Of a stretch of DNA of 64,000 bases, positions 1-64,000 are shown in pieces. The number at the start of each line of letters is the position of its first letter. Within the stretch, counting starts at the first letter, position 1. The translations under genes were made by a program, and so were the position numbers. This DNA comes from Ascidiella aspersa (taxonomy: Eukaryota), in the NCBI GenBank assembly GCA_963924565.1, contig OZ004614.1, positions 21,824,001 through 21,888,000 on the forward strand, written 5' to 3'. The notes under the pieces are model-generated. The model was not told the DNA's origin. It worked only from the letters and a program-made list of their open reading frames with translations, and searched no databases.

Positions 1-2059
1 TCAGTAAGTTATAACAAGCAATATAAGAAGCAAACCCAGTTTCTGCTGGAACAATCTCAACAGCGGAAATTAACGAAAACTGAAAACTTCTTTAACCTAT
101 CTTGCCGTTAAAAAGTCTGAAAATAAATATGAGTATAATTAGGGAAAGCAATTCCTTTGCAGAAAAACAATCCGAATTCGTCAAAAATCGGCTTTGAAAC
201 ATTATCAAGGTAAAGTTGTTAGATTTATATATATTGGGCATATTGCGGATCGCATTAAATCTCTTAACTATGTTGTATATAACCTACAAATATTAGTGTT
301 ATCAAGAATATACTTGCGCGATGTAAAAACTATTTTACGAATATGGTTGGCATTCGCGCTAATATCGAAGCATTCAAATGAATTATTCATCTCTTTTGCC
401 GCCGAAATTCAATTTCATTTCATCAGCCTGCAAACTTTATCTATTCTTATTTAAATTACATGTAAACTGTCTTGTTCGTTGTCCAACAACTTCTGGTTGG
501 CCTTAAGCCTTGCTCTTGAAGGTTACTAAGGCAACGTCATCTTCGTGATTGGAATTTCCGCTTTTGCTGAGGTCTCCCATATATTATCTTGTCATTATAC
601 GGCAGTCCCTGAATCACGTTACGGGTATGGGCCGCCCAAAACAACACGTGTATTTGCTTGTGCACCTTTCTCCGTTTGAACTCTGAGTAAATATACTGGT
701 CTGCGTTTTTCTTACTGCTGAGATACATGGCGATTGGGTTAAATCTTCTAACATAAAATAATATACAGAGACACTCTCAACTCTCCTCTTGTTTTAATAT
801 GCTTGCGACCTGCCTTAAGGTTGTTACAACCTTACAACACTATTCATTTCTTCTTGTCTGAAAGAACGACTTAATTCGAATAAATGCTGATGTTTTTAAA
901 TAGTTCGGCCACTTTATAGTCAACGCTGCGGGCGTTTGCTAAATTTCTTCTTCTTTTGGAAGCACGAAATGACGACGACACAGTGTCAGAATGATATCCG
1001 GAAAACGAACGCTGTGTCACTTAACGGCCCCATGAGTTCATCGAAAAATAATATAGTGAACCTATAAATTCTGCATAGAGAGTTTTCAGAGAGTCCGCTG
1101 AGCGGATGTCATGTCATAATGCCGTCAGCAAAGTAAATCTACGATTAAATTTATGCGTATATTCGGTTTATTACCCCGCTACGGTCAACACCGACTATCG
1201 ACTTTGCTAATTTTTTTATCTTTATTTAATATTGTTTTACCTATAGATAGACGTATTGAACATACGTAGCAATTATGTGTTAGGTAACTACAATAGCCAA
1301 AAAAAGAGAAAAATGATTTTGATTATTACATACCGTTTTCGTTTGTATATAAGGCTTTAATGAATATTTAGAATGCGATGAGTAGGGCGATTTTTTTTGA
1401 CTTGTCCAAAAAGGCAAACTTTTGTCAAAATTTCCACGTTTGGTCAAAATTTGTCAAAATTATTTCAAATCAAAATTGATTAGAAATACATTTAAATAGT
1501 TTTCAAAATTAAAAAAAAACTATAGTCAACTTTTTGAAATTGTCGTTTAGTTAAAGTTTTATCAGAAAAAACAACAACAACAAAAAACATCTAAAGCGTG
1601 TGATTTCAATTTTTTAGTTCACAATTTTTTATTTTTAGTTCAAAAAATAATCCCCTTGTAATTAAGCTATATATTTTTAATTCTGTTTGTAACATAAATG
1701 TAAACAGGGGCTGTAAATAAAAAAATCAGATATGACGTTGCAAAGCTAGGTCATAACATGACGTCGTGATACAAGTAACCTTAAGAAACTTCCTGTTTAT
1801 TGTTAAGCTCGTGCGCAAATGTGCAATAAAAAAAATCTTATATTATCTTCAAGCATATGTGTCGGCAACCTTTTTGCAATACTAACCGGGTTACAACTAA
1901 AATGTGGTCACAAACCGGCCTTCAAATACCAACAAATGTTCAGTAATAAGAATTCATTACAACGTTGATTCAATGAAAACCTTGAGCTTGTTTGGCTGCA
2001 GAAATTAATAAGACAACAAAGTTACACAGTAAAACCAAAGTCCAAAGAATTAATAAGAA

Positions 2060-2220
2060 AAACAATAACAATTTAAAAGAATGTAACAAGACCAAATCTA
2101 ACAAATTTTATAAGACAAAGAATAATAGTTTTAAAGAATGTAATAAGAAAATTCTAAAGCATTTTATAACACAAACAATAACAATTTAAAGAATGTCATA
2201 ATAAGACAAAATCTAAAAAC
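2060..2220 (+). repeat. Degenerate tandem repeat, about 3 copies of a ~56-bp unit
   Basis: Recurrent AATAACAATTTAAA(A)GAATGT...AAGAC/AAAAATCTAA; explains the low-complexity ORF 1992..2189. Confidence 0.7.
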
Positions 2221-5055
2221 AATATAACACCACAAAGTTACGTCATATAAAAACATAACATAATAGCAATATGAAAAAGAAGAAACGCTTTCGCGCGAAG
2301 TACGAAACAATGCAGTTATTCTGAAAAGATTTACTTTGAATGTAGAAGCTAATTTGTACTACAAGGTGAATGAGTTATTTTGTTTGACATTCTATATTTA
2401 GATTTAAATCAGCAAAAACTTGTATATATGCTTGTCATATAGATTAACGCGAGAATACTCAGACAGTAAAAATAAATCAAATCGAATTGTGGTTTTAGCC
2501 AAACAAGATGTTTGTCAACAATTGTGTCATATTGAAAAAGTACGTTCTAAACCGAAATGCTAACGTAAAAGCTATTTTCATTTCGTGGCTGCAAACGATT
2601 AGCGAGGGCCTTCAACAATTTTCAATGATTGCGAAGATTGCCCAAAGCAATTGAAGATCAAAAATAAATTACCGAGTCTTACATATGAGTAATTGAAATG
2701 CTATCTTTGCAAGGATTTCACAACGTTTCTTCTTTATCATTGGCTAGCCTGATAACACCGAGGCGAAATGGCCACAACTTTAAACCGATTTTGCCCATAA
2801 AAATAGTTAGATTCTGGTGAAAAAATTTTTTTAAATGTAAGTTGGGACCGTCAGCAAATTAACTTGGTTTGTCTATTCCACAGTACGTTTTCGAAAGTCC
2901 GTGCGCACTTATATTAATGTCGAAAATAACAGTTTTAAAAATGTTGACAGCCGAGATGTTTTTTATTTAAATCCGATTTTGTCTAAATCGAATAACCTAC
3001 AGTGTAATCCATTTTAGCTACCGTAAATTAAAACCTTATTCTTTTGTCTGGATTGGAAAATATGTTTTATTAAGGCCTGAATATGTCTTTTCATTTATGA
3101 AGCGGTTTGTTTTTTAATTTTACACTGTAAAATTTCTACAATCTAGCAACCTCGATTTACATTAGTATATTTCAAACTTTCTCGCAACCTTTCAAATCAC
3201 ACTATATGTTTCGTAATATACCGATGTTATACATTGTCGTCGTTTACCTTAGTGACATTTAAGCGTGTCAATGGCGATTAGATTTAAACTGCAAAGCTAT
3301 AGGCTATTTATAATATTTTAAGATTATACCCAACCTCTTCATAAGGTAATACAAGCACAATCCTAAACTGATGTTGTATGGACATTTTGGCTGCTAAATA
3401 TGTTTGCCCATAATTCTAAATAGGCCCTACCTTTATTCCGCAAACAAGAAAAACTCAAACTAACCAGTTTAAGAACTGGTTAATGGCCAGTTGCCGCCAC
3501 AATAAAAGGCACCCGTTGTGTGTACGGGCAGTGCAGACTGGCGACCGTAGCCTAATATGGTTATGCGATTATAACTACATTGCATTAAATTTATCGTAAA
3601 TTATCCTAAATGTATCATTGTGTGGACTATCGCCTATCACTTGATACTAATTTAGCTACCATCATTGTATGTGGCCTTCCATATGTACCCTATATACTCT
3701 GTTTAACACGGGTTTAGATTTGCCTTCCTAATACGTGTGAATAAATTGCTAAGAAACATACTAAATCATGCTCACTTCAGTGATTATTATAACTCCTTAG
3801 ATAAAATTAGCAATATCTTTAAAGTGTTTAAGTGTTTATATAAACAAGGTATTTCCTTGCTCTTTCAAGTAAATGACGAAAATGACTTTTCTGGCGGGAA
3901 AGTCAGTCATTTTATATGATTGTAGGAAAAATATTACATCAGTAAAGAAACTAAAAATTTAATTTTGGCGAAATGTAATTATCGTTACATCGCATAAAAT
4001 GACTGGCTTGATTTGGACAGAATAAGATAAAAATACGTTGTTCTGAAGGTTTTATGTGAACTGTTTTTTTTTACATAATAATATTTGGCTCATTTAAAAG
4101 GTAAGCTACATATTTAACAAATTTTTTATTATGCAACGGCGTTAAGCATTCCTTTCTATTGATCAAGTGTTTGTAAATGGGAGGGCTTTAATAACAGAGA
4201 ACAAATTATTATAGTTCGTCAAAATAATGTGGCTTAACATCAATTTTTTTTGTGTTATCTAGCTTGTCGATAAAAAAATAATTGGAATAATACGGTAAAG
4301 AGGTGTTTCAGTTTATCGCGATTATGTGTCTCAATAAATAAAACATTACAACTATAGAGAAGATGTTTTATTCAACTATTGTGTTATGCTGCACTTTTAG
4401 GTTTTTGTGGTACGTATTTTGATTGTACTTAATACGCAAGCAGAATTGGTTAACGAACCCTTAATAAATGCGTACCATTAATTGTTTTTTACACTACATC
4501 AGTTGGTAGGAGCATGTTACATGTTTTATTAAGAGAAATCCGATGTTTTCTAAAATAAGCTTAAAATGACACCCGGACAGTTATTCAACAAATACAATTT
4601 ATTTTAAATTGTGCGAAAGTTACCAAACACTTATTCAAAAACAACAAAACAATGTTGGACGACAATACAAGCTCGCGTTCTTGCGTGCGGCAAATGCATA
4701 CTAGCCTTATACTTCCTCCATAAAGACGTCGTGACAGTGTTAAAGGATCGTAAGTGACAGACGTCAAAAACTCCGGCGTTGAAATTAAAAGTAACGCTTC
4801 TTGGCAGGCACTACGTGTGATTCAAAGACCGAACGTCGGTTGAGGATGCCATTGCCGACGACGCAGCAAGGCCGTGAAAATTCAGCTTTTTGGCTGCAAG
4901 GCAGATCAGAAGCGAGGGACAGACGCTTCACGATGAGCAGAACGTCCTAAATTCCTTTACACGATAAAGCTTCTGAGAGCTGCAAATATATTTGTCAGCG
5001 CTGGATCGTGATTATGTAATATCAGAAGGCGAGGGTTTTCTCGTGTGTGGTGTTT

Positions 5056-7196
5056 TCAGGCCACAGACGTGTTCATTGTACTGAGTGACATGGCCACTGA
5101 ACTCGTGCTAGGAATGCAGGTGAGACGCAGACGCCGCCGCCAGTCGTGGTAGGCGTAGATAACACACGATGCTCCCACGAAGACGTTGATATCGTATACG
5201 GTGGCCACCCAGATGACGACCTCCCTTTCAAGCAGAAACGATGCAACGATGGCGCCCACGTCTGTGATGATGATAATAGTGAGTGAAATCAGGGTTCGCT
5301 TCATCACCAGGTGGATTTGCTTGCCGGCGCGCATGCGGTTGTCAGTCTTGGGCAGTCTCTTCAGGAAAGGGTAGAGCAGCATGGCGACGAGCGCAGGTTG
5401 AAAAAGCACGGTGAAGATGAGGCCGCTCAGAGCGCGCGTCGACTGTGAAATCGTGCCTTGATCCGCGAAGAGACATCCCCTTGGACTTGGCTCTAAGTAC
5501 GGTCCGATGACACTTAGACACCAGATGATTAGGAAGGTGGTGGCCATGGCTCCCATGAGGACTTTGCTGAGGCGCATTCGCAGCTTGCGTCCGGGCAAAC
5601 TGGCCAGCGCTTTGTTGTCCTGCACCGCATCCTGTCGCAGCCAGAGGATCAGCATGTTGGCGACCAGATTTCCTCCGTAGCCGCACATAAGCATGATGCC
5701 GTACGCCATGCACGCCGGCTGGCTTACGCTGCCCAGGAACAGATCGATTTCGTTAGTGAGAGTCAGGAAGACGGCGCAGCCACAGGAGAAGATGGTCAGG
5801 CGGCTCAACCTAAACGCGAAGAATGCAGTTACACATTTATCAGTGATTAGAAGCTTTTGTCCAGGTAATAGCTACTGTTGTGCGAACAGCTTTGCTAAAA
5901 TAAGCGTGTACCGACTGGGGTATGGAATCAGCACGAATCGCCATTCGGTTGGCCCTGTTTTTGTACATAAAAGCACAACTGTCTATTGTTTGGACGTAAG
6001 CAAATAGAGCATTTGGTTAGTTTCAGAGAACAACCTTTGAAAGTAGGAATTTACAATTACCGCTAAAAATAGGTGCGGTTAATGCAGCGATGCAACCTGA
6101 GATTGTTGTTGTGGTATAATGTTAAATTTTCTTGATCATAAAACGACTAAAAGCACTTAATACAAATATTTATTTCCTAACACTTTACTCGAATTTTAAA
6201 ACTTGTGTTTTACTTCCTATATAGAAATGGGTTACCCAGTACTATCGTGCTATGTACATTTGTTAAAAAGTATCGCGGTCCGGAGCATTATCTAGTTTAC
6301 TTATGCCACATCGATGAATTTACCTCTGAAAACCATAGCTAAAATAACTATATTATTTGGTATCGGAGCGGCACCGATACTACCCTTGATCGGACGACTA
6401 TACCGAATACTTGGATCGTGTATCGGCTCCGATCCGCTATTATCGGACATCCCTATATGCTACACTAAATTGATGTTGTCCAAAGTTGCGATTGCTCGGT
6501 TGCTTCATGACAAACCAGTCGAAAACAAATCGCTTAAGACAAGCTCCACCATTGGTTCCCAAACTTTTTTATTCCGTGGCCCAATTTTTTTTCCAAAACT
6601 GATCGTGGCCCATTGCTTTTTTCCACCTCTATTGATGACTAGTTTATATTGATTAACAAAGGTTTTTTTAATATTACAAGGATTTTATTCGTTGATACCA
6701 CTTGTCTAACAACAATCGGAGCTTTGATAAGTTTCCGATCTGTCGAAGTTAAACAACTCGCACGCGCACAGTTTTCGCAGTCACAAGATATTTTAGATAT
6801 GCATACAACTATATTTTAGTAAGACAAAATGTGTAGTTGTAATGTTTTCATATAGCTCTATGTCCCACTTAAAATAGTCTCATGGCCCACTTGGCCCACA
6901 GTTTAGGAATCGCTGACCTCAGACGAGATCAACACTTACCAGTATTTGCGTCTCTCTCTCTTGGCTCTTCCAGTTTTCACGCGAGCCTTCTGTCGAATGG
7001 TGGTCGAGTCGGAAAAACTTGCGTTGTTGGTGGAAGCCCGGACTTTCTTGGGAGTCTTGCCGAACTCGAACAACAGCAGGCACACCAGCATGTAGACCTC
7101 GATGACCAGCAATACACAGGTGTAGGTTTGGTGAAAGATCCATTGCCAGGAGTCGTACAGCGGCTCTGCACTGACAAACGTTGTCGTGTTGTTCAT
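5056..7196 (-). CDS. Orphan divergent 7TM (GPCR-like) receptor, paralog 1; 2 exons, 336 aa
   Basis: complement(join(5056..5809,6940..7196)). Donor TG|GTAAGT and acceptor TTTAG|G give a phase-2 intron, and the frame closes at 1011 nt. N-terminal sequon MNNTT, seven hydrophobic segments, Cys at the top of TM3 and in ECL2 (PRGC), LWLRQ at the end of TM3, YDIN in TM7 and a DWRRRL helix 8. Confidence 0.88.
6550..6915. mobile_element. Degenerate hAT-type MITE in the intron of receptor 1
   Basis: Ends CATTGGTTCCCAAAC ... GTTTAGGAATCGCTG (imperfect TIR) with GGCCCA subterminal motifs. TSD not preserved. Confidence 0.55.
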
Positions 7197-10100
7197 GTCC
7201 TTGTTTGAATGGAAGTCCCACGTAAAGAAAACGCTCAATCCTCCTTCAGTGAGCTTTCAAGTTGAATTTAAATACAAACAGCTGCGGTCTTTAGCTTTTA
7301 CGTCAGCCTTAGAAAATGCTGCAAAATGTGAAGCGTACGTGTCTTCAAACAAAGGGAAAAGTGTCTAAAAAGAGTTCAAGATCAAACATACGACAAACAT
7401 TCACCAGAATATATGATCAAACCTGTTTCACGAAAAGTTGGTTCACACTAAAAGTCAAAGTCGATTGGTATTGCACACCAAACAAACTAGACTCTTCTAA
7501 TATACATTACACTTTTACTTAAAACTATCCATTTGCTCAGCTCACCGACCTACTGATCAGCCTAATTTGATCTGACACACGACGTTGTTTGAATAAGAGC
7601 CCCGCATTGCATTGCGAACCTGTCAATAGCAGTGCGAGTTAAACATCACCTTATTTCATTACGGTCAATTTTTTGCTGCCTAAGTAAAAATTCTTTCGAC
7701 TCACTTCTGTCGTCATGTAAACACCCTAATGGCTTAATGGTTTAATGGCGAACTGTCGGCATCGTTTACTACAGTTTGTGCGCATCTTAATAGAAACGCA
7801 TTTTCTCCTGTTTCAGTGAGATATTCCTGGAAAATAATTTTATGTGCGCACGTCAGATGTTTTCGAAATCCTACTCTTGTCCGCAGGTGTATAGTATTTT
7901 TAAACGATGTAAGTAAGATGAGAAGTGGCGCATAAACAAAAATATCAGAATCATTTTTTTTCAATTTAAATACTATTATCATTTATTATTCAAACTTTTC
8001 TAATTTTCACAAGTTGTTTAAGATGATATAATCGCTTATGCGCATACAAGAATAAAAAATATAATCGTTGTTAAGTCTTTCTTTTCATTGTAATTTCTTG
8101 CTTTTCACAAGTCCGTCTGAATTGTTCTCACAGTAAATTTTAATTAATTCGTAATGCGTTCTCTATTCCTATTGCGGATTGTATACCATCTCTATAGCGG
8201 TCCAAACCTAATCTCGTTTTCTTTCTGCCGGCTAACAGCCGTTCATTGCGGCTTCTTACAGCTTATTTAGCCCATCACCAGTATAAACACGATTTCGCTT
8301 CTCGCAGGTTTACATCGAGCAAAGCAGCAAGCAGGCCGGCGTCTTAAATGCACTATAGAAAACTGTTTATAACCAGGCATTACTTGTAGTGGCAAGAGTC
8401 GTGCCTTCCGTTACTTCACGCAACCGGACGCTCTCATGGCGTATCATCGAACGATTTTTGCTGACTTTTGCGTCACCCGAAGGTCGGAAATTTCCGCACA
8501 GCATGTAAAAACGGCTGGAGCGACGCTTTTACAGCGATGCGTAAGAGCGGCTTTTCTCATCCGTCGCTGTCTGCATGTCGTCGTCGAAAAAAACCGAGCC
8601 GCCGGTGCCAATTTATTTATCGTTCGTTCATGGACGTGGTCACGCCTCTGCAATTTCATCCGACCGACCGCGCGATGACGAAAAATTTAGTTTATGTCGG
8701 TACTTGAGGCGAAATCGCATTTTCCGCTGGCGGCTGGTTTGCGACGTTCGGCTACTTAAGGTAAATTAAACCCGAGAAGGGGTGTATAGCCTCTGGGTAG
8801 AAACTACAGATAGGAATATGCATCGATAGAATCCGAAAAGCAAAGCAAGTGTTGCACTAAAACTCGTGCACACCGAACACAGGAGCCAGCACTTTAAGTA
8901 AACAATAAATTAAATCCTCGCACAACCTCAAAGAACCAATTTTAAATCCGCTTTAATTGTACTGTAGCAAAAAAAACAAAAGTAACTTCATAAAATGCAA
9001 CCTCGATATTTTAATATATTTAAAACAAACACCGTCTAGCACTATCTTTCAAACATTTAACTAATAAAGCAACAATAATACGAAAAAGTAAATATGTAAA
9101 CTAAAACCCTTATTTGATTACCCTAGCGATGTTTCTAATTATTTCTTATACGTACCGCTGCAATTCGTTACAATTCAAAATTCTAACCAATTTTTTTTAA
9201 ATATATTATTTAGCGACGTTAGAAAACCAAACGCTGTATAACCAATCTTAATCTCGTCGTCATTAACCTTTACCGCCCACAATGCTCTGAACAGCTTTAA
9301 AGATCCCAAGAATGTTGTAGTGCGTACATTGCAGCCAAATTGCCCACGGGCCTCGTCACGACATATCGAAAACGCTCAAACGGGATGACGTCACCATTTA
9401 TAATGATGCCAAATGATTTTTTGGCGCGGTATGGCGGTTTCATACATCCGCCCTTTCTTATAAGGATTGCCAAGTTTGTAAGCAAAATTTTTCAGTTTGA
9501 AAACTGAAACCCGTAAGTATTTAAATATGGCCGAAAATCTATTGCGAAATGGCATTGGCGACATGGTTTTTTCAGCAAAGGTTTCAATTGTCGCGCTGTC
9601 CTGTTTGTTTAAATATTAATAAAATTTTCTATAGTCACACACTACTTAAAAAATATTTTGTTTATTAGCCTAAATTGTTCTCCGCGTATGAACATCACAC
9701 AAAATCACAACAATATTTACTACAAAATCTAAAAACTAGCAGTAGCTATATGTTACCATGAAGTCTATACAAAAATAAACACCTATAAACTTAAAATATT
9801 TTTTTTCTGTTAGCTCGTTCAATGCCTGGCATTTAACAATGTTGTAATCGAGTTATTTATTTGGAAATTACTTAAATCACATTTAAGTCATTAGTAAAAT
9901 AAATCAAGTCTAAGGTCCAAGTCTTTTTAAATAAATAACAAGGCAAGTTCCAGTCAAGTCACAATTATAGCAAGTCAATTCCGAGTCCAGTCCTGGTCAT
10001 TAATTAAACTTTAACTAGCGCTTGGAAGGTTGCCAGGTTAGCCGCGGTCAAAAAAAAAAAAATATATATTTTAATTGTATAAAACATGTTACATATTTTT

Positions 10101-10204
10101 TACTTTTCTATTCGTCTTAGCTTATTGATTCTACAGTAGTTTCAAGCTATGCAACTTTGACTGTAGTGAAAATATGTCAGCAATTCAGGGGAATATATCT
10201 AGAA

Positions 10205-10535
10205 CAGGGGTGGGCAACTTACGGCCCGCGGGCCATATCCGGCCCGCCAACGCAAATCATCCGGCCCACGACCTATTTTAGAAACTGGGCACGGAGCGAT
10301 ATCTCATATTTTCTAGCTATTTCAACTACGGAAAAGCAAATATTTCTATGCGCTTTGCGTTAATCTTATTCTCCCATCGAGTGTAAATTGCAAAATACCC
10401 TAGTTTTATTCCTGATTAACTGACGTTGCGATGACATTAAGATGCGTAAAGTATACATAGCTATCATGTAACGGCCCGCGGAGACCTTTTTTAGTTTGAT
10501 TTTGGCCCGCGACTGGAAAAAGTTGCCCACCCCTG
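10205..10535. mobile_element. hAT-type MITE
   Basis: Perfect 16-bp TIR CAGGGGTGGGCAACTT; TSD ATCTAGAA/ATTTAGAA; GGCCCG subterminal repeats. Confidence 0.9.
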
Positions 10536-11596
10536 ATTTAGAACTATACCCAAAAACTTCGCGCCCGCTTCGCTCGCCAGGTGCTTTATAAATGTCTCTA
10601 GCTGCGCCTTGAAGTAAGAACAAAGGTTAAGTAACACTGCTTGCAAGTATTAATATTAAGTCCGATTGTGAGCAATAAACCAAGAAAGAATAATCCTAAA
10701 CGTAAAATATATATAAAGCAAGCAAATAGTTTGCATAAAACTTAAGATAAAAAATTGCCTAATGCAACTACTTCATTTCAACACAAGTCATTTGTCCAAA
10801 AGTCTGGAGTTAAGTCAAGTGATTTGAAGCTAAATTAAGTCATTACAGCACTGTTAAGATTAAATATTGAATTGATCCATCAATATTAAATTAACCATTC
10901 TAGGTACGGCACTATGCAAACCAAATAGGCCTAAAAATCATTTTCTTAACTATTCTTCACTAAATACAGCAAACAAACAAAAGAGATAAAGGTAAAGAGA
11001 GCGTTAATTTAATTAGGCTTATCTAAATATCTTTAATTCTTTATGTTTTCCTGTCAGTGCGGCAATATGGCTTGTCGTTAACACCCCTTCAGTCCTTCAC
11101 GTTGTCTGTAAAATCCAATGGTCGAATTTGATTGACCTGCTTTTTCTGGGAAGCTTCAATCAACAGTGACACCTGTGAGACAAAATACAGCAAAAAAGGG
11201 TTATTAAAACGTCTTGTTGCGATTTCTATGAAAAGCACACATATACTTGAATTGTGAGCCAATTTGTAACGATCGAACGCAAAATAGGAAACAACCAAAA
11301 TCGAAACATGACCATCGACAGGAAATCAAGACTCGTGACGAGTGCATGAAACAAGAAATGGTTCGTTTAAACTTTAATTGGATATTCGAATTAAATGGTA
11401 ATTCGAATAAGAAGATTAGTTTAACGGTATAGGTGTTACATTGCAGTAAATTTGTAGTTATAGGTATATTGTAAACAGCGTTGCCGTACTTTCCCAATTC
11501 TACAGACATTCATGTTTAACGAAAGCACAATAATATTAAATCAGTAACACACCCATATATATATATGTCGAATTGTCAACGATCGGTCGGTTAAGA

Positions 11597-11854
11597 CAGT
11601 GCTTTTTAAACTTTGTTAAATTTGTTCACCCCTATAGCATCTATCTATCATATTTCATTCAACCTTGTCTCATGATATGATTTTGGAAATTTTCACCTGT
11701 TCACTGAACAGGTTAACACCCAGAATATCCGCCCTGCTCGCAAGCTGTCATCTATTTCTGAAGGTACATCCCTATTCACCCCTTTTGGTTGGTTCACCCC
11801 TGCAAAAATTTTATTCACCCTGGGGTGAAACCTTTACCTGATTAAGAAAAACTG
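11597..11854. mobile_element. hAT-type MITE
   Basis: CAGTGCTTTTTAA ... TTAAGAAAAACTG; perfect TSD GGTTAAGA; TTCACCCC subterminal repeats. Confidence 0.85.
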
Positions 11855-12596
11855 GGTTAAGATATTCGCGCTTCAAGTGATTAGCGGAAGATGTTTATGC
11901 GGCGGTACGGCTAATTCCAAATAGTTATGACATGAGAGAACATAATAGACTAAATAAGACCTTTCTGGGTATAGTACGATTGACGGCTCAAGCAAATATG
12001 TTTATTCGATATGTTTCAGATACACAATGTTTCGGTTACATGAATAAATTGCCACTGCCAGACATTGCATCAATAATAAAATTGTTCTTCCGGCAATATT
12101 TTTATTAAATTTACCAACGTTTTGATAATCTATACTAGAAGTATTCCTCAGTGCAATGATGCTGCAACTATAGGAGAAAAACTGCAAAATATATGTTTAT
12201 CCCAGTTTCAATATTATTGCTCTGATGAAGATTTTCAGTAGAGTTTGAAAAAAAATATTGACGAAAGAACAACTTTGAAAGAAGATTTTGGTTAGTTACA
12301 TGTTAAATTGCCACAATCGTTTTTATATTGCATTCATCTCCTATAACACGCGGCTTCAGCAAACTTACACAAGGATGGGACATTAGAATGTCACAACTTG
12401 ATCGTTTTTATCAACACATGAACTATTCTAGCGTCTTTCACATATATAATTACATAAGTTTAGGCTGATCATTGTGTCCTAAAGAAAGCGCTTTTGGAAG
12501 CTATGCATTACAAACGGGTAAAGTGTTTACCCTACGTTGGGGAAGGGTTCTTTATAGCAGATAACGATTTTGCACTCGAATTGCTTATTTAGAATG

Positions 12597-13010
12597 TTAG
12601 TACGTCAGTTGATTGAATGCCGCTTCCAAAGCTCTTGTTCTACGGCTGGGGCGTAAAAAAGAGCTAGGGAAGATATGCTGATATGCGGAGGATGTACGCG
12701 CTTGCTCCCACGTCGTATCATCCAGCCTTCTAACAAGTGCAGACCGTGATATTAGTTTGCTGCGCATGGTTTTAAGGTATCGGCGTAACGTGAGTGTCCT
12801 GTCCAGATGTACGCCGAGGTTGATAGGCTCGATATTAACGTCCAAGTTCTTTAATTGGGATGGAGAGACAGTTTACGTTTCAGCAACGCCTTCTTTGTTG
12901 TTAAGGTGGACTGCAGCCGGTACCGTTTTTTGATTATCTAAGCTTTAGTCTCACTCCGCGGAGGCCTCGCTGTTTTTGAGTCCTTGTCATCCCACGTAAG
13001 GTTCCTTCAG
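12597..13010 (-). mobile_element. Decayed non-LTR retrotransposon (LINE, Ingi/I-like) reverse-transcriptase C-terminal fragment
   Basis: Minus-strand peptides KTVPAAVHLNNKE and NLGVHLDRTLTLRRYLKTMRSKLISRSALVRRL..TTW resemble the YLGVxLDRTL thumb region of LINE RTs. Frameshifted. Confidence 0.75.
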
Positions 13011-13064
13011 ACATTGAACTATAAGTATCTTATGTTTAGCCAAGGCGCAAATATTCCAATACTT

Positions 13065-13377
13065 CAGTGGTTCTCAACCGGGATGCCGCGTCACCCTGTA
13101 GTGCCCTTTCTAATTGCTCAAGGGCACCGAGCAATATTTGAGAATCTTAAAGAATCTGATTTTCACTCAACTGTTACAACTGTTTGTGTACAATTAGAGT
13201 GGAAAAAATTCAACTTTACTTTCCTATAATACATGGTGTAGAGTTGATGTGTGTTGTTCCAGTTCCGTATATTGTGCCATTATGGTAAATTACTTGACGA
13301 AAATTCTTATAGGGGTGCAGCAATTTATTTATTATTGCTGAGGGGTACCGCAAGCCATAACAGGCTGAGTAACATTG
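13065..13377. mobile_element. hAT-type MITE (older)
   Basis: CAGTGGTTCTCAACC ... GGCTGAGTAACATTG; TSD CAATACTT/CAATATTA. Confidence 0.7.
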
Positions 13378-14201
13378 CAATATTATTATGTACAGGGCTG
13401 GCCGAACCGCTGCTCGCGAGTCTCATGTGGCTCCGTTTTAGTTCAGGTTGTATTAGATTTGCAATTAGTTTCGCTCTTACTTGTTTACTTGTGTTTAACT
13501 TTTCGCGTTTCGAAAAATCTTGTCAGCATAAACACGCCTTGCGTGTTATGGCATATTGCTAACATCTATGGGAGCGAAGAGTTATGTCTCCCTATACCTG
13601 GAATTCTATCTATGCTTAATTTTCATTGCGAAGTCCTGTGTGAATAAAAGTTCACTAAAATTATAGCATATACGCAAGTGTGCAAAATCTATAATCAATC
13701 TATAACTGAGCAAAGGTTTAAGCGTTTCAAGGTGTGGCTCTTTGCAGTTAACCAAGTAAGAAATATGTATCTTGGTCTCTGACTAGTTGTAAAAGCTATA
13801 TTTCAAGTTTAGTTTTTCCACGCTGCTGCTAAACCAATTTATTGGATAAGTGTTTTTGTAGAGTCCATATTGCTTGTGAAAATCTATCACGTAATTTTGC
13901 CAAATTTTGACTTCATTCGGCTTTCAGCGCTTTCAAACTTTAACGCAACACATTTTGTTTGTATTTTTACCTGACTTTTGAACACGACAATTAATATAGG
14001 TGGCTTATGAAACGAAAGTTACAAACTAATAACGTCTTACCCATGACATGACCAGGGGCGGATCCAAGATTTTAGTTTGAAGGAAGGACATGAAAAGCGG
14101 AAGGTCATAAAAAGTTTCAAAGATGACAGGTCAATTATTCTTTCACTACAACTGATACGGCTGCTTAAACAACCCGGATCCATATTATACGCCCTGTACA
14201 G

Positions 14202-15016
14202 CAGTGTTTCCCAAACTTTTTTTCTCGCGTACCATTTTGAGCTTTTGTACAGTGTTCATGTACCACCTAAGTTACATCTGACTAGAATATCTCAAACTAT
14301 ACCTATTTTAGCATATAGATAAGAAAATGAGCATGTAGCTGTATTAGAGTTTAACAACTATCATTCCAGGAAGACTTAAAAGCCATAAATTAAGCAAAAC
14401 ACAGCAAATAGTTTTAATGCGATGGATGTAGTTGTTTTTTTCGCGACCAGCTGGTTGAGATGTCGTCTGGAGTATGCTTGGTTTCATAGCTGAATTAGCA
14501 AGCGCCTTCATACAAACAACATATTGCGGAACAGCTTCTCTATTGTGTTCAATAGCTATAAACCCGTAGTTTATGTAGCCTAAGTCTGGCTGTACTTTCG
14601 TTTAGACATGTTCCTAGTATAGTTAAATTAAACAAAATTAAATTCTTACACTATTCCTCTATTTTAAAAGAAATTACAGTAGTTCAATATGATTGAAATA
14701 TCATTATACATATGGCAATACTACACTTCTGCTCTTCAGTTTATTACTACTTACGTATTAAACCAGCCAAAAATTAACGTTTTATTATCTTCAACAAGCT
14801 AAGTGTTACGTCATAAACGTGCGAAACCTCAAATTAAAGGCAATTAAAACGCAACATTGCAAATACCCAATCTGAAAGTTTTGAAAGTTGAAAGTTTTCG
14901 CAAGTTTATACATATATGCTTTAAAAAGTTTTCGCAGATTTATACGTAGTCGCGTACCACCTGAAAGACTCTCGCGTACCACCGGTGGTACGCGTACCAC
15001 AGTTTGGGAACCACTG
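14202..15016. mobile_element. Non-autonomous hAT element
   Basis: TIR CAGTGTTTCCCAAAC / GTTTGGGAACCACTG; perfect TSD CTGTACAG; CGCGTACC subterminal repeats. Confidence 0.92.
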
Positions 15017-16292
15017 CTGTACAGAGTAGCCTACCCTTCCATTTTTGAAATAAATTTACTGTAATTAAAAGTTATGATTCATTTTCTTTCGCGTTGCATT
15101 TTCCTGGGCTTCTGCTGAGATTTGTTGATCTCGTTATTTCGAACAATTCGACTGCTTTGGTAACTTAGGGGATTGCTTCACTACGCATGGCTACACATCG
15201 GAAAACCGCTAACGATGTATATTTTTCTTTTGCAAAACTAAACATGGATATTGGCCTACAAAAGCCGTCCAAGCTAATAGCTAATGTTGGCAAGCTGTTA
15301 GTTTTCGAAATGCAGCTTTCAATTTTTAGTTACTTAAATGGGTGAGATATATAGGCTGTAGAGTCGGTGCCGGCACTCGGGACCAGAAGTCAATGACAAT
15401 TTGGCCGCAGTCGAACTCGATTTCCCTTGGCCAAAGTCACACGAGGTATAGTCGGACTCGGGTTGTTTTTAACCGACTAAAATTTCATAAGAAAATGCGT
15501 ATGAATTTAATTGGCTAAATAAAGCTTTAAAAGCAATGATTTTTGCTGCACTTACTCGACCACGTTTTTATCCATAAAACACACCACTTGGGAAAGACAT
15601 GCAAGCCCGTTCCTGATTTGCAATTACCTTAAGCTGCGTAAAACTAAATGAGCGTTAGAATTACCCTAAACTAGTAGCCTACCATGGTGCCTATATAAAT
15701 GTTTCTGTAGGAATAGTGTGGATATCAAATCCAAAACGTCTTCAAATGTAGAATGCATCGATCCATGCTTAGGCGTTTCAACTATGTTTGCTGTAAAAAC
15801 AAGTTAATGGGTTGAGGGCACTGGGAAATGCTAGTGATTCACGTTGAACGAAATTGGTATTTCGCAGAATTAAACCGCGCAATTCTGTTTTAAGCCTCAC
15901 CAGAGAGTTTCAGTGTTTACCCTGACGTACGTAAAAGGGTAGGGTGCCATTGGCCCATGCTTGCGCGGGTGACACCGCTTGTAAACTTTATTACCATTGT
16001 TTTAACCAACCTTTACAAAACGTAAATACCCGCTTCCGCTGACTTTGACAAATAACTCCTTCAGTAGGTGCTGAACATCGACTATTAAATACTGTGTTTT
16101 TATTAAGCATACAGCAGGTTAGTCTCATACAAACAGCAGGTTATTACGGCGTGTTTTTATTTAATGCTCATAAGCTAAAAAAGTATAGCGGCTGTCGACC
16201 TGTGACTTTCATAAATTTCCAAATTGTGTCCTTGTTTTTCTGAGGGCGTGAAAAGGTTCCCAGCGCTTGTTTGACCAAAATGCGTGAATCGG

Positions 16293-17242
16293 CAGTGTTG
16301 TAATGATTTCATGAAGTGTGCAACCTTGTCTTGCACATAGGGACCAAACAAGGGTATCCGAATTGGGCCTTACAGCAAAACGCATTTCTTAGCGATCAGA
16401 TTCACTTGAACCGAAGAGCTGTCAATCTAACGCCAATTCGCCAGGTGTTCATTATAGTCAGTACTGACCGCTGACTGGGTTAGGTGAACCATGCTGGAAT
16501 GAAACCTCGCCCATGATACGGTAAACAAAATTAAACTAATGTCAACTTTACAGCCACTGGAGTTGCTAAGACCAGTTACTGAAGCTATTTCAACTGAGCA
16601 AGCGCATACCAAACAGAGTAATCATGTGGCATTACCATATTTAGAATTAGAAAAATACGACCATTTACGAAGATATCAAACTGAATTAATGCTGTTATTC
16701 TCGGTAGATTTGTGACAAATTGACCAAGCAACAAACACGTTATATTTAGAAGTTCCATTAAACTTTTTGTCCGAGTATTTTATCACGGGCCGGAAAATGA
16801 AGCTTGCAACCACGTATTTTCATATTGGGTGCTGGGTTTGACCCAACCCTGACTTGAGTCAATATGCACTTCAGTCAATAATTTTTTCAATTGAATTAAC
16901 CCAAGTTTAGAGGCATAATGACTTAACTTGGGCTTATTTAAGCAAATAAACGCTTTTATGAAATATTTTTTCCGATAATTTCCCTTTCCCTTCATAAACG
17001 TAGCATTTCCCTTTCTTTGCAAAGTATATCATTTACTCTGCGAAATGTCAGTCGTAATAGATTAGGGTTATTTATTTCAAAAGCTCGCAGTTTATAGTTT
17101 GGCTTTACTTATTTTTGACAAATAGTTGCACAAGAACTGGGCTTGCTATTTATTGAAAAGACTTCCTTAGACTTTGATTTGTTTCTCAATTCACTCGTCT
17201 TGACATTTTGATTTATTACAAAAGAACTTGTTTAGAACACTG
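16293..17242. mobile_element. Old DNA-transposon remnant with GACTT(G) subterminal repeats; related pieces at about 9837-10853 and 43989-44392
   Basis: CAGTGTTGTAATGA ... TAGAACACTG ends with dispersed GACTTG/CAAGTC motifs. TSD is weak. Confidence 0.45.
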
Positions 17243-18500
17243 CGAAGCCGGTAAGCGATTCTTAACACACCATGATGCGATATGTCAACCTTTTGATGTA
17301 GTATAATTTTAATTCGTATCTTGAAGCCTATACACAGGATCAGTATATTTCGCTACATGCGTGTCATGCGTAACTATTACAGGTTGTTAAACGATCAACG
17401 TAATTATGATCTCATAGAACAGTTTATGTTTTTTGAGTAATTATGGCAGCTGAATGTGCAGCTCATTAACTGCTGAATGCTGATGTTAGGCTTGTGCGTG
17501 AGCTTTGCCGGAAGTGTGACGTCATAGAGGTGTAATAATAAACTGTGATTATTATACACTTATACAGGCTTCTGTTGGTTAAAATACCAAAAATAGAAAA
17601 ACATGCACAACAGCTCTTGAATTTTTGGAACGACCGCAATATTGCATTTAAGAATTATCTAGTGTTGATAAATGTAATCGTTCTTTTGTCAAATTGTCAG
17701 TCAGCGTAAAATTAGCTTTTCGTGGGCCTAAAGATATTTTGAAAGGGGTTTTGTAACTAAAAGAGGTGGGACCCACTGTTCTAAGACATCAGCATTTTAA
17801 CCGATGTTACAATTTTCACAAACATACGGTGAAAACTTTGTTTATTTGCAAAACGTACCGAAATAAATGATGTGCGGCAATTTATAAAGCTTTGCGGTTA
17901 CGTTCAAAAACATAACACCAAAATAAAAAAGCGTAAAATTAAAAAAAAATAAACATTGAAAACTGCTCGGAACACTATTTTTAAGCCGATGCCCAATATT
18001 ACAACGCATTTTAAGCATACATAGACTCACTGCATGTAAGACTTCACTAAAGTTGGTCTACGCAGCCGGTTACAGTGCTCCAAGCCGCACAACAGCAATA
18101 ATGGAATTGACGGCGGTGTCTTTCATCGCCAGTGGGAGATGGGCGTTATTTACGCCCTCGGCACTTTTATGATCAGACCAGCCCGTTGAGCCACACCCAA
18201 TAACTTTATCATTTTAACACGTTACCGACTTAGTTAGCTTTTACAAGCATGTAAAGGTGACTTCCTAATAAACAAATCAGCAGGATTATTTGCATTTTGT
18301 AAAATTTAACACGACAAAAACAATTTACAGGTTGAAACCGAAATTTGTTAATGTTTACTCTTTTTATTGTCTGTGTTTCAAAAGTTATAATTAAAAATAG
18401 CTCTATTTAGCATAAAGTTAGCTCTACGGAAATTTGCTTAGCCTTCGGCGTACAGTGTAGACAAAATTTTCGGAGATCCTTAATTTAATTCGCGCCGAGG

Positions 18501-21021
18501 CTACACACGCCTTAAGTTGGTGTTGACCAGGGCCGCCACAGCTGGCTTTTTGGGCGTTGCACAGGCACAGCAAGTCAGGCGCATGCGCTTGCGCCAGTCG
18601 CTATAGGCGAAGACGAGCGATGCAACGCCAAGAAACGAGTTCAAGTCGTAGGCGGTCGACACCCAGATGGCTGGTTCTTCAGCAAGCAGAAACGAGGCTA
18701 GGATGGCGCCTACGTCCGACACTGTGATGGCGCAGAGTGAGACGAACGTGCGCTTGGTAAGCTCCTTGACTCGCCGCACTCCAGTCATCTTGCCGCCGCC
18801 CTCGGCTGGTAGTTTCTTAAGCAGCGGGTAGAGCAGCAACGTGGCAAAAACAGGCTGGAAAAGCAGTGTGAAGACCAAACCGCTGCTGGCGCGGGCCGAC
18901 TGCGCAACCGAGCCCTTATCGTCGAAGCAGCAGCCTTTCGGACTGGGCTTCAGTTTTAAGCCGACTGTGTTAAGGGTCAAAAGACAGACGAAGACGGCTA
19001 GCATGAGCACCAACAGCACTTTGCTGCCGTAGATGCGCAGTCGCTTGACGGGCAGGTTGGACAGTGCCCGGTTGTTTTGCACGGCGTCCTGTCGCAGCCA
19101 GAGCACCAGCATGCAGAAGCACACCACCCCGCCGTAGCCCAGCATGGCAAAGATTCCTACCAGGCTACAAGCCAGCTTGGACTTGGTCCCCCAGAAGAGA
19201 TCGATTTCGTTGCTCAGGGTCTTGAAGATCGCACAGCAGCAGGCAATGATCGTGAACCAGCTGATGCTGCGCGATGAAGAAAAGTTGTAAAATTTACCTC
19301 GGTTCTGTGACTAACATGAATGCAATTATAGCTATACGTGGGTTCTATTAGAAAATTGGTTTTGTCGTTTGATTGCATTTTATAAAAATACACTTTTCAA
19401 AAAACAACAGGTGTAGTAATAGTTTTCCGTACTTTGAATAAACTTTCTATGAAATATAACGAGTATATATTATTATTATTTGATTTTGGTAACTAACACA
19501 AAGAAAAAAAATCGGTTGTTTGGTTAATATAGCGGGCACGGATTCAGGATTTTCGTTTGGCGGGCCATGACAATTTTTTAAAGGTGATGCACAAAGAGTT
19601 ACGTCATAACGTGGGGTCAAAACGTTTCGTCATAACGTGACGTCATAAAAAAAAACCCTTAAAAACACCACACAGTTAGTTTAATTTAACAAAGTTTTGG
19701 TTGGAGAGGTGTTACTTTCAATTCACAAGCTACATCACAAAGATGTTTTTGATTCGTGCAAAGCGATACACGCTTTTGAACCCCTTGAGTTGCCAAAACT
19801 TTCGTATCTATAGTGGAATGAGACCGGGCATTTGGGTTGAAAAAAATTTCTCAAATCGCGTAAGACAAACTAAAAAGGTCATTCAGATTCAAGCGAATTG
19901 CAATGCATACCACCCGATTTTCAGTTCGAAGTCTTTGAACAAAAATAATAACATGTATGGGCATCAATTTTGGATTCCAAATAAAGATTTAATTTAGCAG
20001 GGTGTAAAAAAACAAATCTTTGCCTTTAATACCGCGAAGAGCGAAAATTTTCTTACAACCTTTAGTACAGACTTATACCAACCGTTATGAAGCAATTTGC
20101 TTCATCAACAAATACATAGTTGAATATACAGATACAAGATATACTGCGGTATTTCGATCAATGTTTTAGTTCCGCTATTATACCGTAACTTTGCTTGTTA
20201 TACAGTAACACTATACTGTAACCTTATTCATTAGCTTTAAAATACAAATTTAATTAAAAAACAATTGTTTTATGTAAAAAAATTGTGTGTTTACTACTTA
20301 AAGTTTCTTTGCCCTACTTTCGCCTCGCGGGTGTACTTTTCCGTTGCAGTTCTTATCACCGTTACTTCGCGACTTCCGTTTTTCTGTTTATAGAGCGTTC
20401 TAAAACGCCCGAGCGTCGATATAATGACTTGTTTTTATCTTAGCCTCACTTAACGCACTGACGATGGCAAAAGAACTTGCCGAAACGTTTGCTAATAAAA
20501 AAATGAATCTTTTATCTATTATTTGGACCACTTTCTTTCTACTGAAGATTATGAACAGATCCGTGTTTAGTGTTCACAAATACTTTGTTCTATACAAATT
20601 AAAATATATATAAATATGTAACAAATTGAACGAAACGTTCAAGTCCAAATTGGAGGCCCGGTTTTTCAATTTACCAAAAACAAGTCCAAGTCATCTATAT
20701 TTCAATAGAAAATTACGTCACAAAAAAACAAACAAAAAAAACTCGTCGGAACACTGCTCACCAGACAAATCGCCTCTTCCGCTTTCTTTCGACCTTTTTC
20801 GGTTTCACGACGAACGTTGCTCGTTTGTTTCCAGAAATGTCGGACTGGACCTCGATTGAGGCTGCGGTTTGCTTGCCCAGCGTCGTCCGCACTTCGTCCA
20901 GCAAAAGGCAGGTCAGCATGTAGATCTCGACGGTGGCGAACAAGCAGGTCGACGACTGGTGAAGAACCCACTCCCACGAGCTGTACAGCGGTTCTGTAGC
21001 GTTGAAAGTCCCGTTGCACAT
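18501..21021 (-). CDS. Orphan divergent 7TM receptor, paralog 2; 2 exons, 341 aa
   Basis: complement(join(18501..19266,20762..21021)). Donor TG|GTGAGC, acceptor GCGCAG|C, 1026 nt in frame. Motifs EPLYSSWEW, VEIY, NEID, LWLRQ, PKGC, FQP, YDLN and DWRKRM are shared with the other paralogs. Confidence 0.88.
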
Positions 21022-23967
21022 GTTGCTGCTTTATCGTGTCGCAGGTCATTCCCCAATATAGCAGCAGCGCGACTGTGGCTTTCACTGAGGCTGGAAGTTC
21101 GTTGTCACCTTTTATTAACGACAACCGTTTATGAAGCGTGTCAGCAGCTCTGTTGCAAATTACGTCAAATCAGCTACTGTACCTGACGCTCTATACAATC
21201 GTCTATTAATCCAGGCTTTTCGCAAGGAAGCGACAATTTATAAGACAACCTGTTGAAAAGAATGCGTCTTTTTTAGGTTTATGCGTCATGGGACCGCTTT
21301 GTCTTTTTCTGTCTACAGAGGCCTGTGTAAGTCCCCTTTAACCGCAAAGAATCGCGCGGTTTCGGCTTATTTTGTTATTCTTTGTGTAGCGTTCGAGCGC
21401 CGTCGAAAAACGTCACTCGAATTCCTATTCAATGGCTGTAAACAAATATTTAAGACGTACCGCAAAAAATTCTGGATTCCTGGATACAGTTATTGTTTAA
21501 AAACGAAGTCTTTGATCTTACCGCTAAAAGGTAATCGATGCAGTTAAAAAAACGAATTTTGCTCAAAATGCAATTTTAACCATTCCAGTAACTGTTCTGT
21601 TTGGTACTGTAAATGAGAATGACTTGCTAAACTGTTTACTGATTTGCGCTCGCTTTGTGATTTAGGTGTTTTTCGAGTTAAATGGGCCAGTATTTAAACG
21701 TATACCTGTCGCTTCGTCTTAAGTGCTATCGATCGTTTTTCCTCGTGCGTCTTTTTCTTCCGCCGTGTAACTTACTATCGCGTAATAATAATAAAAAAAA
21801 GAAGGAAATTTTACTCGGCTAAGCATTTAAGTGTTGACTATACATCCTATCACAAATAAATAATAAACAAGTAGAAATCGGTTACAATCATCAGTTATAA
21901 GTATTTTTACGCCGGTTTTCCTGCACATCAAGGTAACCCACTCTCTGAAAAACGTCTCGCTGAAATTCAATCTCAAATAATAACTACAGAGGGCTGCGCT
22001 ATGGTCTGTTTGTTCGGTTGATTTCGAGCTAAGTTTGATTCGAGCGAACCTAACCTTTACCTAACGCAACAACACGCGTAGTACTGCTTAAGGGTGGCTT
22101 GCGACGGCCTCTTGCGCGCCACTCTTAGCGCTTCCGCAACTTTACCAGGTATCAGAACCCTTTATACACGTGTAGATACTGCAACCCGTCACTTTGTCAT
22201 TTTGCTTGTACATGAGGCAACGTCAGAGTGAAACTGGTGTCCGTAAAGCGTGACGCCCTTATGCCCTGTTGCCTTCTGCCGCTGTTGCGAATTTTTTTTA
22301 TTACGTTTTAGTGATTCATTATGAATGTAGTTGGAACCTGGAGTCTTTGAATCGGAGTTTGTTCTTTCGCGGACGGCAAACTTGTTTTACCGCAAACATT
22401 TACGTTTCTCATAACGTATATGGAGTTTTTCAGAAAAACATTTTTTCCTACGGACGATTTTTCTTTCCGACAGCTTTACGGGAACAACAAATTATGACTT
22501 ACTGCTTATTTGAGCTTAGCCTACGTCAAGAGCTTTATCTAATAGTTAAAAAAGTTTTACACGACCTTCTTTGGTTATTAAAGACAGTGCTCTGTAAAAC
22601 AAAGACAAAAAACTCACGAAAGTATTGACCATAAAAGCAATAGCGAAATACTGCTGTATATTTAAAAATAAAAAAAATAATGAATTCTATTCGACTATGG
22701 TATGCAACTCGATAACAAAACTTGCATAAAGATAAATGACGCTCCCAAGATACAGTTCGCACATGTTTAGGACCCGCTAAACTTTGCACGTTGAATCATT
22801 TTTGTACAAATTCTTGGAATTTGCCCAAGTAACATTCCTGACTTCGTAAGCTATGTGAAATCTCTCGTTACAGCGGTTCGTGAACTTGTTTTAATGCGTA
22901 ACCCTAAAAAACATTTTGGTTGGCGTAAAGCAGGGCCGGAATTAATATTTATATGAATTGACGTAAATTGCAAGATTTCAATTAGGTCTTGATGCTATTC
23001 AAGGCAAAAGCGTTTCACGTACACGCCTGAAACCGTTTTCTTACACACTAAACTGCGCATAGCAGTGTTTCGCAACCTTTTTCCACTTGCGGCACATCAA
23101 CGAAGCTGATACGATTCTGTGGCACACTTAAAAAATATATGTCGACAATAGACAACATTAGTAAGTATCCTAGACAATCAAGAGAAAAAAGGGACGACTT
23201 ATAATGAAACGCGACGCAGGCCCCAAACATTTTACCTATTACACTCCTTAATATTCTGATTTTGCGGTTTTGGAAACTCCCTAAAATGTCTTAGTTCTGA
23301 AAAATGGATCCCCTTGCAAGGGCTGATTAGATAAAATTGTGGGCTTTTAATAGCGTATTCGCAAAATGAAACTTGACATTGGTGCTTCGTACTTTTTGCC
23401 TAATTTATTTTTCTAAACAGCTGCCAAGATCAATTTACAATCGCAAAATGTCAATAATATATTTACAACTATGTTTGATGTGTTTCGAGCGTATAGTTAA
23501 TCTCCCTTTCCACTTTGATGATGTAAGTTTAAAAACAATTGTTGTATACTAGGCCTACCATATATCCTCTTTTAGGAGGATTTGTCCTCTTTTCTTAAGA
23601 AAACTGAATGGTCCTCCGAGGACGCTCAAAATTGTTCAAATCTCCTCTTTTTTCGCATTTCGAGTTACTTACTTTCTTTTCAACAAGACATTTAGGCGAG
23701 ACGATGTATTTATTTCCAAAAATATACTGTAGCCATGAAGCATGCTTAATTGCTGGTTTAAAACAGGTTTTCCAACAAATTGCCCTACCAGCCCTACCTT
23801 CTTGATTGTTTTGACAAACATTGCGCCAGAAAAATGGCAGCAGAACCTCACATCTAAAAAGGCCCATTAATAAAGCAAAAGTATAAGTTTTGCGGGCCTA
23901 TAGTGCTATCACTGTATGGTAGGCTAAGTTCTTATTTCTTACAGAAGCTTGTCTAGTTAGTCTATAA

Positions 23968-24941
23968 CAGCGGTTCTTAACCGGGGGGAGCCAAGCAATT
24001 CTTAGGGGGGCTGGAGCTCTAAGTTAATTTTTATGCAATGATTATAATGGTTTCTTTTGGGTGGTGCACCACTCCTACAGCGCTGTAGAAACTCTTTTTT
24101 GCCAACTTTATTATTGAAACTGCAAAAAATAAAAAATAAAATATTGTGTTTTCTACGTCTGTTGCAATATTACTCGAAATTGCCTAATTTGACGTCACTA
24201 AACACGTGACCGTTGTCCACTGATGCGTGACCAAATTGCCGAACTGTGCGTTTTTAGCGTTTCGCAAGTGGTTCTATATGATGCATTATATTATATACGT
24301 CTTATAAACTAGCGTTAAAAATGTTATGCAACTTCAGTATGCGGCCCGCCAATTTTTTTGTGCTTGTTAAGTTTCATACAGAAGTTTGCGCGGCTGAAGT
24401 TTTGCGCGTTTGCTCGAGTCAGATTTGCGATAATGATAAATCCCCCCCGCAGGCCAAACTTTCCAACCTGGTATATGATAACAGACTAGCAACAGGGGGA
24501 CTTAAACTTTTTTGCGCGAATCGATAATGTTTTTGCAATATTGCCGTTGTATTGTGTGTCGTCACATCTTTTGAAACACGATAACGCAATGTTTAATTTT
24601 TGCGCTTGACATTTTTATTTGCACTCGACATCATAGCCTTACAACTGTGGAGTAAATGCCCTCACAGCAACACGTTTGTCAAAATCAGCTCGTGCACGAG
24701 CAATTTGTTGTGTGCCCAATGCGAAAAGCCTCCTGAATTTACAGTTTAGCGCCAATTCTACCAATTAAACTCAATTTATTTCGCGCCTTTGTCGCGACCG
24801 ACAAGAGACTTATTTTCAAGTTTTCTCAGTAATGTATAATTGAAAATGCCGAATTGCTTTTCGTAGGTGGGGGAGGGGAAGCGCAAGGCATAGGAAAATT
24901 ACCAAACGTGGGCGCGGCTGGAAAAAGGTCAAGAACTACTG
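23968..24941. mobile_element. Non-autonomous hAT element; right end tandemly amplified to about 25024
   Basis: CAGCGGTTCTTAACC ... GGTCAAGAACTACTG; TSD GTCTATAA/GTCTATAC. Confidence 0.82.
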
Positions 24942-27586
24942 GTCTATACAAAGGTTAAGACCACTGGTCTATAGAAAGGTTAAGAACCACTGGTCTATAC
25001 TGAAGAAAGGTTAAGAACCACAGGCATACAGGTGGTTTTCAGCAGATGCTTTCATTTTTCTTTATTATTCTTTAAATATAGATAACCATAAAGCGAAATA
25101 AGCTATAAATTATAACGCCGAAACTCTGTTTACTTTGGGTGCTGAAAATATGGTAGCCCTATTGTATACTTTTGTTCATATTGGTAATTGAGTCAGTTAC
25201 AACAGATATTTTGACATTTGATTTCCGGCTGTATAAAACAGGTATGAGCAAACTAATGCGAGCCGCAGCTTGAAATTTATGAGCTTTATAATCCGCATAA
25301 AACGAATTAAAGTTTTTTTGAACCGTTTCACCAGAGTGGGTCTTTGGACCTGTTGTAACAAGTGATGAATATTATGGATTTGAAATTTTTGATTCTTGGA
25401 ATCAATAACACTGAAATGTTGCATTAACGGGTAAACTGGTTTAATGTACAAAAACGCTTCTTTGTCAAAATGAAGGTAATGAACAAAACACTGCTTTTAT
25501 CAAAATGACGTTTACATTTAAACATAAGGTACAGTTCTCTCTTAATTTGCGGATATGACTCTTGAGAAAAAAGAGCCACAAAGACATATTAGAGAGCCAC
25601 AGTTTGCCTGAGGAGTTCAAGCCTGAGGTTTAGAACAATGACTTATATTCTTTTACAAACAATAGAACATCGTCGGCATTATTATTTCTGCGCATCTTGT
25701 TTAAAATTGAATGTCATTTTTCAAAGTTTAACTAATTTATTCTTAAAACAATACGTTACTTCGACTTTACTTGTTGGAAAACAACTTAATCACATATATA
25801 TATAGATTGCAAAATAACACGCCATTTATTACAAACAACTTTACTTGGAGAAATCAAAGTTTACTACACTCATGCAATTGTGTTGCCCGTTTTTAAACGA
25901 AAACACTTCATAAAACCCTGGTGTATATTTGGTTTCGCATTTGCTGAGATAAATAATCAAGGCAAATATGTCACAGATTGTCATACAAGTTAAATAAATA
26001 ACAATGCACCCATCGCCTGGAAGCAGCTAATCACAATAAATCACATTGCACAGTTAAAATGGAAATCTATATTGCTACATTCCCCTTTCAAGTGTAAGTT
26101 TTGGATTTTTTTTTATCTTATGGTAGGTTTTTTGAAAGAACGATCGACTTTGAATGATGTAAAACACTTTCAAAACAATGTAGGCTATTTAGTGGTTAAA
26201 ATATTCCAAATTATTGAAAAAAACATGTAAACAACGTCATTAAAAGAAAATCTAAGCAACATAAAAAAAAAAGTCACCTCATTTCAAAACATACATAAAT
26301 TGCAAAACATTTCAAACCTTGCATTTTAAATTGCAAAATATGTTTGTTAAGGTCTATATTATGAAAAAATTGCAATCCCAAAGTCCTCCTTAAATATGGT
26401 GTTACGAAAAACTTTCTGCAAAAATAGTGTTGAATCATACGCAACTGTTTTACAGTTATGCCAGTCTCTTTAGCCACTCTCATAATCATGTGCACTGATG
26501 CGATGAAGTTCAAATTGAAATTTGTTAAAATTTACGCACCACTAGCGAAGAAAATCGCTGTTAAGCTTTGCCTGCTAAGAAGTCCGGATAAACCCAACAT
26601 TTTTGTTATAGTTGCAACTCGGTAAAAAAGTGCAATGAAAAAATGTCTACTATCGACACGGATTGTAACTTGCGCTGTTGTTACCAAGATTAAAAATATA
26701 ACTCGTTGAACTAAAAATACACGTAGGCCTACAGGTGCAAAATAAGGATACTTTCAGGCTTCGAAACACGAAAAATGTAAATGCAATACATCCTGAAATT
26801 GTCTAGGTAAAATATTTGTATTATTTGTTAACTTATCGATATTTTCTGAACGTTTTTATTTTGTCCTAAGTTATGCAGCCATTAGTTTCGGAAATGGTTT
26901 ACACATAACAGATAAAAATGTTGTCGTTATCAGTTCGAAAACTACTGCTTGACAAATAAAGCTGTTTTAAAACAGGATAAACCCTTTGCAAACCGCGAAA
27001 TTGCGGTGTTTGTCGTGAAGCAATGTCTGCGGTAGAAAATGTCAGCAGTGTATATATGAATCACGTATTTATGCAGCTACCAATTAGGACACGAGCTGAT
27101 AATTATTTCAGCTGTCAATTAGGACACGAAGAGAGCGCTAAACAGCGAAAGACACATAATACGCATAATGTCTGGACAGCACAAAAATTTGACTGTCTTA
27201 TTTAATACGATGATGATGTATATAATAAAGTTATGTAAATATTTGAAGTTGCATTTCGAAAACATTGTTTTCCTGCAAGCACATAAACTTATCAATACAA
27301 GCTTGTGCAACGGTAGGATGCATAGCAAAACAATTTGAAGCCCACGGGGACCATTCCACTATTGATGTTCGTGCCGAAACTTCGTCAACTTCTCGTTTCA
27401 CCCATGAACAATCAGCGGTACACGTTAACTCACAGCGTCTTTTTAGTGCCACGCTCCACACGTAAATCTGCATGCCATATCCACATGGCACCTGATACTT
27501 CAAAGAAAACGTTTTCTCCTTGATCCAACAGAAACTCAACAGCTTATTGATGCGGTCCAAACACTTAACGGTTGTGGAAGACGCGA

Positions 27587-29325
27587 CTAGACAAGGTTTC
27601 CCATCGTTACTTGACGTTCGCGCGTGCAGCAGGCCGCCGCCCTTATTACATTCTGCCAGTCCGAGTAGGCGAAGATTAGCGACGCGACGCCTACAAGGCA
27701 GTTCAAGTCATAGACTGTCGAAACCCAAATGGCTGGCTCCCTCTCGCAAAGGAACGAAGCAACGATGGCTCCCAAGTCGGATAGCGTGATTATGGATAGC
27801 GATAGGAGGGTGCGTTTGGTGAGCAGTCTCACACGCGTAACCCCCGGCATAGGGCGTCCTGCGCCGATAGGGAGTTTTTTCAGGAGCGGGTAAAGCAGCA
27901 GGGCGGCAAAAACGGGCTGAAAGAACAGAGTGAAGACCAGCACGCTGCTGGCGCGCGCCGACTGCGCTATCGATCCCATGTCGTCGAAGCGGCAGCCCTT
28001 GGGACTGGGCGTCAGTTTCAAGCCTACTGTGTTGAGAACCAGTAGGACGAAAAGCACCGTAAGCATTGCTACCAGCAGTGCCTTGCTGGCGTTGACGCGC
28101 AGTTTCTTGCGAGACAGGTGCTTCAGCGCTGGGTGATTTTGCACGGCGTCCTGTCGCAGCCAGAGCACCAGCATACAGAAGCACACCACCCCGCCGTAGC
28201 CGCACATGACGAAGATTCCGACCAGGGTACAAGCCAGTGGAGAGGTCTTGCCACCCAGCAGGTCGAGTTCGTTGCTCAGGGTTTTGAAGATCGCACAGCA
28301 GCAGGCAAGAATCGTGAACCAGCTGATGCTGCAATTGGAATGACATGTTGTGTTATTTAGGTATAATACTCTCGGTTGAACGTGCGTTTAATGGCTCTTT
28401 AAACGATGGGTGTTTATTGGGAGCTTGTTGGTTGTATATCATGCGGGGTTTGAAGCCTATTGATATAGCAGTTTGGAGCCTTAAACGTATTCTGAAAGCT
28501 ATAGGTGAAATGTGAAACCGTCCCCATAGTTTTATATCTCTTCAGGCCGGCAACAAATGTATTACTTTGTACAAGAATCATCTGGACGCTTTCGATAGGA
28601 CACTATTGGCACATGGTAGTCCATTCACCTCCAGTTACAAAAGGCCCTATGGGGCCTAATGTACAACAAAACAGATAAAATAACTATGTACAATGTAGTG
28701 GGACTATTGCGATTGTAAAGCGGTTAATTATATTCTTTTAGAAACTAGTTGTGCACTTAAAGAAATGTAACCTCTACCTATATATGAGACTTAACACAAA
28801 TATTAACTGAAGATTTACGACCCTGATAACTGATTCTCCTTTGTACCGTTTTGGTAATTTATTTATTTTACCGTTTTTTATGGTTTATTTTGTTGTATAT
28901 AGTTGTTAACCAACTTCACGATTTCCCCCACAATTTTTCGACGTCGCTACCACTACATGTGCTCCCGATATGGACTTTTGACACCTTTGCACTGAAAGCG
29001 CATAAAAAAGCAGCAAAAGTCCTTCGGGGTGATTAACACCTAACGAAAGATAAGCTACAAAAGCTTACCAAGCAAATCGCGCCGACCGCTTGGGCATAGG
29101 CGGGCTCGCAGATGCAATAACCATCTTCTTCTGATGGGCGCTGGTTTCGTTAGGCGCCTGGCGTTGAAGGCGATGAAGGCGTTGACGTCGTCGGGTGTTG
29201 AACTCGTTAATTAAAAGACAGGCGAGCAAGTAGATTTCGACGCCGGCGAACAGGCAAGTGCTGCATTGATGAAAGATCCTTTCCCAGGACTCTTCGACGG
29301 TCATGTTTGGAGAGGCATCTGGCAT
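27587..29325 (-). CDS. Orphan divergent 7TM receptor, paralog 3; 2 exons, 332 aa
   Basis: complement(join(27587..28328,29069..29325)). Donor TG|GTAAGC, acceptor TTGCAG|C, 999 nt in frame. Same motif set; exon 2 is very close to that of paralog 2. Confidence 0.88.
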
Positions 29326-32300
29326 ATTTCGTTAGCAGAAAGAAACCGACTCAATGTCTAGTTAATCAAGGGTTTCTTAAGCTTGTTGCACCAAAACTGA
29401 AAATATGTTTTTGGTTTTGTGTTTTAATTAAAGCAAATTTTTAAACAACAAAATGAACTTAAAATGCGACGGCCAAATCGATTTCTGTTTTTCTTAATTG
29501 CAGTTTGGTTTACGGTCAAGGTTAATTTTGAAACCAAGCTGCAATTAACACAAAAAGTAACGAACTTAGCGCCGTGGCGTAGAAGCTTACCTATATTTTC
29601 GGTGTACAACGCAATACTTTCCTTTGCCATACGCACTGTTTATGGACGGTTTGTATCTTACAAATTTCTGGCACCTGTGTTAAAAAAGTAAACTTCAGCC
29701 AAAAGCGAGTCGATTTCGCCCAGAAGCGAATAGAAAAGCGAAGCCAAATTCGCTTTATTAGGGGCTCTGATTACACGTTCTTTAGTTTTCAATCGATTTA
29801 ATTTTTAAATTCCACTTGTAGGGCCTATACCCGGAATGCCATCTTGCATAAGTGAAATCCGTTTGAACTAGCTATAAAAAAAAGTTGAAAAACAAAGTTG
29901 CTAAACGTTTGGTAAAAACGAAACAAATATATACCAGACTGTATTTCAAAGCCTAAAGGTTATGTTTATGTTTTTGAATCTCTTTGCTTTGGCCTACCAA
30001 CACTCGAACAATTTTATAGACTCGATATTTAATGATAATTAGGTCTAAACGCGAAATATCTGTCTGCTTCTTGCTCAATATTTTCTAAATTCGTTCTGTT
30101 TGTGCCAATAACATATGGTTGCTTTACGCAGGCTGCCAAAAAACTGTCCAATGTAATTTTTCAATCAACGAAAACCTGGGCGTCAAATGTGGGATAAAAT
30201 ATGCATGAGCGACACCTGATATTAATTGGTACAACAAAGGGCGCCCTGAAAGCCTGTTGGAGATTAGAGCATCTAAATTTTTAATCCAAGCTTGAACAAA
30301 CCTTATCAAGCAAAACAAATATTTTAACCCAAAGGCGAAAGCCACGAATACCCATTCCACTAAGTAAAATTGTCTTTGAACTCGTAGCCGCCACAACTAC
30401 ATATATATCGTAATAAAGTATTCCAAAAGAAAATTACAAAAAAATGTTTACAAAAATGTTCATACGTCAAACTGAATGTTTGAAAACACATTCAGTTAAC
30501 TAATTTAACATATCGTTTAGACCAGAGTGGTTCAAGATTGCCAGTAACGAAGGTAACAGTTGGCCTATATTCCTTGCGTTTTGTCCGCAGGCTACACACA
30601 GCATGGGTTAAAAGTGCTACGAAAAGGCAATGCTGTAAACAAGCCAATTCGAAAGCATTGAGTCATTTTTTTGAACAATTAATCAACTAAAAATATCAGA
30701 AACGCAACATATAGCCATGTTGTGCAAAAAATAAGATAAATAACTCAATTTTATAAAAACTCCAAATGAGAACACTCTGTTTCAACCCAGGTCATTTGGC
30801 CAAAACAGTTAAAATGAGTCAAGTTATTTTGCACAAAGTACTGAAAACCAAATATTCGGACTATTTAGGCTAAATATTAACTGTTGAAGAAAAGCTTTAA
30901 GATTCGAAATTTTACCACACGAAAAATAGTACTGCCATTCCATAAGTGTACGATCGCTAAAAGAGTTAAACACCTTTGAGCCTAATCTGCCTAACAACAA
31001 AAAAGTAACTGCCGTGGAAATAAGTAAGGACTTAATGTTCAGCCAAACATAGAACTTGGTCGTTGTGACATCTATCCGTCGGTTAGGTCATGCTTCAGTC
31101 ATTTTTCTTGGTAAAAACCACCAGCAAACCGCCGTAAGCGCCAAACGCAATGAAACGTATACCCTAGCATATACAAAATCGTTTCATTCGATGTAAGGCT
31201 TACTGCGTTTAATTTTGCCCGGCTGTTTCATAGAATTTAAAAATATATTGTTTTCGACAATGCTGCCAGCAGTACACAGCGACTGGGCAAAATCGAACCC
31301 ACTATTGGAAGCGGGGAAAAAGAAAAAACGGTCTCAATTTTTGCGAATATCAACTTTATTAGCTTGGGACGCATCGGATATTTTAATTTTCCAGAAGCAG
31401 TGAGCAAACATCATAAATAGTTTATTCATCTATCGGTATTAGACAGTTATGACAGGCTAACCCTTGTTTAGAGAAGTCCTATAATTTGTTGCTTATTTTG
31501 ATGCCAATTGCGATTAAAAAATGGCTTTCCTATCCGAACTCAGGCATAGTTTATTATTTATAACCACAAACAAAACAACTATTAACTACATAAAAGACCA
31601 CGGTAAAACAGTGTTTTACAAACAATATTTGTTTCTAAGTGTTACATGTAGTTACATCGTCTACAGATCTAACTTCAGTTGTGGGAAACTTGGATCGAAA
31701 GCAAGGTTAAAATATATAGATCTAATATTTAGCACTAATACTACCATGAAATTGGTATTGGACCATATTACGGGTTTCTGTTTAAATGTATGTTATTACC
31801 GTTACTGTTGGACTATTCATTTTTTTCTCCTAGGAAAACGCGTAGACTGCTGCACGCTTATTCTATCGCATTCCTTTCTTTTTCTATATTTCCCACCTTT
31901 TGTTAAATATTGATTTTTTCACTCACTTAGGTATTTTAACCCAATTTTTACTTTGTTGCATCTCATCTTTAACTTGGTTTTATTCCGTTTCTTAATCTTT
32001 TCCGATGACACCTTGAAACATAAATAACGTTTGACACTCGTGTCTGTTTATCCTTGTCTGCAGTGGTCGAAAATAATTAGCGATATTCGGCAGTCGAACT
32101 AGGAAGTCTTTGAATAATTAACAATTTTTTTTTATTTTTTGGTTATCGGGTTCACTCCCTGGCCACTGTTTTCTACAACATATCTTTCTCTTTAAATTTC
32201 ATTTCGCCGCCTTCGTTCAAAAGTGCAATAACGGGACAGAAATCGATATTTGTCGTAACTCAGTTGCGATCGAATAACACACGTGCACCGTATTGCTTGC

Positions 32301-33717
32301 ACTTTGACACGCACAACATCGGTGGCTGTAATGATCATTCTTTACCATTAGGGAATTCCTGATCACCTTCGGTTAGATTATATGTAACGAAATTAGTGGC
32401 TGTCAACAGTAATGATATCCGCTGAAGCGCCTGCCTGGAAATGACGCATGGTCACACATTCATCAGCACAAGCTTTAAAACGTACCAGTGAAAAGAGTTA
32501 GAGGCGAGAAGTGTCACTTCAATATCCGCCCGAAGAAAACGCCGACACCCACTGCGACTACGGGGATACGTCAGTCAAAAAGGTTGGGTGATGTCACTCG
32601 GCCGATGTCGTCAGTAATTTGTATTTAATATTTGATTACCTAATGACGCACATCAAACACAAAAAGAAAAACAACAAAATTATCGCTTTAACAAGTTTAT
32701 TTAATTATTTTGCGCGGATCATCTAAAGAGGTTTAACCTCGTGACTTTGCAATGTCACTTAAGCAGAACCACATACATTTAACGGTTCTACGTATTTACA
32801 TGTATACGGTTAAAATGCACAATTTCACACAATAATATAAAAACATATTTAAAAAAAAAGAACAAATTGTTTTCAAATAATAAACAAACCCTCGTGCCCC
32901 ACGAAAACAAATTACCACTGAATCGTGATTGCTGGTTGGAAACTCCCTAATTTTATTGCTGTATGGTCATTTACGCGGCCTATTTACGACTCATTGGCAC
33001 AGCTTACTTTACATTAAATGTTGCAACACAAGCATGTAATATAATGGCATAACATAATCACGCTGGTTATAGGCTTTGCATTTTTTAAAGAAACATTATA
33101 GTGCTCATATTGGTCTACAACTTTAGTGTTTGAACTATTTATCGCTAATAATAAGCAACACTAACAAAAAAGATCCCAAACTCAAAGAGCGTATTTACAA
33201 AATGGGTTTTAAAAGAATTGATGAAAAGCTTTCAGATTGCGCAAAAAAATGTAACCCATAAAGCCCCCCGTCATTTATTGTTTTGGACTGCGATAAAATG
33301 TTCGGTGACTTAATTGGCGGATAAGGCGATTGTCTAGTAGAACTGCACATATACAAAACTGAAATGGTAAAACCAGAATAAAAACAAGGTCAGACGTTTG
33401 TTCAAATGACTGTATATTTCCCAAGTGACGCTATACGTGTGTGAACGTGTTTAAAAGAAACGTAGTCAAAGATAGAAAACGTGGTAAAATATGAAAAACA
33501 TGTTTAAAAACGTCATCAATGATGAGGAAACCTGAACCCATTCGAATTCCTATATTAAAAAAACCTGCTACAGATTGACTGTACGTTACTGTTCATCATC
33601 AGATGGTTACAAAGTAAAAATCATCCTCGTCCTATTGTACTTTAGCCAAGCAGTGTACCACTCTCGTCCAGTCTCCTGTAGCTTTAAAGGTAGGCTTAAA
33701 GTACTGCAATAGACTTG

Positions 33718-35814
33718 TCACACGCTGTTCACCGAGACGGTGGCGACGCCGGTGTCGCTCGACCCTCGAGCCCGACGTTTGCCGCGCCCCAGTCTAAGTC
33801 GCCGCTTCCAGTCGTGGTAAGTGCACACGAGACCGACTACGCCGACGAAGCAGTTGACGTCGTAAACGACTGCGATCCAGATGGCGGCTTGCTGCTCCAA
33901 GTAGAATGAGACAACGATCGAGCCGATATCGCTCAGCAAGATAGCAACGATGCAGACAAGGGTGCGCTTAATCACAAGACGCACGCGCGCGATCGCTGGT
34001 GTGTTCGTGATGCCGGAGCCTGTCTTCGGGAGTGTTTTCAGCAGCGGATAGAGCAGCAGCGCGACAAGGGCGGGCTCAAACGTAATCGTAAAAATAAGGC
34101 CGCTGACCGAACGCGCCACCTGCGAGATGCTCTCGTGGTCATTGAAGTAGCAGCCGTTGGGCGTATTGACCAGACCCAGAGTGACCGTGTTGAGAATCGT
34201 AAGCACCCCGAAAACGACAAACAGGAAAATGAGGAAAAACCAGCTGAGAAAGCGCCTCAGCTTCTTTCCAGGAAGACTGGACAGCGCTGGACTACTTTGC
34301 ACCGCCGCCTGCCGAATCCAAAGGGCGATGGTGTAGCAGAACACGTTGCTGCCGTATCCCAGCAGCTGAAAGATGCCCACGAGTGTGCAGGCCGTTTGCG
34401 ATTGCCGTCCCCAAATGAGGTCGATTTCGTTGCTGAGACTCTTAAAGAGCGCAGAGGCGCAAGCAAGGATGGTAAACGTGTTCAGCCTGCAGTTTAAAAA
34501 TCGCAAGTCTGAGCACATCAGATACCTATAGGGTATCTTTTAGACATTCACAGTTTTCTTTACAGATATAATGAAAATTAATAACATTTAGTTATAAAGC
34601 ATCAGTATGAAGCTGAAAAACTCGCAAGTGTGAGATTAAACTTTTTTATTCTTACAATAACAAGATTTTATCACATAATGCTGCAGCACATTAAATACCT
34701 AATTACGGAATGTTTTATACATTCACAGTTGTCTATCTTGATATAACGAAAATTAATAACATTTAGTTATAAAGCATTGTATCCCCAAACACAAAATTTG
34801 ACCATTAATATTTCTACCATTAAGGTATAAAAATAAAACCAAATGTTTGACCGAACATGATTTGTTAAAAATAATTATTAGGGTAGTGTATTGATTAAAT
34901 TAGGTGATAATAGTTTATCTGACAACCACGGAATGTTTTGCAAGTTACAAACGCAGTGATAAAGGAAGTTTGCAAATTTGGTTTGCTAACGTGCTGTATG
35001 TTTAGAGCATGCACCTAAATTTGAATGCCTATAGTGGTGATATTGGGACAAAGCTAAAAATAGTGGCGTATGGTCTTCAAGAGATTTAAATAAAAATTTG
35101 GAAAGGTTTCTAAAAGAGTGACACAAAAGTCGTTTAACGTATAATTTAAGTCAGGGATTCTTAAACTGGGGTCCATGGACCCCTTTGGGGGTAATCAAGC
35201 AATCTATTTTTCAAAGAAAAGAGTTGGCTATAGTTAAAAATAAAACGTTTTTGCACTGAATATACTTAAACTTTATTTCATTTCACATTTTTTGGACCAA
35301 AAATAGCAAATGTCTGAAGTCTGTTTGTATTATGACACCATCACTAAAAAATTCTCGCCTTCGCTGGTCCGTGCAAAGCAAAAAAGTTTTTTAGTGGTCC
35401 GCGGTAAAAAAAGTTTAAGAACCCCTGATTTAAGTGATTAACTTTTTACACCTATACACATCACAAAACACTGTTTTAATGTTAAATTGTTGTACGCTTT
35501 GGCAGTCAGAGAAATATTTAGAAATCTGTAAACAGGCTATCTATCACCCACCATATTTTTCGCTTATCTTCCGTGGTGCGTTGCTTCTTGGCAAGACTGG
35601 TGGCCGTCAAACGCCTCAACTGCTGTGCGGCGGTTTCACTCTGCTGGGGCGAGTGGGGGTGGGATGGGAGCGCACGCGGTCTAAACTGCCAGGCCAGCAG
35701 GCAAACCAGGATGTAGAAATCAGCGCATACGAACAGGCAAGTGGTCGTTTGCGGAAGTATCCATTCCCACGATGAGTAGGTTGGTTCTGATATGTTGCCG
35801 TTGTTGTTGGACAT
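33718..35814 (-). CDS. Orphan divergent 7TM receptor, paralog 4; 2 exons, 343 aa
   Basis: complement(join(33718..34486,35552..35814)). Donor TG|GTGGGT, acceptor CTGCAG|G, 1032 nt in frame. Motifs EPTYSSWEW, NEID, LWIRQ, PNGC, FEP, YDVN and DWKRRL. Confidence 0.86.
34544..34777 (+). repeat. Local direct duplication (~59-bp core, 175-bp offset) in the intron of receptor 4
   Basis: ACATTCACAGTT...GATATAA(T/C)GAAAATTAATAACATTTAGTTATAAAGCAT at 34544-34602 and 34719-34777. Confidence 0.8.
35152..35427. mobile_element. hAT-type MITE in the intron of receptor 4
   Basis: CAGGGATTCTTAAAC / GTTTAAGAACCCCTG; perfect TSD ATTTAAGT; same family as 62211-62564. Confidence 0.9.
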
Positions 35815-38241
35815 GTTGGGTGTCGAAGATACTTCTCGGTACTTTTGTTGTGAAATTAAATCGCTTTATCGCCAAGTATACAATATTAAAACAATTTTGT
35901 ACGCGTTTTGCTAGTCCGTAGAACTCTGTATGCAAAGACAGGTCTCTTGTGAAATAACTAGCAATCAAAAGTTATGTGTAAACCGCAATAGTTAGACAGG
36001 CAAACAAACGTTGGCAGTAAATATATAAACTTATTTGTGGGCAAAACATTTCGCTAAACTTCTCTTAGCGTACCTGTATTGCTACCAAGCAAAATGCATT
36101 TAGTAGATGCAATATTAAAAAAGCAATCGTCGCGACCTAATGCTAAAATTAAAATTTGGATAACGCCAAGTAAATTATCTTCCAATCTTCTGTTTACCAG
36201 TTATTCACAAATCCAAACAATAATAAAAGAGCAACTTATAGTAACCTATATTGGCTTCATTAGTTCCGGCAAGCAACAAAACCACTAAAACTTAATAAGG
36301 TGTCGTATAAAATAAATTGGCAATATCACTTAACGATTTCGGTAAAGTTCTATCAAACGACTGTTTAGCAGACATCAGAAACTAAATGCAGTTGTCAGTT
36401 GTGCGTTTATATGTGCAACATTGCGCCTCTTCCGACGTTTGACAGATAACGCCCGACTCTGCAGTCACGGGCTTGTTGATGCTAAAAGAGTGACCCACAG
36501 AGGATTTGTCGCCTCTCAGAAAATCCCTGCGCTCGGCAAACTGAAAATGCCAATTTTAAACACTCTAGCCATGAGTAATACTAATATTCAGATGGTATAT
36601 TTGGAAAATTTGAAAAGGTTGCGGACTGACTTTCGCAGCATTGTCACAATTGGGGTTAAATCTAGAAGGCAATCTGTCACTTACTAAACTATATATAGAA
36701 AGTTAAAGCAATAGCTCAGTAATTTACGCGGCTTCTGATTAACGCGGTATTCACCAGCAGTCGGTGAAAGTTAACAATTTATTGTTTAAAATATTACCTG
36801 ACAACTTTTGACCGAACAAGCATTGTAGATATATAACCGGTTGCTACCAGGCATGGTAATATAAATCAAAAGCAGCTCCTCTGGTAAGCATTGTAGATAT
36901 AGGACGCATCAAAGTTTAGTAATGACAGTCTATAGTGGTGCTACGTGCTAGTTTCGATGGTCTCGTGGGTAACAAACGTGGGCACAAGCATGTGATCATT
37001 CGTAACAGTATATAGCATTTAATTTTAAGATTTTGTATATGAATATAGCATTATTAAGCACGCACGCTTCAGATTTACGTGCCTGAATTTTCAATCAGGG
37101 AAAGCACTTCCTGAATAATTTACATACATTAAAAGGTGATCGCTTTATTGCAGGGGCTCTTAAACATTTTTTTAACGCGGACGCCCTAAAAGAATTAGGG
37201 ATTCTTAGAGATTACGTTATAAAACCAGTAATCGTTAGAAACATACTGTTTAGGGTCAAACAACTGTAAAGCTGAAAATAATTCTTAATATATTTGAAGA
37301 GAAAGCTGAAAAAGCGTTTTTGTTTCAATTAAACACTTATATACATTCATATTTCTAATTGAGCACCACAATTTCAATTAGGCCGATAAAGGGTCCATGG
37401 CAACGACATCATATTGCAATGAATCTCTAGAAGCTCTCGGGAGTCGGACAACTTGCGAGGTCACCCGGACTTTCAGTGACGCAGCTGCACAAGCAAAGAC
37501 GTCACGAGTCGCTACGGTTGTGCAGGGGAAGTCGGCAACCAGCGGCGGCAATCGGGTTTTTCGTCGCCAGCGATTGAACCCGAACCTGGGCGTGGCGGAA
37601 TTTTCGGGAAAGCCAGAAATCGCGCCCAGAAAATTTCCCTCGCCCTCGACGCCGTCGCGTTTTGTCGAAATCGAAATGTCGCAGGCGCGCGAACAAGTCG
37701 TCATCCGGAGTTCGTTTTTGTCAAAACAGCGTTTCGATTTGCGCCCCCTGAAACGTGATATGTGTTGAGCCTTGATTGTCAAACACTGTGCTTCGCTAGC
37801 TTTTAACCCCTCCACGCCCTTAAAAAGGCTGTCGAACTTGCGACGAACCTAGCAATAGGAATTCTAATACTTTTTAGCTTCTGATTTGTGTGTGTATAAA
37901 AACTCACACCAAATGTAACCTCTCTTACCACAAACAACTTATTAAGTGTTACGTGTGGTCTTGCAAAGAGTTTTGCTTGTAGGCACAGCGTTATAAGCTT
38001 TCAAAGAAACAAAAATTGATTTTATTCAAGAATTGTGAATTGACGTCTTAGCTTGTTAGGCATTAATTATGCAGTTGCACGCCTACATCGCGCTGCAAAC
38101 ATCATATTTACTCGCATTTCTTTCGTGATAAATGTAAACACGAGTTTTGATAAAAGTCATTTTACTGACTGACATTTTTTCAGGACGATCACCTTTAATC
38201 GTATATTTACATTTTGACTGCCACCTTAGCTTTTCGATCCT

Positions 38242-38273
38242 TATATATATATATATATATATATACATATATA
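38242..38273. repeat. (TA)n microsatellite
   Basis: Direct reading. Confidence 0.9.
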
Positions 38274-41198
38274 GCCAATGCATATACCCTATATATTATA
38301 AACAAGTGCCTACAATATATACGCACTAATATAACTAACTTTTCCCGACTTAATTGCCGCACACCAAAGTAAATCGGAACTGAGTAATGTGATTGTTAAA
38401 TCAATCAACTGGTATATAGTTGTCCTATGATAAGTTCAAACTCACACGCCAGGAATGATAATACAGTATCTAAAAGCATTTGTTTGCTGCAATTGAGTTT
38501 AGTTTCCAAACGGAAATATTGTCTGACCCCTTGGAAAAGTAAAACGACGCACCAAGGGCCAGGGCGTCGTGACGCACAGTTTAAGTAGGCCTACCCCTAA
38601 TTTGATAGACAGCTGTGGCAGCAAACGTTACAGACGTGTGCTTGTCACCAGGTCACCGTGACCTTTGCGGCGAGACCAAAAAACACGTGGTATTAAGTAT
38701 TAGCAATTTTCTATTTTTATCGACGCGAAAAATACAGGCGATCTCTTGATATCTTTAAAATCGGTATTATTGGTTTGTGGAATTTTTAATATTGTCTTAT
38801 GAGATCCAATGTAGCTTTTCTATTTTAAAAAGTAGATTTTGAGAAAATAAACAAATTATTTTAACTAAGCTTACTAACTCTAAATTAAATTTTGGCTCCT
38901 TAACCTTTCCCATATACGACTACGACTAAATTTTGCGACATTTCCAAGTGACGAAAATAAGGAAAGATACACACAAATACGGGTTCGACGACTGTGATCT
39001 ACAGTGGTCCCAGTACGGCCGGAGGTCGTGAGTTCGAACCTCACTGCAGCCTATAGTCGTGTTTCTAACCTGCCTCGCTTGCATCACTGATCGACCGGTG
39101 GCTAGTATGTGATGGTTTCGATAGATGTCGTAATGTTGTATTGGATAATAGGACGGTATTTTTGGCTCAAAATGTCGGGTATCAGTTTTAAAATAGATTG
39201 CAGTGTTCGGACTTCAGTGACCATTCGGGCTGTTGATCATCGCGGTAACGCAATCAACTAACAAACACCGCCATGTCGTTGTTTTTAGTTATTTCCCAAA
39301 TGCTAGCGGCGCGGTTTGCTCAATACATAACGAGGGACTTTCTTGTTATGACGCGTTTCCCAAGCAGTACATGCTTATAGAATCACCTCCCATATAATAT
39401 CACCTGCGCCCTGTATCCTCTGAGAACCAGCAATGATAAAGAGGCAGGAAATCCGATTACGCGAAATGTTTCCTTGCTGATTTCGTGCTTACAAACGTGA
39501 ACTGCTTTTTCGTTGCAACGGCACGATTTGTTACAATCATGTACCAGGATGCTTTTGCAGCAGCAACAGCAATGTTTCAAAGGTATAGGGCCCCACCTAG
39601 TTGAATTATTCGCGCCGTTAGTCGATTGTGCTACCCTGTTTAGGGCACAGCTACAATGTATAGCGCTTTTTTTTTCTTTTTTTTCTATAGTTAGAATTCA
39701 TACCCCTCTTTGTTGACTGAATAACATATTCGGTTTCCTTTAAATCCTTGTTTGTCTTTCACAATTGGTTAATGTATTTTTCCTAAACAATTTTTTTTTT
39801 GTATCTTTATTTGGTACTTTCTTACTAATTGTATACTACTTTGGTGAAACTTGTTTTCAATAAAAAAAATGGCGGAACAAGCCAAAGAGGCACAGCTGAA
39901 TAACAATAACTAAAAAAGAAAGAAAACCATTCAAAAAAGAACAAAAAGACGTTGGAATATCCTTATTACTTTGCAAAATTATATCTTACAACTTTCCCTA
40001 GAGCAAACAAAAATATTACTAATAATAACTGAATAAAATAAGTTATCTGCTAATAATTGCCTGATTCAATAAAATCCAACAGTCTTTTTTTTTCCATCGT
40101 TGGGTTTGTTTGGGCGGTAAACGCTTGAATAACCATACCCTAACCCTAAACACTAATCGATTATAAAGCAAACCACCACTACAAACAAATATGGAAAATG
40201 ATTCTCAGGCCCTTCCTCTGGGTTCGCATATAATGTAATAATGTAACGTGTTCAAAAGTACACAACTATACCAACTTTGATCAGAATTCTAGACCTACTT
40301 TTTAGCCTGTGACTTTTAGCCATGAGGAACCAACGCCACAATCATTACCTTCGTTGCCTGTTTCGTTACTACTTCTGTTACTTTCCAAAAAAAATGTAGA
40401 AAACACAAAACAAAGCAAAAAATTACTAAGCAAATATGCAACAGAAGACAATTTAATTAGCCCCAAAAGAAAGCTTGGTACAATGTCTGTTATCCAAATT
40501 TTGGGAAAAACAGAGATGCGCTGGCCTGAGTCATTGTTACGTCAGAGCGCGGCCCATTGTCCGCCTGGATGCGCGTCTTCGTGATTCGGAAGGGAGATTG
40601 CGCAATCGGGCGATTTGGCGCAAAAAGTTGGAGGTCTTATCGCACAATGTTTTCATGATTTTGTTTGGTGCATTTGAAAGCAAAGCACAATGAGAAGCGC
40701 TAAAAAAGATAAAAATGAGTTTTTTTGGGACTCCTATTCTTTCAACCTTTTGCAGTAGCTACGGACCTTATGAAGCATCGCTTACATGAAACTGGCTCTC
40801 GCCTAGGTAACTTGTAACGGTGGTTGCCGAGCGTTGCGAAAATAAAAAAAACTAAATAACTTGTACTCTTGTGGTTTGTCGCTCATTAAAAATAACGTAT
40901 TTGGTTATCGTCATTCGTTGTCGTAAAGTGTTTAAGCCTACTGGAATAAGGTAAAAATTACGTTTACTAAAACGAAAATATCGCCAAGAGTCACTTGGTG
41001 TCAGTAGTAGGTAGGAAACATAAAACTACGCATATCACGTCTGGATTTCATTCGTGAACAACTGAACATACAACGCAAGTTTTTTTAATTTTGCTAAATG
41101 AGTATTTAAGGTTAGAACCGAATCATCACTGCATCAAATTAAGCTTATATTGGTATATAATAAGCTAAATTATAAATTTGAAACGGAAACCATGAAAC

Positions 41199-41693
41199 CA
41201 GACTTGGATATCTAGATTTATTTCAGCTTTTTAAAATTAGTTTAAAACTAAAATTAGAGCATTACAGTTTTTCTAAATTAGATTAGAATTAGAATTACAT
41301 CATTTTAGTTTCAAATTACTGAAATTAGACTAAAATAAAAATTACGAAATTCTTGAAAACCAGTTATTAAACAAGAATTTGAAATCGAATTGCATTTCAC
41401 TATCCAGACTCAATTTAGTTTAAATCGCATGTATTCTTTGAAGAATGTGAATCGTAAATGTTTGTGTGGTAATTTTTAAACGTTTTAGCACAGATTATTT
41501 ATTCAAATTCTTTGTTTTGATTGAGAGAATCAAATTGCCGTTGGACAAGGTAGAATTTTTCGTAAAATCCGAATTAGATTAGAACTAGAATTAGGGCACA
41601 CAAGCAATTCACAAATTTGATTAGAATTGTAAAATTTATTGTGCTCTAATTTAACGAATTACAAAACTAGAATTATCTGGTTTTCCAAGACTA
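41199..41693. mobile_element. MITE with TTAGAA-rich interior (copy 1)
   Basis: Colinear with 46855-47317 over about 480 bp (shared GCCGTTGGACAA and AAATCCGAATTAGA). Begins CAGACTTGGA. Confidence 0.75.
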
Positions 41694-43604
41694 CTGGAAG
41701 TTGTACAAAAGTTTCCCTGCCAACTTTTTCAGGACAAATTAGGATGAATAAGGCGCGCCGTCGTATTCACAGGACTACATCATTTGGAATAAAGAATGTC
41801 GCGGTTTGTCGCATGAGCGATTTTGTTTATTGGAAAAAAGGAGTTTTACCTCACGCGGACCATATAGAAAACTTTACAAAAGAGAAACAACTTTTAAATA
41901 TAGCCTTCTGTCCCAAGGCCGGAAAAATTGTGTTTATTTCGAAAGCCCAAGATGATATTTTTACTTTCAATCTTATAATATCCTTGAACACTACTTGAAG
42001 AAAGCAAGATTGGCGCTTTAAATAGGCGCATAGGATTTTTGTTGCCAGTGTGCCAAACCAAAGTGAGTCAAAATAGAATTGATCGTCTGAGAAGCAAATA
42101 AACAACTTTTTCTAGAAGCGCGCATTACCTCAGGCGCAGGCAGTCAAAACAGCGTCACACTAAAGGTGCGGCCGGGTAATCTTGCGGTTACTGCAACTTA
42201 CAATTGGCCTTTTCGACGCTTTAAAATGCGTCGATTTTTTCAGCAATGCCACTAGGTTGGCCAAAATTAGAAATTAAACTGTTTTTCGGTGCCAGTGATT
42301 GGCGGCCTGGGAAGAGACGAATTTCCTGTAAGGTTCTTGGTGTAGAAAAGAAAGCATTTGATGAACCGGCGGAAGTGTTTGTCAGGTTATTTGCGTCGCG
42401 ATACAACCGACACGAATATCAAAGAGGCAAACAAAATTCAGACGTGACTCGAATGCTGCACCGAGGCAGGTGTTTTAGGGGTTACAAGGCAGGAAGTCAA
42501 ATCACGGTCGTTGGTGGTTGAATATAACGACACAGCGTTTAGGAAGCGCACGATGATTTTGGCTAATGAACCGCGCAATTAAAAAGGGCACAACAAAACG
42601 CCACCCTTGCTTTCTGATGTGACATGCCAAATCATCTAATGTGATTTGAGAAGATAAGTTAAGTTAAAATTGAAACTGCGATATGCTAAAAAGACGATGA
42701 TTTTTTGAGCTAATCTTGTTGACTTATTTTGTTATTTCATAAGAATGGCTATGTGAACGATGTATACTCCTTCAATAGAAACATTGAACAGTTTAATACC
42801 AAGAAAAGGACTTTTACCGATCAATGTTACTCTTTGCTGTTTTAGGTTTTATAATTTCAATTATCTTGCAAGTTTGGAGCGAATATTTAACTTGCGGATA
42901 TTTTCAAGTTTTAGTAGAAAGTTACCGTGACCCTGCCGCCGATTTATTTGCTGTAATAGAGTTTAATTGGTGGGCTAAAACGTTCCAGTTTTGGTTGACA
43001 GCATATGAATAATATATACGATGAAATCAATCCATCCAGTTTAAACGAGATAGATTGTGTCAGAAACAAGGTACTTTACAAGTACTAAAGACAGGTTCGT
43101 CAATAAATTACTTTAAGTGCTGTCCAATACCAGTATTTTGTACAATTACTAAAGTTTAAGACAAATTGCAAATGGGGATACAATTGTTCATCAAGTCGTT
43201 GACATTAAAATACAAGTTTCTGCGAAATGAAAAAAACTTATGCAATACTAAATAACATTCCACAAGCCAAACACCAAAAATAAAACATAAAACAGGAAAG
43301 CTGTTTTAAGAGTAAACGTTTTTTGAGGAAATGAGAAATCTAGTTAAAACCTATTAAATGACGAGTCAAGCTTACCTAATTAAAGTTGAAGGTACGACGA
43401 TTTGTCGGTAATGTCAACCAACATATCCAATTGCACCTCTTAATTTTATTCACAGTTTTGTTTTTATCATTGGTGAAAAATTTTATTTAAAAAAATGATC
43501 CTACATGTTTTAGGTGAAAACGTTTTGCTTGGGCTTGTCTTTAAGTTTTTTCAGTAAGTAGGCAACGCTGCTGTTCAACAGTCACCGCATTCAGCAGCCG
43601 CAAA

Positions 43605-46600
43605 ATGCCAAGAAGCCAAGAGCTAGTCAACGCTACAGCAACGTCAGATTTCTGGAGAAACGCTAGCGCAGCCGAGGTGGTCGTGAACACCAACAGCACG
43701 CAAATCGAAGTGCTGCAACCCAAGTACAACTCGTGGCAATGGATCGCGACGCAGATTTTGGTTTGGCTCCTCGCCAGCGTCGAGCTGTACATGCTGGTCT
43801 GTCTGCTTCTCTACGAACGAAACTTCCTCAACAAAGAGCCAAGACGGTCGTCCGGCGCCGCCGAGAGCCAGCTGTCGGATTCGAACCCAAGCCGGAAAGT
43901 TGCCGCCCGACGCTGCAAGGCAGACAAGTCGCAGACCACCAAAGTCTGGTGAGTATTCCGTTGAGATTGACAAACCTTGGCAACTTACCATTGTTTTAAT
44001 GACTTAAGTTACTGCTGTTAAACAACTTCCCTTGACCTAATTCGTTTAGGTAAAATGACTTAATGCGACTTAAGGCTGATGGACAAAGGACTTGGCTTGG
44101 ACTTAAGTCATTGAGTCAAATGACTTGGGTTAAAATTAAGTCTATTTATTTAACAATTAGTTGAAAAATTGAGGTATTTATCTATCGTTGCACGTAAAAC
44201 AATCAGATTGCTACAGGTTGTTTTTTCATAGTTTTTAGTGGACATATTGCTCAAAATCGGACGAGTTTACCAATTTTAAAGGTTTATCGTTTTATTTTGA
44301 TAACAGTGATTTGTCTTGTTTATGCTTGTTCTAATAATGACTTGAGTTGAATGGGACCTGGACTTTGTTTTCAAACTTGTTTACAATTACTGTAAGTGGC
44401 CGTTTGAGGTTTGAGTAAATGCAGCACTGCATTATAAGGTAACGTAAAACGAAAATTTGACGTATTGAATTCCTTCAATGAAATAGCTTAAAACAGTAGA
44501 AATAAAAAATCATACTGCATTAAAATTCGCAGATTACTGTGTTGCATGTTTTCAAAAGCGCGTTTTTTAGCGTATCTCGTTCGAAAACAAAATATCTTGT
44601 TCAAAACAAAGATATGACGGGATTTTAATCGGGGTTTCCCTGTATACCTATTTAAATCTTATTAAACCAGACCGGCAACAAATAAGCAATTTTGTTTGCC
44701 TATCATCTATAAAAAAGACTAGTTTGCCGAAAGCTATAAAACGTGACGTTTATTGGTTTAAAAAAATGCAATAGCATGACAAGTCCAAGCTCGTTTCAAC
44801 AGAGTTTTTTGTGTCGCTTGTCCTAAAACTTACATTTCAAATATAAATTAATATTTCGTCGCCAAGGACACAAATTTTATGGCAAGACACCAATTTACAA
44901 GCAGTAAATAAAACAAAACGCACGTGATTAAATCAGGCGTAAATCGTGACGTTCTGCAAGCAAATATGTATTGACACACACAAGGGCATATTCTTATTGA
45001 AGCTCGATAGAAAACGTTTTAAAATCGACTTAAACGGCAGGCACCGTACTTTTTTCATTATCTATCGCTTTAGTTATGGCAGAGTTTTCCAACCTGGTTG
45101 GAATTTCGAAGTTTCAAGTGGGGAATTTGAAATTTGACCAAACACGCACATTTAGTTGGGGGTGAAATATATTAATACGAGGAAGGAGCAGACCTCCCCT
45201 TCGAAATATAAATATATGTTTTTCGCAAGTAAGACAGCACTTTAAATGAAGTGTACATGATCCTTATTATTGCGTCACAATGTGATCTCTGTACTGTAGT
45301 ATTTACTACGACTGCATATTTATAATGATTTATGTGGTTACATCGATAATATCAACTTTTCTTTGAAAAAAATATCAGCAAACTAGACTAACAATTTGAT
45401 ACTTATATAGCGGCTGAAAAGCGTGTAATTGTTAAGCTGTGTTATACTCTCTTCGTTCATTGACAAATTTACAGGTGCCGTTTTGCTTTTGGTTAATACA
45501 GTTTTAAATAGCGATTTAAGAGTCCAAGGGATAAGAAACGTTGAGAACCACAAATGTATGGTTCCCGGGTTTGTATGAATAGCTTTTTCACCGAAACAAA
45601 GTAAATAATTAGCAAATATCGTCAATCGTCATTTGGTGCGCAGGATACGGCGTCTCACCATTCTCGCCTGCGCCAGCGCCCTGCTCAAATGTCTCAGCAA
45701 CGAAATAGACCTTTTCCTGGGAACAAGGAGCCAAACCGCCTGTCAGGTGTTCGGAGTCATCGCAGTCTGCGGCTACGGCGGTTCGCTCTTCTTCGTAATG
45801 TTGATCCTCTGGCTGCGCCAGTCGGCTGTTCAGAATCACAAGGCGCTTACTGGCCTGCCCGGAAAAAGAATCCGGATTTTTTGCAGCAGGTAAAACATGC
45901 GCTGTGTGTTTGATGGTCGACAGAGGCCTCGTATTGGCCTTTATTTTCATATAGTTTATTTGCCTGTTTGAAATCCCTGTGTTTTTTTATTAATGTTTAC
46001 AGTTCTTTGAAGCCTTGTGTCACCCCTCCATTGCACGAAAGTTTGTCATTTTTGTGTGTCAGCTGTCTACAGTAGACCTTGATGATTTACGGACCGCAGG
46101 TCAGGCCTGACTGCCAAGTTGAATCCGGCCTGTAGCTCATTATTCTTCCACAAAATCTTTTAAGCGATAATGAGAATTTACCTTTCTTTTCTTGATTTTA
46201 AAACATTTTATTGAATAAACTACTCTTGTAAGGAATCTTTACCTGGCCTTACCTTATAAAAGTTTGTAAAACCAAGAATATTTTCGGCTTGCATTTAAAA
46301 TCAATCAGCCTTTATGTTATGTGTGTTTTAGATACCCCTTTAAACCGACCCTTTTTGAACATTGTCTGTTTTTATGCGACTCTCTGCCCAAAAATAATTG
46401 CCCACCCATGGTTTATATCACTAGTTCTTAACCTTTTTCTTGGCACGCCCCTTTTATAACTGTTCTTTTTCCCCGCCAGACAATTATAAAGTGTCACAAC
46501 CACAACACAAACCTTTTTTTAAGGTTTGGTTTGGGTGACCGCTAAGTAGCTTTAAGAGACCGCAAGTGTTTCATTTAAATACCAAAAAGTTGCAAGTCCA

Positions 46601-47901
46601 AAGTTTGGGAAACGCCTGGAGAAATTTGGGGGACCGTTTCGGTCCCCAAAAACACCTTAAAAAAACACTGGTCACAACAAAAGCAATTTTGTATTTGTCG
46701 GTTATATATCAGTAAGGCATCTTACTATACCAAACTATTACTTACACATTAATTGCTCGTACACAAATTGCTCGTGGTCAATAATGATCTTTTATTGTAT
46801 CGAGATTATTTTTTGTCTTTCATCAAATTGTGCTCGGGAATTTGACCATGCAGTCAGACTTGGACAACCAGAAATTATATTAGAATTAAAATTAGAGCAT
46901 TTTAGTTTTCCACATAATATTAGAATTACCGAATTCCTACAAAATAAAATTTCAACTATAGAGTTTGAACTAGAATCACATTTAATTATTTACAATCATT
47001 TTGATTTAATCGCAATTTATTCTTATGAGAACGTGAATGGTAGATATGTGTGTGCTAATTTTTATGCCTAATCTTTTAGTTTGTAAAAATTACATACAAG
47101 TCGTTCAAACCAAAGAGTTTTAACTAAAATTCTGTGTTTGAACTGAGATACTAAAAACGCCGTTGGACAAAGTAGCATTTTGGCAAAATCCGAATTAGAC
47201 TAGAACTAGAATTAGAGAAAACAAGCAATTCACAAATTAGATTAGAATTAGAATTAGTAGAATTTTGCTCTAATTCACTGAATTAGAAAACTAGAATTAG
47301 CTAGTTGTCCAAGTCTGCTTACAGCTGTAGACTGAGTGCAGAGCTGCGCCAAAAAACACGTAAAAACTCCACTACTTTCTGCTCCCGCAGGTTTCTCCTG
47401 GCGCTCATGCTTCTCTTGTTCGGCGTGCTCTTCGCGCTCAACTTCGCCACCATGCGGCTCAAACCGGGACCATGGGGTTGCTTGTTCGACGACCTGGGTG
47501 AGCTCTCGCAGTCGGCACGATCCAGTAGCGGCCTTATCTTCACCGCGGTTTTCCAGCCCGCCTTTGCCGCCCTACTTCTCTATCCCTTCCTAAAGAAACT
47601 GCCGAAGACCGACGACCGTCGTTTGCCAGCGGTGAAGCGCGTGCGCCTTGTGATCAAGCGTACTCTCATCTCGCTGGCTGTGATCGTTGCCTCGGATGTC
47701 TGCTCGATCGTGGCTTCCTTTTACATGGAGGCGATGCCTGTGGTGTGGCTGGCCGCCGTCTACGACCTGAATGCCTTCGTTGGTGTCGTCTCGCTTGTCT
47801 GCTCCTATCAGGACTGGAGGCGTCGCATGCGTCTTGACAGGCTGCGCACGCCCGCCTCGCTCAGCAAAGACGCCAGCAGCGCACCCCCGGCCAGCATGTG
47901 A
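43605..47901 (+). CDS. Orphan divergent 7TM receptor, paralog 5 (inverted); 3 exons, 366 aa
   Basis: join(43605..43948,45644..45889,47391..47901). Junctions TG|GTGAGT...GCGCAG|G and AG|GTAAAA...CCGCAG|G, 1101 nt in frame. Longer N-terminus with three N-x-S/T sequons. Motifs VELY, NEID, LWLRQ, PWGC, FQP, YDLN and DWRRRM. Confidence 0.87.
46855..47317. mobile_element. MITE with TTAGAA-rich interior (copy 2), in intron 2 of receptor 5
   Basis: Perfect 14-bp TIR CAGACTTGGACAAC / GTTGTCCAAGTCTG. Confidence 0.85.
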
Positions 47902-49276
47902 CTTCTGTCTGTAAGCTGGAAACTTAGGCGTGCGTTAGGGTTAACACATACGATGTTGGCATTGTCCCCGCATCACACGATAACAATGATGCTCCCGACT
48001 TGGACAAATCTTCGAAGCTCAAACATAAAAAGTTTCTAGCCTATAATTCAAGCAATTTCATATAATGTCGCTCGTCAGAGTTTGAGCTTATACGACTCAG
48101 CGTTTCCGCATTGGCCCGAAACCGGTATCTTGGTTGTTGTTGACATTTTGGCTGGACTGTATAATTGTTTATTTGAAAACCACTTTAAAATCGTACTGAA
48201 CTATTTGTACGTTCCCTTTACGATTGAGTGTTTCGTAATATTTTAACGAACCTTTTTTGGGGGGAGTTTGCCAAAAAAACACCCATGAGATTAAATTACC
48301 CTTTAGTGTTAAACCTGCTGTAATGCTCGATGCGCTTTGACGCTTGACCGTTGACGTACATGACTAAACTACTGTGTGCCTACTAATATTAAGTGTATAT
48401 AAGATATAGATATACCTATTGTTTTTGTCTGCATTAAATTCTATTCTTCCGGTACTTTTACTTGAAGCTACAACACTAAACTACCCAAAGATTATGGCAA
48501 ATAACAAGGGAAATAACAAGTGTCAGTGTCAATGACGTGGTGATGAAATGAGCTAATTTCCTTCCTTTAAACGTGCTTAATCGCAACAGTATTTCACTTA
48601 ACCGATCAAAATAACGACATAAGCAAAAAAAAAATTATAACCTGGGCGAACTATGGACATGAATATTTATATTTTGTTAATATTGTTTTTTTCTTAAAGT
48701 GTGATTGCTGGCCAAACACAAGTTGTGTGTGAAATTTTAGATCTTTAACGTGAATTTTAGATGCCCTTTGGAAAATTGGAAATCAAAAGACAATATGTCA
48801 AACTTAAGCAGTTATGAATTTTTGATCGCATAGGAAAAGAATAGCCCCACTAATATTGACTACAAGCCATATTTTTTTGAGTATGTCTTGTAGTTTATAC
48901 CGTGAAAAAAACAGCAAGAAAGCTAGACAATTAGGTGTTAGTATGGCTGAATAATTAATCTCGATAAAAATGAATATTAAAATTTTTTTAAACAATCTCG
49001 GCGTGCCAAGTTGGCCCAGGTGAAATCATTATAGGCAATACTTCTCTCGAGCGGTTGTTTTGTAAACAGACGCTGATGAGACGCCAGGCGTCACAGATTG
49101 CTATTCACATTACGTAAGCTAAAAGCTTGTATATTTTCTCCCATTGAACATCGCCGACAATCGGAAAATGCAAAACAACTGTGACAATACAAGTTTAGTG
49201 CTGTTAAGCTTATTTTTCGTGTATGGTTGTCGGCCTTACTAATAGATGATGTTGTGATTGCTGATAACGACTATAG

Positions 49277-49702
49277 GGATCGGGAACCTTTTTAGCTAAG
49301 GGAGCCATAAAAGTCAAATATTCTTCGTTGTATTTTCATGAGAGCCATATAATTATTTTTTCTAGTTATAGATTGGCAAAAACTAATCAATTGAACATGG
49401 CCGTTTATTTTGTTCTGATTTAAATGACAGAAAAAATGCACGAAAAAAATAACGAATTTTCGTTGAGAATAGGGCCTTTTGGATATAAAGAGAAATGTGC
49501 GAAGCTCCGAAAATTTGCTACCATGTTCAATAAAAAAGGAAATAAAGTTTGGAAAGCGGTCGTGGCGCTTGCAATTTTATTCAGATCATGCTGTGAAATG
49601 ATAGCTTCGATTTATATGCAAGCAAGATTCTTTCATCAAAAGAGGCATATGGCGTCAGGAAAAGAGGCATATCTGGCTCGCGAGCCATGGGTTCCCGACC
49701 TG
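49277..49702. mobile_element. hAT-type MITE
   Basis: GGATCGGGAACC ... GGTTCCCGACCTG, flanked by GACTATAG on both sides; GAGCC subterminal motifs. Confidence 0.8.
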
Positions 49703-49754
49703 GACTATAGGAAAGTCCAATTATATCGAGAGTCGACACTCGACACCCGATACG

Positions 49755-50396
49755 CAGTGGTGGGATTCAAAATTTTTGTCAGCGGGTTCTATAACAAAAG
49801 TCATATTTTTCAGCCGGTTCTATCACAAAAGTCATATTTTTCAGCCGGTTCTATCACAAAAGTCCTATTTTTCAGCCGGTTCTATCACAAAAGTCATATT
49901 TTTCAGCCAGGTCTATCACAAAAGTCATATTTTTCAGCCGGTTCTATCACAAAAGTCATATATTTCAGCCGGTTCTGTTACAAAAAGTTATATTTTTTGG
50001 CAAATAATTAAAGTAGTTGCAATAACAGGATGCAACCCCTGGTCACAGCGAAAGGTTTGAACCGGTTAAATCCCATCACTGCGAACCGGCACACTAAAAA
50101 GCAGCAGTCGTCTCATGACTTGTACTTAGGACGCAACAATGCAATTTCCAGGCGAACTATTAATGAAAATTATTACAATTATAAAAATTTAACACTATGT
50201 TACGTGCGAACTTGAGAATTGCACATTTTGAAGAAAACACGTAAAGTACTTGGATATCAAAAATCGGTGTATCCGTCTCAGATAGATGCAAAAATCCATT
50301 GACAGTAACCAATAATGCTCACCGGTTCGCTAATCTCATAAAATTTCGTGAGACGGTTCTATAGAACCGGTGCGAACCGGCTGAATCCCACCACTG
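49755..50396. mobile_element. Young hAT-type MITE carrying an internal minisatellite
   Basis: Perfect 15-bp TIR CAGTGGTGGGATTCA; perfect TSD CCGATACG. Confidence 0.93.
49780..49997 (+). repeat. Minisatellite, 7 x 31 bp (CAGCCGGTTCTATCACAAAAGTCATATTTTT)
   Basis: Units start at 49780, 49811, 49842, 49873, 49904, 49935 and 49966, with no spacers. Confidence 0.95.
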
Positions 50397-50968
50397 CCGA
50401 TACGTATAACTGAAGATTACAAGCAATAGAATGACATCACGCGATACCAACCGCTCTCGACTGACACAACACCAAAATTAAGAAAAGGTCTGATAAAACT
50501 TTGTAGAACAATACCAGAAGACACGCAGATGATTTGATCCGACTGCCACCTTACCTAAATCTACAAAAAAATCAGTCCTAATTTCAAAATCGATAAAATC
50601 CAGCTAGAATAGGATCTAATAGAACATTAACTACAACGTATTACTACTTAAAGTCATCCTACCATTCGGGCGATTTTAAACACTTTTAATTTGAGAAACG
50701 CCAAGTGTTAAACGGTGCGCAAGACTCGCTCTATCAGTTTCACTTGGAATACAATATAACACGTGATTACCCGAGGCGAGAGCCGGTTTTATGTGACTGA
50801 TGCTTCATAAGGCCGGTATTGTAGATTTCGCTAATGTTTTGTGTAGTTATTATTATGTTTGTGTCAGATGTAAAGTAGGCTACATTATAAACAAATTGCA
50901 TAAAATAAGCGAAATGCAACTGCAGGGGTTCGTTTAAACTTATTGACAAAAGCTGCATTAATTTAAAG

Positions 50969-51918
50969 CAGGGAGTCGAAGCGGAAATGAACCGGAACTT
51001 TATGAACCGGTTTTGGGTCAATTTTTTTCGAACCGTAACCGAACCTGAACCGTTTTTTTGTAAAATTTTAAGGACCTAAACCAGAACTGAACCGCCTAAT
51101 TTGAAAGAACATGAACCTTAACCGATCCCGAACCTGTAAACAAAAGCGGTTCACTCCAGCATGACGTCACAACTTGTATTTTACAAAGTCAAATTATTCC
51201 ATGTTTAAAATTTTATGACAAAAATATGAATATTGATTAAATAAAACGTTTATTTTTTTATTTTTTAGACATTTCAATAATGAGTTGCTGGTCTTTTTAT
51301 ACGTCACGTAACTTAGCTTAAATGACTTACAATTCAAAGGTTATTGTCTATATACATTTATTGACCCACATTTTTAGATTTGTATATTTCAACAGGCGAG
51401 ACATGACCATCGTGCTATCTGAACTCCACTAAATCGAAACTATAACAAACTGTCATTGCATTTCAAATAGGGTCGCTTATAAAGTTATTATACATTCACA
51501 TAATTCAACATGGTTCGCTTTTAATAAAATAGCTTACATCTCAGTAAAAACACGTGTTGCCAGTAAGGAGTGCATTGTTGACTGGTTTTCAGTATAATTC
51601 GGATACAACTAACGTTGCAGTAAAGCGAATGGGTTGGAGATTAACTCGCCAGTTAACGAGCAGGATGCTGGGAAAAGGAAATACGCCAGAAGTTTGCAGA
51701 CCCTTAGCACACGCACAACGAACACAGTAAATAACAAATACAGACGCTGGGTCATCTACAGATAATATTGTATCCGAACCGGAACTTTATTAACCGGTTT
51801 TGAAATAACAAAGGTCGAACCGGAGCTTAACCCGGTTTAAATTGCTCGAAACCGAAGGCGGAAATAAACCGGATTCCGAAAAAATCCTTGAACCCGAATC
51901 GAAACCTTCGACTTCCTA
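50969..51918. mobile_element. Non-autonomous hAT (Ac-like) element
   Basis: CAGGGAGTCGAAG / CTTCGACTTCCTA; perfect TSD ATTTAAAG; many GAACCG subterminal repeats at both ends. Confidence 0.9.
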
Positions 51919-52469
51919 ATTTAAAGTGTTTTTTTTTATTTATATAACGATAATATAATTTGTTACCTAAGCCAAGGTCACTTTTAAACTTCACGTTTAG
52001 ATTTTACATTGTGAAGTCACATCTTGACGTAACTTTGTGACTTTACGTTGTGACTTGACGTTATCTCTGAAAAACATTCAATGTCCCCCATTATATTGAT
52101 ATGCTATGTTTTTAAATACTGCATTTGACTGAATTTTTATCAAATCGTAAAAATTGTTAGGCGACATAAATTGTCTTAACTCAGGGACTTTCCCCAGTTG
52201 CTACGCTCTAAATTTATCCTTGTCACCACAGTAAATTAAAGGTTGTTTTTTTTAATTAACTTTAATTGTATTTGTATTAAACAAACTAAATTCGAAAAAA
52301 ATGTTTTATGTATTTCGTAGCCTATTTAGAAGATTTTGCAGTCTTTTGGTAACACGTCATCCGTGTTTGTGGTTTTGTTGTTACAACCATACGTTTCCAC
52401 AACACAACGCTGTAATAATGCATACCATGTAATATCAACATCACACATGCGATGCGACGTTGCCTGCTA

Positions 52470-52650
52470 GACGCACTCGCTTTAAGCAGCGGAAACGGAA
52501 GCTTCCAGTTAATATTACTGTTTATTGCGAAGTGTTATGCAATAAACACGTGCAATATTGTATTCTAAGTGAAACTGATAGAGCTAGTTTTGCGCATACA
52601 CTTGACATTTCTCTAATTAAAAGTGTTGAAAATCGCCCGAATGGTAGGAT
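52470..52650 (+). promoter_or_regulatory. Candidate promoter and non-coding first exon for the TRPV/SLC35A unit
   Basis: CpG-rich patch with tandem ETS-like cores GCGGAAACGGAAG (52489-52501) and a possible donor ATG|GTAGGA at 52644. CpG density falls downstream (by eye). Confidence 0.3.
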
Positions 52651-52782
52651 AACTTTAAACAGGAATACGTTGTAATTACTGTTTTATCAGATCTTATTCC
52701 AGCTGGATTTAATTGATTTTGAAATTAGGACTGAAAAATTTTTTTTTTTGGTAAGGTGGCAGTCGGGTCAAATCAGTTTATA

Positions 52783-52998
52783 ACAGGTAACACTAATTTA
52801 CGGAATGATGAATGGTCGGAACGCTCCCAGTAGTATTATTAAATATAATAACACTTGACCCACCTTCTCCCAAACGCTAACCCCCACCCTAACTCAAATA
52901 TTGTGCATTGGTATAATAATTGTTTCAATTTAACGGGGTAACACTCAATTTAGTGAGCGTTCCGACCATTCATCATTCCGTAAATTAGTATTACCCGT
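52783..52998. mobile_element. Foldback MITE with ~45-bp TIRs
   Basis: ACAGGTAACACTAATTTACGGAATGATGAATGGTCGGAACGCTC is inverted at about 52956-52998, with a CTAACCC-like core. Related palindromic core near 54018-54108. Confidence 0.85.
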
Positions 52999-53220
52999 TT
53001 ACATCTGTCAAACGATTAGATTAAGAAAGTAATAAATTGCTAACCTTTAAGTTAGAAAAGCATTGTTAATAACTATACATACATTCATATAATGCAGTTT
53101 TCTGCTTGTTGTTATTTAATAACTTTGTCATTTGTTATGTACCCCTAACCATTGGATTTTGTGCTCTGTTGCTAGTAAGCTAAACAATTTAGGAATTTAT
53201 ATATCTGAGTTGGTCTAAAC

Positions 53221-53610
53221 CAGGGGTAGGCAACCTTTTTAACAAAAGGGCCAGTTAGGAAATGTGATGCTTACAGGAGGGCCGCAAACTAATTCATATT
53301 TCTAGATTTTACTACAAAAATTAATGAGCCACCAGGCTGCAACTCAGCAGTTTTGTCAGCACAAGTGTCAACTTGACACAAGTAAAAATTTATAAATGAA
53401 GATTGTTTTGTAATAGATGCTCCCCATTCGAGTTCAACTGCATTAGTGTAGCGGTGTAGCCTATGGCTTACATCGCACTTCAAACAGGAAACTGATCGAG
53501 CCAAAGTCTCAACATGGTGCACATTCATAGCCTTATTTGGGGAAAAATAACTGAAAAGAGGTGAAGGGCCGCACAAAAAATGGAAAAGGGCCGCACATTT
53601 CCCATCCCTG
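53221..53610. mobile_element. hAT-type MITE
   Basis: CAGGGGTAGGCAAC ... TTTCCCATCCCTG; perfect TSD GTCTAAAC; GGGCCGCA subterminal motifs. Confidence 0.88.
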
Positions 53611-54461
53611 GTCTAAACTCTTGCCAATTTTGTGATCGTATAACAAACGGCCATAAAGCGGATCATTTTACATTTTTAGTCACAGTTTGAGGCACTAGTC
53701 TAGAATCTTACCAAAGCGTTTAGACAGTTATTCAATTCACATACAATATTTGGGTTAAACAAATAAAAAACTCAGAGTTTATAAACCTGTGTAAAACCAG
53801 GATTAGACATTCTGTTAAAGAAATATATATTTCGCCTATACTGGCAACATCAGTTACTGTAAGTAAAATACATATACATTGCAAAGTAATAACAAAATTA
53901 ATAAAAAGTCAAAAACATTTAAAAGCAATATAGATTAATTAAAAGTGTAAAAACAAAACATTTGGCTGATTGAAGAAAAGTATGGCTTTCTGAAACGTGA
54001 TTTTATGCAAAGCTTATTAGGGTTAGCATTTGGGTTGGGGTGGATCAAGTATGGTTGTACTTGATATTTAATAATAGTGTTTAACCCACCCAAACACTAA
54101 CCCTAACCCAGATCATATGCCTTGTGGTAGGATTCTAGACCAGCTCCCTGTTTGAGGCTATATAATGTCTTGCGAGAAAAACTAAGCAACTGTTTGTTTA
54201 TCTTAATAGTGATAACCAACTTTATTATCTGGTACTGCCAATTATGTGGGACTGTTGCTAGATAATATAAGACTTTTAATGAACGTTTTTTTTTTTTTTT
54301 TGAATCAGTTTAACAAATGATCAAAATATTTACCCTAATTCAAAATGAATCTACAAAAGTCTTGGAACAAGTTTTTCTATCGAAACCCCAAAGGAAAAGT
54401 TAACAATGATACCGTATGAAAACAGCAAAATGAACAAGCTAAAAATAATGATGTGTACAAA

Positions 54462-56867
54462 ATGGTTGACTTTGGTGGTGGAGGAGCATTTCTCGATGTT
54501 TGGAACCTTAATGGAGAAAAGGAATCGGATGCCGAAAAGACCAAACGCTTTCAGGAGTATTTTGAGAAAGAAATCAAGCCTTTTTATCTCTACGATGAAT
54601 GTACAATGATTACTGAAAAGGAATACCAGGCCTTTCATAATACTATGAGTAAAAAAATCAAAACGATGATAAAGCAAAAGGAAAACAATGAAACCGTAAC
54701 CGACTTTGGAGATGATGGGATTTCGCAGTATTCCGAAGCAACCCTCGAGACCCTGGTGTTACCCTTTATTGAGCATACAGTAAAGTGGAGAATAGACAAG
54801 CGTGGAGCAGTTGGGGAAACCCCAATGCACCTGCTGTTTTTGATAAATACACCAAGGCATATAAAAATTGCCAAGGCAATCCTTGCCATTTATCCTGAAC
54901 TTTCAATTGACATCTATGAAGGCTTTGAATATTATGGCGAGTCATGCCTGCATTTGGCTATCATTCAGCAAAATGTTAAGGCAGTAAGGCTGCTGCTTAA
55001 TACTGGGGAGTTGGTGGAAAAGTACTGTCATTCTAGAGCTCGCGGTCGCTTCTTTCAACCATTGAGCATAAAGCGAGGAGATGTTAAACTGAAGAAGCAG
55101 AAGTTTGAGGGGTATGCATATTATGGGGAGTACCCCCTTTCATTCGCAGCTAGCACAGGAAATCATGAGATCTATGATCTGCTCATCAAGCACAAGTGTA
55201 ATCCAACCCTGACAGACAAGTTTGGGAATAATGTGCTACACCTGACTGTAATCCACAACCAACCGGATTTGTATTACTACGCTGTAAAGCATGCAGTTCA
55301 CAAAGCAGATCCTAACCAAACCAATAATGAGGGCCTTACCCCTCTTGCGCTTGCTGCAAAATTGGGAAGAAAGGAAATGTTTGAAAAGATCCTTGAGATT
55401 TCATCCAGAGAATACTGGTCTTACAACACAGTTACATGCTCCGTATATCCTTTGAAGTCCCTCGATACAATTGGTCCAAAAGGGGAGACTGACTGGAATT
55501 CCGCTCTAATGATGATAATTCGTGGCAACAAGCAGGGGCATTACGACATGGTTGCCAATGACGTTGTCCACCAATTGCTTCAAGAAAAATGGAAAACTTT
55601 TGCCAAAGCAAAGTTCATGCGGCTCTTGGTATTTTACCTGTTTCACATTGCCTTGTTGTTTCCAGCTGTGTACTTACGGCCCAATGCTCAAGCCGATTTG
55701 CGCTACGGAACCAGCAGTTATGATATTGCCCGTTATGTTTTTGAGGTGATGGTCTTGATTGTCAGTACCGGTGTGCTTTTCTATGTTTCAAGGGAAATAT
55801 ATTTGGAGACCCTGTATGGTTTTATCCAAAACCTGTTTGCAATTCCTTCCAGAGTTGTCTATGTGTTGTCAAATATTTTAATAGTCTTGTGCGTTCCTTT
55901 TCGGTTTGCTGAATTGTATAGCGTAGAAGACTGGCTTTTGGTTTTTGCTATTCCGGGATTGTGGTCATATCTTCTCTTTTTCTTTAGAAGCATTCCACAG
56001 TTTGGGCCCCTGATTATCATGATATACCGGATTCTTGCATCAGATATGTTCAGATTTGTTTACATTTATGTTGTAATAGTTTTTACGTCAACTGTTGCCT
56101 TTTTCTACCAGTTTGAAGGTCAAAACATTTTTGCATTCCAGTCAGCACCTGGCACTGCTATGACTCTATTCCAGATGACTTTTGGAGAGCTTAGCTACCA
56201 GGATGTTTTAAGTGCAAAGTTGCCAGGACTCTCAATTGTATTGTTTGTAATCTTTATGGTCCTTGTTCACATTTTGCTGCTGAACATGCTCATCGCAATG
56301 ATGACAAGGACCTTTGATAAGATAACGGCCAAATCAAAAAAGGTCTGGAAACAGCAGTGGGCAGCTATGGTGGTCACAATGGAACGATCGCACAGACAGG
56401 CTCAAAAGCGAGAATTTCAACAGTCGTATGACATGAACATTAACACAGCTCGTGTGTCAAGTGAAGGTGCAGCTGCAGGCGAAGAAGATATCAACACAAA
56501 CATAAAATACGACGATCGTGCTATAATGGTAATTAAGCAGAGACAAACATCAGAAACTGGTCGCCGTCGCATCATTCAACAGTCTTGGAAAAACGTGGGA
56601 GAAAAGGCTCTTACTATAAAGCCATCTACGGCTGTTGCTCCCCCACAATTGGAAATTCGTAGTGTGGCTGGAATGACTGATTTTATGTTGGGCGGTTCTC
56701 ACAATGAAACTTTTGATGATGAAAATGACGAAGGGGAACTTGAAGAAGAGGAAAAGATCTCCGCTGTAAAGAGCTTTCTACAGAAGTCATTTTCAAGAAG
56801 AGGGAGTGCGGCATCTTACACATCACCTGAAGCCTCACCAAGATTAGGAAAAGGGGACATTGTGTGA
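54462..56867 (+). CDS. TRPV: TRPV-family cation channel (Nanchung/Inactive/OSM-9/OCR-like), intronless ORF; 801 aa from ATG 54462 (840 codons from ATG 54345 across an in-frame TGA)
   Basis: Ankyrin repeats (RGAVGETPMHL, YYGESCLHLAI, YYGEYPLSFAAS, FGNNVLHL, NEGLTPLALAAKLG), six TM helices, pore LFQMTFGE, S6 LLNMLIAMM and the TRP-box region WKQQWA. The ORF track starts at GTG 54453; the first in-frame ATG after the stop is 54462. Confidence 0.95.
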   Translation: MVDFGGGGAFLDVWNLNGEKESDAEKTKRFQEYFEKEIKPFYLYDECTMITEKEYQAFHNTMSKKIKTMIKQKENNETVTDFGDDGISQYSEATLETLVLPFIEHTVKWRIDKRGAVGETPMHLLFLINTPRHIKIAKAILAIYPELSIDIYEGFEYYGESCLHLAIIQQNVKAVRLLLNTGELVEKYCHSRARGRFFQPLSIKRGDVKLKKQKFEGYAYYGEYPLSFAASTGNHEIYDLLIKHKCNPTLTDKFGNNVLHLTVIHNQPDLYYYAVKHAVHKADPNQTNNEGLTPLALAAKLGRKEMFEKILEISSREYWSYNTVTCSVYPLKSLDTIGPKGETDWNSALMMIIRGNKQGHYDMVANDVVHQLLQEKWKTFAKAKFMRLLVFYLFHIALLFPAVYLRPNAQADLRYGTSSYDIARYVFEVMVLIVSTGVLFYVSREIYLETLYGFIQNLFAIPSRVVYVLSNILIVLCVPFRFAELYSVEDWLLVFAIPGLWSYLLFFFRSIPQFGPLIIMIYRILASDMFRFVYIYVVIVFTSTVAFFYQFEGQNIFAFQSAPGTAMTLFQMTFGELSYQDVLSAKLPGLSIVLFVIFMVLVHILLLNMLIAMMTRTFDKITAKSKKVWKQQWAAMVVTMERSHRQAQKREFQQSYDMNINTARVSSEGAAAGEEDINTNIKYDDRAIMVIKQRQTSETGRRRIIQQSWKNVGEKALTIKPSTAVAPPQLEIRSVAGMTDFMLGGSHNETFDDENDEGELEEEEKISAVKSFLQKSFSRRGSAASYTSPEASPRLGKGDIV

Positions 56868-57800
56868 TGTTAAATTGGCAGAAAAGAATGTTCAATGTTG
56901 CTTTAAAAAGTCTGTCATCCTTTCTTTTTGGGAGCAGTTTCACACATGGAATATATCAAATGAACTATGAACTATGTGGACAACTGATTTCATTGGTTTT
57001 AAGCATTGTTGTTTAATAGTACTAAATCACAGTATTGCAAAACATAATACACAAGTTTGTACTACATATTTTTGTTAATATTTTTACTGTTGTTTTTAAT
57101 CCAATGCAGCACTTCTTGTGCATCCAAGTTGTATTTTGTATGTTGAAAATTTACTTATATATACACATTGAGTACATAGGTTTGCACTTAGAGTAATTTA
57201 TACTTATTAGCACTTTTCTAGATTTTACACAACCGATTTAGATTGTATTTTCACTTGCACTTAAAATGATGTATTACACTTGTTGCATTTTGTTAGTTTC
57301 AAGCCAAATTTGAATAACATATCCTTAAACCTTAAAAAGTTTGTACACAACTAACTTTGGTATACCAATTTTAAGGCGTTTTGTTCCACACTTCTTGCAA
57401 TCCATCATTTCTATAATACTTTATTAGGTTTTAATTACACACATACAGTTTAGCCATAGCCTTTGTGGCTATAATTTAAAACCAATAATGGTTTTAAAAT
57501 GCTTTACCGTTGTAAGTAGGCCTTAAAAATAGTATTTTTGTGTTTGGTTATTTTTTTAGTTTCAAGTAAGAAAGTCTTGTTAAGGTATAAATATCTATTT
57601 TTATGTGGAATTGACTGTACTTCGCTTTATTGTCGCACATTATTATCAGGTTTTAAGATAGCTTTGCGATTGTGTGTTATATGTACGGTTGATATTGTTT
57701 CATAACAAAAATCTTCTACTATTATGTACTTTGCAGTAGATAATTTTTCTCTTTTTTAGATTGACGTTGTATATAAAGTTTATAATTAAAAAGTTATTAA

Positions 57801-60800
57801 ATGGCGTCATCAAAGGAGAAGTGTTTGGCACTCGTACTTCTTGTGATGCAAACATCACTAATGGTTTTACTTGGACGTTACACAAGGACTGTACAAGTCG
57901 ATGAAAATCGCTATCTAACCAGCACTGTTGTATTTCTGTCGGAAATCGTGAAGCTTGTCTCTTGTGCAATAATTATTTTTTACACCAACCGTAAGTAAAT
58001 AGTTTAAACAAGCACATGAAATAAACATGTTAAACAATTTTTATTTTTTTGCTATATTTTAGTGAAATTGAACTAAAGACTTGTAAATAAATTAAAAGTA
58101 CAAAGTAAATATCTATTTATTTCTTCTTAAATATATTTTTTTAAGGTTATTGTTTCAAAAAGTTTTTGCGGGATGTTTATAATGCAACAATTGGCAATCC
58201 AATTGATTTTGTCAAGATTGCTGTACCGTCAGGTACTTACGCTGTTCAGAACAATCTCCTTTTTGTTGCATTAACCCATTTAGATGCTCCAACTTATCAG
58301 GTAATTTGCTTTTTGGTGTGAGATTTGTCTAATAATAATTGCCTATAAAAACAGTATGTCCCGACTTACTTTAGGGTGGAATGGTTCAGTTTTTTTATTC
58401 CATTGGTCACAAAAAAGATTTGCATCATTAATAAGACCTAAGCGGGTCAAACATGTTAATATTAATGTGAAACTCGCTGCTGCTTTTCCTGTAAGTCAGA
58501 GCCTAAATGATTCCCCTAAAACTTATATGCATAAACAAGGATTCACTTGAACATTATGAACCAAATATGTCAATAAGCTACTGCAAATATTTTAATGGTT
58601 TATACGAATTTGACCGGGATTTTTTGCTCTGTAAGGTTGATCTCTTTGACATAAATGTCAGCAGCAGATTTGTCACAACTATTCTGTTGTCTGTCATAGG
58701 GTGTCGCACAACTACCCAAGGGTTAAAATACTAAACAAAGGATCCCTTCTGCAGGAAATAAAATAAAAAATGTCTTGAGATATGGTTTGTGCACCACAAT
58801 CCGAAAAAGAAACCACTGATATCATTAAATATTTCAATACTTAATTTGTCTACCCAGTTTTAAGTGAATAAAATATTAAGAGTCATTTGCTCATCTGACT
58901 CAATTGTTTTTCCGGAAAATGTGTGGTAAAATTTTCTGATAAATATCTTTAGGTTACCTACCAATTAAAGATTCTTTCTACTGCAATATTTGCTGTTGTT
59001 TTATTGCGGAAAAAATTGTCTGTTCAACAATGGACAGCCCTTGTGTTTTTGATGATTGGAGTTGCATTAGTACAGGTAAGAATGACTACTTTGGTTATAT
59101 ATGTATATTAGGTTTCATTGTTTATAATTTAACAAAAATATTAAGAAAAACTTTCTATTTTTTTAACACAGTCTAATAAAATCCTGTACAATATATAATA
59201 CCCTAAGTAATTTGTTTTTTATAACAGGATAAGTATTTTTCTGAAATACACAATGTGAAAGTGTAACATTTTTAATTAAGAGAACTCTGATCGTAATCTG
59301 GATCCTGCTTTTTAAATAAATAAAATGAGAATTTCGTAAACAACCATAAATATTTTTCAACATTTTCTATTTTGCCAACTAGTGTTATTTTTACATACCT
59401 AAATAAAATAGTTGCAATGTCTAAGAAGTTCTTAGCAGACACCTAACCCAAACCTCTTGCTTTCGTTTTCCTCTGAAACAAAACCAGTTGTTATAATATG
59501 CACACTTTCAGCCAATTAAGTTGTATGATTTTTTATTGTCCTAATCCTAAGTATATATAGAAATTTATGTTAACTTGGTTATAGGCCCTTTCCCTGATCA
59601 TAAACGTTTATGGATTAGTCATTTTGTTACTTTTTAATTTATTTTAAATGTGCTGTAAGCTTCTTGTAGTATCAAAGGGATCATTTTTTTCATTTTACAG
59701 GTAGGGCTAGGGCTACATGTCTCAATTTTGTCGCCCAAAAATTTTTAATTTTGTTAAATCTGGTGGAACTAAACATGAAATAATTATCTTTAAAATAAAG
59801 TGCTACTTTGCTCTTTAATTAAACCTCGTACCACTTACAGTTTCCAACAAATTCACCAAACCAACTTGATGAGAAAAGGGGAAGTCAATTGTTTGGTTTG
59901 TTTGTGATTGTGGTTGCAAGTCTCACTAGCGGCTTTGCTGGTGTTTATTTTGAACTTCTCTTAAAGCAAAATACATTTTCACTTTGGATTCGAAATTTGC
60001 AAATGGGTGAGTAACTTAGTTTGTGAAAGTTGTATCTAATTTAACAAATAAAGCCATTAAAAGTGCCACCAATCTCCTGAAATGTTAATTCTTCATCCCT
60101 GCTAGAAAAATAACGATGCTAAAATGTCTTTATAAACTTTTGTACGCACTAAGACAAAAATATTTTAGTTATCAAAACCAATTTTTCGGAGATTTACAAC
60201 CAATATAGAATTATTATACTGTGCATTTTTAATTTTTTTGAGCCCAAGAATTTCTTACATGGTTACCCATCCGAGGCTGTTTATTAAGATAACTTATCAT
60301 GATAAAGCTTGTTGATGGCAGAAAAATTGTGCGTTACATAATTTAGTAATTATGCATTGCGAGATAAAAAATTCTATAAAAAAATATATTGTTCAAGTAA
60401 AAATATGAAATAAGGTAAAACGAGCTATGCACAGTTAACATGTAGTTATTTTTTAAAGCAATCTTTGGAATAATTTTCGCTGGTCTACAAATGTGGTGGA
60501 AAGATGCGGAGAAAATTTTTAGCAATGGATTGTTACAGGGTTACACTATGCCGGTGTACATAGTCCTCTTTTTGCAGGTAGATATAATAGCTTTACCTAA
60601 AATGTGTTGGCGATTTCTTATGGGTAGGGTGAGTATTTTTGACTTAAAGTCAAAATTTTAATCAAATTTAAAACTGATCGGCATAAAAGTCAAAATTTAC
60701 AATGTAGGTCAAAATTTGTCAAAATCGTTTATAAAATGCAAAAAGAACTACAAGATCAACAGCAACTATAATAGACTTTTCTAAATTGCCGTCCAGTTTG

Positions 60801-61957
60801 AAATTTGATTAAAATTTTCTTTTGAATTACATCAAACAACCTTTCAAGTGATATACTGTAAATATCTTCATTATAGCGACATACCATACAGCAAGCGGGT
60901 ATAAGTAAATACAAACCGGTTTATTGTACTAGGTTCAGCCCCAACTCTGTTTTTGATTCAGAAATGTGTGGGTCTCTGATTTAGACAAGTTTATTGAACA
61001 GTATTTTTATATTATTATTTAATGATGGTTGGCAATTATCTCTTTTCCTATTTTGATAATAATCTAGCTCCTGGTTATTTTTTGGAAATTCGTTTTACCC
61101 TGTATTTCAACTAAATTGTTCCCTCAAATATTTTTTAAAATACTCTGCGTCTTGTTTTTCTGAGGTATTTTAATAGTTGTTCGCCTCTTTCATAACTTGC
61201 TGAAAATATCAAACATTTTAAAATTTTGCAAAAATTGAAAAATTAGCTGATTCGGGATTATGATACTTTTAATATTCCTAGGCAACCATGACTGGTCAAA
61301 TTGCCATGTTTATTTCATGGGGTTTCTAGCTTAATTGGGCATAACTAAATGTAGTATATTTTCCTTAAGAGTTATCCAACTTTTACCATTTTGTCTTCTA
61401 CAGTCCTACGGTGGATTACTAGTAGCATGTGTGATTCAGTACACTGACAACATTGTAAAGGGTTTTGCTACCTCTATTTCAATTGTCTTGTCAAGTATTT
61501 TCTCCTATGTTGTCCTGGACGACTTGCAGTTGTCTACGTAAGTGTCTTGTTTGTAACTTTTCCTAATTTGTTTTTTCGTGACTATATTAATTATCTGCGA
61601 TTTTGTGGTTCTTTGAAATACATTTTAGTCTGGACTGTTGCCCTTATACTTTTCGTTTATAACCATTGTATTGAAAAGTAAAATAAATAGATGTTTGGAT
61701 GCTATACACCAGATTTAGCATTCCCACTTGCCATCATTTATTTAACTATCTGTTTGTAGGTTTTATGAAGTGAATTTTTATGTTCCGGTTAAGCCTATTG
61801 CGTTACTATCACTGAGAGCTGATGCCACAAAATACATATGCTTTACGAACCAAATTAATGGAAAACTTTTAACAGGCCTTTTGTTGTTGGAACAGTCTTG
61901 GTTCTTGCATCTACATTCATGTATGGTCAACGCCAAAAAAGGGTCAAATCAATATAA
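57801..61957 (+). CDS. SLC35A3: SLC35A-family nucleotide-sugar transporter (UDP-GlcNAc transporter-like); 7 exons, 322 aa
   Basis: join(57801..57990,58146..58300,58953..59075,59841..60006,60459..60577,61404..61537,61876..61957). All introns are GT-AG and the frame closes at 969 nt. Motifs [47 protein letters not shown] and [22 protein letters not shown] and LDAxTY look more A3-like than A2/A1-like, so the symbol is tentative. Confidence 0.92.
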
Positions 61958-62210
61958 AAGTAATTTATGTCTGCTTTGTTTAACTGATGTGCAATTCCCT
62001 GTTTACCTGTTGAATTTCTACAAATCAAATTTTCTTTTGTCTCTATGAAATTATGGTGAACTTAAAAAATATTTCCCTGTTTCTTTTAAAAGTCTGCTAC
62101 AATGTTGCAAAGTATTTTTTTAAAACTCTTGCGAATATTAGTTTGAATATATTTACATTTTAGCACTGTATTTGAATTATATAAGGTTCTATGTTGCCTG
62201 AGTGTAAGAG

Positions 62211-62564
62211 CAGGGATTCTTAAACTGGGGTCTTGAACCCCTTGGGGTTCTGTGAACTAATTATAGGGGGTCCATAATGGCCAAATTGAAATATTAGTGT
62301 ATATTTAAGTTCGTAATAAATTTTTCATAGAAAAGAGTTTAGTTAAAAATAAAACGTTTTAGCACTAAATTTATTTAGACCGCATTTTACCTAAATCATC
62401 AGCATATTCCTGAAAGTCGATTCTTATTGTGAGGTAAATTTATATAAAAAAACGCACATTTCTATAGTCTATTTGATTGTGACGTCAATTTATGACATTA
62501 TTGAAATTTATTGCCTAACGTGGTCTACGTGAAGCAAAACGGTCAAATAGTTTAAGAACCCATG
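62211..62564. mobile_element. hAT-type MITE (family of 35152-35427)
   Basis: CAGGGATTCTTAAACTGGGGTC ... GTTTAAGAACCCATG; TSD TGTAAGAG/TGTTTGAG. Confidence 0.8.
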
Positions 62565-62959
62565 TGTTTGAGTATTTTACAACTATGCTTGGTGCAGTCT
62601 GTGTGTTTTTTGTTATTTTACTTGCTATGCTCTTTAGGAAACTATTAATACTCCCCGTTAAGCTGCCTCCCAAACGTGTTTATAAGACACACCATATTGC
62701 AATTTTACTACAAACGCTGATCAGTTGAAGCAAAGATGTCTTCTTTTCAATATAAATAAAATTTATGGATTGGTTTTAATATCTTTCTGAAAGTTTTATA
62801 GTCGAGATTGTCTTTGAAGCAATTTTACTGCAGTTCTTATCAACATTTGCCTTCAAAGGTAATCAGTTTGTTGCTAGATTAATTTGGCATACACTTTTGT
62901 TTAAACTTGTATTGTGTTTTTTTTTAAATTGTGTTTTGATCAGGCTGCTTATCTTTTAT

Positions 62960-63183
62960 TTATTTCTTCCATTTTTGTGAACATATACCAGCTGTAAAAG
63001 AACCAAGTAAAACAGTAAGAAAACCGAATCCGGTTGTGTATGTTTGAAAGAAAGTCGGAACAGTGTTTAGAGCAAGTAGGACAAACATCAGTATCCAAAT
63101 AGCAACGAAGAAGGACACCACGTAAGCCAAAGTCGGCACTCCGTTGGCGATTTTTTTCGTGTTGACGCAGGTTCCTAAAATAC
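62960..63183 (-). CDS. Terminal coding exon of an unidentified membrane protein, convergent with the SLC35A gene; upstream exons not identified
   Basis: Strong acceptor TTTTTTACTTCACAG|GT at 63183. Open frame with two hydrophobic segments (LAYVVSFFVAIWILMFVLLAL, GFGFLTVLLGSFTAGIC) ending QKWKK-stop. Confidence 0.6.
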
Positions 63184-64000
63184 CTGTGAAGTAAAAAAAT
63201 CGGCTGTTGCTGCACATATATAATTATTAACAATCGCTGTGTTTTATTTTGGCTAAGTATGGTTGAACTTAATATTAGGTAATAATTGTTGGCAAAAGAT
63301 GCTTTTGAATATGCTCATAGAATTGCTGTGTAGTACGGTAATGGTACACAAACAGCAGTCTGCCTCGCACGCTTCGAGACAAAAGTTTTGGCGCTTTGAA
63401 TGTTTACATTTTTACCGTAAAAAATATATATATTAAATACTAAATCGACATTTTCAACGCGCACACTTTGTCACTGTGAACTAGCTAAACAATAAATTTT
63501 ATTATACTTTATAACCTTTCTCCAATTTTTATGTGGCTATAGCCAAACGCGGTATCGCTTTCCAAGTGAATTTATCTAGACAGCGCTCACATTTTCACGA
63601 ATAGATTACATTTTGGTTATGTGTCTTTAGTATTGTAAGTAACACGTACTCGCCAACATAAAATGGACACACACAATAAGTTTATAGGTGACCTACAATG
63701 CGAACGGCGCCTTTGTTTTTTCTTGTCCTTGTGGAATTCTAGCTAAGAAATGAGTTGGGTTAGAATTTTAGTTGGCTGGAAATTGCCGGAGATTGAGCGG
63801 TGAAGTTAGGGTTTGGGCACAAAAGGTTGTTTAGATTTTATTCCGACGGCTTTACGTCTTAATCGGACTTAAACTTTATTTCGACTATTAGGTTTTCGTC
63901 CTGTATATGTTCTACTACGATCTGTGCTTTATTCCAACCATATTGTTATTCTAATTTCGGTCTTATTGGTGGTGTCACGTAAAATTTAAACGCAAAAAAT

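Follow-up and report, generated by a model that had tools for sequence, protein, structure and literature searches.

A tandem cluster of intact, probably GPCR-fold receptor genes from an apparently tunicate-specific orphan superfamily in Ascidiella aspersa

The window (the whole stretch of 64 kb that was analysed) carries five predicted genes, g1 to g5, encoding related seven-helix proteins of 336, 341, 332, 343 and 366 aa. A tblastn search of the exon translations against the entire window recovered exactly five copies, all at the following positions.

6940-7196, minus strand: g1 exon 1; ATG, predicted glycosylated N-terminus, YDSWQW motif, TM1 and basic ICL1; donor TG/GTAAGT, phase 2
5056-5809, minus strand: g1 exon 2; TM2 to TM7, helix 8, tail and stop; g1 total 336 aa
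20762-21021, minus strand: g2 exon 1; N-terminus, TM1 and ICL1
18501-19266, minus strand: g2 exon 2; TM2 to helix 8 and stop; g2 total 341 aa; modelled with AlphaFold (pLDDT 90.2)
29069-29325, minus strand: g3 exon 1
27587-28328, minus strand: g3 exon 2; stop; g3 total 332 aa; non-basic helix 8 (DWQNVI)
35552-35814, minus strand: g4 exon 1; donor TG/GTGGGT
33718-34486, minus strand: g4 exon 2; LWIRQ, YDVN and stop; g4 total 343 aa
43605-43948, plus strand: g5 exon 1; TM1 and ICL1 after an extended N-terminus that has three sequons
45644-45889, plus strand: g5 exon 2; TM2, TM3 and ICL2, followed by an additional phase-2 intron
47391-47901, plus strand: g5 exon 3; TM4 to helix 8 and stop; g5 total 366 aa

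The initial annotation had described five spliceable, stop-free paralogs of 332-366 aa, and this range proved exact. All predicted introns are GT-AG and of phase 2, the exons of any one gene add up to a multiple of three in length, and none of them contains an internal stop. The exon 1/2 junction is spanned by alignment with the full-length proteins of Ciona and Phallusia, and the agreement with these orthologues validates the splice model. Searches, structure predictions and trees were run on single exons or on natural full-length orthologues. The tandem arrangement of five genes described before is correct for the window, but a sixth copy (g0) lies directly upstream, its ATG 27 bp before window base 1, and with g0 the cluster comprises six genes over about 49 kb. 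Moreover, g5 is located on the strand opposite to g4, head to head with it, and has one intron more than the other genes. An Rfam search of the window returned no matches.

Seven TM helices are indicated both by AlphaFold models and by hydropathy combined with a positive-inside count, in line with the earlier proposal. The proteins carry 19-24 Lys and Arg residues on the inside versus 1-6 on the outside, an excess that supports a topology with the N-terminus out. The proteins have between one and three N-glycosylation sequons ahead of TM1, which agrees with the short, glycosylated N-terminus that had been suggested. The Cys in TM3 and the Cys in the (P)xGC motif of ECL2, a pair that had been pointed out for the cluster, are invariant across the superfamily sequences compared. 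More specifically, C120 and C199 of the Ciona protein P0001 are invariant in 23 of the 23 aligned sequences, and in an alignment of 125 sequences C34 is invariant and C113 is conserved in at least 90%. The motif W..RQ is invariant or nearly so in both sets. The five cluster proteins share LW(L/I)RQ, PxGC and YDxN. A DWR motif accompanies these, and the proposed basic helix 8 holds except in g3, where helix 8 is non-basic.

The motifs that characterize class A receptors (DRY, CWxP, NPxxY, N1.50 and D2.50) are all absent from the cluster proteins. Where they would be expected, the proteins have LW(L/I)RQ and YDxN...(Y/F)xDW, and TM6 contains neither W-x-P nor any Pro. The initial annotation had read the sequences in the same way (YD(I/L/V)N in place of NPxxY; no GN in TM1 and no CWxP).

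The AlphaFold model of Ciona P0001 (pLDDT 86.9, pTM 0.86) has seven TM helices followed by a helix 8, and its ECL2 folds as a hairpin. With this full-length model as query, class A GPCRs filled all 50 top Foldseek positions (best E 2e-4), with peptide and lipid receptors as its neighbours. For the model of g2 exon 2 they made up 49 of the top 50 (best E 3.9e-3). The matches to class A are modest overall (E 2e-4 to 1e-2, TM-score 0.4-0.6). The check by AlphaFold and Foldseek suggested in the initial annotation returned a confidently predicted seven-helix, GPCR-like fold. The features that the window proteins are predicted to have in common with class A receptors (e.g. chemoattractant, opioid and GPR55/GPR35-type receptors) are the seven-helix bundle, the N-terminus outside, a putative Cys pair joining TM3 and ECL2, a beta-hairpin in ECL2, helix 8 and an Arg where TM3 meets the cytoplasm.

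The window proteins differ from class A receptors in that the signature motifs, a match to Pfam 7tm_1 and a sequence match in the PDB are all missing. Pfam 7tm_1 matched neither the window exons nor the Ciona and Phallusia orthologues nor 10 paralogs, and among 125 relatives it gave a weak match in two, with a best E of 2.5e-4 and none above the cut-off. A profile search of PDB sequences produced chance matches only, to a methyltransferase and a syndecan. The hhalign comparison with the class A receptors of this genome was marginal (P 0.002-0.02, versus 0.25-0.56 for reversed controls). Two Clavelina members carry the automatic UniRef label 'GPCR family 1 profile', which derives from a PROSITE profile.

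The loss of the class A switch motifs might also be read as a sign that these are seven-helix proteins without G-protein signalling, such as channels gated by a ligand, proteins of transport or scaffolding, or light sensors. We regard this as quite improbable, given several GPCR hallmarks (a predicted outside N-terminus, the Cys pair of TM3 and ECL2, a hairpin in ECL2 and a helix 8) and a Foldseek 3Di ranking dominated by class A. Microbial (type I) rhodopsins score equally or slightly higher for the seven-helix bundle (Z 16-17), but none appears in the Foldseek top 50 for the full-length model. The window proteins differ from them by a putative ECL2 disulfide with a hairpin, by helix 8 and by their animal lineage. 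A Lys in TM7, the site of retinal attachment, is found neither in g1-g4 nor in the superfamily consensus, and on that ground a reading as microbial rhodopsins was rejected.

In the tree (with g5 represented by exon 3) the cluster genes form one clade with a single uncharacterised protein of Ciona and a single one of Phallusia, on a long stem with 100% support; one member of this clade was found in each of the two genera. The superfamily around it is large: at least 120 loci of this genome match it, in several arrays, and the public data hold 1,335 clusters of it (50% identity). The best 150 of these 1,335 clusters were inspected, and the named members among the approximately 35 clusters looked up are all ascidian (Ciona, Phallusia, Clavelina and Styela). 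Chordata are the commonest among the ESM Atlas neighbours. A description of the family as Pfam-orphan is supported, and so is one as lineage-restricted as far as its named relatives go, all of which are ascidian.

An HMM built solely from the window clade detected the remaining superfamily, including the KH.C3.516-like Ciona protein P0022 (LOC100177193; E 6.8e-13 at Z = 1e6) and three loci of this genome (L027, L019 and L014; 5e-14 to 1e-9). Thirty class A ORFs from the same genome gave no match to it. P0022 and L027 are 47% identical. It is via P0022 that the window clade can be linked by profile to a family noted before. Johnson, Razy-Krajka and Stolfi (2020, EvoDevo 11:15) noted a tunicate-specific family in Ciona and proposed that its members are the missing smell and taste receptors (PMC7397655). 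A comparison by eye with KH.C3.516 and KH.C3.722, taken from the supplement of that paper, showed that both have the TM3-top Cys, LW(V/L)RQ..Y, the GC of ECL2, P(I/V)V(R/Q)H where TM5 ends, an R...D within TM6 and, in helix 8, SF.DY..RL in common with the superfamily, and P0022 has the same diagnostic stretches.

Both the KH.C3.516 family and the window genes occur in tandem arrays and have been found in tunicates only. The window genes nevertheless constitute a separate long-stemmed clade (100% support). Their basic ICL1 is much longer and carries a phase-2 intron at a conserved position, their TM7 has YDxN and their N-terminus YSSWxW; the other superfamily members are mostly single-exon genes. 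Judged by sequence, the window genes are further members of a previously noted, uncharacterised family. The initial annotation had presented the family as uncharacterised and lineage-specific; the lack of a Pfam or PDB sequence match and the ascidian origin of its named relatives agree with that, but the family had already been noted in the 2020 Ciona paper (PMC7397655).

The general organization also recalls the vertebrate T2R and V1R receptors and the nematode serpentine receptors, which likewise have a short N-terminus, a length of some 300-370 aa, genes in tandem with few introns or none, a restricted lineage distribution and lost class A motifs. No sequence relationship of the window family to these receptors was found. 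One ESM Atlas neighbour cluster bears the automatic label 'Serpentine receptor class gamma'; the Pfam serpentine profiles gave no Srg match and a single Srd match (E 0.003) among 125 members.

This genome also contains, at C1:4.77 Mb, a lineage-specific array of intronless G-alpha genes, all of which have diverged in the C-terminal tail that contacts the receptor. When the Ciona orthologue was paired with one of these intronless G-alpha proteins, ESMFold2 predicted a complex with an ipSAE of 0.36, versus 0.00 for the best control, a 'weak support' pass of a kind that is more often wrong than right, may reflect remembered solved GPCR-G protein complexes and does not count as evidence of binding. 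The runs had at least 61% of contacts in common and a partner pLDDT of at least 73. The score is a weak computational hint of coupling, and its weakness is a point for proteins that do not signal via G proteins; coupling of the cluster proteins to G proteins is suggested by likeness only.

Considering fold, topology and kinship, we think it likely that the window contains five of six tandem intact paralogs that constitute one clade of a tunicate-specific, orphan seven-helix superfamily, and that they encode cell-surface receptors of the GPCR fold that bind a ligand and signal via G proteins. Such a protein would be embedded in the membrane, its short, glycosylated N-terminus facing outward. 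The ECL2 beta-hairpin is probably tethered to the top of helix 3 via the conserved Cys pair, and helices 1 and 2 would extend into the cytoplasm to form part of the unusually long basic ICL1. After helix 7 would come helix 8, short and amphipathic. The ligand is presumably bound in an outer-facing pocket, from where a signal may be relayed to heterotrimeric G proteins by the conserved inner face, composed of the LW(L/I)RQ Arg and YP(L/F)LK, with which helices 3 and 5 respectively end, the KR at the helix 6 base and the DWRxR of helix 8.

The paralogs had been expected to be rapidly diverging. Instead, with g5 set aside, the copies differ by a dS of at least 1 at a dN/dS of 0.22-0.45, and the cluster contains no pseudogenes. 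Paralog identity, again without g5, is similar on both faces (outer 0.56, inner 0.52), ECL2 is well conserved and hypervariability of the outer face was not seen among the cluster paralogs. The cluster looks like a set of old duplicates under purifying selection. That the copies are decaying or were never expressed, and are intact by chance, is hardly credible given these ratios, six copies with 332-366 open codons over two to three exons with canonical splice sites, and annotated orthologues in Ciona and Phallusia. The cluster genes are real and look functional, and they probably encode receptors of the GPCR fold.

Old, constrained duplicates without a hypervariable outer face are neutral or slightly adverse evidence as regards an odorant repertoire that evolves fast. 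The same purifying selection, the conservation of ECL2 and the outer helix halves across the paralogs, the single orthologue in both Ciona and Phallusia and the peptide and lipid receptors among the Foldseek neighbours fit receptors for endogenous ligands (a peptide, lipid, amine or metabolite) in cell-cell signalling. In addition, Johnson et al. listed a neurotransmitter of a neighbouring neuron among the possible ligands of KH.C3.516 (PMC7397655). We see in this a real, if doubtful, possibility, since a superfamily of such size in tandem is usual for chemoreceptor repertoires and no ligand family that expanded in parallel is known. Moreover, KH.C3.516 is expressed in the axial columnar cells of the papilla, and its GFP fusion is found at their apical tip, which is exposed to sea water (PMC7397655).

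That location is in turn an argument for environmental chemoreceptors belonging to the missing olfactory and gustatory repertoire, as suggested by the initial annotation and by Johnson et al. (2020). Tunicates are without all vertebrate, insect and nematode chemoreceptor families, OR, TAAR, V1R, V2R and T2R genes included (PMC7776563, PMC2396169), and the superfamily is a large one that is specific to the lineage, stands in tandem arrays and consists mostly of intronless genes. The G-alpha array with its divergent receptor-contacting tails points in the same direction. The window clade itself, however, has neither signs of birth and death nor an outer face that is hypervariable, and it shows a single member in each of Ciona and Phallusia; for these genes we consider the chemoreceptor reading somewhat unlikely. 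An environmental chemical ligand, as proposed for KH.C3.516, is plausible, and for the window clade it is no better supported than an endogenous one. For a role in immune sensing, also raised in the initial annotation, the results speak neither in favour nor against. The broader view, in which the entire superfamily would be the tunicate chemoreceptor repertoire, an independent GPCR-fold family that replaced the lost OR, TAAR, V1R and T2R genes and signals via the intronless G-alpha paralogs, appears to us unlikely.

Tunicate larvae select the sites at which they settle, and the question on which the family bears is which receptors serve chemical sensing in tunicates. For a family that had been noted before, the present analysis adds a confident GPCR-like structural model, a definition by motifs and the above estimates of its size. 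The window contributes a distinct, intron-bearing clade with single Ciona and Phallusia orthologues, which makes Ciona LOC101242726 a tractable entry point for experiments.

The window holds exactly five of the related genes (g1 to g5), located as the initial annotation had placed them and with none elsewhere in the stretch, according to six-frame open reading frames and tblastn with the exon translations. Their splice sites were taken straight from the window sequence. Genes g1 to g4 are two-exon genes of the minus strand; g5, a three-exon gene of the plus strand, stands head to head with g4. All introns are GT-AG and of phase 2, and the first one always interrupts a TG/G or TG/C codon at the point where the long basic first intracellular loop ends. 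The summed exon lengths (1011, 1026, 999, 1032 and 1101 nt) are each divisible by three and encode 336, 341, 332, 343 and 366 aa, precisely the size range of 332-366 aa proposed before. We analysed the genes exon by exon or via natural full-length orthologues. Alignments with those of Ciona (P0001, 344 aa) and Phallusia (P0003, 333 aa) run across the exon 1/2 junction and thereby validate the splice model. A sixth member, g0, is found upstream on the same strand as g1, to which it is 70% identical over exon 2; its start codon lies 27 bp before the first base of the window.

L003:1447-2799 (G000:C8:21822621-21823973 of the A. aspersa genome), minus strand: g0, two exons separated by a short intron (~320 nt)

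Three other open frames were noted in the window. Ankyrin repeats and an ion-transport domain identify the first, 6.5 kb downstream of g5, as a TRP-type channel; the other two are probably not genes.

54453-56867, plus strand: single open frame of 804 aa, ankyrin repeats and ion-transport domain
49424-50011, plus strand: open frame of 195 aa, no Pfam match
37378-37815, minus strand: open frame of 145 aa, no Pfam match

In a maximum-likelihood tree g0 to g5 form one group (SH-aLRT 83), with the Phallusia protein as sister and Ciona LOC101242726 next, inside a long-stemmed clade with 100% support. All six thus arose by lineage-specific duplication and are co-orthologous to genes that are single elsewhere. 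The expectation that they diverge rapidly was not borne out: pairwise dN/dS over exon 2 is 0.22-0.45, dS does not fall below 1.0 in even the closest pairs (g0/g1 and g2/g3, 70% identical), and tblastn detected no pseudogene fragments between the window genes. The outer and inner halves show equal identity (0.56 and 0.52), and conservation of ECL2 is good. The cluster is a set of old duplicates under constraint and lacks the appearance of an array shaped by fast gene birth and death.

A protein search with a window protein returned three relatives of 46-50% identity, namely the Ciona 'uncharacterized LOC101242726', its Phallusia namesake and one unnamed protein. In the A. aspersa genome some 30 further loci were found, far more distant and mostly single-exon. 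The profile of the wider superfamily gave at least 120 scored matches there, many arrayed in tandem, and 1,335 clusters at 50% identity among 1.84 billion proteins, 560 of them with E <=1e-30. All named relatives that were looked up are ascidian (Ciona, Phallusia, Clavelina, Styela), and ESM Atlas gives 'commonest Chordata' for the neighbours, which have no Pfam family. Further superfamily arrays in the same genome are large and mostly single-exon; some of their members, interrupted by one internal stop, are probably pseudogenes. Examples are:

C5:21.87-22.04 Mb, superfamily array
C6:24.1-25.2 Mb, superfamily array
C3:31.04-31.10 Mb, superfamily array
C4:27.94-27.97 Mb, superfamily array
C2:16.56-16.59 Mb, superfamily array

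Pfam matched no exon product, orthologue or any of ten distant paralogs; 7tm_1 matches were weak and limited to 2 of 125 relatives, and searching all PDB sequences with a profile gave nothing meaningful. The seven helices claimed at the outset appear in the confident AlphaFold2 model of P0001 (23-row alignment; pLDDT 86.9, pTM 0.86), together with an ECL2 beta-hairpin, helix 8 and a cytoplasmic hairpin from extended TM1 and TM2. Exon 2 of g2 (TM2 to H8; 125 rows) was also modelled confidently, with pLDDT 90.2. In our reading the predicted models have a GPCR fold. By sequence the window proteins fall outside class A: the absence of GN, DRY, CWxP and NPxxY, noted initially, was confirmed. The fold may nevertheless have a class A origin. 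Against class A receptors of the same genome, hhalign aligned TM6-TM7-H8 in register, with marginal scores (P 0.002-0.02 vs 0.25-0.56 for reversed controls).

The proposed motif set was recovered as well: g1 to g5 carry 1-3 N-glycosylation sequons ahead of TM1, LW(L/I)RQ at the end of TM3 and YD(I/L/V)N within TM7. Two cysteines, one at the top of TM3 and one in the ECL2 (P)xGC, are invariant or nearly so superfamily-wide. The basic, W-containing helix 8 is seen as (Y/F)xDWRxR after TM7, except in g3, which has DWQNVI. TM7 contains no lysine. Counts of K+R (19-24 on the predicted inner side vs 1-6 on the outer) support an N-out topology. Two features of the clade are unusual among GPCRs: a clade-specific Y-S-S-W-x-W motif immediately before TM1, and a K/R-rich, poorly conserved first intracellular loop of ~35-45 aa (exon 1 of g1 to g5; P0001 residues ~45-75), which AlphaFold builds in part by extending TM1 and TM2 into the cytoplasm.

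The family had in fact been noted before. For KH.C3.516 of Ciona, an orphan 7TM gene with tandem neighbours and an 'unresolved phylogeny', expression was reported specifically in the axial columnar cells of the papillae, where the GFP fusion is enriched at the exposed apical tip (Johnson, Razy-Krajka and Stolfi 2020, PMC7397655). The supplement sequences of that paper, with KH.C3.516 compared by eye only, show the same motif set as the superfamily alignment. An HMM from the window clade alone matched the KH.C3.516-like Ciona protein P0022 (LOC100177193) at 6.8e-13 and none of 30 class A ORFs. Since later papers use KH.C3.516 as a marker only, and reviews describe tunicates as without known chemoreceptor families and the function as not established (PMC7776563, PMC2396169), the family is indeed uncharacterised, although not new.

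The genes are intact and constrained, with a predicted N-out 7TM GPCR-like architecture and a conserved inner face. A ligand, which may be environmental or endogenous, would be held in an outer pocket and the signal passed to G proteins. In silico, the Ciona orthologue paired with an intronless G-alpha of the A. aspersa genome at ipSAE 0.36 vs 0.00 for the best control, a 'weak support' pass of a kind more often wrong than right and possibly reflecting memory of solved GPCR-G protein complexes; contacts shared between runs amount to 61% or more, and the partner pLDDT is 73 or higher. The intronless G-alpha genes (L061-L067) form a tandem array of six with a seventh elsewhere:

G000:C1:4766040-4782372, minus strand: six G-alpha genes in tandem
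C8:11045917-11046831, plus strand: seventh G-alpha gene

They are full-length (333-378 aa), 44-87% identical and have MGCxxS-type N-termini, and their extreme C-terminal tails, which contact the receptor, are different in every gene. The canonical G-alpha genes are multi-exon and located elsewhere. The intronless array may represent a lineage-specific expansion of transducers that parallels the expansion of the 7TM superfamily.

Follow-up and report, generated by a model that had tools for sequence, protein, structure and literature searches.

A TGA at a conserved tryptophan codon in the assembled Inactive-type TRPV channel gene of Ascidiella aspersa: probably a rare nonsense allele

Described systems and identity of the channel gene

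TRPVA and TRPVB channels are both kept by ascidians and were both lost by vertebrates (PMC9664204). For the insect channel, activity was reported from the Nanchung-Inactive heteromer alone; a long S1-S2 loop is described as typical of Nanchung, and Inactive as having an extended C-terminal helix (PMC12808645). About 37.9 stop-codon polymorphisms are reported per Drosophila genome (PMC3342867), and recessive visible mutations in 16.3% of the wild Ciona screened (PMC2391289), figures which indicate that stop alleles are common in outbred animals. Human start-proximal nonsense variants are reported to escape NMD, which in LMNA is absent over codons 1-21 and activates over codons 22-25 (PMC12776119).

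The locus described here was found in a window of 64,000 nucleotides of A. aspersa DNA (contig OZ004614.1), the whole stretch that was analysed. It resembles the segregating premature-termination alleles described for Drosophila (PMC3342867) and the recessive mutants described for Ciona (PMC2391289) in having a one-base stop with intact alleles in other samples under the species label, and differs from the Drosophila stop alleles in that the A allele is known from the assembly alone and not from raw reads. Similarly, it shares with the start-proximal NMD-escape variants a stop at codon 25, less than 200 nt from the start, and a downstream in-frame AUG, whereas the rules given in PMC12776119 are those of human genes and codon 25 borders on the LMNA dead zone. 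Among the titles listed in a literature search on ascidian Nanchung and Inactive, a nonsense allele was not found, which is no proof of its absence from print.

The channel frame is opened by the ATG at 54345-54347 (context TTCAAA ATG AA) and comprises 840 codons up to its final stop, TGA 56865-56867. Its single internal stop is TGA 54417-54419 at codon 25, 72 nt from the start and one G-to-A transition away from TGG. The original prediction, which had placed this ATG in frame with the channel and this TGA as the only interruption of the 840 codons, was confirmed in the sequence. Translation from ATG 54345 gives MNLQKSWNKFFYRNPKGKVNNDTV, the stop and then KQQNEQ, continuing without intron to 56867. 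The part of the frame behind the stop is the sole ORF of more than 300 codons among the 50 window ORFs of at least 100 codons. A changed genetic code was rejected, the gene's own end being TGA and Trp being written as TGG elsewhere in the frame; for gene decoding, nothing new follows from the TGA.

The gene is an intronless ascidian Inactive/OSM-9-type (TRPVA) channel gene. Using Pfam, Ank_2 was found at 68.2 bits (cut-off 27.3) and Ion_trans at 44.6 bits (cut-off 25), i.e. ankyrin repeats followed by an ion-transport domain, the six helices of which are present in the predicted model. The best named homologs are ascidian (Clavelina P0002, 56%; Ciona P0003, 57%; Styela P0018, 45% identity), identity to the three best matches being 55-57%, and are followed, among the best 120 of 424 matches, by mollusc proteins, insect Inactive and nematode OSM-9. 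Comparison with solved structures yielded 474 bits for Inactive, 303 for Nanchung and at most 166 for vertebrate TRPV. A structure model was built on the read-through protein (mean pLDDT 83, 64 sequences), for which the best Foldseek fold matches were chain B of 9NVP and of 9NVN (TMt 0.87-0.88); chain B of 9NVN is Inactive. A long S1-S2 loop is absent, as the Nanchung alignment jumps from 430 to 578 while the query runs from 447 to 451, and the C-terminal helix is extended, the query helix 737-757 aligning with Inactive up to residue 708. Sequence and fold are shared with the Inactive/OSM-9 (TRPVA) orthologs of ascidians and with insect Inactive (9NVN chain B). Unlike these relatives, the assembly copy reads TGA in place of the conserved Trp25, and its residue 439 is Phe, where homologs have Ser or Thr.

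Copies of the gene were searched for in the genome (G000). Using residues 26-205 as a query, at least one match was obtained from 2 candidates and a second Inactive-type copy was not found. The ankyrin part gave at least four matches from 16 candidates: the gene itself, one weak match that is unrelated, and two that are exons of a Nanchung-like gene. A redundant second Inactive copy was rejected on these counts, which are lower bounds. As the gene is the sole Inactive-type copy found in G000, its loss should be selected against. The Nanchung-like gene is a multi-exon TRPV paralog, with Nanchung-like motifs recognized by eye, on the minus strand of the same contig as the channel gene, near 9.76 Mb (C8, about 9,755,300-9,769,900); it is the likely partner subunit of the channel. 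The many exons of this paralog differ from the intronless coding region of the channel gene, which may reflect old retroposition or intron loss. In another genome, four homolog clusters (P0007, P0011, P0015 and P0035) have their longest contig, of 221,689 bases, in common, which suggests tandem duplication of this channel gene there. Features of the window are collected in Table 1.

Table 1. Positions of the channel gene, its surroundings and other elements in the window.
Position	Strand	Feature	Basis or remark
5059-5871, 18504-19310, 27590-28387, 33721-34539	minus	Paralogous frames, about 270 codons	Four unbroken copies
45640-47820	plus	Fifth copy of the frame	Two pieces about 1.5 kb apart, split by insert or intron
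52641-52645	+	ATG followed by GT, earlier proposed as upstream exon end; unsupported	Frame arithmetic holds; no joint into 54426 over 54313-56900
52782-52999		Inverted-repeat element upstream of gene	45-nt arms, 96% complementary
53213-53618		Transposon-like element, about 390 bases	Exact 8-base flanking duplication (53213-53220, 53611-53618); short imperfect inverted ends
54017-54106		Inverted-repeat element upstream of gene	22-nt arms, 86% complementary
54307-54308	+	AG acceptor behind a pyrimidine-rich tract, probably used for SL trans-splicing	17 of 20 upstream bases pyrimidines
54309-54344	+	5' untranslated part of coding exon	Sequence; X3 contig covers from 54313
54317-54403	+	28-codon upstream ORF, out of frame, that overlaps the main ATG	C at -3, weak context
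54345-54416	+	True start and codons 1-24 of TRPVA channel, conserved WNKFFYRNPKG motif	Homolog alignment
54417-54419	+	TGA in assembly at codon 25; TGG (Trp) in X8 and X3	Reads and contig; W in 20 of 20 covering homologs
54420-56867	+	Remainder of the coding sequence, without intron: ankyrin repeats, channel domain of six helices and C-terminal helix, with the stop at 56865-56867	Pfam, model; no joint or indel
54462-54464	+	Met40, inside the conserved YKMV motif; re-initiation may occur here by accident, on the TGA allele only	
55659-55661	+	Codon 439: Phe in assembly, Cys in X8 and X3, Ser/Thr in 21 of 21 closest homologs	Reads and alignment

Conservation of codon 25 and of the amino terminus

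For the column of codon 25, 21 chosen closest homologs (P0001-P0019, P0022 and P0030) were aligned. W was present in every one of the 20 covering the column, the remaining one being a fragment without the residue. Among the best 120 of 424 homologs the column contained W in 56, I in 51, K in 1, V in 1 and a gap in 11, so that W was found in 56 of the 109 with a residue; the I group is, by name, mostly arthropod Inactive. Residues 1-24 were compared with the first 60 residues of seven ascidian-type homologs, giving scores of 60-87. As none of 2000 shuffles reached the score in any of the seven, this match is not due to chance. At least 25 residues precede the column of Met40 in 109 of the 120 listed homologs, and 0-8 residues in the other 11, which include records named partial or isoforms. 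The Met40 column itself holds Met in 11 of the 20 closest homologs and Leu, Ile or Phe in 9. In the predicted model, W25 lies within a helix (21-34) that is followed by a second one (36-40), with pLDDT blocks of 72 and 90 over residues 21-40. Trp25 and the first 24 residues are conserved, and the orthologs do not all start at the equivalent of the Met at 54462. Judged from the alignment, translation of the normal gene begins at 54345, and its codon 25 stands for Trp.

These data bear directly on the earlier proposal of a 24-codon in-frame uORF with re-initiation, under which codons 1-24 would be regulatory and Met40 would be the normal start of the channel. The ATG at 54462, 42 nt downstream of TGA 54417-54419, does lie in a strong context (TACAAA ATG GT; A at -3 and G at +4) and would give a product of 801 aa. 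Nevertheless, codons 1-39 are conserved coding sequence, upstream residues are nearly general among the listed homologs (109 of 120, as above), Met40 is Met in merely 11 of the 20 closest ones and residues 21-40 are predicted helices. Moreover, three out-of-frame ATGs (54430, 54448 and 54451) precede 54462, and the stop is missing from the other samples (X8 and X3, see below). A uORF of this kind is scarcely tenable, and re-initiation at 54462 might at most occur by accident, on the TGA allele alone.

TGG in other samples and the origin of the TGA

Positions 54313-56900 were compared with four of 13 listed runs, X1, X3, X8 and X9. X8 consists of raw genomic reads from another study carrying the species label of X1, X3 of contigs from the study of X1, and X9 of raw RNA reads. 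X1 itself, possibly the source of the assembly (0.94 of words), gave 0 records aligned on 54313-56900, a null that can be false. In X8, G was found at 54419 in 5 of 5 reads with about four start places. In X3, one contig of 2598 bases spans 54313-56890 and has G at 54419 together with 24 other differences. The intact TGG allele was thus present in both of the other samples covering the site, and A at 54419 was absent from every covering read or contig (X8, 5 of 5 G; X3, 1 of 1 G). No indels or joints were listed for any run compared over these 2588 bases. The 22 reads of X9, all of one strand, lie within 55096-56748, with none at the stop; the channel gene is expressed at low level in that sample. 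For X3 the word share was 0.43, the expectation being 0.441 if only 54309-57100 were covered and 0.741 if, at the divergence of X3, the whole of 52300-57100 were. X3 therefore behaves like an RNA library. Raw reads at 54419 had been named earlier as the place to look; TGG was seen in X8 reads, as in the X3 contig, both from other samples, and the A was seen in no read.

Between the samples 40 differences were counted, of which 27 were synonymous, 12 non-synonymous and 1 the stop. The resulting pN/pS of about 0.12 (binomial p about 2e-10 against neutral proportions) indicates that the gene is under purifying selection, whereas stop-allele genes in PMC3342867 are described as usually less constrained. 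The assembly letter was private at three sites, 54419, 55643 (synonymous) and 55660. Two of these three are protein-changing, too few to show relaxed selection; the two private letters besides the stop mark the assembled haplotype as distinct. All 12 difference sites in X8 showed the other letter alone (3-7 reads each). X8 thus probably shows one haplotype, which suggests a homozygous stretch in that sample, and mixed sites were present in X9. The evidence for TGG is that of at least two haplotypes from two samples, not of a population.

Decoding routes past the TGA were weighed against the same data. If the TGA were normal, ribosomes might pass it by programmed readthrough, or A-to-I editing might turn UGA into UGI, which is read as Trp, and the A>G difference of the RNA-like X3 is the letter change that editing would give. 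G was, however, found in 5 of 5 reads of genomic DNA (X8) and hence exists in DNA. A-to-I editing is recognized by A in DNA and G in RNA, while the DNA of X8 has G, DNA and RNA here being from different samples. A stop used for readthrough would be fixed in the species and kept in relatives, while X8 and X3 have TGG and homologs are annotated with W at the site; the context is TGA-AAA and not the readthrough-promoting TGA-CT given in PMC12776119. Stop-codon readthrough, which had been among the explanations of the original prediction, was dropped since the stop is unfixed within the species label and stands before AA, and bypass by either route is very improbable.

Another proposal was an upstream exon ending at ATG 52643 and spliced to the CAG at 54425, so that the stop is skipped. 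The join is in frame, as had been stated, the ATG-GT at 52641-52645 combining with 54426 to an 814-aa frame. The CAG is, as had also been stated, weak as an acceptor (8 of 20 preceding bases are pyrimidines), its use would delete the conserved WNKFFYRNPK and W25, and the X3 contig crosses 54313-56890 in one piece without a joint. Joined instead to 54309, ATG 52641-52643 would read MFNK-stop. Splicing into CAG 54425 is accordingly hard to credit as the normal route; a minor isoform of this kind may exist, since rare forms are lost from contigs, the reads of X9 lie farther downstream and the comparison covered 54313-56900. Given the conserved Trp and N-terminus and the TGG of other samples, there is no need to invoke readthrough or editing of the RNA, a regulatory uORF or splicing around the stop.

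The TGA is a feature of the assembly and not of the species, and is either a private nonsense change of an ordinary kind or an erroneous base. This was the first of four explanations offered originally (a recent nonsense allele or an assembly error), and it is the one upheld by the conserved Trp of homologs and by the TGG of two samples. Probably the TGA is a real but rare nonsense allele of the sequenced animal, the normal gene starting at ATG 54345 and encoding Trp25. The weights given here to allele and to error are a judgement, not a computation. Errors of long-read assemblies are mostly indels, substitutions being rarer. The TGA is a transition substitution and no indel was found against X8 or X3, which favours a real allele over an error; four other, paralogous window frames of 266-273 codons are unbroken, and the assembled haplotype has its two further private letters (55643 and 55660). 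Both points favour it likewise, as does the commonness of stop alleles in outbred animals.

Alternatively, the A at 54419 could be a consensus or polishing error, in which case both chromosomes would carry TGG and the 840-aa channel would be intact. All reads and contigs at the site have G (X8, 5 of 5; X3, 1 of 1), the gene is single-copy in the G000 search and under purifying selection, and in the Drosophila data of PMC3342867 stop alleles at Q40 or above were right just 60% of the time. In addition, 54419 lies at a run boundary (GG-AAA versus G-AAAA), which makes read errors plausible at this position. Set against these points are the 2588 bases without an indel versus X8 or X3, the unbroken state of the other long window frames and the rarity of substitutions among long-read assembly errors. 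An error is thus a serious, though less likely, alternative.

For the nonsense allele, the following course is proposed. One G-to-A transition would have changed TGG into TGA in the animal's DNA, and the allele, probably recessive, would be shielded by an intact copy. Translation begun at 54345 would end with a peptide of 24 residues. Re-initiation at Met40, past the three out-of-frame ATGs, would produce at most little of an 801-aa protein; without residues 1-39, which are conserved, this form would have lost the predicted helix 21-34 as well as half of the next one (36-40) and would likely be impaired. Because the stop is start-proximal (72 nt) with no intron downstream, the mRNA of the TGA allele may escape NMD by mammalian rules. 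Its likeliest outcome would be a null or weak, recessive allele.

If the allele is real, it offers a one-base marker by which a natural loss of function in the ascidian Inactive ortholog could be followed through crosses. Gene models on this assembly probably start at Met40 or call a pseudogene, the correct model having 840 aa and Trp25. That the sequenced adult is homozygous for the stop, or that the allele is common in some populations, is improbable; the single letter of X8 at 12 of 12 difference sites does indicate that homozygous stretches occur at the channel gene. In that event a chordate would have its only Inactive-type channel knocked out naturally, or reduced to a hypomorph that starts at Met40, and there would be a ready mutant for the ascidian role of the Nanchung-Inactive channel lost in vertebrates.

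The 5' end of the transcript and other elements of the window

The AG ending at 54308 had been described as a strong polyT acceptor, which its tract bears out (17 of 20 preceding bases are pyrimidines). The Ciona leader is 16 nt long and about half of Ciona genes are reported to be trans-spliced (PMC1488885). In G000, 354 exact copies of the 16-nt Ciona leader followed by GT were found, the reversed control giving 0; many copies are in 584-base tandem arrays, e.g. at 5.22-5.45 Mb of contig C3. Of the 20 letters that the X3 contig carries ahead of 54313, 4 belong to the exon and 16 precede 54309. The presence of Ciona leader copies and these 16 letters are like ascidian SL trans-splicing, while in contrast to Ciona the leader is here assigned by length, its letters being unread. 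From this length of 16 letters, SL trans-splicing of the channel mRNA at 54309 is probable, although the letters might instead be genomic or come from an upstream exon. The upstream ORF at 54317-54403 is kept in X3, where no difference removes it, and could damp translation of the channel.

Elsewhere in the window, five paralogous frames of about 270 codons were observed, hydrophobic and 45-69% identical. Pfam analysis of 11 other window ORFs, the paralogous frames included, gave 0 families. By an Atlas score of 0.94 the frames were assigned to a mostly chordate cluster that is auto-named serpentine receptor and has no common Pfam family. They are a possible ascidian receptor family. The element at 53213-53618, upstream of the channel gene, looks like a non-autonomous transposon, putatively of the hAT type.
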